Positions 1 to 64,000 of a stretch of 64,000 nucleotides of DNA are shown piece by piece. The translations under genes were made by a program, and so were the position numbers. The notes below the pieces were generated by a model. It was not told the DNA's origin and searched no databases. It was given only the letters and a program-made list of their open reading frames with translations. Origin of the DNA: Candidatus Latescibacterota bacterium (GTDB lineage: Bacteria > Latescibacterota > UBA2968 > UBA8231); contig OZ241867.1 in assembly GCA_965203175.1 (NCBI GenBank), positions 3,040,001 through 3,104,000 on the forward strand, written 5' to 3'. How positions within the stretch are numbered: position 1 is the first letter of the stretch; every line of letters starts with the position of its first letter.

Positions 1-1152
1 TCTCTCGCCGACGACGCAGACAAAGGCGGCAACCTCGGTGCCTTCTTTGACCAAGCTGGTGCTGTACCTAGCCTGCGCGATGGCACCTTTCACTTAGAGG
101 AAGGCCAAGTCAGCGAGCCGATCCGCACGATTGACGGATACGAGGTCGTCAAGGTCCTTAAAAAACGACGCATCCCCTTTGAGAAATTGCGCGCTGATAT
201 CGCCGAGCAGGTTGGCCAACGCAAGTGGGCGCAGCGGCGACGGGTGGTAATTGACTCGCTCAAGGAGGTGCGCAGCTTGCGCTATCACCGCGACCGCATC
301 CACGCCGTGCTCGCCGCGTTGCACGGCCGTGCGTTGGACCAACCCCACGCACCGCTGATTGAATATGAAGGGGGAGGCATTGGTAGCGGTGACGCCGTGC
401 GGGGGCTCCGCTCGCTTAAGAAGGGAGCGCTGCCGCCCGACAGTGCAGCCGCGGTTTTGGCTGTTGAACGGTGGATTCTCCCGGATTCCCTGTTGGCTCT
501 CGAAGCCCGTATGCAGAGGCGGCATCTATGGCCCGCTGTGGTAGCGTGGGCCGAGGGACAGAAGCAGTCGCTGCTCGTGTCGCAATTGCGCCTAGACGCG
601 GTGGCGGGAAAGGTCTCAGTGACGGAAGCAGAGGTGCGGGATTACTACGAGCAACACTTGGAAACCTACCGCTCCCTGCCCGGCGTCATCGAGATGACCG
701 AGGTGCTGGTCGATACGCGCATGGAGGCCGAAGAAATTCTCGCGCGGGCGCGCAGCGGGGAGAGGCTGGCGGAGTTGGCCCAGCGCCACTCCGTGCGACC
801 CAGCATGAAGCCGGTAGGCGGCCACACTTTCTCCGACAGCGGTCGGGTTACTATCAAGTCGCTTTATCAGTCGCCGTACCGCACCTTTTTTGGCGACAGC
901 AATTCCAAAGACGTCGGGGTCTTACAAGGGCCGATGGAAGTCCAGGAGAAATACAGCGTGTTCCGCCTCGACCAGCCTTACGGGATGGCGTTGCTGCCCT
1001 TTAAGCAGGTGCAGCGTCCCATTCGCGTTAAGATCCACAAGCGCCGTGAAGGTGTACTCTTCGACGCGTTCCTCGACTCGCTGCGCCAAGCATACGCGGG
1101 CGAGGTACACATCAGCCAAGACGCCCTCACTCGCTACACTGCCGCCTTTTAA
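1..1152 (+). CDS. Parvulin/PpiC-type peptidyl-prolyl isomerase (SurA/PrsA-like foldase), 5'-truncated by the window edge
   Basis: Frame is open from base 1 and reads SLADDADKGGNLG...GQVSEPIRTIDGYEVVKV (parvulin motif). A second rotamase-like domain follows (VTEAEVRDYY, LAELAQRHS, GVLQGP). Paralog of 39607..41310. Confidence 0.8.
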   Translation, partial: SLADDADKGGNLGAFFDQAGAVPSLRDGTFHLEEGQVSEPIRTIDGYEVVKVLKKRRIPFEKLRADIAEQVGQRKWAQRRRVVIDSLKEVRSLRYHRDRIHAVLAALHGRALDQPHAPLIEYEGGGIGSGDAVRGLRSLKKGALPPDSAAAVLAVERWILPDSLLALEARMQRRHLWPAVVAWAEGQKQSLLVSQLRLDAVAGKVSVTEAEVRDYYEQHLETYRSLPGVIEMTEVLVDTRMEAEEILARARSGERLAELAQRHSVRPSMKPVGGHTFSDSGRVTIKSLYQSPYRTFFGDSNSKDVGVLQGPMEVQEKYSVFRLDQPYGMALLPFKQVQRPIRVKIHKRREGVLFDAFLDSLRQAYAGEVHISQDALTRYTAAF

Positions 1153-1154
1153 AA

Positions 1155-3173
1155 ATGCGCGGTCGGCTCGCGGCGCTGCTGCTCGGCTTGGTTTTGGTCG
1201 CGCTCATTGAGGGAGGGTTGCGGCTGATCCCGGCGTTGGATCCGCCAGCGTTTGCCATCCAATTAGCGCGCGTCGAAAACCGGGCGCTCCACGCGGTCAA
1301 CCCGGATTATGCCCGTCGCTTCTTCGCCGACATGGCCGAGCCTATCCGGCGCGGCATCCGCATGACCCCGAGGCCCTATATCGAACCCGCGCCCGAGGGT
1401 GCATTGCGCGTGCTCTTTGCCGGGGGTTCGACCGTACAGGGCTACCCTCACCCCAAACGTTTATCGGCTCCGTCCTATCTCCAAGAAATGCTCGGCGATC
1501 TTTTCCCAGCGAGCCAGATCGAAGTCTTTAACGCTGGGATCACCGCTGCGTCGAGCTTTGCTGTGGCCCGTGCGGTAGAAGACGGCACTGCCGCACTCGG
1601 GGCGGACTTGGTCGTAGTCTATACTGGTCACAACGAGCTATACGGGGTTTATGGGGCGGCCTCGTTGGCCCAAGGAGGGCAAGCAGTGTGGATGAAGCGG
1701 GTCCACTACGCGCTGGTGCAGTGGCGGCTGAGACCCTTGGTCGGCAAGCTGATAGGGCCGTTGGGCAAAGAGTGGTCGGATGGGCCCTTGATCGAGGTGA
1801 TGTCTAAGGCAGGCGCGATCCCGGCGTCCGATCCGCGGCGGGCGCAGGCGGCGGCAAACTTAGAGACTAATCTCCGCGACGTGGCGGCCTTTTGCCGAGT
1901 CCGGCGCATTCCCTTGGTGCTCTGTACGGTGACCAGCAACGAGCGCGGTTTCGCGCCAGCGCGCATGGAGCCGCCGTTGCCGGATGGGGAGCGCGCGCGC
2001 TATGTGGATTTTTTGGCGCAGGGCCATAGGGAGCAAGCGTCGCCGGCCGCCCTGGCGGCCTTGGAACAGGCCGAGGTGCTCTATGCAGACGACGCCTACT
2101 TGCACTTCTTGCGCGGTTATCACTTAGAGCAGTTGGGCCGTGGGGCTAGGGCACGGGCGGCTTATGTGCAGGCTCGCGAGTTAGATCCTCGGCCTTGGCG
2201 GGCGCCGGCCGCCCTAAACGAGGTCGTGCGCCGAGTTGCGGCTGAAGAAGGGGTACTTCTCGCCGATGTGGAGGCGCGCTTCCGCGCCCACAGCTCGGAG
2301 GCAGGCGTGGGTTGGGAACTGATGGCCGATCACTTGCATCCGGCGGTGGTCGGCCAAGTGCTCTTGGCTCGATCTATTGTCGCTGCGCTGGAAAAGGCAC
2401 CGACCCCTTGGATGGTCGCACCCGATGCTGCGGATCGGTTGGCGGCAGCCGATGAATACCGCCGTAGACTCGGTGATCTGCCCGTCGAGCGGCTAGCCGT
2501 GCTGCGGGCCATGGTTGTGCTCTTGGCCACGCCGCCTTTGGATGAAGGCAACGAGCATCGAGTGCAGACCTTGCGCGAGCAGGCCACGGCCCTGTGGGAC
2601 GAACTGAGTGCTGGAGAGCAGAGCGGAGTCGAGCGCTGGCAAACGGGAGAGGGACCGGAGCTATTGGCGCTGAACGTGGCTGACGCGTGTTACGACGCTC
2701 AGGAGTACGCGCGCGCGCGGGCTTATTATCGCGCGGCCCGTTTGGAGAATCCTTATACAATATGGGGCGATTTGTGGAGCACGTTGCGCCAGATGCATTG
2801 TGGCCAACTCGCGGGAGATTCCATTGGACCGACCGACCGCGCCGTACTCTCTGCCCTGCTAGATCGCTTGCGCTTCTTGAGCGCGGCCCCAGATTTTTCT
2901 CTAGGGTTACAGGACTTTATCCGCGGCTATGCCTACCATTTGCTCGGAGAGCATATCAGGGCGTTAGCAGCGCTAGAAAGCGCAGCGCAAGACGCGAACA
3001 TCCGCAAGATGTTTACGACGGACTTGCTAGAGCTGCTCGTCGCCGAACTGATGAGTGCAGGTCGCTTGGCCGACGCCGAGCGGTACGCCGTGCAGATAGC
3101 TGTCGAGCAGCAGCAAGAGGCGTTCGGTCGGGCACTCATCGAGCAGATTAGGGCGGGTCAGAAGCCGCGCTGA
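1155..3173 (+). CDS. SGNH/GDSL-family hydrolase/acyltransferase with N-terminal membrane anchor and TPR-like helical repeats
   Basis: SGNH blocks GGSTVQG, NAG, YTGHNE and DHLHP; TPR-like helices inserted and at the C-terminus; hydrophobic N-terminus. Confidence 0.75.
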   Translation: MRGRLAALLLGLVLVALIEGGLRLIPALDPPAFAIQLARVENRALHAVNPDYARRFFADMAEPIRRGIRMTPRPYIEPAPEGALRVLFAGGSTVQGYPHPKRLSAPSYLQEMLGDLFPASQIEVFNAGITAASSFAVARAVEDGTAALGADLVVVYTGHNELYGVYGAASLAQGGQAVWMKRVHYALVQWRLRPLVGKLIGPLGKEWSDGPLIEVMSKAGAIPASDPRRAQAAANLETNLRDVAAFCRVRRIPLVLCTVTSNERGFAPARMEPPLPDGERARYVDFLAQGHREQASPAALAALEQAEVLYADDAYLHFLRGYHLEQLGRGARARAAYVQARELDPRPWRAPAALNEVVRRVAAEEGVLLADVEARFRAHSSEAGVGWELMADHLHPAVVGQVLLARSIVAALEKAPTPWMVAPDAADRLAAADEYRRRLGDLPVERLAVLRAMVVLLATPPLDEGNEHRVQTLREQATALWDELSAGEQSGVERWQTGEGPELLALNVADACYDAQEYARARAYYRAARLENPYTIWGDLWSTLRQMHCGQLAGDSIGPTDRAVLSALLDRLRFLSAAPDFSLGLQDFIRGYAYHLLGEHIRALAALESAAQDANIRKMFTTDLLELLVAELMSAGRLADAERYAVQIAVEQQQEAFGRALIEQIRAGQKPR

Positions 3174-4869
3174 CACCCTCGCCTTCGACGAGCGCGATGT
3201 CTTGGTTGGCTGCAAAGGGGCCGAATCGCTCGGTTCGGCCCGAAGGCCAACGTACTTCTAATGCGTCGAGTTGCGGTCGTTTCCCCAGTCCCAAACAGAT
3301 GTGGAGTTGACTCTGCGATAGGTACGAGCGACTGCCGCGTAGTTCCCTAGTCTGGACCAAGTCGCCGCTAGTTGCCGTCAGCCGGGCACCGATGCCATTC
3401 GGGTTGCCGTTGGTCCCAACGAGCCGGATGGTCATCCAGTGATTGGCCTCGCCTTGATCGTTGCGCAGCAAGCTGAGCGGTTGCCCTGAATTAAAGACTA
3501 GTAGATCGGGATCGCCGTCGCCGTCGTAGTCGCCAGCGGCACTTCCGCGACTGACGCGCTCTAAAGAGAAACCGGGACCGGCCGCTGTGGAAATCTCGGC
3601 GAAGCGGCCGCCGTCGTTGCGGAAGAGCAAATTGCGCTGCCCATAACTGGTGGATTGGTCGATGTCGCGGACGTTGTCGAGAACGTGGCCGTTGGCGGCA
3701 AACAGGTCGAGATCTCCATCGAGGTCGGGGTCGAAAAACTGGGTGCCAAACCCGAGGAAGGGCAACGACGGAAGGCCTATCCCGGCGACAAAGGTTGCAA
3801 CCGAGAAGAAGCTACCTTCGCCCCGATAGAGTGCGTTAGGCTCGGCCTGGAAGTTGGTCACCGTTAAATCGAGTACGCCGTCGCCGTTGTAGTCCCCCCA
3901 ATCTACCCCCATGCCCGCTTCCATTTGTCCGTCTTGGCCATAAGCTACCCCGGCCAGTCCCGCTCTTTCGGCAAAGGTTCCATCGCGGTTGTTGTGGTAG
4001 AGGAAGTTGCGCACTGCATCGTTGGCCACGTAGATGTCGGGCCAACCGTCGCTGTCGTAGTCGCCAAAAACTACCCCTAGCCCCTTGCCGCTCGCATCGG
4101 CGATGCCCGCTCCTGCCGATACATCGACAAATCGTCCTGCGCCGTCGTTGCGGTAGAACAAATCAGCTTGGCCTTGGAAGTTGTCTGGATGCGGATAGCC
4201 GACAGGAGCTTGGCCACCATAGCTTTCGTAGCTGGCCATATAGGGCACTTGGTCGGCGCGGGCCGCGGCTGGATCGTAGGCTACGTAGTTGGCGACATAG
4301 AGGTCGAGGTCTCCGTCGCGGTCATAATCGGCAAAGGCACAACTCGTGCCCCAGCGCGCATCGGCAACGCCTGTATGCCGTCCGATTTCAGCAAAGTGTC
4401 CGTCGTCGTTGCGAAAGAGTGCGTTGGGGCCAAAGTTGGTCAAATAGAGGTCGAGGTCTCCGTCGCTGTCGTAGTCGGCCGCGGCTACTCCCATGCCAAC
4501 ACCTGGGTGGGCGACCCCAGCCGCGACTGAGACAAAGCGCTGGCCGTCGTTGAGAAAAAGACTATTGACAGGGGCCGCATCTCGTGGGTCGGCGGCGATA
4601 AAAGCGCCGTTTACGGCGTAAACATCTAAATCGCCATCGCCGTCGTAGTCGAAGAAAGCACCTCCGCCACCCATAGTCTCGGGGAAGTAGCGCTGAGGAC
4701 TGCGGCCGTTTTCGTGCTGCCAAGTCAGGCCGACGGCAGATGCTACTTCGACGAAGTAGAGAGACGAAGCTGCAGGTGCGGCGTGTTGCAGCGGTGCAGG
4801 TGGCACGGTCTCTTCGGTGGAGTTACAGGCTAGACAGAGAAAGCAGATGAGAAGGACTAGTATGGACAT
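3148..4869 (-). CDS. CRTAC1/ASPIC-UnbV family lipoprotein (FG-GAP repeat beta-propeller)
   Basis: Repeated DYDxDGDLDLY motifs, PETMGGGG, C-terminal GIGAR...SYLSQS...LGLG...VRWPSG. Start moved to ATG 4869, which gives lipobox LCLAC and follows directly on the upstream stop. Confidence 0.85.
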   Translation of the reverse strand: MSILVLLICFLCLACNSTEETVPPAPLQHAAPAASSLYFVEVASAVGLTWQHENGRSPQRYFPETMGGGGAFFDYDGDGDLDVYAVNGAFIAADPRDAAPVNSLFLNDGQRFVSVAAGVAHPGVGMGVAAADYDSDGDLDLYLTNFGPNALFRNDDGHFAEIGRHTGVADARWGTSCAFADYDRDGDLDLYVANYVAYDPAAARADQVPYMASYESYGGQAPVGYPHPDNFQGQADLFYRNDGAGRFVDVSAGAGIADASGKGLGVVFGDYDSDGWPDIYVANDAVRNFLYHNNRDGTFAERAGLAGVAYGQDGQMEAGMGVDWGDYNGDGVLDLTVTNFQAEPNALYRGEGSFFSVATFVAGIGLPSLPFLGFGTQFFDPDLDGDLDLFAANGHVLDNVRDIDQSTSYGQRNLLFRNDGGRFAEISTAAGPGFSLERVSRGSAAGDYDGDGDPDLLVFNSGQPLSLLRNDQGEANHWMTIRLVGTNGNPNGIGARLTATSGDLVQTRELRGSRSYLSQSQLHICLGLGKRPQLDALEVRWPSGRTERFGPFAANQDIALVEGEGVSAASDPP

Positions 4870-4870
4870 G

Positions 4871-6373
4871 TCAGGGACTCGGCAGTTGAGCGAGCCGCTC
4901 GCGGGCTTGGCGCAGGAAGTCTGGGTCGCCTTGCCACTTGTCGATAAAGGTTTGATAGCAACGGCGTGCCTCCAAGACCGCGCCCTGGGCTTGGTACACG
5001 GTTGCCAGTGCGTAATAGGTTCGCGCAAAAGTCGAATCAGCCGAAAGCGCCGCCTGATAGGCTCGTTGTGCTTGAGCTAGCTGCCCTTTTTGCAAGAAGA
5101 GGCTGCCGAGATTATAGTGGGCATCGGCCAGAGTTGAGTCAGCGGCAATGGCCGATGCCAACGCCCGTTGCGCCGCCACTTCTTCGCCTAAGCTTAGCTG
5201 GACATGGCCGAGGTTATTCCAAGCTGTGGCCGAAGACGAATCCAGTGCCAGTGCGTGCTCGAAGGCCGTGCGGGCCTCTTGATACTGGTCTCGCCGCATA
5301 TAAACATAACCACAGGTGAAATGGAGCTTGCTAGTGCGCACATCCTCTGGGTGCTGAGAGATGCCTCGGCGGCATAGTTCGAGCACTTCTTGATCTTCTC
5401 CCTGCGTCAATAAAAGTCCGCTTAGCGAAATTAGGGCCTCTAAGTCGTTCGGGTCAGCTAGCAGTATGGCCCGATAGTGGGTGAAAGCGTCGTCGTCTCG
5501 ACCCAGTTGTCGATAGTGGTAGGCTAGTTGCAAGCGAGTCTCACGGTGGTCGGGCTCGGTGTCGAGCTGGCGACGCAGGTGCGCGATTTGAGCAGCGTGG
5601 GCAGCGAGGGTCTCAAAACGTGCCAGCGCCGCCTGCGCTTGAGTTGGCTGTCTCAGTCCCAAAAGCGCCGAAGAAAGATTGTAGTGAGCCTCGATTAAGT
5701 GCGGGTCGAGCGCGAGCGCGCGGCGAAAGGTCGCCAGCGCCTCTGGGTAACGCCGCTCGGCTAGGTGCAGCAAACCCAGCAGACGATGACTCTCGGCTAG
5801 GGTCGAGTCTTGGGCGAGGGCTAGGTCGAGCGCGGCTCGGGCCTCGTCGTAGCGTCCTTGACGCACATAGAGCCGGCCGAGTTGTTGCCGCACGTCAAAG
5901 TCTTCCCCGCCCCCCTCTAATGCAGCGTGCAGTCCTTTTTCGGCTAGGTCGTAGCGCCCTTGTTTGGCATAGAAGAGGGGCAGAGTGCGGAGGGCTGGGA
6001 CGTAGGTTGGAATGCGTTCGAGTAACTCGATGGCCAACGGCAGGTGGCCCCGGTCGGCCTCGACCACAGCTAGGTTGTGTCGGGCGCGATGATAGGTGGA
6101 GTCGGCTGCGAGCGCGGCTTCGTAGGCTTGGACGGCCCGCTCCACGTGCCCGAGCCGAGCGTCAAGATCACCCAATGCACAGTGCGCTGCGGCGTCGAGC
6201 GAGTCTATGGCTAGCGCTTTTTCAAAAGCGCGGCGTGCCTCGGCGTAGCGGTGTTCTTCAGCGAAGTCACGCCCGGCCTGCACCAAGCGGTCGCTTTCTT
6301 TTTTGGGGACGGGATCTACGCCGCAACCACTCAACGTCACCCATAGTACGGCGATCGGGACAACCAAGCTCAT
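4871..6373 (-). CDS. TPR-repeat lipoprotein
   Basis: Lipobox LSGC; many TPRs (AHYNLG, AWNNLG, ALAADST). Confidence 0.85.
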   Translation of the reverse strand: MSLVVPIAVLWVTLSGCGVDPVPKKESDRLVQAGRDFAEEHRYAEARRAFEKALAIDSLDAAAHCALGDLDARLGHVERAVQAYEAALAADSTYHRARHNLAVVEADRGHLPLAIELLERIPTYVPALRTLPLFYAKQGRYDLAEKGLHAALEGGGEDFDVRQQLGRLYVRQGRYDEARAALDLALAQDSTLAESHRLLGLLHLAERRYPEALATFRRALALDPHLIEAHYNLSSALLGLRQPTQAQAALARFETLAAHAAQIAHLRRQLDTEPDHRETRLQLAYHYRQLGRDDDAFTHYRAILLADPNDLEALISLSGLLLTQGEDQEVLELCRRGISQHPEDVRTSKLHFTCGYVYMRRDQYQEARTAFEHALALDSSSATAWNNLGHVQLSLGEEVAAQRALASAIAADSTLADAHYNLGSLFLQKGQLAQAQRAYQAALSADSTFARTYYALATVYQAQGAVLEARRCYQTFIDKWQGDPDFLRQARERLAQLPSP

Positions 6374-7704
6374 TGCGGGGAGTTCTCTTGCGCGGATAGC
6401 TGTCGTCGGGCTTCGGCGATTTTGGCTTGCAAAGCCTCATTGGCCGCCCCACCAGACGGAACGTTCTCCCAGAGCGCAATGGCCCGTGCGAATTCGCCTC
6501 GGCGGGCGTGGATATCGCCGAGCAGTATGCGGGCACTATAGAGCTTCTCATCCAGTTCGATGGCCCGCTCGACGGCCGCCTGCGCTTGGTCCAGTTGATC
6601 CATTTCGAGGTACACATTGCCGAGATTGGAGTAGTAGAAACCCGTAGATGGGGCAAACCGCACAGCCCGATCGTATTGTCTGAGGGCCTTTTCTAGTTGG
6701 CCTTGCTTGTGAAAGATCAAACCCAGATTGTTGTGGCTTTCGGCTAGGGTTGAGTCGTGGCTCAATGCTTCGAGGTAATAGCGCGCCGCTAAATCGTCCT
6801 TGCCCCGGCGCTGGAGCAGCGTGCCCAGCCCTTGGTACCCCAAGCCATAGGTCGAGTCGATAAGGATGGACTGGCGATAGTGCTCGACAGCTAGTTTGAG
6901 ACGTCCAAAGCGACTGTAGAGGGCGGCAAGATTGGAGTGGGTTTGGGGTTGGTCGGGGTGCTGGCGCAGCGCATCTTGATGGGGCTTGAGTTGGGCGTTT
7001 TGTTCGTCCAAGACGCTCGCTCGCTCGAGGGCGCGCTGCCCTTCCGCATCGCGGCCCATGCGCAACAGAGCCTGCCCGATTCCAAGGAACGCGGCCGGCT
7101 CGTGAGGACTGAGACGCGCGACTTGGCGCAGTTGGCGCTCGGCCTCTTGGTAATTGCCCAATTTTAGGTCTGCTAGACCTAGCTGTAGTCGAGCTTGAAG
7201 GTGGGTGGAGTCGGCAGTGGCGATGGCGGCAAAAACCTCGCGGGCTTCTTGTAGCTGGCCTTCGCGTTGGTGGATCACGCCTAGAATATACCGCGCTTCG
7301 ACAGCGTTAGGGGCTAGTTCCAGTGCCTCGGTGAGGAGTTGGCGAGCCTCCTCTATTTTTCCGTGTACATCGTAGAACATTTTGCCCAAGGCGATGCGGG
7401 GCCCGGCGTAGTCGGGTTTTAGCTCAAGCGCCTTCTCAAATTGGGTCTGCGCCTCGGCAAAACGACTCTGGGCGTGCAATACAACGCCGAGATAGTAGTG
7501 GTATTGGGGGTTGTCTGGAGCTTGTTGCAGCGCTTGGCGATAGGCTTGCTCGGCTTGGGAGAAGAGGCCGCGGGCTTGGAGTGCGCGACCGGCGGCAAAA
7601 GTCTGAGCCGCTGGGTCGGCGGGCGATGCGGGGGCTTGCGTTGTATCAGGAGTTTCGCCATCGCAGGCAGCGAATACAAATAAAAAGACTAGGGCAAGGC
7701 GCAT
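6370..7704 (-). CDS. TPR-repeat lipoprotein
   Basis: ATG 7704 has a GGAG RBS and gives lipobox FAAC; TPRs (YHYYLG, SHNNLG, YYSNLG). An in-frame upstream TTG at 7821 is an alternative start. Confidence 0.85.
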   Translation of the reverse strand: MRLALVFLFVFAACDGETPDTTQAPASPADPAAQTFAAGRALQARGLFSQAEQAYRQALQQAPDNPQYHYYLGVVLHAQSRFAEAQTQFEKALELKPDYAGPRIALGKMFYDVHGKIEEARQLLTEALELAPNAVEARYILGVIHQREGQLQEAREVFAAIATADSTHLQARLQLGLADLKLGNYQEAERQLRQVARLSPHEPAAFLGIGQALLRMGRDAEGQRALERASVLDEQNAQLKPHQDALRQHPDQPQTHSNLAALYSRFGRLKLAVEHYRQSILIDSTYGLGYQGLGTLLQRRGKDDLAARYYLEALSHDSTLAESHNNLGLIFHKQGQLEKALRQYDRAVRFAPSTGFYYSNLGNVYLEMDQLDQAQAAVERAIELDEKLYSARILLGDIHARRGEFARAIALWENVPSGGAANEALQAKIAEARRQLSAQENSPQ

Positions 7705-7829
7705 AAGTTTACTCCGATATGAAGCGATTGATGCTTTGATTCCGTCGGTAAAGAGCGGCCCAGCGCTGAGAATGGGTGGCGCGCAAGCAAAGATCAAAAG
7801 AGCTTGGAAGTAGCTAGACAAAGGGCCTC

Positions 7830-9920
7830 CTATGGCGCTTCGAGCCGGCGATAGGCTTCATCGAGCAGACGCTGCGCGTGAGTGGAGGGCCCTCTTGCTA
7901 GCACTTGGAGCAGCCGGTCAATGGCCGCGGCGTGGTTCCCATTTTCGAGTTCGATGAGCGCGAGGTTGACGTGGACATCTGGGTTGTTTGGATCCAGTTC
8001 TAGGGCTTGAAGGAAATGCGTCTGTGCCGCTTGTGTGCGCCCAGCGAGTAAGTGCAGGGCACCGATGGCATTTAGGGCTTCGGGCTGCCTTGCGAGGGAC
8101 AAAGCCCGGTGGTACTGGACGAGTGCGGCCTCGACTTGCCCGGCCTGCTGTAAGGCCCTCCCTAGTTCGTAGTGCAGCCAGAAATCCCGTGGCTGCCAAG
8201 CAAGTGCCCGCTGCAAGTGAGTTGCGGCCGTGGCGTAGTGTCCTTGGCGGTAGAGTAGGCGGCCGTAGTAGTAGTGGGCCATGCCGGACTCTGGATCGCG
8301 TTGGAGAGCGCGGCGCAGATATGCTTCGGCCTGCTGTGGCTTATTGGTCGCTAGATAAATCCGGCCTAGGAGTATGCGAGTGTCGGTGCGTCGAGGATTT
8401 TGCGCTAGAGTCTGCAAGGCCTCGCGTTCGCCTTCCCCATAGCGCTCTTGATGAAAGTATGCCGCGGCTAGATTGTGGCGGGCGTAGTTGTACTCTGGGT
8501 CCAATTCCAGCGCCCGGTGCGAGTAACGCGCAGACAGGGCGTAGTTTTGCTTGCGCAGATGCACCTCGCCTAGGTCGAAGTAAAGTTGGGCGTCTTCTTC
8601 GGTCGGCGTGGCTTCGGCGAGATTGCACAGGACCAATAGGCCCCCGAGAGGTAGGGCAAGCACTGTGGTGCGGATATAGGCTCTGCGGCGCATGCCTAGA
8701 TAGAGTTGAAAGGCGGCAAAAGCAGCAAAAGCAATCAGCACCGGCACGACCGGTATGCGGTAGCGGGCCGCTGGAAAGAAGAGTACGACCGAGGCTGTGT
8801 ACACTAGCGCGTAGAGCCGCAGCAAGGCAATCGGCGGCGTCCACTCTCTCCTCATGCTCAGCGCCAAGCCGAGCAAGCTCAGCGGGCCGATCAGGCCGAA
8901 GGGAATAGACACGCGCCAATCCCAGAGCAAGAGGCTCAAGATCCGCGAGTGTTGGCGGGCGTAGTATATGTCTTGATTGCGCTTGGTCTCCGGGCCGCTC
9001 CAAAAATGGAGTACTTTCTTGCCGAGTAGTCCGAGATAGTCGAGGGGGCGCGCGGTTATGTAATCAAGGGCTTTGTAAAAGAAAAAGGCCGATTGAGCGG
9101 CCGCGGTTTCATGTTCCGAGATCGCCGCTTCGGCGATCATGGTCTCCCACTGCATACCTGGACGCAGCGAGACCGTGCGCTCGTAGTCGGCGTTGTTGCC
9201 GATGTAGAAATTGATGCCGGCATTGGAGGAGATGAATACGAGATCTGGCTCAATAGTCCAGTTGCGATAAGTGATGGGCAAAATGACCAACGCTATGGGA
9301 ATGACAAAAGAGAGCAGGGGACGGTAGGCAGATGTGCGCCGGTACCATAACGTCCAAGCGCAAAAGGCCGGGATAAAGAGCAAGATAGTAGGGCGAGTCA
9401 GAGCCGCAAGGCCCGCGATGAGGCCGGCCAGTACCCAGTTGCGCCCGCGATCACCTCTCCACGCCAGCAACAGGCTGTACAGGAGCAGGAGATTGAGGAA
9501 GATTTCCACCGGCACGGCCAATAACTCGCCCTCAAAGTAGAGCAAGGAGCCACACAAGGTCGCTGTGATGCTGGCGATGCGGCCAACCTGCTCGCCAAAG
9601 GCGTGCCGAGCCAATGCATACACTAATAGGCAGGAAAGGACGCCGAGGCTCGCGTGTACGAGCCTGATGCCGACGAAGTACGAGGCTGGCATAAGCCAGC
9701 AAACGAACGTCAGTAGGTAGATGTAGAGGGGGGGTTGCCAGTACGGTTCGTCCCCTCCCCAGAATGGGCCACTGGCAAGGGCCTGCTTGAGAAAGGTCTG
9801 GGCGTCAACTATGGGCGCGTCGAAGAAGGGACTGGCGCGGTGTTCCCACAGATAGCCCAGCCGCAGTGCGAGAGCGACTAGCAGGAGCGCGCCTAAAAAA
9901 AAGCGGGTGCTGCGCGCCAT
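7830..9920 (-). CDS. GT-C fold (ArnT/PMT-like) membrane glycosyltransferase fused to C-terminal TPRs
   Basis: About 10-12 hydrophobic segments, PIVDA, WQPPLY, ALTRP, NFYIGN, ARYRIP, then a TPR array. Paralog of 57404..59413. Confidence 0.75.
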   Translation of the reverse strand: MARSTRFFLGALLLVALALRLGYLWEHRASPFFDAPIVDAQTFLKQALASGPFWGGDEPYWQPPLYIYLLTFVCWLMPASYFVGIRLVHASLGVLSCLLVYALARHAFGEQVGRIASITATLCGSLLYFEGELLAVPVEIFLNLLLLYSLLLAWRGDRGRNWVLAGLIAGLAALTRPTILLFIPAFCAWTLWYRRTSAYRPLLSFVIPIALVILPITYRNWTIEPDLVFISSNAGINFYIGNNADYERTVSLRPGMQWETMIAEAAISEHETAAAQSAFFFYKALDYITARPLDYLGLLGKKVLHFWSGPETKRNQDIYYARQHSRILSLLLWDWRVSIPFGLIGPLSLLGLALSMRREWTPPIALLRLYALVYTASVVLFFPAARYRIPVVPVLIAFAAFAAFQLYLGMRRRAYIRTTVLALPLGGLLVLCNLAEATPTEEDAQLYFDLGEVHLRKQNYALSARYSHRALELDPEYNYARHNLAAAYFHQERYGEGEREALQTLAQNPRRTDTRILLGRIYLATNKPQQAEAYLRRALQRDPESGMAHYYYGRLLYRQGHYATAATHLQRALAWQPRDFWLHYELGRALQQAGQVEAALVQYHRALSLARQPEALNAIGALHLLAGRTQAAQTHFLQALELDPNNPDVHVNLALIELENGNHAAAIDRLLQVLARGPSTHAQRLLDEAYRRLEAP

Positions 9921-10017
9921 GGCGTTAGAATGGTGACGAGGAAGAGGAAATTATGCAAGCATTTCCCGGTGCGGCGTTGCTCGGCTCCGCAGGTTTAGGT
10001 ACAGTCACGCGTTTTGG

Positions 10018-12672
10018 TCAATAGGCCAGCGATAGAGTCCCCGAACGCTCCGTAGAGACGTTGTCCAAGTCGATGGCGAGCCGGTAGAGATAAATACCCG
10101 GCGGCGCGACCTGCCCTTGGCTGTCGCGGCCATCCCACTCAACTTGGAGGTTGCCCGCTGTCGAACCGCCGGTCTGGATCTGGGCAATGCGACGGCCAGA
10201 CAGATCGTAGATTTCGAGTTGGACATCGACCTGATCGAGGACGAGAAAAAGGTCGAAGGAAAAAGTGACTTCGTCGTTGATGCCATCGCCGTTGGGGGTA
10301 AAAGGGTTGGGGGCGATATGAGGCGTCCTGACGATTTGGTTGATCTCGTCGGCAACTACGAGGAGCGCATTGGTGGCGATGTCGGGGGTGGCGTCGCCAT
10401 CCTCGGCTGGTTGCGGGATGGATTCGACATCTGGGTCGCCTTGGTCATTCCACACCGAACTGGTGAACTCTTCTGAGCCGCGGAAGAGCTTGGAGCGGAA
10501 GACGATCTCGATGCTCTGGTCGAATTGGAAATGCTCGGCACCCATCAGGGGCAGCTTAATGTGCAGTTTGGACGAGCCGGTGCGCGGGTTGGTGACTACG
10601 CTTTGGGCAAATTGTCCCAAGCTATCGGTGCGGCCTGCTGCTGGGGCAAGGCGGATGGGATGGACGTCGCTCAGGGGATCGGTGCCCGTGCCAGGGGCGA
10701 TTTCGGTCCAGTCTTGGCCGTCGAAGCGCAAGGTGTCGATGCGCGTGTCTGCGCTGGGCACGGCGATCTCGATCCGGTTGAAGGTGGTGGCCTCGCCTGT
10801 TTTGAAGAAGGGTCGGACAAAGTAGCGGAAAGCCGTCTCCTCACCCAAGGGGACGCGCGAGGGGAAAATCTCAGCGACGATCCCCCCTGAGACCAGCGGT
10901 GCGTCGTAGTCGAACTCGATGAAGTCCAACAGCGCTGTGCTGTGCTGGGCGGAGTCGAAGAAGATGCGGAACTGGATGTAGCGAGTGCCGCCGGGCAAGG
11001 GCAGTTGGACGCCGGTGTTTTGCCACTCGGATTCGGGCAAGCTCTCGTCGATGAGGGCGTCTTCGAGCTTGAAAGGTGCCGACCAGAAGCTCCAGCCTAG
11101 GAGGCCGTCGTCGCCTAGGTCAACACCAAGCTCGTTGTATTGCAGTTCGCGCTCGGGGATGCGGCCTTCGGGAATCTTGATCCAGGAAAACAGATCGAGA
11201 AGATTGCCGTTTTCGTCTTGGGTATCCGAAAGGCCTGGTCCCAAGCGGCGGGCGTAGATGTGGGTGTCAAGGGTGTTGCCAACGCGGAATTGGATGCGGA
11301 TGTCGCCGTCGCGGCCGTCGCGGTTTCCGCGCCAGCGCACCTTGCCCCAGTTGACTTGATCGCCGTCAACATCGAGGGGGAACTGGCTTTCATAGGCATC
11401 GCGCTGCGAGCCGGCGAATTGCTCGATCTCGCGGTCGTAGCGCCGGATGCGCGGGGTGGATGTGCCTACGTCGATGATGGCCGAGATATACTGTCCGTCG
11501 ATGGCGTAGCCGTCGCCGAAGTAGCCCGCTTCGGCGGTTTCGACATAGGTGCCCTTGGGATCCGTCGAGACTACGTCGACGCGGCCGGCGACAAAGGGGT
11601 TGACGAATCGGAAATCCTTGACTACCGGATTGAACTGGCCGTTGGTGACGGGAACTAGTGTTCTACTCGCTTGGATGGTTTCGGAGCGGCTGCTGATCGT
11701 GGTCTGGTTGCCGTAGCGGATGTAGTAGTTGGCAATGGTGCTGGCGGGCAAGGTCGGCCGCGGGCGAAAGACAATGCGGTTGAGATAGTAGTAGCCCATC
11801 AAGTTGATGCCAACGCCGCCGCGGTTGTAAATGGCGGAGCCGTATCCTGTGCTAAGGTTGCCATCGACGATCAGTTCTGCGTCGACTCGACCGATTACTT
11901 GGGCAGTCGCCCAGTGATCGGCCGAGATGGGATCGGCGATCTCGCGGCGGAAGCCGTATTCACTCGGCACCACCATAAAGGGACGCTGGGGATCCTTGCC
12001 GGGAATGATGCCGCCAAACTCGCCGGCCTTGAAGCGCTGGTTGAGCAAGTAGGCGAGGTTGCGCAGGCTGTCCAGACGCACCGGCCGCAGCCAAGTGGTC
12101 ACCCCTTGGCCGTGCTCGGGCAGCGAGGGATCTTCGTCGATGAGTCCATCGCCGTCGTCGTCGATTCCGTTGATGGGATCCTCGTTGAGTTGGCCATCCC
12201 AATCGTCGTCAAAGAGCGTGTACAACCCGTCCTCGTTGAGTTGACCATCGCCGTCATTATCGAATTGAGGATCCGGTCCGTCCTCGTTGATGAGTCCATC
12301 GAGATCGTTGTCGATCAGTTCAAGTGGGTCTTCGTCGATGAGTCCGTCGCCGTCGTCGTCGATTCCGTTGGCTGGGTCTTCGTTGAGTTGGCCGTCGTCG
12401 TCGTTGTCCACTTGCTCGTCGGCTGGGTCTTCGTTGATCAGCGCGTCGTCGTCGTTGTCGACTAACTCGACGGGGTCTTCGTCGATGAGTCCATCGCCAT
12501 CGTCGTCGGCGATCAACTCAACAGCCCAACTGCGACCCAAGTCGAGGCGCCCGGTGACCGGCCGCAGGATCCAAGGATGCACATCGTCGCCGACTCGCCA
12601 CCGCTTGATTTCGGCAGAGCCGTTGCTGGACACAAACGCCACGCCGAGTACCGCTACCAACAACCTGATCAT
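10018..12672 (-). CDS. Secreted protein with Asp-rich Ca-binding repeats, discoidin-like domain and C-terminal FlgD-Ig/CHU_C-like domain (family member 1)
   Basis: GGAGG RBS, signal peptide, 8 DxDxDGxxxED repeats, WSFWSAP, RYIQF, AEIFP, PNPFTPNGDGIND, IYDLSGR, WDGRD, PGIYLY, ends LSLAY. Confidence 0.75.
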   Translation of the reverse strand: MIRLLVAVLGVAFVSSNGSAEIKRWRVGDDVHPWILRPVTGRLDLGRSWAVELIADDDGDGLIDEDPVELVDNDDDALINEDPADEQVDNDDDGQLNEDPANGIDDDGDGLIDEDPLELIDNDLDGLINEDGPDPQFDNDGDGQLNEDGLYTLFDDDWDGQLNEDPINGIDDDGDGLIDEDPSLPEHGQGVTTWLRPVRLDSLRNLAYLLNQRFKAGEFGGIIPGKDPQRPFMVVPSEYGFRREIADPISADHWATAQVIGRVDAELIVDGNLSTGYGSAIYNRGGVGINLMGYYYLNRIVFRPRPTLPASTIANYYIRYGNQTTISSRSETIQASRTLVPVTNGQFNPVVKDFRFVNPFVAGRVDVVSTDPKGTYVETAEAGYFGDGYAIDGQYISAIIDVGTSTPRIRRYDREIEQFAGSQRDAYESQFPLDVDGDQVNWGKVRWRGNRDGRDGDIRIQFRVGNTLDTHIYARRLGPGLSDTQDENGNLLDLFSWIKIPEGRIPERELQYNELGVDLGDDGLLGWSFWSAPFKLEDALIDESLPESEWQNTGVQLPLPGGTRYIQFRIFFDSAQHSTALLDFIEFDYDAPLVSGGIVAEIFPSRVPLGEETAFRYFVRPFFKTGEATTFNRIEIAVPSADTRIDTLRFDGQDWTEIAPGTGTDPLSDVHPIRLAPAAGRTDSLGQFAQSVVTNPRTGSSKLHIKLPLMGAEHFQFDQSIEIVFRSKLFRGSEEFTSSVWNDQGDPDVESIPQPAEDGDATPDIATNALLVVADEINQIVRTPHIAPNPFTPNGDGINDEVTFSFDLFLVLDQVDVQLEIYDLSGRRIAQIQTGGSTAGNLQVEWDGRDSQGQVAPPGIYLYRLAIDLDNVSTERSGTLSLAY
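12128..12510 (-). repeat. Intragenic tandem Asp-rich repeats (8 units of 16-17 aa, consensus D[DN]DxDG[LQ][IL][DN]ED[PG])
   Basis: Read directly from the translation and from recurring DNA such as tcttcgtcgatgagtcc and cgttgagttg. Confidence 0.9.
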
Positions 12673-13055
12673 CGAATACCTCCGCGCAAGAACGTAAGCC
12701 CTTGACTGTCTGCGACGAACATGACGAACATAACAAAGACGCCGGCGGCAGTTGCGCGCTCCATCTCAGTCCACATCTGCCGGGCCAATCTCGTATTTTA
12801 GACGTTTTGTTACCCTAATTATTTTGTTACCTATTATATAGTACAGTGGTGAACAACTCAAGATAGTCAGATCAGGCCGACAGGCACGAAAAAGAGGGAT
12901 CTTTGTCGTCAATCGCTTATGTAATCAGTGGAGGCGAGGCGCAGATCAAGGAACTCGCAGCAATTTACACGAGGATTGAGCACACCTAACTTATTGTTAT
13001 TCATTGATTTTATTAGTTATGAGCCCATTGTTTCTACGGCTGTCTCTAATATATC

Positions 13056-13084
13056 TTGACACGTCTTAGGCTATTGATTATCAT
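13056..13084 (+). promoter_or_regulatory. Sigma70-type promoter for the 13.1-21.6 kb operon
   Basis: TTGACA (13056-13061), 17 bp spacer, TATCAT (13079-13084), within an AT-rich divergent intergenic region. The ORF-track TTG start coincides with this -35 box. Confidence 0.7.
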
Positions 13085-13097
13085 ACTGCCCTATATA

Positions 13098-14078
13098 TTG
13101 AAAGATATCAAAAAACAGATAAGAAGGCGTCGGCTGAGTTACTGGTCGCGTTTGTTGTTTTTAGGGCTGGCGCTACAGACAACAGTAGGCTTAGCTAAAC
13201 CGGCTCTAGGTCACTATCCCGAAGGAACGGCCTACAGAGCCTTTCAATTTCCCGATCACTTGGTCCCCGCTATTGACGGAGATCTGACAGATTGGGAAGT
13301 TGTAGGCGACTCCTACGCCATATTAACGGGTCAGTTTCACGACCTGATTAGTCCAGAAGTTGAGGCGAGCGATTCGGACGACTTTGCTGCTCGTCTCATG
13401 GTAGGGTGGAATAAAGCGGAAAATAGACTCTACGTCGCCGCTCAGGTTCGCGATGATATGCATCAGATTGATCGTCCCGCCGGTAGTGCTGCGGTGCTTT
13501 GGGAAGACGACGCAATGGAATTATTTATCGACGCGGACCACTCGGGTGGACAATTCGCCAATTTCACCGAGTTGAGCCACGAAGAGCGGATACGGCGCAA
13601 CGGAGCTGAAGCCAACCACTTCGTTTTGGCTGGTCCGCCGCCCGACGAGGATTTTTTTGTCAATTTTTCTGCCGCCGCTTGGTACGCACTACCCGACGGT
13701 CCGTATACTAGAGCGGCGATTGAGTTTGTAGGTGTTTTGGGAGGAAAGGGAGTGACGAATTACGAGGTCATGCTCGTACCCTTTGATCGCATCGATGTTA
13801 ATGCGGTCTTTCAAAGCGAAGAGCATCTCTTGCAGGAAAATGAAATCCTTGGTTTTAACGTAGAGTTTAACGATTTTGATGTGCATTCAGAGCTTTTTGA
13901 TGCAAAGTGGTCGCTTTCGGGCCAACACAACTCGTATCGTTTTTCTGATCGCTTCACCGACTTGATCTTGATGCCGCTAGAGGGTACTTTTCAAGCGACG
14001 GTTGTGGAGCTGAGGTCTTGGGGGCGTTTGAAAGCTTCTTTGTTCACAGAGCTGTATCAACGAGGAGTTTCTGAATGA
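13098..14078 (+). CDS. Secreted CBM9/DOMON-like protein with C-terminal SWGRLK tail (start uncertain, 13098-13155)
   Basis: PAIDGDLTDW, NRLYVAAQVRDD, WEDDAMELFIDADHSGG, GFNVEFNDFD; tail TVVELRSWGRLKA. Paralog of 41664..42554. Confidence 0.65.
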   Translation: MKDIKKQIRRRRLSYWSRLLFLGLALQTTVGLAKPALGHYPEGTAYRAFQFPDHLVPAIDGDLTDWEVVGDSYAILTGQFHDLISPEVEASDSDDFAARLMVGWNKAENRLYVAAQVRDDMHQIDRPAGSAAVLWEDDAMELFIDADHSGGQFANFTELSHEERIRRNGAEANHFVLAGPPPDEDFFVNFSAAAWYALPDGPYTRAAIEFVGVLGGKGVTNYEVMLVPFDRIDVNAVFQSEEHLLQENEILGFNVEFNDFDVHSELFDAKWSLSGQHNSYRFSDRFTDLILMPLEGTFQATVVELRSWGRLKASLFTELYQRGVSE

Positions 14079-14821
14079 TGAGTTTCACACGAGTATTATC
14101 TTTGGTTTTGATCGTCGGTTCGGGTGTGCTAGGTTGTGGATATAGCTATTACACGGGCCCATTGCAGCCTGGCCAAGATCAGGCCTCATCTATTAGTGTG
14201 GCAGATGACGGGACCTTGACTTTTGCCCAGGATCGCTTTGAAGTGCGACTCAAGCCGATGACTGACGAGGAGTTGAATCGCCAGTTTTTCAACAATTCCC
14301 AAGCAGGTCCTAAGTCCACAAACCCCTATACCTTTGGCAACACGGTATTTTGGGGGACGGACGAAGAAAAACAGCGATTCACCGTCTTCCGTCTCGGCGT
14401 TAAGAATTACGCCTATCCCAAAGTCAAAATCGATCCGAGCAAAATCGTCGTTAAAGCGAGCAATAAGCGCGAGTATTGGAGCCTCAACTTTGAGCAACTC
14501 GACACGTATTATCGCGCCTATGCCATAGGATATAGGGGCAACGAATATGCGCGCTATCAGGAACGCCGTGACTTGCTGCGGCGAACGATGCTCAAAGACG
14601 AGGAGATCTTCAGCGGCCAAGAGGCGGAGGGCTTCGTCATTTTTCCCGTGCTTCACCCCGACGTGAGTGATATTGAGGTCCAAGTACTCGATGTAATCCT
14701 GCGATTTGACTTTCGCAACGAGCCGGTGGAGACCACCAATATTTCCTATAAATTCGTCCGAGATATCGGCAAGATTTACAAGGACGGCACGATTGTTCCT
14801 AGAGTCGCTAAGGCAAACTAG
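14075..14821 (+). CDS. Lipoprotein of unknown function
   Basis: Lipobox VLGC, GGAG RBS, ATGA overlap with the upstream gene. Confidence 0.75.
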   Translation: MMSFTRVLSLVLIVGSGVLGCGYSYYTGPLQPGQDQASSISVADDGTLTFAQDRFEVRLKPMTDEELNRQFFNNSQAGPKSTNPYTFGNTVFWGTDEEKQRFTVFRLGVKNYAYPKVKIDPSKIVVKASNKREYWSLNFEQLDTYYRAYAIGYRGNEYARYQERRDLLRRTMLKDEEIFSGQEAEGFVIFPVLHPDVSDIEVQVLDVILRFDFRNEPVETTNISYKFVRDIGKIYKDGTIVPRVAKAN

Positions 14822-14856
14822 CCTTTAAGCGAGACCACCAAGGAGGAGTTGGCATT

Positions 14857-15792
14857 ATGAAATCTCTGAGAATGCTTAGCGTTTTAGTTGGCTTGCTGCT
14901 CATCGTCCAATCAAGCGAGGGTGTTGTCAACATTCAGAATGTGGGTTCGGGCGCTCGTGCGCAGGGGTTGGGCAACAGCTTTGTGGCGGTGGCCGACAAT
15001 GCGGATGCGGTGTTTGCCAATCCGGCGGGGTTGGGTCAGGTGTCTCAGCGTCAGGCGTCGTATACGAATGTGTCGCTTTTGTATGCGGGCATTGAAGGCG
15101 ACGACTTGGGTCAGCACGTGGTGTCCTATGCGCAGCCATTGGGCGACAAGATGGGCTTGGGGTTGGGCTATGAGCGGATTGGTTCGTCTTTAATGAGCGA
15201 GAATGGGGCGTTTGTGTCGCTGTCGTATCAGGTGGAGCGTCGGCTGCAGGTGGGCTTGTCGGCCAAGTATTTATTTTGGAGTGTGGGGGCCATTCCCGAC
15301 GATGATGGTCGGGCGGATCCGTTGTCGAACCAGAGTGCGGGCAACGTCGGCTTGGATTTGGGCTTGTTGTGGCAGAGTCCGGTACAAGGGGCGCAGGTGG
15401 GGGTGTTGTTGAAGAATATCAATCAGCCGAATGTGGCCTTTGGCGAGGTTGCTGGGGATGCGGATGCGGGTGCGTTGCCGATGGATGTGCATGTGGGGGT
15501 TGGGTATCGTCTGAGCAGTCAGTCGTTGCTCTCGATTCAGTATGTGCGTCGCGACTTGACCGGGGAGGGATCGGATGACGGGTTGGTCGTTGGTGGGGAG
15601 ACGCAGTTGGTGGAGGGGTTGTTGTTGCGGGCGGGGGGGCGTCGTTTGTTGTCGGAGGATGCGGGTGGGGGGTTGAATGCGGGTTTGGGCTATCAGTGGA
15701 ACCAGTTGGTGTTCGACTATGCGTATGACATTGGTTTGGATTTGACCGAAACCAATGGCGCCCACCGGTTCTCCTTCGCATACGAATTCTAA
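14857..15792 (+). CDS. PorV/PorP(SprF)/FadL-like outer-membrane beta-barrel
   Basis: GARAQGLGNSFVAVADNADAVFANPAGL matches the PorV/FadL N-terminal motif; amphipathic strands; C-terminal HRFSFAYEF beta-signal; AGGAGG RBS. Confidence 0.8.
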   Translation: MKSLRMLSVLVGLLLIVQSSEGVVNIQNVGSGARAQGLGNSFVAVADNADAVFANPAGLGQVSQRQASYTNVSLLYAGIEGDDLGQHVVSYAQPLGDKMGLGLGYERIGSSLMSENGAFVSLSYQVERRLQVGLSAKYLFWSVGAIPDDDGRADPLSNQSAGNVGLDLGLLWQSPVQGAQVGVLLKNINQPNVAFGEVAGDADAGALPMDVHVGVGYRLSSQSLLSIQYVRRDLTGEGSDDGLVVGGETQLVEGLLLRAGGRRLLSEDAGGGLNAGLGYQWNQLVFDYAYDIGLDLTETNGAHRFSFAYEF

Positions 15793-15849
15793 TACCAAAA
15801 AAGCCCCCGATGAACTCCAAACTAAGAACCTAGACAAGGAGATGCACAA

Positions 15850-18800
15850 ATGACGGTCTGGGCTGGACTTATCGCGCTGGGATTGGGGCTAGGAGCTAGC
15901 CTTTTCCTACCGGTGCCGCAAAATCTGAAAACCAATTTTGACGCCGGACAATCTCTCTACGCCCTCGGCGAGTTTGAAGGGGCGATCATCGAGTATTCAA
16001 AGATCGTCAAATTCAGTAGCAAGGCCGTGCGCACCGATAGTGTACGGGTGACGTTTGGCAACGACCTAGAATTGCCCGTAGTCGCGGCGGCTTGGTACCA
16101 GCTAGGCAATGCCTACAAAAAGAGCGGGCAACACGAAAAAGCGGTGGAAGCCTATCGCCAAGTTATCGACGCAGGGAATGTGACCGAGGATTTTAGGTCG
16201 TTGGTGCAGTTTCAAGTCGCCGAGACCCGGTTCTTCGCCAAAGAGTTCAGCGAGGCAGCAAAGGAATACAAGCGCTATGTCGAGCTATTCCCCGAGACGA
16301 GGGAAGCCGGCAAGGCGTATTTTTACGCGGGCTGGAGCGAGTTTAACACAAAAGAGTACGACCAGTCCATCGAAACGCTCAACGGCATGCTAGCGGCTTA
16401 TCCTCAAGATCGCTATGCGCCGGATTCCCAGTTCCGGATCGCCAGTGCACTTTATGAGAAGGGTGAGTACGGCGCAGCCGTCGATATGACCCAGATAGTC
16501 CTCGACAAATACCCCAATAGTCCGGTCATTGCCCAAGCCCTCTATCTGAAGGCCAATGCCTATGACCAGATGGGGCGAGACGCAGAGGCAATTAAATCCT
16601 ACCGCGATGTGCGCGACCTCTACGACCGGATGTTTGAACTCTTGCGCGGTTCGTTTCGCGAGGGTAAGAATGTCGACTTTGAAAACTATCGACAGCTCTT
16701 TGAGACCTCCTCGTTGCGCGTCGCTGAGATTTTCCGCAAAACAGACAAGTTTGAGGAAGCCTACAGAGAATTGATCGCCGCTCAAGAAACTGCCGAGGAG
16801 CGCTTTTACAAGGCCAAGGTGCAGATGAGAATCGGCGACAACTACATGGAGTGGGATAAGTTCGACCAGGCATGGACTGCTTACAACCAAGTGATTGAAC
16901 TCTACGGAGATACGCCCTATCCATCTAACGCTCAATATCAGAAAGGCGAAGCTAAATACTTTGCCGGAGACTACGACGCTGCCCGTGAAGACTATTTACA
17001 ACTATTGGAGGACTATCCAGATAGCGAGACGGGTTTGCGCTCCGCAGCGCTCTACAGCGCAGGCTGGTCTGCAGAGAAACTCGGCGCGGCGGACCAGGCT
17101 ATTGTGAGCTACACGCAGGCAGTGGACAACTTCCCTCGCTCTGACCAAGCGCCGCTGTGCTTGTTGCGCATCGCTCGGCTCAACTACGAGCAGCAGAAAG
17201 TCCAAGAGGCCATTGAAGCCTACAAGGCCATAACGGAGAGCTATCAGGATACGCGGCATACGGCCGATGCTTACTATGGCCTTGGTATTCTCTACCGGGA
17301 CGAAGGGCGGAAGGATGAGGCCATCGCTGCTTTTTCTAAGGTTGACCGCGATGCCCGCGAGACGTATATCGCTGCGCTGATTGAGGCAGCCAATCTCTAT
17401 ATTTCTCAAGATCGCATCGCCGAGGGGCGTGCGTTGCTCAATCAATTGCTGGAAGGCGTGACCGGCGACCGCGATTTGGAGGCTAGGGCCCATTTCCAGA
17501 TGGCCCAACTCGACCTCAACAATAAAAACTACGTCGACGCAGTCGAGCGCTACACCATGGTGCTTGAAGAGTACCCAGAAAGCGATGTCATTCGCGACAC
17601 CCGCTACGGCCGTGCATTGGCCTACCACTATTCGGGCCGTTACGACCGTGCGCTAGTCGATTACAAGTGGCTGTTGGACACCAAGATTCCCAAGGCGATG
17701 CAGCTAAAGGTCTCGTTCTCGATGGCACTCTCGTACTCGGCGGAAGGCAATGACGACGAGGCGGAGAAGCTGCTGAATGAGGTCATTGCTTCAGGAGACG
17801 AGAGCTTAGTGCGTTCGGCGCGACTGCAGTTGATCTCAATGGCCGAAAAGAAGGGCAATCCAGAGGAAGCGGTGCGCATCTACGAGGAGATGTTGGCTAC
17901 CACTACCTCTAGCGAGGACCGGGAGCGCTTGCTCATTCGCTTGGCCAATGCCTACTTCAAACTAGATAAGTTCCAGCAGAGTATTGAAGCGGCTCAGGAG
18001 CTAATCGACTTGGCCGTCAATGTCGAGAGCATTGCCAATGCGCTTTTCGTCCAAGGCAACTGTTTCTATAGGTCGGAGCAGTTCGTCCAAGCGATTGCCA
18101 CGTATAACACCATTATCGAAAACTATCCGCAGATTGCTTGGGCCAAAAATGCCCAGTTCCAGATCGGCGTAGCTTATAACAGACTATCGGCTAACGGCAA
18201 TGTCGAAGTGCTACCAGCGATGTCAAAGGCGTTTAATACCTATTACACCCAATATCCCGATGACGACCGCGCTGTGCATGCCTATTACTACGATGCTTGG
18301 GCGCATTATCGAATGGGTAAATGGCGTACTGCCAGCGATGTTTTTGCTGGCCTAGCGGATCAGTATCCGCAGTCCCGCTATGCATCTGAAGCGCTTTTTC
18401 GCGCTGGCGATGCCCTGTTTAATATGACCAACGTGAGCGGCTTGGAGGAAAAAAACCGGAATTTCCTAGATGCCATGGTCTTCTATGACCGAATCATTAA
18501 GCGCTATCCTAAGTCGAGCTACGTGGACGATGCGCTTTACAACAAGGCTTGGTGTCTGATCAACCTCGACCGCCAGGAAGAAGCGGTGCCGGTCTTTGAG
18601 CGAATCGTCGCTCAATATCCCAATGGTACTTATGGGGCACGTAGCCAGTTTACGCTCGGAGACTACTATTACGGCCTCAAGGACTACGAGAAGGCCACCG
18701 AGAGCTACCGGGCTTTCTTGGAGCGTTTTCCCGCTGATAAGCTAATTGCCCAAGATCGAGCACTGCCGAAAAAGGCAAGGACTCTGCTCGGACATTTGGC

Positions 18801-19095
18801 TGAGATCGATGCCTACAATATTTATGCAATGGGCGAAAAGCTCTTAGCCGAGAAGAATTACGACGAGGCAATGGCGATCTTTAAGGAAGTGCAGCAGAAG
18901 TACCCCAAGAGCGACCAGGCTGTCAATTCGTTGGTCAACATCGGTGCCGCCCACATGGCCCAAGAGGAATTCCGCCAAGCCGGTGCCGTCTTTCAGGAGG
19001 TCGTCGACAACTATGGCGACAACCCCAAGTACAGGACGCAGGTAGACTATGCCAGAGAGCAGCTACAGGTAATGCAGGAAGCTCGCGTCCTATAA
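15850..19095 (+). CDS. Large membrane-anchored TPR protein (BamD/CpoB-like repeats), 1081 aa
   Basis: N-terminal hydrophobic helix followed by more than 20 TPR-type units with YPxS/A turns (KYPNSP, DYPDSE, QYPQSR); AAGGAG RBS. Confidence 0.85.
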   Translation: MTVWAGLIALGLGLGASLFLPVPQNLKTNFDAGQSLYALGEFEGAIIEYSKIVKFSSKAVRTDSVRVTFGNDLELPVVAAAWYQLGNAYKKSGQHEKAVEAYRQVIDAGNVTEDFRSLVQFQVAETRFFAKEFSEAAKEYKRYVELFPETREAGKAYFYAGWSEFNTKEYDQSIETLNGMLAAYPQDRYAPDSQFRIASALYEKGEYGAAVDMTQIVLDKYPNSPVIAQALYLKANAYDQMGRDAEAIKSYRDVRDLYDRMFELLRGSFREGKNVDFENYRQLFETSSLRVAEIFRKTDKFEEAYRELIAAQETAEERFYKAKVQMRIGDNYMEWDKFDQAWTAYNQVIELYGDTPYPSNAQYQKGEAKYFAGDYDAAREDYLQLLEDYPDSETGLRSAALYSAGWSAEKLGAADQAIVSYTQAVDNFPRSDQAPLCLLRIARLNYEQQKVQEAIEAYKAITESYQDTRHTADAYYGLGILYRDEGRKDEAIAAFSKVDRDARETYIAALIEAANLYISQDRIAEGRALLNQLLEGVTGDRDLEARAHFQMAQLDLNNKNYVDAVERYTMVLEEYPESDVIRDTRYGRALAYHYSGRYDRALVDYKWLLDTKIPKAMQLKVSFSMALSYSAEGNDDEAEKLLNEVIASGDESLVRSARLQLISMAEKKGNPEEAVRIYEEMLATTTSSEDRERLLIRLANAYFKLDKFQQSIEAAQELIDLAVNVESIANALFVQGNCFYRSEQFVQAIATYNTIIENYPQIAWAKNAQFQIGVAYNRLSANGNVEVLPAMSKAFNTYYTQYPDDDRAVHAYYYDAWAHYRMGKWRTASDVFAGLADQYPQSRYASEALFRAGDALFNMTNVSGLEEKNRNFLDAMVFYDRIIKRYPKSSYVDDALYNKAWCLINLDRQEEAVPVFERIVAQYPNGTYGARSQFTLGDYYYGLKDYEKATESYRAFLERFPADKLIAQDRALPKKARTLLGHLAEIDAYNIYAMGEKLLAEKNYDEAMAIFKEVQQKYPKSDQAVNSLVNIGAAHMAQEEFRQAGAVFQEVVDNYGDNPKYRTQVDYAREQLQVMQEARVL

Positions 19096-19138
19096 CCCTG
19101 ATTTCTTTGCGTCCTAACTTTAAGGAGGGAGAAAGAAA

Positions 19139-19792
19139 ATGATTGAACTTTTTCGAGAAGGCGGACCTTTCATGTATCCTTTGATGCTCTGGTCTATGCT
19201 GTCTATTGCGTTCTTTCTCGAGCGCATCTGGACGTATGCACGGCTGCGCTCTGAGGATCAATTGGCCGAAATCACCAACGATATCAACTCGCGTATCGAC
19301 TCGGGTGCTTCCCTTGACCAACTCAGAGAGTACTGCGCCGAGGTTGGCAAGCTCGAAGGCGAGGTGTACGGCGAGGGGATCGAGCGCTTTGAGCACTTAT
19401 CGCGCGAGCAACGCACGATGGAGGAGATGCGCGAGGAAATGAACGGCACGGTTGAACGCGCCGCCTTGGGGTATCTCGAACGGTATCTGGCCGTTATCGA
19501 CTTCGTGTCCAAATCCGTGGTGTTGCTCGGTCTACTAGGCACGGTCAACGGTATGATCAACGCTTTTGAAGGTATTGCGGAAAAGGGTCTCGGTGAGCCG
19601 ACGATCGTCGCCGCAGGTATTTCCGAAGCACTGATCACTACAGTTACAGGTCTGGTGATCGCCGTGCCTTCAATCGCCATCTTCACGTACTTTAGCAACC
19701 GCGCCACGGGCAAGTCCGTTGAGTTTGAAGCATATGGCCACGGTTTCGTCGACGCCCTATTGCGCCGTTGGCAAGGCACCCAAGCTGCCTAA
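19139..19792 (+). CDS. exbB: MotA/TolQ/ExbB proton channel protein
   Basis: GGPFMYPL, LLGLLGTVNGMINAF and GISEALITTVTGL signature helices. Confidence 0.92.
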   Translation: MIELFREGGPFMYPLMLWSMLSIAFFLERIWTYARLRSEDQLAEITNDINSRIDSGASLDQLREYCAEVGKLEGEVYGEGIERFEHLSREQRTMEEMREEMNGTVERAALGYLERYLAVIDFVSKSVVLLGLLGTVNGMINAFEGIAEKGLGEPTIVAAGISEALITTVTGLVIAVPSIAIFTYFSNRATGKSVEFEAYGHGFVDALLRRWQGTQAA

Positions 19793-19821
19793 GGGCGGCC
19801 TTTTTAGGAGGCATGAAATAG

Positions 19822-20229
19822 ATGGCTGAGAGAGTAGAAAAAAAAGAACTGAACATGCCCGATCTGACGCCGATGATCGATGTGGTCTTTCAGCTACTCA
19901 TCTTCTTCATGGTGACTGCTGTGTTCGCCATTACTCCGGGTTTGGACATCAAATTGCCCGAGGCCGAAGAGGCTCAGGCTCCGGAGAAGGAAAACCTCTT
20001 TATCGTTGTGGATCAGGACGGCAACATGAAGCTGAACCACAAGTCGGTGACCTTTGCGACCCTCAAAGAGGAATTGCAGGCGAAGAGACAGCTACTAGAC
20101 AACACCACGATGATTATCATCCAAGGAGATGAGCGCTCCACGCACGGACAAATCGTCCAGATCATGGACATCGCTCGCCAAGTGGGTGTCATTGATCAGG
20201 TCATCGCCACGGAACCGCAGCGCAACTAA
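19822..20229 (+). CDS. exbD: ExbD/TolR family protein
   Basis: DLTPMIDVVFQLLIFFMV with the conserved TM Asp; IIQGD...HGQIVQIMD. Confidence 0.93.
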   Translation: MAERVEKKELNMPDLTPMIDVVFQLLIFFMVTAVFAITPGLDIKLPEAEEAQAPEKENLFIVVDQDGNMKLNHKSVTFATLKEELQAKRQLLDNTTMIIIQGDERSTHGQIVQIMDIARQVGVIDQVIATEPQRN

Positions 20230-20266
20230 GTGAGGGTTCTAGGCCCTTCCAAGAGGGGGAAGAACT

Positions 20267-21643
20267 GTGGTAGACGAGTATAGAGTAGACGAATATAAAA
20301 AAGCAGTACAGGCCCAGCGCCAAAAAACGGCCTATATAGCGGTCGGCGCAGCCTTTCTCATTCACGTACTTTTCATCCTGTCCAAGTGGGTGGTAATCGC
20401 CGCCGGCTTGGCGGGTGCCGGGGTGCTGGTATATGCCCTGTATTCAGCTACCACCGGCCGTCGGCTGAACATGGGCGTGGCCTTTATGCTCTCGGTAGCT
20501 ATTCACGCTGGCGTCTTCGTTTACGATCATCTCTTTGGCATTGGCGAAGAAGAGACAAAGGAGGCGCTAATCATTTTCCGTGCTCCTCCGCCAATTCTCG
20601 AAAAGAACTTCGACTTAGCCAAACGTCCCGAGATATCCGAAGTGCAGATGGAGATGCTGCAGTCGATGGCACCGCCGGATTTGCCGCAGGATATATCGGC
20701 GATAGCCGATGTTAGCGCGGTAGGTAGCGACCTGCTGAGTTCGGTCTTGCCTGGTACGCAGGTCTTGGGTGCCTTTTCAGGTGCCAAGGCCGAAGAACTA
20801 GCCTTCGACGAGGTCGCGATGATCGAACTGGCTGAAACGTCGGCACCGGTGCAAGAGGCTCTGAGTCTGAGACACGAATTACTCAATGTCGGCGACTTGG
20901 ACATCGGTCGCTATCAAGCGATCTTGATTCAGGACCCAGACAACAAACGCGCTATCCGCGGCTTCTTTAACATGACAGTCATTGACTACGACATCGCAGA
21001 CAAGAACCGCGATCGGTTCCCAACTGCGGTAGAGGAGTTGATGCGCTATATGCGCGATCATACCCAAATTAATGCCCGAATTGAGGGCACTACCTTGGAA
21101 TTTTCGGATCCGCGCATCATGGACGCCCCCATGATTTACGTGACGGGCAATGATGCCGTCTTGCAAATCAGCAATACAGAGAAGACCAACTTAGGTGATT
21201 ATCTCAAGAACGGTGGTTTTCTCTATGCCGAGGAGATTCGCCAAAGCGACGCTGAGAACGGACTTGATGGCAAGGAAGCTGGAGTTTCGGGTACGCCGTT
21301 TGACCGGCAGTTCAAGGCCCTGATGAAAGATCCGCTGGTGCTGGGTAGCGATGGCTCCAAGTGGCAGAAAGTGCCCAAGAGCCACGATCTCTACTATAGC
21401 TTCTGGGATTTTCCCGATGGCCCGCCGATGGGAGGCGCACCCGCTGGCAATGTGTTCGACTTGGAGATGCTGGAACTGCGCGGTCGGGTTGCAGTGGTTT
21501 TCAGCGACCTGAATATTAGCTGGTACTGGGGAGACCCGCTGGCCGATGCACGAGAGCGCGGATTGCAGTTTGGGGTTAACCTAATCGTCTACGCGTTGAC
21601 CCAACCGGGTGGCATCGCCAATGTGACCCAATTTACCCAATAA
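20267..21643 (+). CDS. Membrane-anchored protein with TonB/TolA-like S-x3-H helix, Pro/acidic linker and C-terminal DUF4159-like domain
   Basis: LSVAIHAG helix, RAPPP linker, then PMIYVTG, NLGDYLKNGGFLYAE, GRVAVVFS, GVNLIVYALT (DUF4159 pattern). Confidence 0.7.
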   Translation: MVDEYRVDEYKKAVQAQRQKTAYIAVGAAFLIHVLFILSKWVVIAAGLAGAGVLVYALYSATTGRRLNMGVAFMLSVAIHAGVFVYDHLFGIGEEETKEALIIFRAPPPILEKNFDLAKRPEISEVQMEMLQSMAPPDLPQDISAIADVSAVGSDLLSSVLPGTQVLGAFSGAKAEELAFDEVAMIELAETSAPVQEALSLRHELLNVGDLDIGRYQAILIQDPDNKRAIRGFFNMTVIDYDIADKNRDRFPTAVEELMRYMRDHTQINARIEGTTLEFSDPRIMDAPMIYVTGNDAVLQISNTEKTNLGDYLKNGGFLYAEEIRQSDAENGLDGKEAGVSGTPFDRQFKALMKDPLVLGSDGSKWQKVPKSHDLYYSFWDFPDGPPMGGAPAGNVFDLEMLELRGRVAVVFSDLNISWYWGDPLADARERGLQFGVNLIVYALTQPGGIANVTQFTQ

Positions 21644-21666
21644 ACACCTCCCATACGGCAAGAGGT

Positions 21667-21706
21667 ACAGGTGCCCTACCGATGAACTGATCGGTAGGGC
21701 ACCTGT
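21667..21706. terminator. Perfect 17-bp stem-loop between convergent genes (probable bidirectional terminator)
   Basis: acaggtgccctaccgat-gaactg-atcggtagggcacctgt. Confidence 0.8.
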
Positions 21707-21741
21707 GTTTCGGCCGTTCCTCCACCAGCTTCGGCCTTTTT

Positions 21742-23031
21742 TTAGGTCGATCTTCTTATCTGGTCCCAGACGTCGAAGTATGTTGGAAAGGTTTTGCCGA
21801 CGCATCTCGGGTCATTGATGCGGATTCCGGGCACTCGCAATCCGACTAGGGCAAAACTCATAGCTACTCGGTGATCCTTATAGGTATCGATGGTGCTGCC
21901 TTTAGGCTTAGACGGCGCGATGGTAACGCCATCTCTATGCTCTTCTACTTTCACGCCGAGCCGACGCAATTGGGCGACCATAGCAGCAATCCGGTCGGTC
22001 TCCTGCCAGCGCGTGTGCTCGATGTTGCGGATACGCACTGGATTCGTGGCAAAGGGTGCAATCGCGGCCAGCGTAAGCGAAGTATCCGATATAGCCTTCA
22101 TATCGACGTCTATTCCCCTGAGTCGATTTGGGCCGATCACCTCAACTCCGTGGGCGTAACGGTTGACTGTGCATCCCATCTTCTCGAGCACATCGATGAA
22201 GTGGATATCGCCTTGGGCTGAGTCGGCGGAGATATCGACTACGCGCACCCGGCCGCCATTGAGCGCAGCGGCAGCAAAGAAGTACGAGGCGTTGGAAGCA
22301 TCCGGTTCAATGGCGTAGGCACGGGGCTTATAGCATTGGCCGCCGGCGACGCGAAAACGCCGGTAATCGTCGTGTTGTACCTCGATTCCGAATGCCTGCA
22401 TTACCGCCATAGTGATGTCGATATATTCGGTTTTGAACTCGCCGACCATCTCGATTTCCAAGCCGTTGTCCGTGTAGGGTGCGACTAGCAGCAGCGAGGT
22501 AAGGAACTGGCTGCTCTTGCTGGCGTCGAGCTGGGTTTTTCCGCCTTTGAACCCCTTGGCTTGCACCTCTACTGGCAGGCATCCGTTGGCAAAGCGCGAA
22601 CGTGCGTCGATACCGAGTTGGCCGAGCGCGTCGAGCAGGTCGGAAATCGGCCGGCTCTGGCGCATGGGCGCGTCGCCGTCGATGATGAAAGTCCCGTTGC
22701 CGAGCGCGACATAACTCGTGATCGACCGAGAGGTAGTGCCCGAATTGCCAATGTACAGCTCGGCACCATTGGTGGGGATCCGTCCACCATTGCCTGTGAC
22801 TGTAAAGCTGGCCGCCTTTGGATCGGCCTCTATAGAGACGCCGAGTTTGCGCAATGCTTGAACCATGTAGTCGGTATCGTCGCTAAAGAGTGCACCCGTA
22901 AGGTGCGATTCTCCGTTGACTAGTGCTGCAACTAGCAACGCCCGGTTGGTGTAGCTTTTGGACCCGGGTACGGCGACCACGGCATCGAGTGGCTCTTGCA
23001 GAGGTTGTATTTCGAGCGAATCGGCGTTCAT
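21742..23031 (-). CDS. aroA: 3-phosphoshikimate 1-carboxyvinyltransferase (EPSP synthase)
   Basis: PGSKSYTNR, GNSGTT, SSQF, ETDRI, DHRVAM and KTFPTY motifs. Confidence 0.97.
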   Translation of the reverse strand: MNADSLEIQPLQEPLDAVVAVPGSKSYTNRALLVAALVNGESHLTGALFSDDTDYMVQALRKLGVSIEADPKAASFTVTGNGGRIPTNGAELYIGNSGTTSRSITSYVALGNGTFIIDGDAPMRQSRPISDLLDALGQLGIDARSRFANGCLPVEVQAKGFKGGKTQLDASKSSQFLTSLLLVAPYTDNGLEIEMVGEFKTEYIDITMAVMQAFGIEVQHDDYRRFRVAGGQCYKPRAYAIEPDASNASYFFAAAALNGGRVRVVDISADSAQGDIHFIDVLEKMGCTVNRYAHGVEVIGPNRLRGIDVDMKAISDTSLTLAAIAPFATNPVRIRNIEHTRWQETDRIAAMVAQLRRLGVKVEEHRDGVTIAPSKPKGSTIDTYKDHRVAMSFALVGLRVPGIRINDPRCVGKTFPTYFDVWDQIRRST

Positions 23032-23170
23032 GTTTAGCTGACAGCGGTGGTTGGGTGGTATTACGCGTGCGGCACAAGGCCGCTACATAATCTGGTATTT
23101 CGCGGAGCTTTGAGCAATGCTGGAGGATGCTGGAGTTTTCCGCTACCTTTATTCGCGAAAGGAGCGCGCC

Positions 23171-24067
23171 ATGCCGTCAGACAAGACGCCGGACGAGATC
23201 AAAAACTTACTTGAGGGTCCGGTCAACTCCATTCCCACTACCTTTTTGCCCAATGGTCAGCTAGACTGGGAAGGCATCGGTCGCATAATCGACGTCGGCA
23301 TTGCCAGCGGCAGCAGGATCAGCTTGCTGACCTACGGGGACAGCCAGTTCGAGTTCCTCAGCGACGAAGAGGTTGCTCAGCTCACCCGCTTTTTGGTCGA
23401 CCGGGTCGCCGGACGGGCGTTGACGGTGGCGGCTACTCGGCGCTGGCCGGATGATCGGGCGGTCCAATTCGCCGAGTATTGCCGCAGCTGGGGAGCCGAC
23501 GTGCTGATGGTGCTGCCACCGGAACAAGCCCAGCCACAAGGCAAAATCATCCAATACCGCAAAGTAGCCCAAGTAATGCCCCTGATGTTGGTGGGGTATC
23601 CTCCCTATGAAATCCTCGACGCGCTACTCGACGTGCCCAACATCTGCATCTTCAAAGAAGACGGCACACTCGAATACGCAAAGGCGACTGTGCACCGCTA
23701 TGGTGATCGGTGGAAGTTCATGACCGGCGGGGGTCTATGGCGCAATTTCGCACAATGGCCCTGCGGTATCCGCGCCTTTTTCTGCTATCCATCTTCGTTT
23801 GCTCCCCATATAGCACAAAGCTACTGGCGGGCCTTCCAAGACGGCGATGCCAAAACGGCCCAGACCATCATCACTCAAATCGAAGAACCCTTCTGGGGAG
23901 TGGCCACAGATGTGCTAGGCGGCGGTCAGGCCGTATGGCGCACTGCGCTCGAACTCAACGGCATTGCCTCGCGCTGGTTGCGCCCGCCTATGGTGACGGC
24001 CACAGCCGAGGAGGTGGAGAAGATCGGTGCCGTCTTGGATGCCATCGGGCTTATAAATCCCCTCTGA
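23171..24067 (+). CDS. Dihydrodipicolinate synthase/N-acetylneuraminate lyase family protein (divergent)
   Basis: IPTTF...LDWEG, LSDEE, GADVLMVLPP and the Schiff-base Lys in PNICIFKED; AAGGAG RBS before ATG 23171. Confidence 0.75.
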   Translation: MPSDKTPDEIKNLLEGPVNSIPTTFLPNGQLDWEGIGRIIDVGIASGSRISLLTYGDSQFEFLSDEEVAQLTRFLVDRVAGRALTVAATRRWPDDRAVQFAEYCRSWGADVLMVLPPEQAQPQGKIIQYRKVAQVMPLMLVGYPPYEILDALLDVPNICIFKEDGTLEYAKATVHRYGDRWKFMTGGGLWRNFAQWPCGIRAFFCYPSSFAPHIAQSYWRAFQDGDAKTAQTIITQIEEPFWGVATDVLGGGQAVWRTALELNGIASRWLRPPMVTATAEEVEKIGAVLDAIGLINPL

Positions 24068-24139
24068 GCGAAACCCCCTTCTTCCGGTAACTGAATCTCG
24101 GTTCAATTACCTAGTTTGTCTGCTTCGCTCTAAGACGGA

Positions 24140-26311
24140 TCAGATATCCACACAGTGTATCACCGCCACCTCGCCGAACCCTAGCGTCAGCTTGAAGGCC
24201 CCGTCGTCGAGTGCGAGGTCTCGTTTCCCGAGCAGGTCGCGGGCCGCGCCTATCTGCCAGCGCGGTTGCACCCGCGTCCGCGCGGTGCGCTGTTCTACGT
24301 TGAGCGCGAAGATCAGCGACCCTCCCTGCCGAGAGCGGCGACGAAAGGCAACGACGCGGTCGCCGGTAATCGCAAACCACGGCTCGACGCTGGCGGTTGC
24401 CAGCAGCGCGACCGCTACCTCATCGTGGACCAGCCCCGCAGGTGCTGGTGCTCCAGGTTGCCCGGTCACTTGCGACGAGGCTGTAGCCGAGAGCGCAAAC
24501 CCGTACCAGGTAAAGCGCCCGTCGGCCGAGCGTACCCCAACCACTTCATCGCCGATGGTAGCGATGGGCGCAGTATCGCCTTGGGCTTCTAAGATTGAAT
24601 AGGTCGTCCCCGCCGGCAGGGCAAAAGTGCCACACTCCATCTGCACGACGTTTTTGCCAGCCCGAACATCGAAATCGGCGACGACATCAAAATCGGCGAT
24701 CCGGCAATCGATGAGATCACTGAGTCCCTCGGGGGGCTTGAAGCTCCAGTGGCCCTTGCCAGCAAAGGTGCCAAAGTGGCCGTCGGCTACGAGGTGGGGA
24801 CCGTTGGCTGCTTGCAGCAGACCGCGCAGGCGGGCGATGGCCACCTCGTCGAGGACCGCGAAGTGCGGTAGGTAAACTAGCACGTACTCGGACCAATCCA
24901 TCGCCGGGGTCACTAGGTCCATCGCCACGCTTTGTGCCCACAGGGTGCGGTAGAGCGCCCGGTGGTGCTGGATGAACTGGACTCCCTGGTCGTTAAAATC
25001 AAATGCATCGTCGCTTGGGCCGCTGTAGGCAATAGCTACATCGGCGCGCGGAATGGCCAGCGGCAGATGGTCAGCAATATGGTCGATCTGGGCGATAGTC
25101 GCCGTTGCCGCGTGGAGCCGCTCGGTCGGCTCGCCATCGAGTGCGGCGATGTTGAGTCCGGGTGCTTCGTAGGTCATGTACTCCGGCCGATACTGCCAGA
25201 ACATGGCCCCGGCACCGCCTTCGATCAGGGTCAGCCAGATATAGAGAGCTGACTCTCGGCCGAGGGTCTTCTTCTCGGTCGGATGCAGCCCGCCGACGAA
25301 GCTGCCGTAGATCTCCTCGTTCCACCATCGATTGTTGCGCCCCATGGCGCGGCACCATTGGAAGCCGTAGGCCTCGCAGGCGATGCTGTATGGCTCGTCG
25401 GTGGTCAGCCGATTGGACGAGTGGTGCGAAAGGCCCCAACTGTCGATTTGCGGACTGACCGTCTCGTGGTGAGGTGCTGGGTACGAGCCGCCGTGCGAGC
25501 GCTGCTCGTGCGTCCCATCGAGCCGGTCGATCAAGTCGGCCATCCAGCCTAAGTGATCGGCCATGTTTTCGCGATGGAACTGCAAGTACAGCCCCATCTC
25601 CACTGGCGCGGCTTTGCTGCGCGGCGCATCGACATCCTCCCACGAGCGGTAGCGACGCAGCAGCCGCTCATTGAGCTCGTCGAGCGTGTAGTTGCAGTAG
25701 AGCCAGTCCTTGTACTTGGCGATGGTGTAGTCGTTGTAGGGGGGATATGGCTCAGGGGCCGTCCACGCGCCGGCGTAGCCAATGCCGTCCCAAGTGCCCC
25801 AGACGCCCAAAGCTTCGTGATCCTTGTAACGCGGCACAAATTGGCGCAAATAGCGTTCGACATAGACTCGCCACATTGGGTGGTCGAAGTTGTGGGTCAT
25901 CGCTCCGTGTGCGGCGAACGCGCCGGTCGTATTTTGTTGCACACTACCGTCGCGGCGGACGACCCGCATGTCCGGATGGGAGCGCAGCATCCAGGCCGGG
26001 CAGGCCATGTGAGTGCCCAGCGGGGTATCGACCCAGACTTTTAGACCGTGTTGGGCAGCGAGGTCGAAGAGCCGGTCCAGGTCGTCGAATTCGTAGTGGT
26101 TGGGCAAGGTCTCGACCCAGTCCCAAGAGTACCAGACGCGGACGATGCTCATACCAGCGGCGCTAATCCGGCGAAAGTCCTCGTCCCAGTACTCCGGCGG
26201 CGGCACGGGCGGGCGGTAGTATTCGACGCCGACCGGAAAGGGCCGGTCGAATGCCTGATCGAGGGTTTTGTCGCGGCTGCGCAACTGCATCCATTGATCA
26301 CCGATGTGCAT
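24140..26311 (-). CDS. GH42-like beta-galactosidase family glycoside hydrolase with trimerisation domain
   Basis: GVEYY, WDEDF, SWDWVE..P..YEFDDLD, PAWM...HPD, MFWQYR; C-terminal DVAIAYS/LVYLP domain. Confidence 0.75.
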   Translation of the reverse strand: MHIGDQWMQLRSRDKTLDQAFDRPFPVGVEYYRPPVPPPEYWDEDFRRISAAGMSIVRVWYSWDWVETLPNHYEFDDLDRLFDLAAQHGLKVWVDTPLGTHMACPAWMLRSHPDMRVVRRDGSVQQNTTGAFAAHGAMTHNFDHPMWRVYVERYLRQFVPRYKDHEALGVWGTWDGIGYAGAWTAPEPYPPYNDYTIAKYKDWLYCNYTLDELNERLLRRYRSWEDVDAPRSKAAPVEMGLYLQFHRENMADHLGWMADLIDRLDGTHEQRSHGGSYPAPHHETVSPQIDSWGLSHHSSNRLTTDEPYSIACEAYGFQWCRAMGRNNRWWNEEIYGSFVGGLHPTEKKTLGRESALYIWLTLIEGGAGAMFWQYRPEYMTYEAPGLNIAALDGEPTERLHAATATIAQIDHIADHLPLAIPRADVAIAYSGPSDDAFDFNDQGVQFIQHHRALYRTLWAQSVAMDLVTPAMDWSEYVLVYLPHFAVLDEVAIARLRGLLQAANGPHLVADGHFGTFAGKGHWSFKPPEGLSDLIDCRIADFDVVADFDVRAGKNVVQMECGTFALPAGTTYSILEAQGDTAPIATIGDEVVGVRSADGRFTWYGFALSATASSQVTGQPGAPAPAGLVHDEVAVALLATASVEPWFAITGDRVVAFRRRSRQGGSLIFALNVEQRTARTRVQPRWQIGAARDLLGKRDLALDDGAFKLTLGFGEVAVIHCVDI

Positions 26312-26320
26312 GGTAATCTC

Positions 26321-27409
26321 CTAGTGGTCCGCTACGCTAATCCGCAGCCAGCGGATGTTGTGAATGTGGTCCTCGCGGCACCAGAAGGCCGCTAGCACGT
26401 CGCCATCGGGCAGGCGCAAGAGGTTGGGAAAGCCAAAGTGCAGTTCGGCCAGCTCGGTAGCTGCGTCTCGCTCGCCAAGCATCCGCGATGCCGCGCCCTG
26501 CCACAGGGGAGCCTCTGCCAGATGGACCCACTCGTCGCCTTGTATCTGCGCGAGCACTGCCCACAGGCCAGCCGCATCGGTGCGGCGCGTCAGGCACAGG
26601 ACCCGGTCGCCGCCTAAGTGCAGCAACTTGGTCGTCTCGCCGGCGATTTCGGTCGAGCCACGGACGCTGAACGTTTTGCCGTCTGGCGCTATCGCGTAAG
26701 GCACCTTTATCAGGGTCTGGCCTACTACCGAGTTGAAAGGCCAAGCCACCGCGAGGAGCCGCCCGCCCTCCAATTCCACGAGACTGACCTCGTGGTAGAT
26801 CACCTCGCCTTGGGGATCGGCGAACAGCTCGATATATTCGGGCCAAGTCTGGCCTTGGTCGCCAGAGACCAACGCCAGGGTTTTGAGTCCGTCGGGTGCG
26901 GCCCCTTCCCAAGTCCGCAACAAGCCCGTGGGCAAGAGCAGTCGGCCATCGCCGGTCTCGACAAAGGCGTGGCAAACCTCGTAGGGAGCGGCCAGTGGCG
27001 GGTCGATCTCCTGCGGCCCTTGCCAGTGGGTCCCGTCGCGGCTGCGGAGCACGAACCAGTCGCCTTGCTCTACGCCGTACGTCTGGGGATTCCAGCCGCT
27101 GGTCTCGGGGTGGTGGCAATAGCTGCGTCGTCCCGCGCCGATCAAGGTTCCGTCGGCTAGGGTGCTGATGCGGACAGTGCGGCGAGCGGGCGCGGCAACG
27201 GGATCAGTGAAAAATGCCACCGGCTCGCTCCACGACTGTCCGCCATCAGTCGATCGCGCAAGATAGGTACAATAATCAAGGGCACCGATAGTCTCGCCCA
27301 AGTCGTAGGCGGCCAATAAGTCGCCGTTGGGCAATAGCGCTAGGGTTGGGTGCCAAGCGTGGAGCGTGGGATCGCGGTAGATGAGGCCAGTGGCGCGGAG
27401 TTCGATCAT
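26321..27409 (-). CDS. Sialidase-like BNR/Asp-box beta-propeller protein
   Basis: Asp boxes STDGGQSWS, SRDGTHW and SGDQGQTW; FGFP..LRLPDG at the C-terminus. Confidence 0.75.
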   Translation of the reverse strand: MIELRATGLIYRDPTLHAWHPTLALLPNGDLLAAYDLGETIGALDYCTYLARSTDGGQSWSEPVAFFTDPVAAPARRTVRISTLADGTLIGAGRRSYCHHPETSGWNPQTYGVEQGDWFVLRSRDGTHWQGPQEIDPPLAAPYEVCHAFVETGDGRLLLPTGLLRTWEGAAPDGLKTLALVSGDQGQTWPEYIELFADPQGEVIYHEVSLVELEGGRLLAVAWPFNSVVGQTLIKVPYAIAPDGKTFSVRGSTEIAGETTKLLHLGGDRVLCLTRRTDAAGLWAVLAQIQGDEWVHLAEAPLWQGAASRMLGERDAATELAELHFGFPNLLRLPDGDVLAAFWCREDHIHNIRWLRISVADH

Positions 27410-27497
27410 GGGGGTTCCTAAGGTGGGGTGATTGACCGGGGGAATAATACGGTTTTAGGTTTTTCGCACCAAATTTTAATACGCGGAGGATACACTC

Positions 27498-29057
27498 ATG
27501 CCCAAACCCCGCTTGATGTTTGAAAACGACTCGCGCCACACCTTGCTCTACATGTGTGAGCCACCCGTCGCGCGAGAAGGGTGCGAGGCTGCGGTCGATG
27601 AGCTGTTGGGAACGCCGATTGAGGCATTGGTTTTCAATCTCGGCTTCGGCAATGCCTTTTTGCACGACACCCAAGTGGCCGATCACTGGGGCCCAGAAAC
27701 GGCGGCTACCGCTCAGTTTCGGCCGGAGGACGACCACCATTGGGATCACCTCGTCTTCCAGCGCGCCTATCGCAATGCCCAGCAGTTCATCGCCGAGGGC
27801 CGCGATCTGCTGCACATCGTCTGCGACCGCGCTCGGGCCAAGGGACTGCTGATCTACCCCTCGCTCCAGGTGCAGGCCGACTTAGGCGAGGGCTTGCGGA
27901 TCAGCGATACCCAGTTGGCCGATTTTGCGCGACCAGAAGTCCGCGAGATGCGCTTTGCTCTGATTGAGGAAACCCTGCAAAACTATCCGGTGGATGGCTT
28001 TGAGCTCAACCTCAATCACTACGCTGGCGGTGCCTTCTTCCATCCAGACGACATGGAGCGCGGCCGGAGCATCTTTACCGACTGGCTCCAGCGCGTCCGC
28101 GAGGCCGTTAAGCAAAGCGGCCCCGACCGCGAGCTGGCCCTGCGCATCCCCACTAGTATCGTCGGTTGCCGGTCCCTTGGCCTGGACCCAGAAACGTGGA
28201 TCCGCGAGGGGATTGCCGATGTTTTGGTCGCGGAAAACTTTGCGTCTATGTTCCTGATTGACGCGACCGCGGATTTTCGGCCCCTGATCGCGGCGGCTCA
28301 AGACGCGGAGTGTCGAATCCACGGCGTCATCCGCAACAACGTGGATTCGGACCGGCTGGGCGCGGCTCCCATTGCCATGATACGCGCCGCTGCAACCAAT
28401 TACTGGGCGCAGGGCGTCGATGGGCTGAATTTGGTCCACTGGGCCGGCAATTGGCCGTACGGCCCATCTTTCTACGAACAACTCCGCGAACTGCCGCACC
28501 CGGACGTAATGGCGGTCAAAGACAAAATCTATGCGATCCCCACGCCCACCGGGCGTTCAGCCGCACAGCCGAAGACCGAGCCGGGATTCGTCATGCAGCT
28601 ACCGGCCTCGCTGTCGCTAGAGCAGCCCGTAGCACTAGAACTGCCGATCAGCGACGACTTGCCTCGCTGGGGTGCGGCCGGACGAGTCCACGAGGTTATC
28701 TTGCGGATACGGCTGATGCGCGCTACCGACCGCGACCGCCTCAGCTTCAAGCTGAACGGGGACGAGCTGCCAGCGCATCTTACGCGCAAGATCGACCACA
28801 TCTATCAAATGACTGCGCCGCGCTACCGCTCGCATTCGAGTTACTGGTTTGTCTTCCGGCTGGACGAGGCCCACTGGCCGGTGCAGGGAACCAACGTCGT
28901 AGAGGTCACTCTGCACGACCGCGACCCGGAGGCTACGCCGCTCATCTATGTGCGGGACGTGGAATTGGAGGTGCGCTATCTGCGCGGCAAGAGCACGTAT
29001 CGCGGTGTTCACAACACCGATCCGGACTTGGGGCCTTATGAGTGCGGTGTTACTTGA
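27498..29057 (+). CDS. Putative TIM-barrel glycoside hydrolase-like protein (GHL10-like) with C-terminal beta domain
   Basis: DFARPEVR, YPVDGFEL, GLDPETWIREG, AAATNYWAQGVDGL; GGAGG RBS. Confidence 0.55.
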   Translation: MPKPRLMFENDSRHTLLYMCEPPVAREGCEAAVDELLGTPIEALVFNLGFGNAFLHDTQVADHWGPETAATAQFRPEDDHHWDHLVFQRAYRNAQQFIAEGRDLLHIVCDRARAKGLLIYPSLQVQADLGEGLRISDTQLADFARPEVREMRFALIEETLQNYPVDGFELNLNHYAGGAFFHPDDMERGRSIFTDWLQRVREAVKQSGPDRELALRIPTSIVGCRSLGLDPETWIREGIADVLVAENFASMFLIDATADFRPLIAAAQDAECRIHGVIRNNVDSDRLGAAPIAMIRAAATNYWAQGVDGLNLVHWAGNWPYGPSFYEQLRELPHPDVMAVKDKIYAIPTPTGRSAAQPKTEPGFVMQLPASLSLEQPVALELPISDDLPRWGAAGRVHEVILRIRLMRATDRDRLSFKLNGDELPAHLTRKIDHIYQMTAPRYRSHSSYWFVFRLDEAHWPVQGTNVVEVTLHDRDPEATPLIYVRDVELEVRYLRGKSTYRGVHNTDPDLGPYECGVT

Positions 29058-29148
29058 GGGAGCCGATGTTGGCGATGGAGGTTTTGAGCCTAAAACTTGA
29101 GTATGTAGATTTACCTTACCATTCCCCATTATAGAGAGGAGACCTGCC

Positions 29149-29823
29149 ATGCTACTCCGTATAGCTATTCTATGCATTCTATGGGTCTTGCCCGTCGCTG
29201 GTCAGGACGGACTGCTGGGCACTTGGAAACATAGTCAAGAAGGTATTGAGGGGTTCCGCTTTACTTGGATCGACACCCTAGAAAAGAAGACCTTTGAAAA
29301 CGCCACTGTTTTTTACGACACGGTGGCAGGCCAATCCTCCCGCCGCGTGACTTTCCGAGAAGACGGGACCGCCCACCTCAATTCCGTGAGGGTTTCTGAC
29401 CTCAGCTACCTCCCTGACGAATTGTTGACGGACTTAAAAGAACGGGGCCGCCTCTTCGACTCTAGGACCTACGACGGGATAGGTACTTGGCGTACTGCTG
29501 GCGACAGTCTGTGGATCGGATACGACGAATTCATCATGTATGAAGGCGATACTGAGATCCGGCTCTCCGAGTTTTCTGCTGAGGATTTTATTCGCGAGCA
29601 AGATGCTGGGGAAGAGATATCTGAGGAGGACCGCGCCGCCGTAGAAGCATTCTATTCCCATTTCTTCAACCTCACTAAAGAGCAAATGGAGTTCGCCGGC
29701 ACGTACCAGCTCGCAGGTGATAGTCTTTTTCTCACTTCTCTAGGCGTGGACGGTGCAGACCGCACCCGTGCGTACACTCGTACTACCGCTGTTACCGAAC
29801 CCACACCAGTTGAGGGACGCTGA
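29149..29823 (+). CDS. Secreted hypothetical protein (lipocalin-like beta motifs) with decayed C-terminal WGxLK tail
   Basis: Signal peptide, LLGTW, GTWRTAGDSL/GTYQLAGDSL internal repeat; lower GC than neighbours. Confidence 0.65.
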   Translation: MLLRIAILCILWVLPVAGQDGLLGTWKHSQEGIEGFRFTWIDTLEKKTFENATVFYDTVAGQSSRRVTFREDGTAHLNSVRVSDLSYLPDELLTDLKERGRLFDSRTYDGIGTWRTAGDSLWIGYDEFIMYEGDTEIRLSEFSAEDFIREQDAGEEISEEDRAAVEAFYSHFFNLTKEQMEFAGTYQLAGDSLFLTSLGVDGADRTRAYTRTTAVTEPTPVEGR

Positions 29824-29865
29824 AGGCCACGGTAAACATATCGGCCAATTAATACGGAGGGAATC

Positions 29866-30327
29866 ATGGCCAGCCATCTCGAAGACGTCGAGTACAAAGA
29901 CGGCAAAAAACACGGCCCTTGGGTGCTGTACTACGCCGACGGCGGCAAGCGGCGCGAAGGCGCTTTTGATATGGACAAAAAGACGGGCAAATGGGTCGAG
30001 TACCACAGAAACGGCCAACCCGCTAGTATCAATCACTACCGAGAGAACCAGCTTACCGGCGACCACGTAGCCTACTATGAAAACGGCAAACGGAAACAGG
30101 CCGGGCGATTCAATGAATACCGCGGCAAGAGCTCGGACGGGCGCAAGACGGGCACGTGGACCTTTTACGCCACGGACGGCGAGACGGTCTGGCGGCGCAT
30201 TACCTACAAAGACGGTCGCCGCAGCCGCGAGGACGAGCATCCCCTCGGCTTGTGCCCGGATTGCGACAAGCCGGTAGAATCGCCCGCGTGGGAACACTGT
30301 CCTCGCTGCGACTCCGAGTTGATCTAA
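29866..30327 (+). CDS. MORN-variant repeat protein (YwqK-like) with C-terminal zinc ribbon
   Basis: Repeats GKKHGPWVLYY.DG, GKWVEYHRNG, YYENG; C-terminal CPDC...CPRC. Confidence 0.75.
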   Translation: MASHLEDVEYKDGKKHGPWVLYYADGGKRREGAFDMDKKTGKWVEYHRNGQPASINHYRENQLTGDHVAYYENGKRKQAGRFNEYRGKSSDGRKTGTWTFYATDGETVWRRITYKDGRRSREDEHPLGLCPDCDKPVESPAWEHCPRCDSELI

Positions 30328-30352
30328 AGCTCATAGAGTGAGGTAAGCAGCA

Positions 30353-31162
30353 ATGGAATTGGTCCTACTGGAGGAGCAACAGCGCCGCTTCTTCGACGAC
30401 AACGGCTATCTGGTCGTCCCCGGGGCGCTGACGGAGCAAGAGGTGGCGCAGCTAACGACAGTGTGCGACCGGATGATCGATGAATTCGGACGTGAAGCAG
30501 ACCAATACTACGTTCAGCGGCGGCCGGGGATCGTACAAGAGAAAGTGTTTCACCCGCTGCTGACCCATTCTTCGACGGTACCGCTAGTGGTACAGTTGCT
30601 GTCGCCTAATATCCATCTGCATACCACGGCGATTATCTATAAATTCCCACAGGACGATGCCGGCGAAGGGACGCGGGGGTGGCATCGCGACATCGGCATG
30701 ACCGAAGATTTGGGCCATGAACGCATCGTCCGCGCTGGCATAAAAGTAGGCTATTGCCTCACGGATTTTCCCGCGCCGCAATCGGGTTTTACTATGTTTG
30801 CTCCCGGCTCGCATCTGCTGGCGACGCCGTTGCCCATTCCTCGGGGCCAAGTCGATCCAGAGGGAGCGGTGGATTTGTGTCTCAATGCTGGCGACGCCTT
30901 TTTGTTTGAGAACCGCGTCTTCCACACGGCGGCACCCAATGTAAGCCAGCGCACAGCGAAAGTGGTCATACTAGGCTACAGCTATCGCTGGATGGGAGGG
31001 CTACGAGATAATATGAACCTCGTCCAGCCGGGCGACGAGGTGCTGGATCAAGTAGATGATATTGGCAAGCAATTATTGGGGGGATCGAGCTATGGCTTGG
31101 TCGAATGGGCCCAAGAGAAAGGTATCGCCCCCGAGCCGATTGAGTGGACTAAACAGGTTTAA
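30353..31162 (+). CDS. Phytanoyl-CoA dioxygenase (PhyH) family Fe(II)/2OG oxygenase
   Basis: FFDDNGYLVVPGAL, WHRD, PGSH, AGDAFLF...FH, R. Confidence 0.88.
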   Translation: MELVLLEEQQRRFFDDNGYLVVPGALTEQEVAQLTTVCDRMIDEFGREADQYYVQRRPGIVQEKVFHPLLTHSSTVPLVVQLLSPNIHLHTTAIIYKFPQDDAGEGTRGWHRDIGMTEDLGHERIVRAGIKVGYCLTDFPAPQSGFTMFAPGSHLLATPLPIPRGQVDPEGAVDLCLNAGDAFLFENRVFHTAAPNVSQRTAKVVILGYSYRWMGGLRDNMNLVQPGDEVLDQVDDIGKQLLGGSSYGLVEWAQEKGIAPEPIEWTKQV

Positions 31163-31183
31163 AGAATCGACAAGGAGAACGCC

Positions 31184-32005
31184 GTGAGCGAGCATAGTGC
31201 CGTACCCGTACCCATGACCGAAGAGCAGAAGTTTTTTTTCGACCTCCAAGGTTGGATTTTGTTACCCTCGGTACTGTCCGAAGCGGAAATCAAGGCGATG
31301 AAGGCCGAGGTGTACGACGGCGCTAAACAGGGCTATCAAGGTGCCTTGCAGGGACTGTTGGACCATCCGGCGGTGGTCGGCATTCTCACCGAAATCCTCG
31401 CCGAAGAGCCGTATCTCGGGGACGAGTACTACAGCTTCCGCTGTGAAAATTCCTTTATCACAGTGCGACACGCTGGCTGGAAAAGCACCGACAACGGGAC
31501 CGGACTGCCGCATGTGGTGCGGCCCCCGCAACAAGCCAATGCCATGCGCTACCAAGTGGCGGGGAACAAGATATTTTCCGGGCTGACGCGGGTGGTGTGG
31601 GAGCTTGAAGAAGTGAAAGCCGGCCAGGGGGGCACCACGTTTCTCTCCGGCTCGCACAAGGCCCATTTCAACTACGGCGGCCCCGACCCCAACCGGCCCA
31701 ATATAGGCGAATCGCCCTGGGAGGAACGCATGAGGGTGGCGATGGCCCAATATAGCTGCCCGCCCGGCTCGGCCATTGTCTTCACCGAAAGCCTGCTACA
31801 CGCAGCCAACGATTGGCGCAATTCAGACAATCCGCGCTGCGCCGTCTTCAATTGCTACAATTCCCTGTGGGCGCAATGGCACCGGCTCAGCCTCAGCCAT
31901 GAGGTCATCGAGGCCATGCCGCCCAAGCGCCGCTCGCTGTTCCGCGGCACGTGGCAAATAGGTGGTGAGAACCGTGCCTATTCGCTAGATAATCGTTCGG
32001 TTTAA
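31184..32005 (+). CDS. PhyH family oxygenase, atypical metal motif
   Basis: FFFDLQGWILLPSVLS, GSHK, PPGSAIVFTESLLH; first His motif reads LPHVV. Confidence 0.8.
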   Translation: MSEHSAVPVPMTEEQKFFFDLQGWILLPSVLSEAEIKAMKAEVYDGAKQGYQGALQGLLDHPAVVGILTEILAEEPYLGDEYYSFRCENSFITVRHAGWKSTDNGTGLPHVVRPPQQANAMRYQVAGNKIFSGLTRVVWELEEVKAGQGGTTFLSGSHKAHFNYGGPDPNRPNIGESPWEERMRVAMAQYSCPPGSAIVFTESLLHAANDWRNSDNPRCAVFNCYNSLWAQWHRLSLSHEVIEAMPPKRRSLFRGTWQIGGENRAYSLDNRSV

Positions 32006-32047
32006 AGTCGCTGTTATGCTGTTATCGTGATAGAGAGGAAGTAGATT

Positions 32048-32869
32048 ATGCCCAAACCTGTCGCTGACAAACCACTCAATAGCTACCTCTATCCCGAAGG
32101 AGGCCCTGGACGCCAGCTCAAGGCTCGGTTGCGGGCCGGGGAGGTATTGGTGGGTGGCATGATTGCCGAGTACGTGCGGCCGTCGCTGGTCAAGTGCTTC
32201 CAGCAGGCCGGCTGCGATTTTATCTACATCGAATTTGAGCACGGCTATTTCGATTTGACCGCGCTAGCCGATACCGTGCAGGCCGCGCGCGACAATGGCC
32301 TACCGGTCATTGCCAAAACCCCGCAGCTAGAGCGGGCCGCAGTGGCCAAGCTGTTGGAGTGCGGCGTGGTGGGGCTACAACTGCCGCGCACAGAATCGAG
32401 GGAGGACATCGAGACCTTGCGCAGCTATCTCAAGTTCCCGCCCTTGGGCACCCGCGCCGCAGCGCCGGGATACGGCAATAGCGACTATTGCAAAGTCGCA
32501 GACCACCGGGCGTGGATGGCGGCACAGGATGAGGAAACATCCCTCGTGGTGCACATAGAGACGCGACGGGCCTACGAGCGGGCCGAGGAAATCGTCTCGA
32601 CGCCGGGGGTGGACATGGTCTATGTCGGGCCGGGCGATTTTTCCGTGGAGATGGGGCAGCCGGACCATCCGGATGTGCGCGGCCCGATGGAAGAGATCCT
32701 ACAACTGTGCAGGAAGCACGGGATCCCATTCGGCACTACGGCTTCGGGGCCAGAGGCGGCTCGGCGCTGGGTGGAACAGGGATCCTTGTTCTTTGAGGCC
32801 GAAGACGAGCGCAACCTGATCTTGGAGGGAGCGACCAAGCTGGTGGAAGCGTACCGGACTTTCTGCTAG
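32048..32869 (+). CDS. HpcH/HpaI aldolase family protein
   Basis: DFIYIEFEHG, KFPPLGTR, HIET, GVDMVYVGPGD. Confidence 0.88.
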   Translation: MPKPVADKPLNSYLYPEGGPGRQLKARLRAGEVLVGGMIAEYVRPSLVKCFQQAGCDFIYIEFEHGYFDLTALADTVQAARDNGLPVIAKTPQLERAAVAKLLECGVVGLQLPRTESREDIETLRSYLKFPPLGTRAAAPGYGNSDYCKVADHRAWMAAQDEETSLVVHIETRRAYERAEEIVSTPGVDMVYVGPGDFSVEMGQPDHPDVRGPMEEILQLCRKHGIPFGTTASGPEAARRWVEQGSLFFEAEDERNLILEGATKLVEAYRTFC

Positions 32870-32885
32870 CACTGGCTCAGAATTC

Positions 32886-34913
32886 GTGACACCTGCAGAT
32901 CCCCATAGCGAGTCGGGCGCTCGGGAGCGAGTGGCCGAGACCTTTATCAGACAGGCCAGCTTGAGAGAGACTCCTGCCGAGGAGAGCCAGCCCCTTTCCA
33001 TTCGGGCCTTTTTGTTGGGGGCCCTGTTGTGCCTTCTCATTGGTGTAGGCACCATTTACGCCAACGCCATTATCCAGGGCACCTTCATGGCTTGGTGCTT
33101 TAGCAATCCCGTTGCTCTCTTCCTGTTCTTCTACCTAGTGTTGGGCAATATCTTGGTGGGCACCTTGGCTCGCAATTTGGCGCTGAGGCGGGAAGAGTTG
33201 GTGCTGATCTACGCCATGATGATGGTGTCGGCGTCGATTCCCACCTTTGGCTTGGTCGAGCATCTGCTGCCCATGATCACGGGGGTCTTTTACTATGCTA
33301 CCCCCGAAAACAATTGGGGTGAACTGATCCAGCCCTATGTTCCCGCTTGGATCGCTCCCAGCGATGAGAATTTGATTCAAGGTTTCTACGAGGGCCTGCC
33401 CAAGGGGATGCCGGTGCCTTGGGAAGGCTGGTTGGAAACGCTGGGCTATTGGTCTGTTTTCCTCCTTGCTCTCTACTTAGTGTCGATTGGCCTGATGGTG
33501 CTTTTGCGTCGGCCGTGGATGGAAGGGGAACGCCTGCTCTATCCGATGATGCAGGTTCCCATTGAGATGATCAACGGACGCGAGGGGACATCCTTGGTGA
33601 GTGCAGTCTTCCGCCAGCCGCAGATGTGGATCGGTTTTGCTCTGCCCGTTATAGTGGGCTGCTGCAACGCCCTGCACAATTACTATCCGCAATGGCCGGG
33701 GCTGTACTTTCGCTCCAGTATGTACTTGTTCCGCGATACCATCAATCTGCCCTTTGAGTTTTCGTTTTCTCTGGTGGGTTTTTCCTATTTCATCAACCGG
33801 AACCTAGCCTTGGGAATCTGGTTTTTCTATTTGCTGGCCCTCGTCGAGCAGGGCTGTTTCAATATTCTCGGCGTCCACAGTACGGAAAAATTGGGTTGGT
33901 TTAGTAATCCTAGTTCCCCTTATCTGACCCACCAAGCTCTGGGGGCCATGCTGGTATTCGCTCTATATACTTTGTGGAAGGCGCGCTCCCATTTGCTGGC
34001 GGTAGCGCGCCGGGCTTGGAGTTGGGGCGGCGACGATGGCGACCAGAACGAGATTATGTCGTACCGGGCGGCCTTGTGGACGGTACTGGTAGGATTGGTC
34101 GTCATGGTAGTGTGGCTCGAGGCAACGGGCATCCCCTTGGTGGCGGTATTGCTCTTAGTCGCGGTGGCGATGCTTATCTTCATCGCATTGTCGCGCATTG
34201 TCGCCGAGGCTGGGGTGGCGCTGGTGCGAGCGCCGCTCATTGCGCCCGATTTTGTCATGGCCAGCATGGGCACCTCCTTCCTCGGGCCGAAGGGCTTGAC
34301 TGGCCTGGCCTACACCTATCCGTGGACTGCGGATATCGTCACTTTTCCCATGGCTGCCTGTGCCAATAGCCTGAAGATGATCCACGAGGTGGTGCGGGGG
34401 AGAAAGCGGGCCTTTTTCTGGGGCATGGTGCTGGCCTTGGTGGTTACGTTGGCAGGCGCGTTCTGGATTGTGCTGTACCTGTCCTATCGGCACGGCGGAA
34501 TCAATCTCAATAGCTGGTTCTGGCTCACCTCTTCCTCCGTTCCCCTCTCCTATATCTCGATGATGATGCGCAGTCCCTCGACGACGGAGCTAGGCGGCTG
34601 GCTGTTTACGGGCTTTGGCGCGGGGCTGATGTGGCTGCTGATCTGGGTGCATCAGCGGGTCATGTGGTGGCCCATTCATCCGCTGGGCTTGGCCATGACC
34701 GGGACGGTTTTCACCTCGGGGGTGATGTGGTTCAACGTCTTTTTGGCCTGGGCCATAAAGGGCTTAGTGCTCAAATACGGCGGCGGCCTTTTGTACCGTC
34801 AGACCCGGTACTTTTTTGTCGGCATGATCTTGGGTGCCTTTGTCGTGGCCGGCACTTGGCTGGTCATCGACTTTATTACCGGGAAGCAGGGCAATTTCGT
34901 GTTGATATGGTGA
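32886..34913 (+). CDS. Large polytopic membrane protein, DUF6785/DUF6784 (OPT-like putative transporter)
   Basis: About 15 or more TM segments; W...ERLLYP, RIVAEAG, WWPIHPLG, KYGG..LY...RYFFVGMILG. Confidence 0.7.
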   Translation: MTPADPHSESGARERVAETFIRQASLRETPAEESQPLSIRAFLLGALLCLLIGVGTIYANAIIQGTFMAWCFSNPVALFLFFYLVLGNILVGTLARNLALRREELVLIYAMMMVSASIPTFGLVEHLLPMITGVFYYATPENNWGELIQPYVPAWIAPSDENLIQGFYEGLPKGMPVPWEGWLETLGYWSVFLLALYLVSIGLMVLLRRPWMEGERLLYPMMQVPIEMINGREGTSLVSAVFRQPQMWIGFALPVIVGCCNALHNYYPQWPGLYFRSSMYLFRDTINLPFEFSFSLVGFSYFINRNLALGIWFFYLLALVEQGCFNILGVHSTEKLGWFSNPSSPYLTHQALGAMLVFALYTLWKARSHLLAVARRAWSWGGDDGDQNEIMSYRAALWTVLVGLVVMVVWLEATGIPLVAVLLLVAVAMLIFIALSRIVAEAGVALVRAPLIAPDFVMASMGTSFLGPKGLTGLAYTYPWTADIVTFPMAACANSLKMIHEVVRGRKRAFFWGMVLALVVTLAGAFWIVLYLSYRHGGINLNSWFWLTSSSVPLSYISMMMRSPSTTELGGWLFTGFGAGLMWLLIWVHQRVMWWPIHPLGLAMTGTVFTSGVMWFNVFLAWAIKGLVLKYGGGLLYRQTRYFFVGMILGAFVVAGTWLVIDFITGKQGNFVLIW

Positions 34914-34915
34914 TT

Positions 34916-35003
34916 TCAATTAGGAATTGAGAATTAGGAATTACGAATTGAGCAATTGAGCAACGTACCAATTCCTAATTCTTAATTCCTAATTCCTAAT
35001 TGA
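34916..35003. repeat. Inverted heptamer-repeat array (AATTAGG/AATTGAG)n ... (AATTCCT)n between convergent genes
   Basis: tcaattaggaattgagaattaggaattacgaattgag... pairs with ...aattcctaattcttaattcctaattcctaattga; very AT-rich. Confidence 0.85.
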
Positions 35004-35004
35004 T

Positions 35005-36843
35005 TCAATACGCCACACTGATCGCGCCGGTGTGTTCTTCCCGCGCTTTGTCCGTGTCCACTCGCACCTGATACAGATACGTCCCGGGTGCCACGGCACT
35101 GCCGTCATCGCTGTGGCCGTCCCACAAGTGGACGTGACGACCGCTGCGCTGGTGGCCCTGGTAGAGCGACCGGACTAGACGGCCCGCGAGGTCGAATATA
35201 TCTACCGCCACTTGACCGGTCTCCACCAATTCCAACAGCGAGTATTCGACACCGACCGCGTCGTTGATCCCGTCCCCGTTGGGCGTGACCACGGGCGGCT
35301 GCGCCCGTACCTCGCTCACGAGGCGGCCGCGCAGGCGTATGCCAGCCCACACTTGGTTGCTGTCCAGTGCAAAGGTGGCGTCTCCGCCCTGTATCTGCTG
35401 GCCCACTTCGAGGGGGCGTTCGGAGTCGAACACTTGGCCCGCAAAAGTCGTGCCAAAGTGAAAGACTTGGGCGCGGAAGAAGACCTCGACTAACTTCTGA
35501 CTATCGGTGGCGTCCATGCGCGGCAGCGATAGCGCCAAGCGCTTGTGCGCGAGGTCTGCAGTCCAGTCCACCCCATCTCCATTGACGTGTACAGAATCGA
35601 TGCCGACAAATCGTCCAGAGGTCTGCAGCACTAATTGGTCGAAACCACTGTTGTCCGGCACGATGAGCGGTTTAAAGGCATAGGTAAACGGCGTCACTTG
35701 GCCTGGCTCGGCTTCCACTGGCCAGATCTCGGCAACCACTTGGTCGGTTATAGGCGGCTGCGAGGTGGTGAACTCGACAAAGTTGAGTCCGGCCCCTTGA
35801 AAGCCCTTGGGCAAGAGTAAGATCTGGAACTGCAGGTACTGCCGGGCGTTAGGCGCAATAATAGGCGTGCCAGTGCTGTCGGCAAAATCGTAAGTCCCGG
35901 ACCAGGGGTTCCAATGGTCTAGATCGGTAGTAATGCCGGCTTTATTGCCCTTCAGCTTGTCGTAAGCCGCGCGCGTGAGGGGCTGGCCAGCCTCGTCGCG
36001 AAAGGTCTGCTCGTCGCCGCGGCCCGTAAAGCGCCAGTAGCGATTGGGGTCAGCCGCGGTGCCATTGCGCGTGCGGATTTTGACGCGAGCGTCTCGTTCC
36101 TTGAAACCGGACCAGCGCAGGTCGCCCACGGTGGCGGGGCCGCCCAAGTCGAAGATCTGAGTTTGGTAGAAGCCCTCCAAGACGTAGCCTTCTCCGTATG
36201 CTTCGAATTCGGCGACTTCCCAATCGCGTTGGCGGAAAGCCATGGTCAGTACCAGCCGGTCGGCAGCCTGGGGCGGAAAGAGGAGATCGACAGTGCTAGA
36301 GCGATTGTTCGTTTCTGAGACGATGACCTCGTCGCGGTCGTCGTCGTAGGCTGTGAGGATGAATTGTTCGATGAAGCGCAGAGGAAATTGAGGCGAGGGA
36401 TAGAACCGCACGCGGTTGACCGAGAAACGCCCACCTAAGTCGAGAATGAGGACGACGCGCGCGCCGACGTGCTCCGAATCGGTATTCTTGAACACCGTCG
36501 TCGAATCGCCGTCGGCGATTCCGGCGGTCACTTCGTTCTCGGTTTCCAGAAAGCCGCCTACGCCAAAGCGGGCGCTCTTGGGACCGCCGCCCCGGTCTTT
36601 GGCGGTGAGTGCCATATTATCGTCTGCTGTGACCAGAATGGGCGTCGCTTGGCCACCCTCAAATAGCAAGCCCTCGGTCCGCCCGTCAAAACCCGCAAAG
36701 GCTTCCTCCCAGGCCAGATGGACGATGTCCACTCCCTTCATCTGTGTGGGTGGGGGACCGCCAATTCGGTACAGGGTCAAGCCCCAGTTGTCGCACGGCC
36801 ACAGGGCAATAGCGGCCCATATCGCTAAAATGGACGTTCTCAT
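35005..36843 (-). CDS. Secreted discoidin-like + FlgD-Ig/CHU_C-like protein (family member 2)
   Basis: Signal peptide, ADGD, DLGGRFSVNRVRFYP, WEVAEFEAYGEGY, AEIWP, VTPNGDGIND, ends ISVAY. Confidence 0.78.
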   Translation of the reverse strand: MRTSILAIWAAIALWPCDNWGLTLYRIGGPPPTQMKGVDIVHLAWEEAFAGFDGRTEGLLFEGGQATPILVTADDNMALTAKDRGGGPKSARFGVGGFLETENEVTAGIADGDSTTVFKNTDSEHVGARVVLILDLGGRFSVNRVRFYPSPQFPLRFIEQFILTAYDDDRDEVIVSETNNRSSTVDLLFPPQAADRLVLTMAFRQRDWEVAEFEAYGEGYVLEGFYQTQIFDLGGPATVGDLRWSGFKERDARVKIRTRNGTAADPNRYWRFTGRGDEQTFRDEAGQPLTRAAYDKLKGNKAGITTDLDHWNPWSGTYDFADSTGTPIIAPNARQYLQFQILLLPKGFQGAGLNFVEFTTSQPPITDQVVAEIWPVEAEPGQVTPFTYAFKPLIVPDNSGFDQLVLQTSGRFVGIDSVHVNGDGVDWTADLAHKRLALSLPRMDATDSQKLVEVFFRAQVFHFGTTFAGQVFDSERPLEVGQQIQGGDATFALDSNQVWAGIRLRGRLVSEVRAQPPVVTPNGDGINDAVGVEYSLLELVETGQVAVDIFDLAGRLVRSLYQGHQRSGRHVHLWDGHSDDGSAVAPGTYLYQVRVDTDKAREEHTGAISVAY

Positions 36844-36989
36844 GTCGCTTCACCCCATTGGAGATGGCTCCATTATAAAGCGGCTCGGGTAGCGAGACAA
36901 CTGCGCGGTGTGTGGCTGTTGGAGCTAGTCGTTGCTTGACCTATCTTTTCGGCATAAGTCTAACTGCGCGATCTCATCAGGAGGAGCAC

Positions 36990-37916
36990 ATGGGAGTGTG
37001 GATCGAAAAAACACCGATGCCGACCAATCGGCACGATCTCCAAGCGATTGCTGTGGACGGTGAGATCTATGCCATTTCCGGGGCTGGAGACCATACGGTA
37101 CACGTAGTTGAAATCTACGACGTGGCCAGCGACACTTGGCGACCGGGACCGCCCATCCCCACGCAGCGAGGGTGGTTTGGCGCAGCGCGGGTCGGCGACG
37201 AGATTTACGCCTGCGGCGGCAAGCGAGTGCGCACGGAGGAGGAAAAGCAGCAAACCGGCGACGACTATCACTTTGAAATCCGCGACAGCGTCGAGGTTTT
37301 GAATCTGAAGGCGCAGACTTGGTCCGCAGCCGCGCCCTTGAGCAAACCACGGGCTGGTCTGGTGGCCGTTGTCTGCAAGGGGAAGATCTACGCGGTCGGC
37401 GGCAACAGCATGAACGCCGAGCCCGAGATCGGCCAGCCGTACCTGGACCGCGTCGAGGTCTTCGACCCGACTACGGCTCGCTGGACCTTGGGAGTGCCCC
37501 TACCCAAAGCAGTCCAAGGGCCTGGAGTCGCCGTGGTGGACGACAAGATCTACGTCGCGACCGGGATCGGCGGCGACGGACCCCGGCCCGACTTCAATGT
37601 CTTCGACCCTGATACCGACCGTTGGTCGCCGCTGCCACCCATTCCCACGCCGCGCTGCGATCCGGGCTGTTTGGCCGTGGGGCGCAAGATCTACGTCTTT
37701 GGCGGCTGGGGCGGATCAGCGCCCTATCACACAGAGGTCGAAGTGTACGATATCGACGCCGGCACTTGGTCGAGCGAGACCCCCATGCCAGTGAAAAAAG
37801 CCTGGATGGCCACTGCGAATGTAGGCGCGCGAATTTTCGTCATGGGTGGGGCTCACAAGTGGGAGGACCGAGAGGGGTACAACTGGATCGCGGATCTGCA
37901 CGAGTACGTGCCCTAG
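36990..37916 (+). CDS. Kelch-repeat beta-propeller protein
   Basis: Six Kelch units (IYA.GG...VE.[YF]D....W...P.P..R); GGAGGAG RBS before ATG 36990; no signal peptide. Confidence 0.9.
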   Translation: MGVWIEKTPMPTNRHDLQAIAVDGEIYAISGAGDHTVHVVEIYDVASDTWRPGPPIPTQRGWFGAARVGDEIYACGGKRVRTEEEKQQTGDDYHFEIRDSVEVLNLKAQTWSAAAPLSKPRAGLVAVVCKGKIYAVGGNSMNAEPEIGQPYLDRVEVFDPTTARWTLGVPLPKAVQGPGVAVVDDKIYVATGIGGDGPRPDFNVFDPDTDRWSPLPPIPTPRCDPGCLAVGRKIYVFGGWGGSAPYHTEVEVYDIDAGTWSSETPMPVKKAWMATANVGARIFVMGGAHKWEDREGYNWIADLHEYVP

Positions 37917-37926
37917 GCCGGCGCTC

Positions 37927-39597
37927 ATGTCCACAGGGGTCTCCCTGGTCCTAGCGGTCATTTTACTAGGTTGCCAAGCGCAATCTGGACGGGAACAGAG
38001 CGAGCTGTCAAAGGCCCCCTTTCACTTCGTCGATGCCAGCCGGGAAGCGGGGCTGGACTTTCTAAACGTCTCAGGTAGCCCCCAACAGAATTACGTCCTT
38101 GAGTCCATGTCCACCGGGGCGGCTTTTCTCGACTACGACAACGACGGTTTTCAGGATCTTTTCGTCGTCAACGGGACGCGGTTGGAATACCAGCCAGAGG
38201 AGGCGCGCAACCGGCTTTTCCACAATGAGCTAGGTGCCGGAGGTGCGCGGGTTTTCCGTCAAGCGGAAGCCGATCTAGGCATTGGGGGCTGGGGTATGGG
38301 ATGCGCCGCAGGGGATTACGACAACGACGGCGATGTCGATCTGTACGTCACGTATTGGGGTCCCAACCAACTCTGGCGCAACGATGGGGCGGGCCGCTTT
38401 GCCGAAGTTGCCACTGCTGCCGGAGTGGATGATGGCCGCTGGGGTTCTAGCGCCGCCTTTGGGGATGTCGATGGCGATGGGTGGCTCGATCTGTACGTGA
38501 CCAACTACCTCGAATTCGATTTGGATAATCCGCCGGCGGGCGGCTCTAAATGTCACTACAAGGGTCTATATGTGTACTGCGGACCCGAATACGCCGGTCG
38601 GCAGGCGGACCGGATTTACCGCAATCGGGGCGACGGGACGTTTCTGGACATGAGCGATTCCACCGGAGTCGGCGCTTTGCGCTACCCGGCGATGGGGGTC
38701 GTCTTCAACGACTTGGACCGCGACGGCGATCTCGATCTGTACGTGGCCAACGATACCGAACCCAACCTGCTCTGGCGCAACGACGGTGACTGGCGGTTGG
38801 TTCAGGTGGCCGTCCAGGCCGGGGCCGCGTACAGCGGCGACGGTTTGCCGCAAGCCAGCATGGGATTGCACGCTGGCGATTTTGATTGCGACGGCGATCT
38901 CGATCTCTTTGCAACGCACTTTTCAGAAGAGCTCAATACCCTGTACTGCAACGAGGGAACTTGGCGCTTCCGGGATTGTACTCGCGAGGTCGGCTTGAGC
39001 CAAATTGAGGGCCCCTACTTGGGATGGGGAACGGCCTTTGTCGATTTCGACCGGGATGGCTGGCTCGACTTATTTGTCGCCAACGGGCACGTCTATCCGC
39101 AGCTAGACCAAAGCTACGCCGATTTGCGTTACGCCCAGCGCAATTTGCTCTACCGCAACGAGGGCGGGCGGTTCAGGGAGGTGGGAGGGCAGAGCGGGGC
39201 CGTGTGGAAGTTGCAGAAGGTGAGCCGCGCCGCGGCAGTGGGCGATTACGACAACGACGGCGATGTCGATGTTTTCATTATGAACTTGAACGATACGCCG
39301 ACCCTGCTGCGCAACGACAGCGAGGCGGATCACCGCTGGTTGGGTCTACGGCTGGTAGGGGCCGAAGGGCGGATTGCCATTGGTGCTGAGGTACGGGTGC
39401 AGGCCGGCGGCAGCGAGCAAGTGCGAGAGGTCCATCGGGGGTACAGTTTCCAGGCCCAAAACGACCCGCGCTTGTTGTTCGGCCTAGGGCAGTCAGCAGC
39501 GGTGGAACAGGTGGAAATCCGCTGGCCTTCTGGGCGGCGGCAGGTTTTGTCGAGTCTGCCGACCGGGCGCTATGTGGAGGTGATGGAGCAGCCCTGA
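37927..39597 (+). CDS. CRTAC1/ASPIC-UnbV family lipoprotein
   Basis: Lipobox LLGC, FG-GAP DYDNDGxxDLY repeats, AIGAEV...FGLG...IRWPSG. Confidence 0.87.
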   Translation: MSTGVSLVLAVILLGCQAQSGREQSELSKAPFHFVDASREAGLDFLNVSGSPQQNYVLESMSTGAAFLDYDNDGFQDLFVVNGTRLEYQPEEARNRLFHNELGAGGARVFRQAEADLGIGGWGMGCAAGDYDNDGDVDLYVTYWGPNQLWRNDGAGRFAEVATAAGVDDGRWGSSAAFGDVDGDGWLDLYVTNYLEFDLDNPPAGGSKCHYKGLYVYCGPEYAGRQADRIYRNRGDGTFLDMSDSTGVGALRYPAMGVVFNDLDRDGDLDLYVANDTEPNLLWRNDGDWRLVQVAVQAGAAYSGDGLPQASMGLHAGDFDCDGDLDLFATHFSEELNTLYCNEGTWRFRDCTREVGLSQIEGPYLGWGTAFVDFDRDGWLDLFVANGHVYPQLDQSYADLRYAQRNLLYRNEGGRFREVGGQSGAVWKLQKVSRAAAVGDYDNDGDVDVFIMNLNDTPTLLRNDSEADHRWLGLRLVGAEGRIAIGAEVRVQAGGSEQVREVHRGYSFQAQNDPRLLFGLGQSAAVEQVEIRWPSGRRQVLSSLPTGRYVEVMEQP

Positions 39598-39606
39598 CTC
39601 CCAATC

Positions 39607-41310
39607 TCAACTCGAAGGCGCGGGCGGGTCGAGTTGAATTTGGGGAATTGCTTCTGCAAAGATGCGCACCTGATCGGCGTATTCCTCTCTGTAGCGGGCG
39701 ACCAATTCATTGAAACGCCGTTCTTGCTCTATGACGCGCAAGATCGCCGCTATGCGCTTGTGCACTGCTGCTAAGGGGGGAATTTTCCCGCCGTTGCGCT
39801 CTTTGAGGCGGAAAATGGAATACCCGCCGGTCACTGCTACCGGGCCGACTAAGACGCCGATTTCGGCTGCCATAGCATGATCCACCAGCGCGCCGTAGAT
39901 CGCCTTCTGATACGAGTGGAGGTGAATCTTTCCACGGCCTTCTGGACCGCCGTGGCGCTGGCTCAGGGAGGCCAGATCGGCTATGGTTTCGCCGCGGTCT
40001 AAACGCTGGCGCAGGGCCTTGGCTTGATTGTGGTCGTCAACTAATAGTTCGTCTAGCCATAATTCCACCGGGGTGCGAAATTGTTCCCGATGGTCTTGGT
40101 AGTACTGGGACACGGCCGCATCGGTTATGGTTATTTTGTCGCCGATCTCGCTTTGGCGCAGGGCGAGGATGAGCATTTCCTCGGTTTTGCGCTGCTTCCA
40201 GTAGCGCATGGCAGGGCTTTCGGCGTAGCCGGCCTCTTTGGCCGCGTGCCAGACCAGCGACTTGGGAATGGGCAATTTCCAGGCCGCGCGGATTATCTGC
40301 AAGCTGTCGCCTAGGGCTGGCACTTGGCGGCTGCGACGAAAAGATTCAATGTAATGGGTCGCGGTTATGCGGCCGCCGTCAAAAATGAACAGTGGCGCTG
40401 AGCCTTCTTTGGGGGCGAGTTTGGGATAGGGTTCGACTGCGGGGTCTTGGGCCATGAGGACGGCCAGGCCAGCGGAGTGCAGACGCAGATTTAAGGAAGT
40501 CGCCAATTCCTCGATCAGAGCCTGATGCTCGGCGACGAAGCGCTCTTTCCACACATTTTTGTACAGGTCTTGGCGATACCGGGCGAAATCGGCACGGCGT
40601 TCAGCGGTACAGAAAATTAGCTGGTAGTTTTTGCTCAGGGGCAGGATTTCGGACAGGGAACTTGGCTCTAGGCTGGCAAAGACTTGAACGGGAATGCCGT
40701 GATTGGCGGCACCGACGCGGTTGACATAGCCCAAATCGCCGCCGTGCTCGGCGGATTGCAGGTCGAGTGAATAGGCCCGGGCCAAGGCGGCGAAGTCGTC
40801 GGCAGTGGCTATCTGCTGGCGCAATTTCACTGCTTCGTCGCGGGTGTTGACCAAGAGGCGGAGCAAGCGCTTTTCGCGCTGGAAGTCGCCCGCGACAAAG
40901 AGGTCTTCGAGTTCCTCGTCAGAAATCTCGATCTGGGCACTTACTTTGACGCTTTGATAGGTGTTGATGACCTTTTCGCGAAATTTCCAGGCGAGTTTGT
41001 TCTTGAAGGTCAGCACCGTGTCCAAACCGTGGGTGCGGGCCGCGTGGGCCAGCAGTTTCTGGTCTATGAGCGATTGCAGATAGTCGCGGCGCGCGGCATC
41101 GCCGCTCTCTTTGGATTTTAGACCGGGGCCTAAAGAGGCAATGAGACGCTCTACTTCGACCACGAAAATAGAATCGCTGCCGACTTGGGCGACGGCGACC
41201 TCCGGCGCGGAGGGAGGTTGTACAGCGGCGGGGGATTGGTCCTGGGGCGTACAGGCAGACAGAGCCCAACTAAGCGCTGAATACGGTATTAAAACAATGG
41301 TGCGATACAT
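39607..41310 (-). CDS. Lipoprotein foldase with two parvulin/PpiC domains
   Basis: Lipobox LSAC, DFAALARAYSLD..SAEHGGDLG, ITDAAVSQYY, GVLVGPV....GYSIF. Confidence 0.82.
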   Translation of the reverse strand: MYRTIVLIPYSALSWALSACTPQDQSPAAVQPPSAPEVAVAQVGSDSIFVVEVERLIASLGPGLKSKESGDAARRDYLQSLIDQKLLAHAARTHGLDTVLTFKNKLAWKFREKVINTYQSVKVSAQIEISDEELEDLFVAGDFQREKRLLRLLVNTRDEAVKLRQQIATADDFAALARAYSLDLQSAEHGGDLGYVNRVGAANHGIPVQVFASLEPSSLSEILPLSKNYQLIFCTAERRADFARYRQDLYKNVWKERFVAEHQALIEELATSLNLRLHSAGLAVLMAQDPAVEPYPKLAPKEGSAPLFIFDGGRITATHYIESFRRSRQVPALGDSLQIIRAAWKLPIPKSLVWHAAKEAGYAESPAMRYWKQRKTEEMLILALRQSEIGDKITITDAAVSQYYQDHREQFRTPVELWLDELLVDDHNQAKALRQRLDRGETIADLASLSQRHGGPEGRGKIHLHSYQKAIYGALVDHAMAAEIGVLVGPVAVTGGYSIFRLKERNGGKIPPLAAVHKRIAAILRVIEQERRFNELVARYREEYADQVRIFAEAIPQIQLDPPAPSS

Positions 41311-41489
41311 GACGGTTCCTTTGCAGACTTAAGTGGGAGACAGTCGAGCGATCTGAGCCGTGGTTGAGCAAATTATAACCAATCGAAGGCGGCAGCAAAC
41401 GAGCGTTTTAGTCGTGGTAAAGCGCTAGCCGGTGCATGTTTGGCTTGGCTTTTGGTTCCGCTTGCTCAAGTGCCCGCCTTTTATTTTGC

Positions 41490-41519
41490 TTGATTTTTAA
41501 TTTTCAAATTTCGTACCTT
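41490..41519 (+). promoter_or_regulatory. Possible sigma70 promoter for the 41.7 kb operon
   Basis: TTGATT, 18 bp spacer, TACCTT in an AT-rich divergent intergenic region. Confidence 0.4.
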
Positions 41520-41663
41520 GCAGTTGGAGGAGTAAAGATTGGGAAATCTTAGTAGAATCGGCTTTTGTCCCACTCAATCGCGGAAAGGAGGAGAATGCAT
41601 TAGGCTCAGAGAAGTATTTCAGTTAGAACGCAAACTTCATCGTTTTACGAGAAAGGAACTCAC

Positions 41664-42554
41664 ATGACTCGTCGCATCACAACGGCTGCTGTGGCCCTTA
41701 CGTTGGGCCTAGCGGTCAACATTTCGGCGCACTCGCCCGAGGGTGCCATTTTTCCGGCCTTCCAGTGGCCAGCCGGCCTCGAGCCAGTACTGGACGGCGT
41801 TGGCAGTGAATACGATATCGTCCCCGATGCGTACTGGCAGACCACCGAGCAGTTTCCCGACACCCAAGGTGGACGGGAAATAGACGCGTCAAATTTCGAC
41901 GCCAAAGCCACGGTGACCTATAGCTTGGGGACCAACCGGCTCTATTTTTACAGCGAAGTATTCGACGATATCAACCGCCCAGGCGATACCTGGCAAATTC
42001 TCCTCGACGCTGATCACAGCGGTGGTGAGTGCTATCCGGGTGATGAGCGCTTGGACGGCTCTCAGTGCTATCAGACCGAAACCTACAACAATATCGGCGA
42101 CACGCTGTTGGGATCGGAAATTGTCCACTTCTTCTGGGGCGCAGCGACTTGGCTGCCCGAGGAGGGCTGGTACAATGCGGTGGCCACCTTTGAGGGCGAC
42201 CACTACGGTCCGGGGACGACCTGGCTAGAGATTCGTTTGGCTCCTACCGACGACATCAATCCCGCCGGTCCTGGAGAGTCGATCCTGCACGAGATGCAAG
42301 AGAACAATATAATCGGCATCCACTACAACTGGATGGATTACGATGTCGGCTGCCGCCAAGCACGCGAAGGCGAAGAGTGCGGCGGTTGGGACGCTTTCTA
42401 CAACCTGAGCCAGAGCGACATTGGTTTTAGGAACGCCGATGGCTGCAGCGACTTCTTCTTGTCGCCCGTTGATGAGAGCGTTGATTTCGGTGCTATGACC
42501 ACTTCGGTTGAAGCCACGACTTGGGGGCGGCTCAAGGCCGGTTTCGTCGATTAA
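41664..42554 (+). CDS. Secreted CBM9/DOMON-like protein with C-terminal TWGRLK tail
   Basis: Signal peptide ending ISA|H, PVLDG, NRLYFYSEVFDD, LLDADHSGG, tail TSVEATTWGRLKAG; AAGGA RBS. Confidence 0.75.
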   Translation: MTRRITTAAVALTLGLAVNISAHSPEGAIFPAFQWPAGLEPVLDGVGSEYDIVPDAYWQTTEQFPDTQGGREIDASNFDAKATVTYSLGTNRLYFYSEVFDDINRPGDTWQILLDADHSGGECYPGDERLDGSQCYQTETYNNIGDTLLGSEIVHFFWGAATWLPEEGWYNAVATFEGDHYGPGTTWLEIRLAPTDDINPAGPGESILHEMQENNIIGIHYNWMDYDVGCRQAREGEECGGWDAFYNLSQSDIGFRNADGCSDFFLSPVDESVDFGAMTTSVEATTWGRLKAGFVD

Positions 42555-42582
42555 GCTATCCTCCATATCCGGTGTTGTTTTC

Positions 42583-42617
42583 GCTGCCTGGTGTACCGAG
42601 ACGGTGCGCCAGGCAGC
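42583..42617 (+). terminator. 16-bp stem-loop (2 G:U pairs) downstream of 41664..42554
   Basis: gctgcctggtgtaccg-aga-cggtgcgccaggcagc followed by acatttt. Confidence 0.65.
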
Positions 42618-42648
42618 ACATTTTAACCCAATAAGTATGGAAGCTGCG

Positions 42649-44499
42649 ATGCTCCGCCTAGCGCTGCTGTCTTTGCTGATCCCGAACTTGTCTTGGGGGC
42701 TGACCATTTATCGAGTTGGTGGCTACGAGCTCCCCCAGCCCGAATTGGCGGACAATTCGGATGTGGAGTTTGTCCAGTTGAGTTGGGAGGACTTCGCCAC
42801 GGGAGCCGAGGGCGTGATGGTCGGCTTGGAGGTCGGCAATGAGGGACGGCTCGCCCCTGTATTCATTCCTTCGGATGAGAATATGGCGGTATCTTCCTTT
42901 GCCCGGGGCGGCGGTCCCGGCAGTTGGAAATACAATTTTCTCACCAAAGGCGAAGAAATCGATTTGATTGCCGACGGCGACTCAACCACTTTTCTCGACC
43001 CAGCGGTTCTAGTCGCGCGCTCGGAGTCGTCGCTGGTGTACCTCGACTTGGGCGGCCGCTTCCTAGTGAATCGAGTCGTCGTCTATCCCCGGCCAAACTA
43101 TCCCGACCGCTTGATCGAGGGCTATACCCTGTACTCATTGCCCAAGGGGACAATAAGGCCACAGGGTAAAAATGTAATCGCGCGGGGTATCGACAACCGA
43201 AATCCGCGGCTCGAAATCAACTTTGTCCCCCGCCTACTCGACCAGATACAACTCAATATCCACCAAAAAGAGGGTTGGGAAATCGCCGAGTTGGAAGTCT
43301 ATGGCGAGGGTTATGTATCCAGCGCGCTGTACGCTTCTGGAGCGTTCGACCTCGGCCAGCCGTCCAGTCTGGGTGAGATCCGCTGGGCGGGCTTCCAAGA
43401 TACCGGTGCCAAATTGATCCTCCGCACGCGCAGCGGCCACACGGTAGATCCCAACCGCTACTGGCGTTTTACCGGTCGTGGCGAGGAAAAAACCTTCCGC
43501 AATGCCCGAGGTGTGCCCTTGACCGCGGCGGACTACAACAAGCTGAAGGGCAACAAAGCCGAAATCACCACGGATCTGGACAATTGGAGTTCGTGGTCGG
43601 GGCCCTACGATTGGGCCGACAGTCTTGGCACGCCGATCATCTCGCCGGGTCCCCGACAATTCATCCAGATGCAATTGGACTTCGCGCCTAGTGGGCTGGA
43701 TGGTGCAGCCATCGATTTTATCGAATTCCGCGTCACGCAGCCGCCGGTGGCCGGCCGGGTACTCGGCGAGATCTGGCCGATTGAAGTAAAGCCAGGGGAA
43801 GAGACGGCCTTTGTCTATGCCATGCGGCCGGATTTTGTCGGGGGCGAAAGCGGCTTTGATCGTTTGGTGCTGGAGACTGCCGGCCAGTTCACCAGTGTCG
43901 ATTCCGTGCGCGTCAACGAGGAATTGCAGGATTGGCGACTCGCCGAGCCTTTGGCGGACCAGCGGCTGGTATTGGAAGTGGCGCGCATGGACCGGAGCAA
44001 GACTGGCCGCGTGGTGGAAATTTTCTTCAAGGGCCGGGTGTTCCGCTTTGGCACGGTCTTCGCTGCGCAAGTCTTCGATAGCCAACGCCCGCTAGAAGTG
44101 GGGCAGTTGGTGGAAGACGGAGATGCGACCTTCCGCCTAGACGGCAACCAGCGCTCGGTGGGAATTGAATTGGACCGCGAGATCGTCAGTGAGTTGGTGC
44201 TCAGTTCGCGGGTATTCACGCCCAATGGCGATCAGGTCAACGATCAGGTCCATATCGAGTACATCCTACTCGAATTGGCTGGGACCGGAGCGGTGGAAGT
44301 GGGCATATTCGATCTGGCGGGTCGCCGGGTGCGCCAGCTATACCGGGGTGCAGACACCAGCGGTCAATACGCCCGGACATGGGACGGCAGAGAAGATGGC
44401 GGGAGCGTGGTGGCACCGGGTCTCTATCTTTACCGAGTGCAGGTGGATACAGACGAGGGACAGACAGAACGCAGCGGACTAGTGGCCGTCGTGTATTGA
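42649..44499 (+). CDS. Secreted discoidin-like + FlgD-Ig/CHU_C-like protein (family member 3)
   Basis: MLRLALL signal (start 42637 or 42649), DLGGRFLVNRVVVYP, WEIAELEVYGEGY, GEIWP, FTPNGDQVND, ends VAVVY. Closest paralog is 35005..36843. Confidence 0.78.
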   Translation: MLRLALLSLLIPNLSWGLTIYRVGGYELPQPELADNSDVEFVQLSWEDFATGAEGVMVGLEVGNEGRLAPVFIPSDENMAVSSFARGGGPGSWKYNFLTKGEEIDLIADGDSTTFLDPAVLVARSESSLVYLDLGGRFLVNRVVVYPRPNYPDRLIEGYTLYSLPKGTIRPQGKNVIARGIDNRNPRLEINFVPRLLDQIQLNIHQKEGWEIAELEVYGEGYVSSALYASGAFDLGQPSSLGEIRWAGFQDTGAKLILRTRSGHTVDPNRYWRFTGRGEEKTFRNARGVPLTAADYNKLKGNKAEITTDLDNWSSWSGPYDWADSLGTPIISPGPRQFIQMQLDFAPSGLDGAAIDFIEFRVTQPPVAGRVLGEIWPIEVKPGEETAFVYAMRPDFVGGESGFDRLVLETAGQFTSVDSVRVNEELQDWRLAEPLADQRLVLEVARMDRSKTGRVVEIFFKGRVFRFGTVFAAQVFDSQRPLEVGQLVEDGDATFRLDGNQRSVGIELDREIVSELVLSSRVFTPNGDQVNDQVHIEYILLELAGTGAVEVGIFDLAGRRVRQLYRGADTSGQYARTWDGREDGGSVVAPGLYLYRVQVDTDEGQTERSGLVAVVY

Positions 44500-44524
44500 G
44501 CGGCATCCCACGGGAGGAAATAAT

Positions 44525-45394
44525 ATGGACAGCATTTATCTGCGATGGGCCGGATGTGGACACTTTGAGGCGCTGTTGGGCGATATCAACGTGTGTTTCG
44601 ACCCCTATCTCTTCGGCGAAGACCTAGAACGGGCCGAACCGATATTCGACTACATTTTTATCAGCCACGAGCACTTTGACCATTGTCATCCCAAGAGTCT
44701 GCGCAAACTCTGCCAGGGCGACCGCTGGAAAAAACTCTTCGTCCCCATTGGCTGTCTGACGCCCAACGAGCCTGTTGACGAAAAGTACGGCGATGCCGCT
44801 TTTGCGCGCGACCTGCCCATCACCAAGCACATCCCCGCAGACAAGGTCCAGGTGGTTTATCCCAAGTACCAGGATGTCGAGCGCTATGGCCGCCGCGAAT
44901 TTCCTGGGCCCTTTGAGTTCGATCTGGGGCCGATTCAGGTTGAAGTGTACGAAAGCGGCGAAAGCGCCCGCCCGGACCTGCCCACTTGCGCCTATCTAGT
45001 TACCCATGCTGCAAGAGACGTAGCCATTTTTCACACCGGGGATTTGCACGGGGCCTATCCGCCGCTGGAGAATCTGCGCGACCGCGTCGATTACCTGGTA
45101 CACATGAAGACGCCGATGGAGCCGCTCATCAATGCGGTGCAGCCCAAATTCGTCATTCCCACCCACTACCGCACCGACCGCCAGGCCGAGCCGATTCCGG
45201 CTGGTCATTGGCCGCCCAATCTGACCGACGTCAATGCTTTCCTAGAAGACCTCCGGGAGCAAATTGACGGCAAGGCCCAATTGCTGCCTTTTACCGCACC
45301 TATTCAATACGAAGTGGAGATGCCGGCCAAGAAGGTCAAGTGGAAGTGGGAATGGTACAATTCATGGGATGTTCCGGCTTGGAGAGAAGAGTAG
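44525..45394 (+). CDS. Metallo-beta-lactamase fold hydrolase (UlaG-like)
   Basis: FDPY, SHEHFDH (HxHxDH), FHTGD, IPTHY. Confidence 0.85.
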   Translation: MDSIYLRWAGCGHFEALLGDINVCFDPYLFGEDLERAEPIFDYIFISHEHFDHCHPKSLRKLCQGDRWKKLFVPIGCLTPNEPVDEKYGDAAFARDLPITKHIPADKVQVVYPKYQDVERYGRREFPGPFEFDLGPIQVEVYESGESARPDLPTCAYLVTHAARDVAIFHTGDLHGAYPPLENLRDRVDYLVHMKTPMEPLINAVQPKFVIPTHYRTDRQAEPIPAGHWPPNLTDVNAFLEDLREQIDGKAQLLPFTAPIQYEVEMPAKKVKWKWEWYNSWDVPAWREE

Positions 45395-45460
45395 GGACAA
45401 CGCTTGTGATTGACCAATCCCCTATGGACAGTGCGGGTTCGTCCTCTAAGAAAGAAAAGC

Positions 45461-47581
45461 ATGAGTAGGAAAATGTACGGCCTGCTCGCCCTGGCGTTGC
45501 TGTCGTTGGCAGCCGATGCCCCAGCGCAGACGATCGCCTTGGGGGGAGAGGGGCGTGCGTGGTCGGGCGGTGGGGAAGAAATCGACCCGCAATTCCGCTT
45601 GTCCAATACCGAGTTGGCCATTGGCAATACGCCGGGCGGCGTCATTGACTTCGCATTTGCCGAGGGGTGGATTTTTCCGCAACAGATCGACACGGGGCGA
45701 AATCTGGCCCTGGGCGCGGCCGACAGAGGCGGCGGCATGAGTTCGCCCCTGCCCTCGATCAGCCAAGAGTCGCTGGCGGCCATCATCGACGAGGATGCAG
45801 AAACGGCCTTTCGCCGCAAAGCCAGTGCCGCCGGGGAAGTGGTCATCGCCCGCGGCATTATTATGGACTTGGATTTGGGCGCGCGCTTTGGTGTCAACCG
45901 GATCCGATTTTTTCCGCGCAACACGGTTCGCGCCAATGAGGAGTTCAAGTTCGAAAACGACTTTATGCGAGGCTATTCTCTAGAACTGAACGACGGCAGC
46001 GAAGAGACGTCCGTAGAAGGCCGCCCGCAGTACACTACCTTCGTCCGGGTCGAGGACAATACGGATGCAGTCGTCGATTTGTCTTTGCCCCTGCAATTCG
46101 TGCGCTATGTGCGGCTGGTATCGCTGTCCAATATCGGCTTTGAAGTGGACGAGTTGGAAGTATTCGGCGCAGGCTTCGTGCCCGAAGCCCAGTACCTGTC
46201 GGATATTTTCGACTTAGGCGATCTGGCCAACTGGGGCAATCTGCGCTGGAGCGAGCGGCGCGAGGGCATAGCCGGTTTGTCGGATATTCGCGTCTTCACC
46301 CGTTCCGGCCGCGACACCACGCCCTTTGTCTTCAATCGCTTTAACGCCGATTTGCAGGAAGTGCCCTGGAAGGCGTCGGCCGAAATCAACGGCGTCTTGC
46401 TCGATGACTTGCCCATTGACGGGGCTTTTGACCAGTTCAATTCCCAACCCGAATCCGTCCGCCAGGACCTCACCCTCTCCCAGGCCGATCACGCCAGTCT
46501 CCCCCTCCAACAAAAAGCGCCCATCAGGGACGACCTAATCAACTGGAGCAATTGGTCGCCCCCCTATCCGTTAGAGGGCACGACCCCGGCTGGTACGCCC
46601 ATTGTCTCGCCTGGTCCGCGGCAGTACTTCCAGTTCAGGATCGATTTTGTCAGCCGCGATTTTCTCGCCGCGGCCGGAGTCGGCACCCTGTCCTTTGATG
46701 TGGCCAGACCCGTGCCAGCCGAAAAAATTGTCGGCGAAATCTTCCCCCGCGACGTCGCCGCCGGAGAGGTGGTGGAGTTTACCTATGGGGCGCGGGTGGG
46801 AGTCCGGCCGCAGGATACGGGTTTCAATCGCTTTGAAATATCCTCGCCGAGCATCTTTGAAAAAATCGGCCGCATAGAGGTGCTCAACGCCCGGGACGAG
46901 CTCATCGCGGGGGAGGATTTTGACGTGGCCCTCGCGGAGGCGCAATTGCCGCTGCACAAGGGCGAATTCAGCATTGAAAGCGCCGAGGATGGCCGCTTTG
47001 TCGTGGGCTTTCCATCCGTCGGCGATGGCGATTTGCTCAAGATCACTTTTACGACCTCGGTCCTGCGCTTTGGGCAGGGATTTGCCGGTAGGGCTTGGCT
47101 GGTCGATCCCAGCGTGGCAGACGAAGGGCAATTGCCGCAGTTGGTCGTGCCGGGCAATGCGGCCCAACTGGGAGCCGCAGATGTGGACCCGCGGCCGGTG
47201 GGCAGCGAGGATTTGACCGCGGTGGATAACAATCTGGCGGTGCGCATTGCCATCAAGGGATCGCTGCTGGGCCAGCTCCAAGTGACCCCCGAGATTTTTA
47301 CCCCCAACGGCGACGGAATCAACGATGCAACTGCGGTTCATTTCGAGGTGCTGCGGCTGGGCGTAGGTGCTCCGCTGAGGGTGGAGATTCGCGATTTGAG
47401 CGGTCGTTTTATTGCCGCGGCCTTTGCTGACGACCGGGCTAGCGGTCGCTTTACAGCCACTTGGGATGGGCGGGATGGCAACGGCGCTGTGGTGGCACCT
47501 GGCATCTATTTGGTCCGCGTCTTGCTCGATACCAATGTCGGCTCCGAGGCAAAAACCGGCCTCGTTAGCGTGGTGTACTGA
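45461..47581 (+). CDS. Secreted discoidin-like + FlgD-Ig/CHU_C-like protein (family member 4)
   Basis: Signal peptide, DLGARFGVNRIRFFP, FEVDELEVFGAGF, WSNWSPPY, SPGPRQYFQF, GEIFP, FTPNGDGIND, ends VSVVY. Confidence 0.78.
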   Translation: MSRKMYGLLALALLSLAADAPAQTIALGGEGRAWSGGGEEIDPQFRLSNTELAIGNTPGGVIDFAFAEGWIFPQQIDTGRNLALGAADRGGGMSSPLPSISQESLAAIIDEDAETAFRRKASAAGEVVIARGIIMDLDLGARFGVNRIRFFPRNTVRANEEFKFENDFMRGYSLELNDGSEETSVEGRPQYTTFVRVEDNTDAVVDLSLPLQFVRYVRLVSLSNIGFEVDELEVFGAGFVPEAQYLSDIFDLGDLANWGNLRWSERREGIAGLSDIRVFTRSGRDTTPFVFNRFNADLQEVPWKASAEINGVLLDDLPIDGAFDQFNSQPESVRQDLTLSQADHASLPLQQKAPIRDDLINWSNWSPPYPLEGTTPAGTPIVSPGPRQYFQFRIDFVSRDFLAAAGVGTLSFDVARPVPAEKIVGEIFPRDVAAGEVVEFTYGARVGVRPQDTGFNRFEISSPSIFEKIGRIEVLNARDELIAGEDFDVALAEAQLPLHKGEFSIESAEDGRFVVGFPSVGDGDLLKITFTTSVLRFGQGFAGRAWLVDPSVADEGQLPQLVVPGNAAQLGAADVDPRPVGSEDLTAVDNNLAVRIAIKGSLLGQLQVTPEIFTPNGDGINDATAVHFEVLRLGVGAPLRVEIRDLSGRFIAAAFADDRASGRFTATWDGRDGNGAVVAPGIYLVRVLLDTNVGSEAKTGLVSVVY

Positions 47582-47598
47582 ACGGGAGGGCGTTTTCT

Positions 47599-50328
47599 AT
47601 GTACGGCTTATACGGGTTGGTTTTCCTGCTCCTCAGCAGCTTGATGAGTCCAGATTGGCTCCAGGCGCAGGATTACGGATCTCGCCTCGGAGTACAGCGC
47701 GGTGGTCGGGTGTCGTATGAACCTCGGGGCCCGGGCGTGCTCTTTGACGCTCTCGATCCAACCCTCAAACGCTGGTACGTGCCCCAAGAACTCTACAACG
47801 AGTACCGCTGGCGGCCTTGGCAGTACAACAACTACGCCCGCGAGAATTACCAGCGCTACGTCAATACAGCCATAGAGGGCAATTACTTCTACGACCTATA
47901 CGGCAATTTTGTCACCCAAGGTTGGCTGATATACGACATGCGCCGGCAACAACCGGCCGAGTTCGGCAGCACCGTATTCAAGGACAGCCGCTATGGCTCG
48001 TGGTTCAACAACGTCTTGATCGCCTCCGACAGCAAGGGCCAGAATCACTATGCGGTGACCATTGGCAATAGCATCCGCACGACGCTGACGCCGCTGACTT
48101 TTTCCAAGCCGGCCTTCAACGGCATCCAGGCCGATTTTGCCTCGGACAAGTACCAGGCCACGGTGCTGATGTCGCGCATCAGTGCCCCCAATCAAGTGGG
48201 CGTTGCCGTCGGTGCCGTGCCCACGGGCGTGTCGAATACCACCGACTTTCTCGGCGGCCACTTCACTGCCCAAGTGGGCGATTTCGTTACTTTGGGGACC
48301 ACCTATATCAACGCCCACCAGTCCAATACGCTGTTGGAGAGCTTTTTAGGTGGTCGCGCCCAAGGCGATTTGACCGTCGATCAAAACAGCAGCGCCGTCA
48401 CCCGCATCGAAATCCTGCTCGAAGACGACTCGCCCGCCGACGGTCGGGGAGGGGCGGCGCTGTTTTCGCAAAATATCATCATCACTGCGATCCGGGACTT
48501 CAATACCGGCGAGCGCGCAACCGTCACGGGCAAGGAGATCAACTTCGCGCCTCTCGTCCAGGGCGGTTTCCAGCGGCAGGGGGGCTTTTTGGCTGCGGAC
48601 GGGGACGAGACCATTCGCCTCATCTACGATTTTTCCGACCGCTCCTATCTGGGGCCCGATCCCTCGACCATCGTCGAGGTTACTTTCGAGTTAGTGCTGG
48701 CCAACGACTACAAGGTGTCGATGGCTTCCAACCGCCAACTGAGCCGCGCCGGAGAATTCCACCCCCTGCTAATCGCCCGGGCCGACGGCAATGTGCGCGA
48801 CACTTCGAATCAGCGGCTCGTGCGCTTTGATTACGGTCTGCCCACAGCCAACCAAATTTTCGGTTTCCACCTCGCCACGACGAGCTTCTTGGGCTTTGAC
48901 ACCTATGCCGAGTACGCGGTCAACCACCAGTTCAGGAAGTACCCCAACCCCAATGTAGAAGGCGACCACGAATCGGCTTCGCGGCGCGCCGACGCTTGGA
49001 TGCTAAACGCGGCGAAAAACGCCTATCCGTGGTTTGTCTATGGCGAGGCCTTCAGCATGGGCAAAGACTACGCGACCAGCATTTTTCTCAGCGACCAGCG
49101 GGGCGTAATCGACTATGCGACCCAGAACCGATTCTTCGAATTCGTCGAGGACAACGACGACCAAGACCGCACCCCCGACTGGGGGCGCGTCTACCAAGCC
49201 GGTCCCGATATCGAGGTCTTTCCGGGCTGGGACGAGAACAACGATTTCATCAACGACTTCAACCAAAATGACAACCGCACGCGCGAGAATCAGTTGCCCG
49301 ATTACGAAGAACCTTTCCTGCGCTATCACAGCGACCGGCCCGAGTTCCTCTTTGGCATTGATCTCAACAACAACGGCTGGATCGACCGCTTTGAGAACGA
49401 CACCGAGCCAGACTTCCCTTACAAACGCGACCATCGGGGGTACAATGCCTATGGCGGTGTCCATCTGACGCCGGAGACTCGGCTGACTGCGGGGCGCACC
49501 CGGCAGTGGTTGATTTCGTCTGCGCGGCGCAGCGAGACCAGTTACGCTCTCTTCACCTTTGACAAGGATATCGCCGACTTGGGGCGCATCCGGGTTTTTG
49601 AACATCTGAAACGGGCGCGCGACAATATAGCCGACGACCGCATTGCGCCCCTGCCCTTTTTTCGCGGTCCGCAGCTACCCGTCCAAGATGTGCTGTCGGC
49701 CCGAGACACTTGGATCAACACCGTGTGGCTGGGCTTCAGCTACACGGGCACGGCCAACCTGACGGTGGAAAACAAGTTCAAGTACGAATTTTTCCACCAA
49801 TTGCTCGACGATGAGGTGTTGGCGGAGTTGGGTGCTCGGCGGGACTCGCGCTTTTTCGGGCTGATCAATAAAGCCGAGTATTCTCTCAATGTAGCAGGGG
49901 TGAAATTGATGCCACGGGTCAAAAGCGAGTACCTGATTGACTCACCCTTTCTGCGATCCGAAGACGAGCGCAAGCAGTGGACTCCGAGTTTGTTTTTCAT
50001 CACCCGCCTGCCGCTGATGCCGCGCACCCAGATCGAAGCGGGCTTGGAACAGAGCTACCGCTGGGAGTTGCTAAACGACGAAGGGGCCTTAGTTGAGACT
50101 GGGGCCGAAGGAGTGGGTACCGGGGATCAGCGCGAGACGATTTTGGCGATCCAGGCGACCAATATTAGCGATTATTTGGGCTATAAACTGATCACTCAGC
50201 TCGGTTTCCAATACGAGCGCCGGGCCGCGGAAATCGTCGAAAAGAAAACCACTGATTTTGGTTTGGGAAACAGGACCTCGACCGGTTTCACAACCTTTAT
50301 CACGGTGTACGCCGGTCTGGGTCTCTAG
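47599..50328 (+). CDS. Large secreted/outer-membrane protein of unknown function with Asp-rich insert (paralog A)
   Basis: Signal peptide, many alternating-polarity beta segments, DNDDQD/DENND/DLNNNG Ca-binding-like motifs, ends FITVYAGLGL. Confidence 0.7.
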   Translation: MYGLYGLVFLLLSSLMSPDWLQAQDYGSRLGVQRGGRVSYEPRGPGVLFDALDPTLKRWYVPQELYNEYRWRPWQYNNYARENYQRYVNTAIEGNYFYDLYGNFVTQGWLIYDMRRQQPAEFGSTVFKDSRYGSWFNNVLIASDSKGQNHYAVTIGNSIRTTLTPLTFSKPAFNGIQADFASDKYQATVLMSRISAPNQVGVAVGAVPTGVSNTTDFLGGHFTAQVGDFVTLGTTYINAHQSNTLLESFLGGRAQGDLTVDQNSSAVTRIEILLEDDSPADGRGGAALFSQNIIITAIRDFNTGERATVTGKEINFAPLVQGGFQRQGGFLAADGDETIRLIYDFSDRSYLGPDPSTIVEVTFELVLANDYKVSMASNRQLSRAGEFHPLLIARADGNVRDTSNQRLVRFDYGLPTANQIFGFHLATTSFLGFDTYAEYAVNHQFRKYPNPNVEGDHESASRRADAWMLNAAKNAYPWFVYGEAFSMGKDYATSIFLSDQRGVIDYATQNRFFEFVEDNDDQDRTPDWGRVYQAGPDIEVFPGWDENNDFINDFNQNDNRTRENQLPDYEEPFLRYHSDRPEFLFGIDLNNNGWIDRFENDTEPDFPYKRDHRGYNAYGGVHLTPETRLTAGRTRQWLISSARRSETSYALFTFDKDIADLGRIRVFEHLKRARDNIADDRIAPLPFFRGPQLPVQDVLSARDTWINTVWLGFSYTGTANLTVENKFKYEFFHQLLDDEVLAELGARRDSRFFGLINKAEYSLNVAGVKLMPRVKSEYLIDSPFLRSEDERKQWTPSLFFITRLPLMPRTQIEAGLEQSYRWELLNDEGALVETGAEGVGTGDQRETILAIQATNISDYLGYKLITQLGFQYERRAAEIVEKKTTDFGLGNRTSTGFTTFITVYAGLGL

Positions 50329-50330
50329 TC

Positions 50331-53063
50331 GTGGCACGTGCGGTTATTATCACACTCACCCTGTTGGCGCTTGGCCCCGGCGATCTCCGATCCGAGGAAT
50401 ACGGCAATCGCTTGGGCCAGGGGTACGGCGTCGAACTGCAATATCTCACGCGCAGCCGCAGCACGCTCATCAACGCCATCGATCCAAGGGTGCAGAAGTG
50501 GTACATGCCCCAAGAATTGTACAGCGAATACCGCCTGAAGCAGTGGGAGTACACCAACTATGCGAGGAATTTCTATCGCAGCTATTTATCGGCGACGCTC
50601 GAAGGGGATTACTTCTACGATCTGTTTGGTCGTCGCGTGATGCACGGGTGGTTGGTCTATGAGGCGCGAAAAGAACAACCGAGGGCCTCAGAGGGCAACA
50701 GTTTGCTCAAGGGCCTGCCCTACGGCAGCAATTTCCAGAACCTGATCATCGCCTCTGACTCCAGGGGACAGCACCATTTCTCTTTGACTATAGGCGATGA
50801 GATCGCTACGACCCTCACGCCGATGACGTTCCGCAAGGCCGTCTTCAACGGCGTTCAGTTTCACTATCTGCGGGATCGCTACGCGGGTACGGTGCTGTTG
50901 TCGCGCATCAGCGCGCCGCTGGTTACTACCTCGTCGTTTGACGTGGGGCTGACCAATGCCACGGAATTGACCGCTGGGCGTCTCACTGCCGAGGTGGGCG
51001 AACACGTCACGGTCGGCGGTACGTACGTCAATAGCCACAATAGCCGCGCCACCTTGGAGCGCTTTGCTGGCAATATGTTCAAGGGATTTCTCACCACCGA
51101 CCAAGCGGGCAACGCCGTTACTTTTGTCGAGGTGCGCCTCGGCGACGATTCGCCCGAAGATGGCGAGAATGGGGCCGTACTCTTTGCCGAGAACATCATC
51201 CTAAAGGATGTAAACGGCCATCAGTGGAACGGCGCGCAGGTCGGTTATGTGCCGTCGCGCACAGGCGGTGAACTGCGCGACGGTTTTGCAGTGGCAGACG
51301 GCGGCGACCGCATTGTGCTGCGCTACAATCTCGAAGCCTTGGCCTCGGCACGGGTCGTGGAGGTAGAAGGCGAGCCTATGTGGCTCCCAACTACGGTTGA
51401 TTCCCTCGCCGAGGTGGGCTTTGAATTGGTCTTGGCCAACGATTATCGAGTTGAGATCGCTTCGAATCGCCAAACCAATATAGAGGCGCAGCCGGTCTTT
51501 CTCTTGGTCGAGAGCGCTCCGGGCAATGTCGGCGATACTTCCAACCGGCGCACCGTGCGCTTTGACTACGGTCTGCCCACGGCTAACCAGATCGCTGGCC
51601 TCACCTTGGAAGTGCGCCAAGTGTGGGGTTTTGACCTGTACGCCGAATTAAACGTCAACCACCGCTTTGCGCAGTACCCCAGCCCTTTGCTGGCGACCCA
51701 TCGAACGTCCTCTAGACAGGCCCAAGCGTGGATGGTCAATCTAGCGCAAATACGCGCGCCCTATTTTTTGCACGGCGAAATTTTCAGCATGGACCCGGAT
51801 TACACCACCAGCGTCTTTATGACCGAGACCAATGGGCGGGTCGATTACGTCGATCAAGAGTCCTTTTTGTACGACTATGTCGATGACAACGACGATTTGG
51901 ATCGCTTGCCGGACCAAAAGCGCCGGTGGCAGTCATCGTGGCTGGGAGAAACTATTTCTACTGGCGAGGGGGCAGCCGATCCGGCCGTGTTTCCCGGTTG
52001 GGACGAAAACGGCGATTTCATCTCCGATTTCAATCAGAACGATACGCCGACGCGCCGCAATGCACTGGCCGATTACGAGGAGCCCTTTTTGCGCTTCAAC
52101 GTCGATCGGCCCGAGTTCCTTTTTGGCGTTGACATGAATAACAACGGCTGGATCGACCGCTTTGAAGACGATGTTGATCCCGATTATCCCTACGACCGGA
52201 ATCTGCGGGGATACAATGTGTACGGCGGCGTCGATGTCGTGCCCAAAGTACGCCTGACCGTGGGCCAGACGCGGCAATGGCAGTTGTCAACTAAGCGGCG
52301 CAGTGAGGCTGCGTATGGTCTTTTCGTCTTGGAACGGGACTGGCCCGGCATTGGTCGCCTGCGCGTCTTTGAGCATTTGAAGAAAGTGCGCGACAATATA
52401 GCGGACGACCGCTTGGCGGCCTCGCAGGCCATTGGCGCTCAGCAGGCCGTGGTGGAAGATCCGCTAGCGGCCCAGAACACTTGGATCAACACCGTGTGGC
52501 TGGGGTTTGATTACACCGGCCTAGGCTCTCTGCAGGTAATCAACAAATTCAAGTACGAGCTCTTGCACCAGCGCGCCGAGCAGCAGGTGCTCACCGAGCG
52601 CGGTGCCCGCCGTCGAGGGCGCTTTTTGGGTGTGGTCAATAAGGCCGATTACGGCCGCGATATTGGCCGAATACACATCCGGCCGCGCCTTAAAAACGAG
52701 TTCTTCTGGGATGTTCCCTATCTCGAACGGGCAAGCGAGCGCCAGTGGTGGAAACAGATGCTGTCGTTCAGCGTGCGCTTCCCCATTCTCAAGGAGTCGT
52801 GGATTGAGACAGGCGTTGAACAGGTTTTTATCACTGACCTAGCGACGGACGCAAAGCAAATGGCTGCGGGCGAGCGCACGGGCGATGGCCAACAGACGAT
52901 CCTAGCGCTCCAGTTGACTAACTACGGTACGTACATGGGCTACCGCTCGATCATGCAGTGCGGCTTGCGCTTTGATCGGGACCAGTTTGAGCGCGTTGAC
53001 CGGAAGTCCGAAACCAAGACGGGCAGCCTCGTCTTTGTCTCGTTCTACGCCGGTCTGGAGTAG
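50331..53063 (+). CDS. Large secreted/outer-membrane protein of unknown function (paralog B)
   Basis: Colinear with 47599..50328 (WYxPQELY, TTLTPxTFxK, FDYGLPTANQI, RPEFLFGxDxNNNGWIDRFE); ends FVSFYAGLE. Confidence 0.7.
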   Translation: MARAVIITLTLLALGPGDLRSEEYGNRLGQGYGVELQYLTRSRSTLINAIDPRVQKWYMPQELYSEYRLKQWEYTNYARNFYRSYLSATLEGDYFYDLFGRRVMHGWLVYEARKEQPRASEGNSLLKGLPYGSNFQNLIIASDSRGQHHFSLTIGDEIATTLTPMTFRKAVFNGVQFHYLRDRYAGTVLLSRISAPLVTTSSFDVGLTNATELTAGRLTAEVGEHVTVGGTYVNSHNSRATLERFAGNMFKGFLTTDQAGNAVTFVEVRLGDDSPEDGENGAVLFAENIILKDVNGHQWNGAQVGYVPSRTGGELRDGFAVADGGDRIVLRYNLEALASARVVEVEGEPMWLPTTVDSLAEVGFELVLANDYRVEIASNRQTNIEAQPVFLLVESAPGNVGDTSNRRTVRFDYGLPTANQIAGLTLEVRQVWGFDLYAELNVNHRFAQYPSPLLATHRTSSRQAQAWMVNLAQIRAPYFLHGEIFSMDPDYTTSVFMTETNGRVDYVDQESFLYDYVDDNDDLDRLPDQKRRWQSSWLGETISTGEGAADPAVFPGWDENGDFISDFNQNDTPTRRNALADYEEPFLRFNVDRPEFLFGVDMNNNGWIDRFEDDVDPDYPYDRNLRGYNVYGGVDVVPKVRLTVGQTRQWQLSTKRRSEAAYGLFVLERDWPGIGRLRVFEHLKKVRDNIADDRLAASQAIGAQQAVVEDPLAAQNTWINTVWLGFDYTGLGSLQVINKFKYELLHQRAEQQVLTERGARRRGRFLGVVNKADYGRDIGRIHIRPRLKNEFFWDVPYLERASERQWWKQMLSFSVRFPILKESWIETGVEQVFITDLATDAKQMAAGERTGDGQQTILALQLTNYGTYMGYRSIMQCGLRFDRDQFERVDRKSETKTGSLVFVSFYAGLE

Positions 53064-53073
53064 GAGGATTTCT

Positions 53074-55587
53074 ATGACGAGCAGACATTGGGCGATCTGG
53101 ATTTTAGTCATCGCGCTCGGTTGCCGGGCCGCAGTGGCTCAAGAGGGGTACGCGATTCAAGGCAACCGCATTGTCACCCAAGGTGCAGACCAGTGGCACC
53201 AATGGATTTTTCCCTTTGGCACGGTCGATATCGACTCCGAGGGCGCTAGACCGCACTTTGTGGCGTCGGAACTCAATGCCTGCCTCAATGCGCACCGCTT
53301 TCCCCTATGGGCCGACGAAGATGAAAAGGAAGGGGGGATCTTGTCGGCTGGATCGGGGCTGGCCGGAGCAGTGCGCATTCTCGATGGCAATGTAGATACC
53401 TACTGGGAGCCCGACCTAGACGATCCACAGGATCTGTGGTGGGTGGCGATTGACTTGGGGCGGATCGTATCGGCCAAGCACATTGTTTTGCGCTTTGCCC
53501 GGGAAGGTGAGGGCGATCCGTTTTACCAATTCCGCCTGATGGTGGCCGACGGCGAAGGCAAGGTTGGCGATAATCTCGATTATCACTTGGTCGGCAAGAC
53601 CGAGCGACCCAATGTGGACCAACGCGAATTTTCGTTTGATCTACAGCCCTTTCAAAGTGCCGATCCCCATTTTACCGGCGATGCCTTTCGCTTTGTGCAG
53701 GTGGTGATGACGGACAGCCGCTTGGGCAAGGCCGAGGAAGTGGACAGCTTGGCCTACCAGAATTTGCCAGCGAAGCTGCAGGGCGCAGTGGAGTACTTTG
53801 GTCGCAGTCGCAGCGGGAGCGAGTGGCTGCTCGACAGGGAGGCCTATGAACTGCTCGATCAGTCCGAGCGGGGTTCAATCCGCTATTACCGCCGCGAACA
53901 ACCGCGCCTCGCCGAGGTCGAAGTCTGGACCTTGGGCGAGAATATATCGCTGGGGGCGATCCAGCGGGGCGGCACAGTGGAAGGGCACGGCTTTAATCCC
54001 ACTCGCAGCCTCGATGGGGACTACACAACTTGGTACGGTCTGCAGCAGAGTTATACCCGCGAGGCGGCCGAGCCCGAGCGGCAAGTTCTCTTCGACCTAG
54101 GGGCTTTGTACTGGCTGGATTTATTCCACTTTCTGCCGCCAGCGGCCCGCAGCGCCGGCGGCACGCTGGGCAATTATCGGATGAAATTGTCGGACGGTTC
54201 GCTCGCTCCTGACGGAAGTCTGCAGTGGGTACAGGTCGAAGAGCGGCGAGTCTTCCGCCAGCCTCGGTTCCAAGAGGTGCGCTTTGAGTTGCAAAAGGTC
54301 CGCTACATCGCCTTTGACTACCTAGTGGGCAGAGGGGGCAACAGAGCCGGATGGTCCGAACTCCAGGCTTACGGCGAGGGCTATCAGCCGGAAGTGGTGT
54401 TAGAATCGCCGTTGATCGACTTGAGCAGTAGCATGAATTTGACCACGCTCCACTGGGAGGCCGACGTCCCGCCCGGTACGCGCATTGAGGTGGCCACCCG
54501 CACCGGCGATCAGACCAAAGTCAACACCACGTATTATCGGAGCGACGGCGCTGAGGTGGACAAAAAAGCATACCATAAATTGATTGCCGCGCTCAAGGGG
54601 GATTCGCTCAATGTGTTGGTCGTCGATGAGGAAACTTGGAGCCCTTGGAGCAAACCGCACCTGCTGTCGGGCCAAGTCATCACTTCGCCGTCGCCACGTC
54701 GCTTCCTCAAGACCCAGGTGCGGTTGAGCAGCGACGACCCGCAAAATGCCGTGCTATTGCGGCGCTTGGAGGTGTCGTTTTCCCAACCGTGGGTGGGCAG
54801 AGCCTTGGGCGAGGTATTCCCGGTACAAGTGGAACATCCGGGAGAGGACACGCGGCTGACCTTTTTCGTGCGGCCTGTGCGGCGGGCGGGCGATCCGGGC
54901 ATTGACGAGGTGTTGTTGGTCAGTTCAGGGGAGACGCCGCTGGCGCTACGGGAGGTACGCCTTGGCTCGGCAACAGAAGTAGCTGCCGGAGGTGGCGAAG
55001 CGCTGGGCCTAGATGTGGTGGAAGTGCTCGAGACCGCGACCGATTCGCTGTGGGTACGCCTGCCCAACGCAGTCGGCCGCAACGAGGTCCTCGCGGTTGA
55101 TGTATTGACCGCGCTATTTGGCCACGGCGTTTCCTTTGCCGGACGGGTGGGCAACCGCGATGATTCGGGAACTTGGCAATTGGTCGAAGCCGATCAGGAG
55201 GCCGTGGCCGAAGTGGAAAGCGGTGTCCTTCGGGTGTTGGTGCCCTCGGGTCAGGTGGGTTTGGCGGACCTGACGCTGGATACAAAGGTCTTGACGCCCA
55301 ATGGGGATGGGATCAACGACGCAGCGCGGATTGGCTTTGAAGTGCTGCGCTTGGATGGAGCCCAGGTGGTGATCGTCTCGGTGCACGATCTGGCCGGTCG
55401 CCGCCTTTGGACACTGGAGCAGGTGCGCGAGCGGGCGAGCGGGCAATACGAGGTGGTTTGGGAGGGAATGGATGATGCGGGCGAGCGGGTGCCGCCGGGG
55501 ACGTATATTTTGCGGGTGGAGGTGGATGCGGATGCGCGCAGCAATGTGCGGACTAAGATAATACGGCTAGCTCACGTGGTGTATTGA
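53074..55587 (+). CDS. Secreted protein with two discoidin-like domains + FlgD-Ig/CHU_C-like domain (family member 5)
   Basis: AGGAGG RBS; LDGNVDTYW...IDLGR...AEVEVW and LDGDYTTW...FDLGA...SELQAYGEGY; WSPWS, GEVFP, LTPNGDGIND, ends AHVVY. Confidence 0.78.
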   Translation: MTSRHWAIWILVIALGCRAAVAQEGYAIQGNRIVTQGADQWHQWIFPFGTVDIDSEGARPHFVASELNACLNAHRFPLWADEDEKEGGILSAGSGLAGAVRILDGNVDTYWEPDLDDPQDLWWVAIDLGRIVSAKHIVLRFAREGEGDPFYQFRLMVADGEGKVGDNLDYHLVGKTERPNVDQREFSFDLQPFQSADPHFTGDAFRFVQVVMTDSRLGKAEEVDSLAYQNLPAKLQGAVEYFGRSRSGSEWLLDREAYELLDQSERGSIRYYRREQPRLAEVEVWTLGENISLGAIQRGGTVEGHGFNPTRSLDGDYTTWYGLQQSYTREAAEPERQVLFDLGALYWLDLFHFLPPAARSAGGTLGNYRMKLSDGSLAPDGSLQWVQVEERRVFRQPRFQEVRFELQKVRYIAFDYLVGRGGNRAGWSELQAYGEGYQPEVVLESPLIDLSSSMNLTTLHWEADVPPGTRIEVATRTGDQTKVNTTYYRSDGAEVDKKAYHKLIAALKGDSLNVLVVDEETWSPWSKPHLLSGQVITSPSPRRFLKTQVRLSSDDPQNAVLLRRLEVSFSQPWVGRALGEVFPVQVEHPGEDTRLTFFVRPVRRAGDPGIDEVLLVSSGETPLALREVRLGSATEVAAGGGEALGLDVVEVLETATDSLWVRLPNAVGRNEVLAVDVLTALFGHGVSFAGRVGNRDDSGTWQLVEADQEAVAEVESGVLRVLVPSGQVGLADLTLDTKVLTPNGDGINDAARIGFEVLRLDGAQVVIVSVHDLAGRRLWTLEQVRERASGQYEVVWEGMDDAGERVPPGTYILRVEVDADARSNVRTKIIRLAHVVY

Positions 55588-55596
55588 GGCGCAGGG

Positions 55597-57411
55597 GTGG
55601 GCTGCCAAGTCCAACGATTGACGGCTATCTTGGCGCTTGGCTGGTCTATGGGCTGCCAAAGCGAGTCGCCTGCGGTGCGTTTTACCGACGCCACCGACCA
55701 AGCGGGCCTTTCTTTTATACACGAAAACGGTGCCGCCGGGCAGTACTTTCTCATCGAGACTATGGGCGCGGGCGGGGCGCTGGCCGACTTTGACGAGGAC
55801 GGCGACTTAGATATCTATCTGGTCAACGGCTTCGACCTAAGAGGCTTGGACGCCCCGCCGATCAACTTGGTGCATCGAGAAGATGGCCTCTATTGGGTGG
55901 CCCCATCGGCATCCAGCGCCGCAGACCGCTCTGCGGACCCAGCCGATTACGCGGTCGCGCTGGCCCCCGTAGCTGGGGTGGAACCAAGGGGCAATGCGCT
56001 CTACCGCAACGAAGGGACTGGTACTTTTGTCGAAGTGCCCAATGCTGGTGGGGCTGCGGACCTAGGTTATGGCATGGGCGTAGCCGTGGCCGATGCCGAC
56101 AACGACGGCGACCAGGACCTGTACGTGACCAACTACGGGCCCAATGCTCTCTATCACAACCGAGGGGACGCCGTCTTTACCCGCAGCCGTGGCGTCGAGG
56201 CCCCCCAATGGAGTACCAGCGCTGCCTTTTTCGACCACGACAACGATGGCGCGCTCGATCTGTACGTGGTCAATTATCTCGACTTTACCTTAGCTACCAA
56301 CAAAATCTGCGGCGGTTTCATCCGCACTGACGACGCGGGCTTGCGCGCCATTGGCGAAGATACGCGCTCGTACTGCGCGCCCAGCGAGTACGGGGGCGTG
56401 CCCGATGTGCTCTACCACAACGAGAGGGAAGGCACTTTTACCGATGTATCCATCGCCGCCGGTATCGCCAATCCCAATGGCAAGGGCTTGGGTGTAGTGG
56501 CTTGGGACTGGAACGAGGACGGCTACCAAGATTTGTACGTGGCCAACGACGGGGTGGCGAACTTCCTTTACCAAAATACCGGCGATGGCACCTTCCGCGA
56601 TATAGCCCTACAAGCCGGGGTGGCCTACAATGTGCGCGGCCAAGCCGAGGCTGGCATGGGAGTGGACATCGGCGATTGCGACCGCGATGGCGATTGGGAT
56701 CTGTTCGTCACCAATTTCTCCCGCGAAACCAATACGCTCTACCGCAATGAAGGAACCTACTTCAAAGATGTGACTGCGACGTCGGGCTTGGGCCGGCCGA
56801 GTTGGCTCTATTTGGGCTTTGGCACTGCGTTTTTCGATTACGACCACGACGGCGACCAAGATCTGTACGTGGCCAACGGCCATGTCTTGGACCGCGTCCA
56901 TATACTGCAACCTGGGGTGCGCTACGCCCAAGAGCATCAGCTATTTCGCAACGACAGTTCCTGCCGCTTCGTCGATGTGGCAGACAGTGCGGGGAGTTGG
57001 TTCGCGCAAGAGCAAATAAGTCGAGGGTTGGCCCAAGGCGACTGGGACGGCGACGGCGATTTGGACCTGCTGGTGACCAATTGCGGAGGACCAGCCAAGC
57101 TAGCGCGCAATCACGACGGCAACGGGCGCAATTGGATCTCAATCAAGTTGGTGGCTACAGCGGCCAATCGGGATGCGGTGGGAGCCGAGGTGCGGCTGGT
57201 GACCGGTTCGTTGGAACAGCGCCGCCTGGTGAGAAGCGGGAGCAGCTATTTATCGGCTGGCGACCGGCGACTCCACTTCGGCTTGGGAGGCCACGAGCGC
57301 ATTGACCTGCTGGAAGTACAATGGCCGGATGGGACCATCGAGGGATTTCGGGATTTACCCGCCGACCAAAATTTGCTAATTGAGCAAGGACGGGGTGTGC
57401 AGGATGAATAG
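55597..57411 (+). CDS. CRTAC1/ASPIC-UnbV family lipoprotein
   Basis: Lipobox-like SMGC, RFTDAT, ETMGAG, FG-GAP repeats, AVGAEV...SYLS...LHFGLG...VQWPDG. Confidence 0.87.
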   Translation: MGCQVQRLTAILALGWSMGCQSESPAVRFTDATDQAGLSFIHENGAAGQYFLIETMGAGGALADFDEDGDLDIYLVNGFDLRGLDAPPINLVHREDGLYWVAPSASSAADRSADPADYAVALAPVAGVEPRGNALYRNEGTGTFVEVPNAGGAADLGYGMGVAVADADNDGDQDLYVTNYGPNALYHNRGDAVFTRSRGVEAPQWSTSAAFFDHDNDGALDLYVVNYLDFTLATNKICGGFIRTDDAGLRAIGEDTRSYCAPSEYGGVPDVLYHNEREGTFTDVSIAAGIANPNGKGLGVVAWDWNEDGYQDLYVANDGVANFLYQNTGDGTFRDIALQAGVAYNVRGQAEAGMGVDIGDCDRDGDWDLFVTNFSRETNTLYRNEGTYFKDVTATSGLGRPSWLYLGFGTAFFDYDHDGDQDLYVANGHVLDRVHILQPGVRYAQEHQLFRNDSSCRFVDVADSAGSWFAQEQISRGLAQGDWDGDGDLDLLVTNCGGPAKLARNHDGNGRNWISIKLVATAANRDAVGAEVRLVTGSLEQRRLVRSGSSYLSAGDRRLHFGLGGHERIDLLEVQWPDGTIEGFRDLPADQNLLIEQGRGVQDE

Positions 57412-59413
57412 CCCGCCCTCGGCAGCCCCAGTGAGTTGGCGCGAGTTGGGGATGGCAGGTGGTCTCTTCCTCTTGGCTTTGGTCGTGCGTCTGGTCTATC
57501 TGGAGCACTGCCAAGACAATCCCTTTTTCTCGGCCCCGGTAGTGGACGCCCACTCCTATGTGGCGCAGGCGCGGCAGATCGCCGAGGTGTCTTGGGTGGG
57601 AGACAAGCCCTTTTGGCAGCCGCCTCTATACCCCTATTTTCTCGCCCTGATCTACGCCGTTTCCGGAGACTTGTTCTGGACGCCCCGATTTATCCAGTTC
57701 CTCTTGGGGGCGGCCTCTTGTGCTTTGGTGTTTGGCATCGGTCGGCAGGTATTTTGCTCTCGGGTCGGTCTCCTCGCTGGGGCTATGGCCTGTCTATACG
57801 GACCCTCCATCTATTTTGAGGGAGAGTTACTACCTACCGCGCTGGCCGTTTTTCTCAATCTCTTGTTGCTCTTGGTCCTGCTCCAACCCGGCCGGGGATG
57901 GGGACAGGCTCTAGTCTCGGGCCTCGTCCAAGGCTTGGCCATAGTCGCTGTGCCCAATGCGGCCCTGTTGGCTCCTTGCGCCTGTTTGTGGTACTGGAAG
58001 AGCGCCGAGCGAGCCGTGCGGAGCAAGCTGGTCTGGTGCCTGCTGTTTGCGGCTACAGCCAGTGCCGTGGGCGGCGTGGTGACGGCGAGAAATTGGGTGG
58101 TCAGTGGCGAGTTCATCCCCTTGTCTTGGAACGGCGGAGTAAATTTCTACTTGGGCAACCATCCCGATTACGACCGCCTGGTGGGGATTCGCCCAGGGCC
58201 GGAATGGGAGGGCTTAATGGAGCAGCCGATAGCAGCGGGCTATGTAGGGTACGCTGAGCGCTCGGCCTATTTCTACCGACAAGCCGGCGACTGGATCGCC
58301 AGTGCGCCGGGGGATTTTGTGCGGTTGTTGGGGTACAAGGCGTTTTTGTTGGCGCGGGGCGAGGAGATCAAGCGCAACCAAGACGTGTACTTCGCCCGCA
58401 CCTATTCTTGGCTGATGAGCGTCTTGCTGTGGAAAATCCACCACTTTGCCTTTCCTTTTGGGCTACTGGGGCCCTTGGCTGCTGTGGGTATGGTCTTGGC
58501 TTGGCGGCACCGACTCCAGGTGAGTTTGCTGCTGCTCTGCACCGGCGCGTACAGCGCCTCGCTCTTGCTCTTTTTTATTACCGGCCGCTATCGCCTGCCC
58601 TTGGTGCCGCTACTGCTGCTCTTTGCCGGATACGCCCTGCTCTGGCTGGTGCAACAGGGGCAGGCCCGACAGTGGCGTCCCTTGGGGATCGGTGTGGCTT
58701 TGGTCGTCTTGCTGGGGATCGCCGCCAACGCTGGCCTGCGGCCAGCCGATCCCTTGGCCGACGCGGAAATACACTTTGATTTGGGACGCGGCCAAGCCCA
58801 ACGGGGACAGTATGCGGCTGCGATGCGCTCCTTTGGGACCGCCGTGCAACTCGATCCAAATTACCTGCGCGCCCGCCACAATCTGGGCGTGGCGCTGGCG
58901 GCGATGAAGCGCTACGACGAGGCCGAGGCAGTTTATCGGCAGGCCTTGGCGCAAGCACCAGAAGATCGGGGGCTGCACTTCAATTTGGCGGCTCTGTACC
59001 GGGCTACGGGACGATACGAGCAAGCGGTGGAGCACTACCGCCGAGTTCTGGCAAAAGAGGCTGACGCAGCGGTTTTTCTATCTCTGGGACAGGTCTATAA
59101 GAGAATGGAGGCAACGGAGCAAGCCCGGGAAGCCTTTACCGCGGCGCTAAGTGAAGACAAAGTGCGGGCGCAGGCGGCCAATGAACTGGGCCTGATCGAG
59201 GTCCGGCAAGGGGCGTTGGAGCGGGCGATTGATTATTTCGCTATGGCCCTAAAAGCCGCGCCCGGCAATCACTTGATCGCCTTTAATCTAGGGGCGGCCT
59301 ACCACGACTTGGGCCAATTCGACAAGGCGGCCCAGTTCTATCGCCTGACCTTGGGCTTGGCTCCCGACTACGCCAAAGCCCAGCGCGCATTGACGCGATT
59401 GCAGCGGCGATAG
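57404..59413 (+). CDS. GT-C fold (ArnT/PMT-like) membrane glycosyltransferase fused to TPRs
   Basis: PVVDA, WQPPLY, YFEGEL, NFYLGN, EIKRNQDVY, GRYRLP, C-terminal TPRs. Paralog of 7830..9920. Confidence 0.75.
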   Translation: MNSPPSAAPVSWRELGMAGGLFLLALVVRLVYLEHCQDNPFFSAPVVDAHSYVAQARQIAEVSWVGDKPFWQPPLYPYFLALIYAVSGDLFWTPRFIQFLLGAASCALVFGIGRQVFCSRVGLLAGAMACLYGPSIYFEGELLPTALAVFLNLLLLLVLLQPGRGWGQALVSGLVQGLAIVAVPNAALLAPCACLWYWKSAERAVRSKLVWCLLFAATASAVGGVVTARNWVVSGEFIPLSWNGGVNFYLGNHPDYDRLVGIRPGPEWEGLMEQPIAAGYVGYAERSAYFYRQAGDWIASAPGDFVRLLGYKAFLLARGEEIKRNQDVYFARTYSWLMSVLLWKIHHFAFPFGLLGPLAAVGMVLAWRHRLQVSLLLLCTGAYSASLLLFFITGRYRLPLVPLLLLFAGYALLWLVQQGQARQWRPLGIGVALVVLLGIAANAGLRPADPLADAEIHFDLGRGQAQRGQYAAAMRSFGTAVQLDPNYLRARHNLGVALAAMKRYDEAEAVYRQALAQAPEDRGLHFNLAALYRATGRYEQAVEHYRRVLAKEADAAVFLSLGQVYKRMEATEQAREAFTAALSEDKVRAQAANELGLIEVRQGALERAIDYFAMALKAAPGNHLIAFNLGAAYHDLGQFDKAAQFYRLTLGLAPDYAKAQRALTRLQRR

Positions 59414-59540
59414 CCCTGAGGGATCGTTTGGAACTCATGGGAGATCATCATACGGGCTAAGACGACCGAACCGACACAAGATACATCAACGCATTATGCA
59501 AGGACTGCGGTAATTTGACGACGCGGAATGGGATGCGAGA

Positions 59541-61691
59541 CTAGTAAGCGACGGCAAAGACGCCTCGTTGGGTATATTGCTCCTCGGAATCGAGCGTCAA
59601 TTCGTAGATATAGGTGCCGGGCTGAACCAACGCGTCCTGTCCGGCACGGCCATTCCACTCTTGGCTGAAAACCCCGCTGCGCGCCTTGAGCACCGGCAAA
59701 TGCGCCACCAGCCGACCCGCTAAATCGTAGATACGCACCTGTACCGGCCGGTCGGCGGTGACCTCGCGCAGCTTGTAGGCGATGGTCAACGTCTCGTTGA
59801 TCCCATCGCCATTGGGGGTGAACACCGCAGGCACAGCCACATCCACCAGCAGATCACCTCCCACCGGCGTGTTGACCGCCAGCAAGTCGCCAGCAAAGCG
59901 GAACGTGGCATTGCCCGGGTCAATCCGCTGCCGAATCTGATCCGGGTCCGTGCTGCTGAACACCCAGCCGCTGAACTCGGTGCCAAAGCGCAGCACGGGC
60001 ACGTCAAAGGCGACTTCGATCTGTTTGAAGTTGTCGGCGCTGCCCGTCAGGGGAGGGAAGGACACGATCAGGCGATCGTCGAGCAGGTGGGGGACGAACT
60101 GGTCTAGATCGACCGGCTGGCCATCCAGCCGCACGGCGCGCACCGCGTGGACCCGGACATGGGTGAGGATTTCCAAGCGGTCAAAGCCGGCGTTGTCGTC
60201 GTTGAGGGTGGGCAAGACCACATAGGTAAAAGGGGTTGGTTCAAAGGAGTTGACCTCGATAGGCCAGATTTCGCCGACGAGCGCTTGCGCCGACAGGGTT
60301 TCGCTCAACTGCAGGGTGAGTTGATCTAGGCGCGGTGCCACGTGGAAGTCGGCGAACAGCTTGATGGCGAGTTGGATGTATCGGCTGGGACCGGGTGACA
60401 AAAGTAGCATGCCGTCCTGCCAGGCGCTGGCCGGCTGGTTGGGGTCGCGCAGGCCGGCGGCAAAGTCATAGGGCGATGACCAGAAGCTCCAGTTATCGGC
60501 ATCGTAGGTGGGCAGCAGTTGAGCGGCGATATCGATGTTGTCGTATTGGGCGCGAGTGATGGGTATGAGGTCGTCGTTGATATTGGGTGCGAAGTAGAGC
60601 AGCGGATCGGGGGTGTGGCCGGTGCGGGTGCGAATCTCGATGCGAGTGCCTGCGGGCATGTCTCCTTGCCAGCGTATTTTGCCCCAGGTGACGGGTTGGC
60701 CGAAGTCGAGGATGGGCGTCAGATAGGTTGTCTCGTGGACGTAACCATCGCCGTAGATTTCGAATTCGGCGATTTCGTAGTCGCGCAGGGGGAAGGCGCG
60801 CAGGGTGAGCCAGCGAACCGAGCGGATGGGAAAGCGCAGGTCGACGACGGGGTCGAGATTTTCGCGAGTGGTTTTCAGTACCGTCAGTCTGGGGTCGCCA
60901 TTGCGCACCCAGGTCAAGTCACCCAGGACCGTGCGTCGCTTGCTGGTGGCTACAGTGTTGATATTGCGACCTCCGCCGCGGCCGTAGTCGTTGGCATTGC
61001 ATGAGTCGTTGGCAAAGACAATCGAATTATCGCCAATGCGGATCTCATACCAAGCGAGGAAATTTTCGATGAAGCTGTCTTCGCCAAAGGTTTCGACGGC
61101 CGGGGTGGGAGTGCGCATGGTCTCGATTAATGGGCGGTCTTGCCGTCGGCTCAGGCGGGGGTAGAAGCGGATGCGGTTGATGGGCACACCAGCGCCAAAA
61201 TCGAATATAACGGAATTAGTCCAGGTAGATCCTACGCCCGGCGGAGCCCCCTCCTTTTGGACAAAGGCGCGAAAGGCGGCCGTGGTCGGATCGCCATCCA
61301 GCATCAGCTTGATCGAGGGTTGCATGTTGCCCCAGGACCAGCAACTATTGTTATTGAGGACTCTGGAGCCGGGGATATAGGGCAAGGGGATGGTGGCCCT
61401 GCCGGCGTCCACATCGGCCTGGGCGATATTGACGCTGGGGTCAATAAGCTGGGGCTGGATCGAGGTGCCAGAAAAGTCAATCAGCGTATCGGCCCCCGCG
61501 CCAAAGGGCGAAACCCCCACCGATACTTGGCGCTCAACTTGGCCATCGGCAGCAAAGGCTTGGTAGGCGCTTTCCCCGGCTACCTGCCAGGGGTTGCCAT
61601 CGGGGCCCCCTAGGCGGTATTCCGTCCCTCCCAACACAGGCACAGCACCCAGCAAGACGCCGCAAAAACAGAGCAACATTATGCCTGCCAT
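59541..61691 (-). CDS. Secreted discoidin-like + FlgD-Ig/CHU_C-like protein (family member 6)
   Basis: AGGAGG RBS, signal peptide, LDGDP, DFGAGVPINRIRFYP, YEIAEFEIYGDGY, GEIWP, FTPNGDGINE, ends FAVAY. Confidence 0.8.
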   Translation of the reverse strand: MAGIMLLCFCGVLLGAVPVLGGTEYRLGGPDGNPWQVAGESAYQAFAADGQVERQVSVGVSPFGAGADTLIDFSGTSIQPQLIDPSVNIAQADVDAGRATIPLPYIPGSRVLNNNSCWSWGNMQPSIKLMLDGDPTTAAFRAFVQKEGAPPGVGSTWTNSVIFDFGAGVPINRIRFYPRLSRRQDRPLIETMRTPTPAVETFGEDSFIENFLAWYEIRIGDNSIVFANDSCNANDYGRGGGRNINTVATSKRRTVLGDLTWVRNGDPRLTVLKTTRENLDPVVDLRFPIRSVRWLTLRAFPLRDYEIAEFEIYGDGYVHETTYLTPILDFGQPVTWGKIRWQGDMPAGTRIEIRTRTGHTPDPLLYFAPNINDDLIPITRAQYDNIDIAAQLLPTYDADNWSFWSSPYDFAAGLRDPNQPASAWQDGMLLLSPGPSRYIQLAIKLFADFHVAPRLDQLTLQLSETLSAQALVGEIWPIEVNSFEPTPFTYVVLPTLNDDNAGFDRLEILTHVRVHAVRAVRLDGQPVDLDQFVPHLLDDRLIVSFPPLTGSADNFKQIEVAFDVPVLRFGTEFSGWVFSSTDPDQIRQRIDPGNATFRFAGDLLAVNTPVGGDLLVDVAVPAVFTPNGDGINETLTIAYKLREVTADRPVQVRIYDLAGRLVAHLPVLKARSGVFSQEWNGRAGQDALVQPGTYIYELTLDSEEQYTQRGVFAVAY

Positions 61692-63114
61692 GACTCCCTC
61701 CTTGCTGCTTCACCAATACAAAGTGTGCAGTTCAAAGGTTGTGAAGATTAAGTATACAACCAAGCTGAGCATTTAGAAACAAAATTTCTTCCTCGTTTTC
61801 GATTTCAATAGGCGACGGCAAAGACGCCCTGTTGGGTGTATTGCTCCTCGGAATCGAGCGTCAATTCGTAGATATAGGTGCCGGGTTGAACCAACGCGTC
61901 CTGCTCATTGCGACCGTTCCACTCCTGGACAAAGACACCACTGCGGGCTTTGACCACCGGCAGGTGCGCCAGCAGCCGACCCGCTAAATCGTAGATACGC
62001 ACCTGCACGGCCCGCTCTACTGTGACCTCGCGCAGCTTGTAGGCGATGGTCAAGGTCTCGTTGATCCCATCGCCGTTGGGGGTAACTACTTGGGGCACTT
62101 GCACATCCACCAGCAGATCACCTCCCACCGGCGTGTTGACCGCCAGCAAGTCGCCAGCAAAGCGGAACGTGGCATTGCCCGGGTCAATCCGCTGCCGAAT
62201 CTGATCCGGGTCCGTGCTGCTGAACACCCAGCCGCTGAACTCAGTGCCAAAGCGCAGCACCGGCACGTCGAAGGCGACTTCGATCTGTTTGAAGTTGTCG
62301 GCGCTGCCCGTCAGGGGAGGGAAGGACACGATCAGGCGATCGTCGAGCAGGTGGGGGACGAACTGGTCTAGATCGACCGGCTGGCCATCCAGCCGCACGG
62401 CGCGCACCGCGTGCGCCCGGACATGGGTGAGGATTTCCAAGCGGTCAAAGCCGGCGTTGTCGTCGTTGAGGGTGGGCAAGACCACATAGGTGAAGGGCGT
62501 GGGTTCAAAGGAGTTGACCTCGATAGGCCAGATTTCGCCGACGAGGGCCTGTGCCGACAGAGTTTCGCTCAACTGTAGGGTGAGTTGATCTAGGCGCGGC
62601 GCCACATTGAGGTCGGCGAAGAGTTTGATGGCGAGTTGGATGTATTGGCTGGGTCCGGGCGACAGCAGCGGGCTCCCGTCCTGCCAGGCGCTGGCCGGCT
62701 GGTCGGGGTCGCGCAAGCCAGCGGCAAAGTCATAGGGCGGCGACCAGAAGCTCCAGTTATCGGCATCGTAGGTGGGGACTAGCCGGGCGGCGATATCGAT
62801 GTTGGCGTGTTCGGCGCGGGTGATGGGTATGAGTTCGTCGTTGACATTGGGTGCGAAGTAGAGCAGCGGATCGGGGGTGTGGCCGGTGCGGGTGCGAATC
62901 TCGATGCGGGTGCCTGCGGGCATGTCGCCTTCCCAGCGTATTTTGCCCCAAGTGACGGGTTGTCCGAAGTCGAGGATGGGGGTTAGGTAGGTTGTCTCGT
63001 GGACGTAGCCGCCCCCATAGATTTCGAATTCGGCGATTTCGTAGTCGCGCAGGGGGAAGGCGCGCAGGGTGAGCCAGCGAACCGGGCGAGTGGAAAAGCG
63101 CAGGTCGACGATGG
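59545..63114. repeat. Direct repeat, ~1.3 kb units (about 59545-60850 and 61809-63114, offset 2264 bp)
   Basis: Long identical DNA tracts, e.g. 59841-59978 vs 62105-62242. Confidence 0.88.
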
Positions 63115-63964
63115 GGTTGAGATTTTCGCGGGTGGACTCCAGCACTGTCAGCAGGGGATCGCCGCTCCGCACCCACCGCAAGTTGCCCAGCACCGTGCGG
63201 CGCTTGCTGGTGGCCACAGCGCCTATGTCGCGCTTGGAGCTGTCGAAGAGGAAGGTGCTAGTACCGCTGCATGGATCTGGGGCAAAGACGACGGAGTTAT
63301 CGCCGGTGCGGATCTCATACCAAGCGAGAAAATTGTCGAGGAAGCTGTCTTGGCCGAAGCTCTCGACATCTGGAGTCGGTTCCCGCAGGGATTCGATCAG
63401 TTGGCGGTCTTCGCGCTGGCTCAGGCGGGGATAGAAGCGGATGCGATTGATGGGGATTGCGCCGCCAAGATCAAAGACCACGGCTCCCCTCCAGGTAGAG
63501 CCATCTCCAGGCCGGCCCCCGGCCCGTTGCACAAAGGTTCGAAAAGTGGCCGTAGAGGGATCGCCGTCCAGCATTAGTTTGATCGTATTGGCATGTAATT
63601 GCGCCTGACCGCAACTATTAGTAAGGACTCTCGAACCGGGCATATAGGGCAGGGGGATCTCGGTCTTGCTGGCGTGGACATCGGCCCGGGCGATATTGAC
63701 GGAGGGATCAATCAAACGGGGCTGAATGGCTGTGCCGGAGAAATCGACCAGCGTATCGGCCCCCGCGCCAAAGGGCGATATCCTCACTGGCACTTGTCTC
63801 TCTGGCTGGCCGTCGGCATCTTGGATCTGAAAGAAGCTCTCTTTGGTCAAGACCGTCTGCCAATCGTTTCCGCTAATCCCGCCCAGACGGTATTCGGTTG
63901 CACCAAATACGTGCGCAGCACTGAGCGGCATAGTAAAAACGAGAAATAACACAAGCCCTGCCAT
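61805..63964 (-). CDS. Secreted discoidin-like + FlgD-Ig/CHU_C-like protein (family member 7), tandem duplicate of member 6
   Basis: AAGGAG RBS; near-identical C-terminal ~60% to 59541..61691; ends FAVAY. Confidence 0.8.
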   Translation of the reverse strand: MAGLVLFLVFTMPLSAAHVFGATEYRLGGISGNDWQTVLTKESFFQIQDADGQPERQVPVRISPFGAGADTLVDFSGTAIQPRLIDPSVNIARADVHASKTEIPLPYMPGSRVLTNSCGQAQLHANTIKLMLDGDPSTATFRTFVQRAGGRPGDGSTWRGAVVFDLGGAIPINRIRFYPRLSQREDRQLIESLREPTPDVESFGQDSFLDNFLAWYEIRTGDNSVVFAPDPCSGTSTFLFDSSKRDIGAVATSKRRTVLGNLRWVRSGDPLLTVLESTRENLNPIVDLRFSTRPVRWLTLRAFPLRDYEIAEFEIYGGGYVHETTYLTPILDFGQPVTWGKIRWEGDMPAGTRIEIRTRTGHTPDPLLYFAPNVNDELIPITRAEHANIDIAARLVPTYDADNWSFWSPPYDFAAGLRDPDQPASAWQDGSPLLSPGPSQYIQLAIKLFADLNVAPRLDQLTLQLSETLSAQALVGEIWPIEVNSFEPTPFTYVVLPTLNDDNAGFDRLEILTHVRAHAVRAVRLDGQPVDLDQFVPHLLDDRLIVSFPPLTGSADNFKQIEVAFDVPVLRFGTEFSGWVFSSTDPDQIRQRIDPGNATFRFAGDLLAVNTPVGGDLLVDVQVPQVVTPNGDGINETLTIAYKLREVTVERAVQVRIYDLAGRLLAHLPVVKARSGVFVQEWNGRNEQDALVQPGTYIYELTLDSEEQYTQQGVFAVAY

Positions 63965-64000
63965 AGCGCGCTCCTTAGTATTTAGTCGACTCGCTCTAAT

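Follow-up and report, generated by a model that had tools for sequence, protein, structure and literature searches.

A massively repeated outer-membrane barrel cassette and a linked motor operon in a Latescibacterota genome

What do Latescibacterota build from the envelope protein families that crowd this stretch of DNA? An earlier note on the window (the whole 64-kb stretch analyzed here) had proposed an undescribed envelope system of variable cargo, barrels, and a Ton-type motor. Our best reading is that the window contains 2 components, linked to each other, of a single Latescibacterota envelope system: a multi-copy cassette and a motor operon.

Cassette genes in the window and across the genome

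Pfam and NCBIfam profile searches of the window proteins recovered the families listed previously: 7 proteins with an FlgD_ig/CHU_C tail (tail proteins), 2 paralogues of ~910 aa, 3 FG-GAP/ASPIC-UnbV proteins, 2 PMT_2-TPR proteins, 2 parvulins, a PorV/PorQ-family barrel, ExbB/ExbD, and, in part, the CBM9-like pair. Together with TPR, GDSL, Kelch, and MBL neighbors, their gene lengths sum to ~49.6 of 64 kb (77%), in line with the three quarters estimated before. The window holds parts of 2 barrel-cassette loci and a separate operon at 13-21.6 kb, with catabolic and housekeeping genes unrelated to the cassette at 21.7-35 kb. The 3 recurrences suggested earlier (1-12.7, 35-47.6, and 47.6-64 kb) resolve into the tail end of one locus, whose barrel sits just upstream of the window, and a single long locus at 35-64 kb. 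The features outside the core motor genes are:

1..1152, +, SurA-like parvulin lipoprotein, C-terminal 383 of 567 aa (Rotamase_2/Rotamase matches)
1155..3173, +, GDSL/SGNH hydrolase-like protein with TPR (Lipase_GDSL_2, 45 bits)
3148..5028, -, FG-GAP/ASPIC-UnbV beta-propeller protein (FG-GAP_3, 147 bits; UnbV_ASPIC, 63 bits)
4871-6373 and 6370-7821, -, two TPR proteins (many TPR families; lipobox LSGC on the former)
7830..9920, -, GT-C (PMT_2) membrane glycosyltransferase-TPR fusion (PMT_2, 48.7 bits, plus TPR)
10018..12672, -, tail protein of 884 aa whose N-terminal repeats are rich in Asp (FlgD_ig, 42 bits; CHU_C, 36 bits)
13056..14078, +, CBM9-like secreted protein (CBM9_1, E 2.5e-7)
14075..14821, +, 248-aa lipoprotein of an unnamed family (lipobox VLGC; no Pfam or NCBIfam match)
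32886..34913, +, DUF6785/DUF6784 polytopic membrane protein (DUF6785, 415 bits)
35005..36843, -, tail protein, subtype Ta (CHU_C and FlgD_ig matches; in the 158-protein family described below)
36912-37916, +, Kelch propeller (Kelch_1, 158 bits)
37846-39597, +, ASPIC/FG-GAP protein (FG-GAP_3, 162 bits; UnbV_ASPIC, 73 bits)
39607..41310, -, 567-aa SurA-like parvulin lipoprotein (Rotamase_2, 60 bits; SurA_N_3, weak; lipobox LSAC)
41664..42554, +, CBM9-like paralogue that opens the cassette operon
42508..44499, +, tail protein, subtype Ta (CHU_C, 43 bits; 48% identical to 35005-36843)
44525..45394, +, metallo-beta-lactamase-fold protein (Lactamase_B_3)
45410..47581, +, tail protein, subtype Tb (FlgD_ig, 32 bits)
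47599..50328, +, giant outer-membrane barrel, 909 aa (AlphaFold2 model; paralogy)
50331..53063, +, second giant barrel, of 910 aa (47% identity with the 909-aa barrel)
52972..55587, +, tail protein, subtype Tc, carrying a discoidin-like domain (FlgD_ig, 34.6 bits; F5_F8_type_C, 29.8 bits)
55597-57411, +, ASPIC/FG-GAP protein (Pfam matches)
57380-59413, +, GT-C+TPR glycosyltransferase at the operon end (Pfam matches; tight or overlapping spacing)
59541-61691 and 61805-63964, -, two tail proteins, subtype Td (CHU_C, 44.9 and 46.8 bits)

The first parvulin (full ORF C1:3039449-3041152, lipobox VAGC) closes the cassette whose barrel lies upstream of the window, and the second is divergent from the cassette operon. 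Two assignments of the earlier note held in part. The first of its CBM9-like pair matches CBM9_1, but the second has no Pfam match and is 31% identical to the first; of its 3 ASPIC lipoproteins, 2 carry a lipobox-like N-terminus by eye, the third does not, and a regex scan flagged none.

The 6.58-Mb genome has 40 loci with barrel cassettes, which together span 815 kb (12.4%). This cassette, an undescribed outer-membrane gene set repeated on a massive scale, consists of 1 or 2 ~910-aa barrels, 3 paralogous tail proteins, and a SurA-like parvulin lipoprotein, together with a CBM9-like protein or small lipoprotein and, frequently, FG-GAP/ASPIC propellers and GT-C/TPR glycosyltransferases. Each of the 62 barrel genes has a tail protein no more than 10 kb away (vs 0.40 at random), and at the same distance 61% have a parvulin and 52% a CBM9-like gene (each vs 0.11 at random). 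Within 15 kb of a barrel gene lie 34 of the 37 parvulin paralogues, 37 of 59 FG-GAP/ASPIC-UnbV proteins, 13 of 14 GT-C-TPR fusions, 28 of 35 CBM9-like proteins, 15 of 17 paralogues of the 248-aa lipoprotein, and 27 of 56 DUF6785 proteins (vs 0.20 at random), and several of the 5 GDSL/SGNH-TPR paralogues are found in barrel loci. The metallo-beta-lactamase-fold gene is a one-off operon insert without a paralogue in the genome. The window carries 7 tail proteins where the genome averages 2.4 in 64 kb, and 5.4% of the genome's 64-kb windows have at least 7.

The arrangement recurs in public genomes, where a tail ORF flanks the barrel in 80 of 80 loci; of the 51 loci measuring at least 20 kb, 40 include a parvulin and 41 a CBM9-like gene. 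That unrelated, expanded envelope families merely became neighbors by chance in a repeat-rich genome is scarcely credible: every family is indeed large and the barrel loci take up 12% of the genome, but co-location far exceeds random, gene order and the count of 3 tail proteins are conserved in public genomes, and the cassette genes are packed tightly or overlap on one strand. The proposal of an undescribed envelope system is upheld by conserved, co-located families with no described counterpart. With 41-60 kb divided into 30 bins, RNA-library contigs at 90-99% likeness reach 21 to 29 of them, a weak hint of expression based on contigs only, without a silent-stretch control.

Giant barrels and their tail proteins

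The giant barrel belongs to no known family and constitutes a new one: the ~910-aa paralogues have no Pfam match even at E<=10, and the 909-aa protein matches nothing in NCBIfam or among PDB sequences. Its AlphaFold2 model (pLDDT 72.7) has ~26-30 long strands by our own count of DSSP output, with low confidence in the conserved N-terminal 120 residues and an acidic loop, and its structural matches are outer-membrane barrels only, none standing out. A Plug domain, present in SusC/TonB-dependent transporters, was not found in the giant barrel by Pfam search; the 31 above-cut-off Plug matches in the genome are all away from the barrel.

The tail is a T9SS type-B-like C-terminal domain on beta-sandwich proteins, with Pfam CHU_C above cut-off in 5 of the 7 window proteins and homologues named "T9SS type B sorting domain-containing protein" by NCBI. 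The genome encodes 246 tail-bearing proteins, 158 of which form one full-length family, and tail ORFs number exactly 3 in 42 of the 51 longer public loci, 4 in another 8, and 5 in the remaining one. The variable cargo envisaged earlier therefore gives way to 3 to 4 fixed paralogous subunit types (Ta, Tb, Tc, and sometimes Td), usually 3 per barrel. The Td proteins, of which 61805-63964 may start outside the window, share 81% identity, and their identity with a pair at C1:1971315-1975796 is 80-86%. The 884-aa protein falls outside the 158-member family and is a conserved divergent neighbor of the motor operon, with orthologues beside the operon in 2 relatives (L041 and L042); the order of the TPR pair at 4871..7821 beside the operon is also kept in L042. 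The AlphaFold2 model of Tb is all-beta and multi-domain (pLDDT 85.7), and its Foldseek matches are to Fn3/Ig, discoidin-like, and S-layer folds and include no enzyme fold. The tail proteins are best read as enzyme-free, lectin-like beta-sandwich proteins.

One barrel with one chaperone gene and 3 Ig-like-ended subunit genes invites comparison with chaperone-usher fibers, the barrel being the usher, the parvulin lipoprotein the chaperone, and Ta/Tb/Tc the fiber subunits. Structural comparison does match the barrel to the ushers PapC and FimD, but no better than to porins, LptD, or SlpA (Z 10.8-13.6, effectively tied); no usher or PapD-like family match was obtained, and the subunits are multi-domain proteins of 600-870 aa with T9SS-type tails rather than pilins. 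We consider such a fiber very improbable.

A genome search for T9SS components, as the earlier note had advised, recovered part of the set. SprA (618 bits) and PorU (632 bits), with a PorV-like gene directly 3' of PorU, are encoded outside the window in the same genome, so export of the tail proteins requires no new secretion machine. Model searches brought up no GldL, GldM, or GldN in the genome, but they had no positive control, there being no match in 14 control genomes either. Across 151 genomes of the phylum, SprA is present in 146 and GldM scores above cut-off in none.

The motor operon and its link to the barrels

The operon at 13-21.6 kb is single-copy, conserved, and proton-driven, with the following core genes in order:

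14857..15792, +, PorV/PorQ-family outer-membrane barrel (NF033709, 73 bits, cut-off 90; PorP/SprF, 48.8 bits, cut-off 90.55; C-terminal ...FAYEF)
15850..19095, +, 1081-aa TPR protein with YbgF/BamD/PorW-like repeats (TPR_6, 282 bits; YbgF model, 294 bits; PorW/SprE model, 117 bits, below cut-off 250)
19139..19792, +, ExbB/TolQ-type proton channel (MotA_ExbB, PF01618, 81.6 bits)
19822..20229, +, ExbD/TolR (PF02472, 97 bits)
20267..21643, +, membrane-anchored protein with S-x3-H helix and C-terminal DUF4159 (DUF4159, 89 bits; no TonB_C match in Pfam)

The first gene had been called PorV-like; the family match holds, although the score is below cut-off. ExbB is below the cut-offs of the TolQ and ExbB equivalog models, scoring best with TolQ. 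The S-x3-H in the N-terminal helix of the DUF4159 protein we take to be a TonB/TolA-like anchor motif; its His is conserved in 10 of the 11 orthologues having the N-terminus. In 14 relatives, the TPR>ExbB>ExbD order is retained at 14 of 14 loci, with DUF4159 next in 13 and the PorV-like barrel directly 5' of the TPR gene in 10.

Neither the motor genes nor the PorV-like barrel nor the long TPR protein was found in any of the 80 public barrel loci, and in this genome they neighbor 3-8% of barrels (ExbB within 10 kb of 3%); none of them is part of the typical cassette. The Ton-type motor is nevertheless linked to the barrel system by synteny, by operon fusion in one lineage, and by family-level distribution. 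Five of the 6 long-TPR paralogues and 3 of the 5 ExbB genes of the genome lie within barrel loci, and 4 further TPR/DUF4159/ExbBD paralogue sets adjoin barrel triplets. Directly upstream of the operon, one relative (L036) has giant barrel, Tb-like, and Tc-like genes and another (L048) the barrel alone; family f9, a small-genome lineage, has the operon immediately 3' of the barrel gene, with the two joined into one operon. As barrel loci make up 12% of the genome, motor adjacency may in part be due to chance.

Across the 151 genomes, the barrel is found in 95, the DUF4159 protein in 90, and the TPR protein, counted as full-length orthologues, in 65. All three occur in family f1 (barrel and DUF4159 protein 63/63 each, TPR orthologue 50/63), and none of them was found in the SprA-bearing families f2 (0/30), f3 (0/19), and f4 (0/2); f10 has weak barrel (E 1e-20 to 1e-67) and DUF4159 (~1e-28) matches and no TPR orthologue. 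By family, the operon thus tracks the barrel and not SprA, a comparison with few independent contrasts, since relatives share descent and f2-f4 may reflect a single loss. Families f2-f4, with SprA but neither barrel nor motor operon, show that T9SS across the phylum is not generally driven by this operon.

These distributions bear on a T9SS-analogous exporter, in which each barrel would itself form the pore that translocates or assembles its 3 tail proteins, served by the parvulin as chaperone and by the ExbBD-type motor in place of the missing GldLM. The Gld results, the PorV/PorQ-family barrel and PorW/SprE-like TPR protein in the operon, a barrel size within the translocon/usher range, and the dedicated periplasmic chaperone gene of most cassettes would all suit it. 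The Gld searches lacked a positive control, however, SprA, PorU, and PorV are in principle enough, and SprA occurs in f2-f4 without barrel or operon. We know of no precedent for 40 translocons with 3 near-identical-fold substrates each, and regard this exporter as improbable.

Uptake or display at the cell surface

The reading that we prefer, tentatively, is that the cassettes encode binding proteins that the T9SS delivers and that sit on their cognate giant barrels as complexes at the cell surface, probably for energized uptake; docking, direction of transport, energization, and ligand we infer. Sec would take the tail proteins across the inner membrane and the SprA translocon across the outer one, and the lipoprotein parvulin would act as chaperone to the giant barrel or to its partners. 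The tail would keep each protein bound to its cognate barrel, much as T9SS type-B cargo is anchored on PorP/SprF barrels (PMC9143113). The surface complexes would bind ligands, probably glycans, which the barrel would move inward using proton-motive force from the ExbB-ExbD-TonB-like operon; onward recipients may be the nearby DUF6785 proteins, candidate inner-membrane partners, and catabolic genes. With about 40 diverged copies, the genome would command ~40 specificities, reminiscent of the polysaccharide utilization loci (PULs) of Bacteroidota. Those PULs have glycoside hydrolase, polysaccharide lyase, or peptidase enzymes, whereas none of these families was detected in the 38 scanned of 70 unassigned in-locus ORFs here. 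Hints of uptake are the DUF6785 paralogues near barrels and the sugar-acid-type enzymes, GH42, and BNR protein between the loci of the window; we counted against uptake the lack of a Plug, the lack of TonB_C on the DUF4159 protein, and the motor-free typical cassettes.

The main rival, which we judge unlikely but second only to uptake, is display or adhesion: barrels would be static anchors for 3 T9SS-delivered beta-sandwich proteins used in adhesion, matrix or host binding, or an S-layer-like coat, with no transport, and the motor operon, merely sharing the lineage, would serve Tol-Pal-like envelope maintenance. The adhesin, S-layer, and Fn3-like folds without enzymes, the accessory domains in barrel loci (FG-GAP/ASPIC, Kelch, discoidin, Receptor-L, and TPR), the hydrolase-free scanned ORFs, the motor-free public loci, and the PorP/SprF precedent are all compatible with display, and the best models are TolQ for ExbB and YbgF/CpoB for the TPR protein. 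A Pal lipoprotein had no match in the genome, making a non-canonical Tol-like system plausible; the best TolQ-like gene, however, is elsewhere (C1:6529066, 129 bits). The f9 fusion and the 4 further motor sets beside barrel triplets also speak against display, a barrel of ~26-30 strands (own count) far exceeds the size needed for an anchor, and ~40 diverged copies of fixed stoichiometry with 56 linked DUF6785 proteins better suit parallel uptake lines. If energized uptake is indeed what these complexes perform, they may represent a new bacterial route of nutrient capture or uptake.

Gene content of the window and the recurrent cassette

The window occupies positions 3040001–3104000 of contig C1, the single contig of a 6.58-Mb genome (93% complete). 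A listing of open reading frames (ORFs), combined with Pfam and NCBIfam scans, bore out the earlier note's description of the window as consisting mostly of recurring envelope families: 7 proteins carry a terminal FlgD_ig/CHU_C domain (hereafter tail proteins, with subtypes Ta to Td), 2 paralogues of about 910 aa have no family match (giant barrels), and there are 3 FG-GAP/ASPIC-UnbV proteins, 2 PMT_2(GT-C)–TPR fusions, 2 parvulins, a CBM9_1-positive protein with a paralogue 31% identical to it, and a PorV/PorQ-family barrel (73 bits; cut-off, 90). By the sum of gene lengths, these families and their repeat-protein neighbors make up about 49.6 of the 64 kb. A lipobox is carried by both parvulins, by the 248-aa protein, and by one of the TPR proteins, and the C-termini read ...Y in all 7 tail proteins and ...FAYEF in the PorV-like barrel. 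The window comprises the tail of one locus, whose barrel lies just upstream (C1:3035888–3038638), and one long locus; the stretch at 21.7–35 kb differs in content, with an EPSP synthase and the catabolic genes listed below.

Features of the window (window positions)
10018–12672, minus strand: 884-aa tail protein
13.0–21.6 kb: motor operon, in the order CBM9-like protein, lipoprotein, PorV-like barrel, 1081-aa TPR protein, ExbB, ExbD, 458-aa DUF4159 protein
21742–34913: catabolic island between cassette loci (DHDPS-family enzyme, GH42, BNR_2 protein, two PhyH dioxygenases, HpcH aldolase, DUF6785/DUF6784 membrane protein)
27498–29057, plus strand: 519-aa protein
35–64 kb: second locus, its core a tightly packed plus-strand operon at 41.6–59.4 kb
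47599–50328, plus strand: giant barrel, 909 aa
50331–53063, plus strand: giant barrel, 910 aa
59541–63964: tandem pair of Td tail proteins

For a genome-wide census, all ORFs of at least 90 aa were called and compared with the window proteins, and paralogues were counted after coverage filters. Chaining of the family genes yielded 40 barrel loci, which together take up 815 kb (12.4% of the genome) and usually follow the order (CBM9-like protein or lipoprotein)–Ta–Tc–Tb–barrel(–barrel)–parvulin. A tail-domain hidden Markov model (HMM), built from the window proteins and iterated once, found 246 ORFs in which the domain occupies the very C-terminus, a density of 2.4 per 64 kb, with 7 or more in 5.4% of 64-kb windows.

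Paralogues of the window families in the genome and their occurrence at most 10 kb from a giant-barrel gene
Family; paralogues in genome; ≤10 kb from barrel; random
Giant barrel; 62; –; –
Tail protein; –; 62/62; 0.40
ASPIC protein; 59; 34%; 0.14
Parvulin lipoprotein; 37; 61%; 0.11
CBM9-like protein; 35; 52%; 0.11
248-aa lipoprotein family; 17; 27%; 0.05
GT-C/TPR; 14; 19%; 0.04
Long TPR protein; 6; 8%; 0.018
ExbB; 5; 3%; 0.015
PorV-like barrel; 5; 3%; 0.017

Conservation of the neighborhood, on which the earlier note had made its proposal of an envelope system depend, was confirmed in public genomes: among the best 80 loci of 611 stretches encoding barrel relatives, a tail ORF flanks the barrel in all 80. 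Of these, 51 loci are at least 20 kb long and contain three (42 loci), four (8), or five (1) tail ORFs, accompanied by a parvulin in 40 and a CBM9-like gene in 41. The homologues are labeled "Candidatus Latescibacterota," with some assigned to Gemmatimonadota or otherwise. The cassette is thus real and conserved, and that its genes came together by chance is scarcely credible.

Of the 70 unassigned ORFs inside the loci, we scanned 38, which encode TPR, GT-C, and FGE-sulfatase proteins, small-molecule enzymes, and unknowns, with no glycoside hydrolase, lyase, or peptidase family among them; the remainder comprises an 11-member TPR family, the other members of eight small families (one representative of each being scanned), the window gene for a metallo-beta-lactamase-type (MBL) protein, scanned earlier, and 8 short singletons. 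DUF6785 membrane proteins have 56 paralogues, of which 27 lie within 15 kb of a barrel (vs 0.20 at random). The 519-aa protein has no Pfam or NCBIfam match, and its 16 paralogues are all more than 15 kb away from any barrel gene.

Contigs from RNA libraries (four libraries, three studies), 90–99% alike to the window, cover 21–29 of the 30 bins of 41–60 kb; the bin at 58753–59386 is uncovered in all four runs, which is not interpretable. One contig of 4.07 kb takes in the CBM9-like, Ta, and MBL genes and the beginning of the Tb gene; another, of 4.10 kb, begins within the CBM9-like gene and runs likewise through Ta and MBL into the beginning of Tb. As these contigs come from relatives and have no silent-stretch control, they are a weak sign of cassette transcription. 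Runs labeled as sponge metagenomes (three studies) contain 52–61% of the sampled words of window positions 45410–53063, and RNA libraries labeled marine, coral, and sponge include parts of the same stretch.

Giant barrels and accompanying tail proteins

The giant barrels have more than 1,128 database relatives, which are called "hypothetical protein" wherever they are named and carry no precomputed Pfam domain. No match was obtained in Pfam, even at E ≤ 10, or in NCBIfam, including the PorP/SprF model TIGR03519, and a 52-sequence profile returned 0 matches to PDB sequences at E ≤ 10. The AlphaFold2 model (pLDDT, 72.7; pTM, 0.71) displays roughly 26–30 long strands (manual count) in residues 139–496 and 612–906, while the N-terminal region (residues 17–141) and an acidic loop (~519–600) are highly conserved and modeled with low confidence. 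Foldseek and VIA-align matched the model to outer-membrane barrels only (LptD, MtrB, SlpA, ushers, porins, TonB-dependent transporters, and SprA), all with TM-scores ≤0.3. The VIA-align Z values of 10.8–13.6 were tied among porins, CymA, SlpA, ushers, LptD, and BamA and single out no family after which the barrel could be named. The nearest named cluster in the ESM Atlas was DUF6029, a TonB-receptor-like barrel, at 0.89, which is below the trust level. The plug-containing barrels LptD–LptE, MtrB–MtrA, and Deinococcus SlpA are the top structural neighbors but have no sequence relation to the giant barrel and unrelated functions; by analogy with them, the CBM9-like protein or the lipoprotein would be a plausible partner inside or on the barrel.

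No Plug or TonB_dep_Rec domain was detected in the giant barrels (Pfam, E ≤ 10), and the 32 Plug matches in the genome, 31 of them over the cut-off, all fall outside the giant-barrel genes. That the barrel acts as an usher assembling a fibre could appeal to the structural matches to PapC and FimD, which are tied with those to other barrels; Pfam detected no usher or PapD-like chaperone family among the window proteins or in the barrel, and we consider an usher-like fibre highly improbable.

The earlier note had taken the tail proteins for variable cargo. A single family of full-length paralogues (E < 1e-20 across ≥70% of the length) accounts for 158 of the 246 tail ORFs, including 6 of the 7 in the window. 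Assigned by nearest window reference, its members comprise 48 Ta, 31 Tb, 65 Tc, and 14 Td proteins; the proteins therefore represent a small set of fixed subunit types, and the "cargo" is not variable. CHU_C scored above its cut-off (27 bits) in 5 of the 7 window proteins, as did FlgD_ig, and the sorting-domain models for type IX secretion systems (T9SS) TIGR04131 (type B; 22.9–30.9 bits; cut-off, 35) and TIGR04183 (type A; 17.9–20.8 bits; cut-off, 23) matched 5 of the 7, in all cases below the cut-off. Some homologues have been named "T9SS type B sorting domain-containing protein" by the NCBI pipeline. Tb is predicted (model pLDDT, 85.7) to consist of beta-sandwich domains arranged in a chain; its structural matches are to Fn3/Ig domains, RbmA, S-layer proteins, and the discoidin-like domain of galactose oxidase, and none is to an enzyme fold. 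An N-terminal scan found no lipobox in the tail proteins. Complex prediction of the barrel (residues 23–909) with the Tb tail (618–723) gave a score of 0.01 and a mark of 0.32 and speaks neither way.

Two further observations concern individual tail proteins. The N-terminal ~150 residues of the 884-aa protein consist of Asp-rich D-x-D-x-D-G repeats, which are reminiscent of the acidic loop conserved in the giant barrels and possibly bind calcium. The Td tandem is 80–86% identical to a pair located 1.1 Mb away (C1:1971315–1975796), which points to recent duplication of a two-gene unit.

The motor operon and its distribution

The ExbB (PF01618; 81.6 bits) and ExbD (PF02472; 97.2 bits) genes of the motor operon are adjacent, as in Ton/Tol pairs. 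The 458-aa protein encoded next has neither TonB_C (PF03544) nor TolA domain III, DUF4159 being the sole domain detected, and its membrane helix contains a Ser-x3-His pattern, which we take to be the anchor type of TonB and TolA; the His is kept in 10 of the 11 orthologues that have an N-terminus. The operon thus resembles ExbB–ExbD–TonB and TolQ–TolR–TolA–CpoB in its ExbB and ExbD, in a third protein with an S-x3-H membrane anchor, and, in the case of Tol, in its CpoB/YbgF-like TPR protein. Unlike these systems, it ends in DUF4159 as the output domain instead of TonB_C or TolA_III and includes a PorV/PorQ-family barrel (48.8 bits to TIGR03519; cut-off, 90.55); all NCBIfam equivalog scores are below the cut-off, canonical TonB_C proteins are encoded elsewhere, and no Pal homologue was found in the genome.

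Of 151 genomes from the phylum, 65 encode full-length orthologues of the TPR protein (42–94% identity, mostly one per genome). Across 14 TPR loci from 14 genomes and at least five taxonomic families, the order TPR–ExbB–ExbD is kept in all 14, DUF4159 follows in 13 (in the other, the contig ends there), and the PorV-like barrel lies directly upstream of the TPR gene in 10. In two loci of a small-genome family (f9), a giant barrel occupies this upstream position instead, and in one of them (locus L036), Tb-like and Tc-like tail genes stand ahead of that barrel. Within the genome studied, barrel loci contain 5 of the 6 long-TPR paralogues, 3 of the 5 ExbB genes, and each of the 4 assigned DUF4159 genes, in many cases adjacent to a run of two or three barrels.

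Genomes of the phylum encoding each component, overall and in taxonomic families f1–f4
Component; all; f1; f2; f3; f4
Giant barrel; 95/151; 63/63; 0/30; 0/19; 0/2
DUF4159 protein; 90/151; 63/63; 0/30; 0/19; 0/2
TPR orthologue; 65/151; 50/63; 0/30; 0/19; 0/2
SprA; 146/151; 63/63; 30/30; 19/19; 2/2

The motor is thus distributed with the barrel system and not with SprA, with few true contrasts because the relatives are not independent. We rejected as the main reading that the operon is the general T9SS motor of the phylum, because f2–f4 carry SprA but not the operon. It is also unlikely to be the Ton system of the genome's 31 Plug-domain transporters, because a classical ExbB with a TonB_C protein is encoded at C1:3503113–3505261; TonB_C matches were found at four places in the genome outside the motor operon.

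Several features of the motor-related genes are recorded here in their own right. The motor region (window positions 12000–22000) has a G+C content of 0.52–0.54 vs 0.59–0.62 in the flanks, yet the low-G+C operon is a conserved core that shows 92–94% identity across many genomes of its genus. A second PorV-like barrel (C1:4466216–4467226), 92% identical to the first, stands alone among unrelated genes, far from cassettes. A 375-aa protein belonging to the 248-aa lipoprotein family (C1:6510190–6511317) directly follows three barrels; its C-terminus is extended by a segment that matches TonB_C at the borderline (26.4 bits in six-frame search, 23.7 in hmmscan; cut-off, 24.6), which is a lead only. 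A TPR–TonB fusion of ~900 aa (C1:3814645–3817353; TonB_C, 32 bits) resembles a part of the long TPR protein, and two long ORFs (586 and 767 aa) at C1:3333699–3337886 contain a segment 63% identical to the window ExbD.

Type IX secretion and the possible function of the cassettes

Outside the window, the genome encodes SprA (TIGR04189; 618 bits summed; cut-off, 200; C1:2482242–2487677) and PorU (NF033707; 632 bits; cut-off, 420), the latter followed directly downstream by a PorV-like gene (147 bits; cut-off, 250) and a homologue of T9SS-dependent M6-like proteases. No match to GldL, GldM, or GldN was obtained for this 93%-complete genome, in a search in which the 14 control genomes also gave none and which hence has no positive control, and the GldK model gave partial FGE-sulfatase-type matches only (≤84 bits; cut-off, 350). 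Across the phylum, SprA is found in 146 of 151 genomes (145 over the cut-off) and GldM over the cut-off in 0 of 151, again by a search without a positive control. The presence of SprA, PorU, and the PorV-like gene means that the tail proteins can, judging from sequence, be exported through the canonical translocon. That each giant barrel is instead an autonomous exporter appears improbable. The match of the giant barrel to SprA is weak (Foldseek E, 4.6e-4; TMq, 0.25) and no better than those to other barrels. The parts recall the extended translocon SprA–PorV–PPI–RemZ–SkpA–SprE (PDB entry 8gl8), an envelope machine that unites a large and a PorV-type barrel with a prolyl isomerase and a TPR lipoprotein, but the isomerase here is a parvulin lipoprotein.

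Small proteins of the FGE-sulfatase fold are encoded inside barrel loci at C1:6504836–6505591 and C1:5761689–5762600. The former is the best match to the GldK model in the genome (84 bits; cut-off, 350) and is separated from a long TPR gene by one tail-protein gene. As GldK and PorK share this fold, these proteins could be track-like parts.

Two known systems bear on what the cassettes do. Bacteroidota SusC/SusD polysaccharide utilization loci (PULs) comprise dozens of diverged paralogous loci, each coupling a barrel of the outer membrane to binding proteins at the surface. The cassettes are similar in their many diverged barrel and surface-protein loci, the link to a Ton-type motor, and the proximity of catabolic genes and inner-membrane proteins. 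Unlike SusC, the barrel lacks Plug and TonB-dependent-receptor domains; unlike SusD, its partners bear T9SS-type tails and no lipobox, with no SusD/RagB Pfam family among the 39 window proteins scanned; and, unlike in PULs, no glycoside hydrolase accompanies them in the in-locus ORFs scanned. The plugless barrel, the partners without lipobox or SusD-family match, and the lack of hydrolase, lyase, and peptidase families among the 38 ORFs scanned all count against a PUL-like reading.

The second comparison is with Bacteroidota T9SS, in which, according to PMC9143113, type-B cargo is held by cognate PorP/SprF anchor barrels (PorP–PorE–PG1035, SprF–SprB). The cassette likewise encodes a surface protein with a type-B-like C-terminal domain beside an outer-membrane barrel, in a genome with SprA, PorU, and PorV-like genes, and probably follows the same logic of a cargo that stays bound to its own barrel. 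It differs in the size of the barrel (~910 aa, roughly 26–30 strands, no PorP/SprF match), in having three paralogous cargo proteins per barrel, in the added parvulin lipoprotein and CBM9-like protein, in its 40 loci per genome, in the absence of detectable GldKLMN, and in tails that score below the NCBIfam type-A and type-B cut-offs. The parts resemble T9SS cargo–anchor pairs and Ton-type motors, but the system could be assigned to neither.

We tentatively favor, at somewhat less than an even chance, that the tail proteins are putative T9SS-delivered binding subunits docked on cognate giant barrels and serving energized capture or uptake. The ~40 diverged copies, the discoidin-like binding folds of the subunits, the barrel-linked Ton-type motor, the DUF6785 paralogues, 27 of them near barrels, and the catabolic genes between the window loci count in its favor. 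PMC12635249 reports that Bacteroidota outer-membrane proteins of the T9SS-anchor kind are driven mechanically by the motor via a GldK/PorK track, so an energized surface-protein barrel is not far-fetched. Display alone, for which the adhesin-like folds of the subunits and the PorP/SprF precedent speak, is possible but less probable.

We found no paper or database family describing the cassette, and no literature on type IX secretion in Latescibacter; for T9SS with Gemmatimonadota or Fibrobacter, only general T9SS papers were found, and for DUF4159, nothing beyond the Pfam paper. The relevant passages of the Latescibacteria genome paper mention porins and Plug receptors only. As a broader and doubtful proposal, Latescibacterota may use an unrecognized class of PMF-energized outer-membrane machine, in which giant barrels of a new family, each with three T9SS-delivered lectin-like subunits, would be driven by a dedicated ExbB–ExbD motor with a TonB-like arm ending in DUF4159, together with the long TPR protein and the PorV-like barrel. 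The ~40 diverged copies and the matching DUF6785 inner-membrane proteins would then be the phylum's functional replacement for SusCD and TonB-dependent uptake loci, in a T9SS lineage running without the GldLM motor.

The DUF4159 protein supplies a specific case of a Ton-type motor whose output domain is new, and a phylum with SprA, PorU, and PorV and without recognizable GldLM makes T9SS energization outside Bacteroidota directly testable. One eighth of the genome, with comparable shares in relatives, encodes this envelope machine. Should the cassettes prove to be devices for uptake or capture, they define the feeding of a widespread uncultured phylum and would represent a third solution next to TonB-dependent transporters and SusCD.
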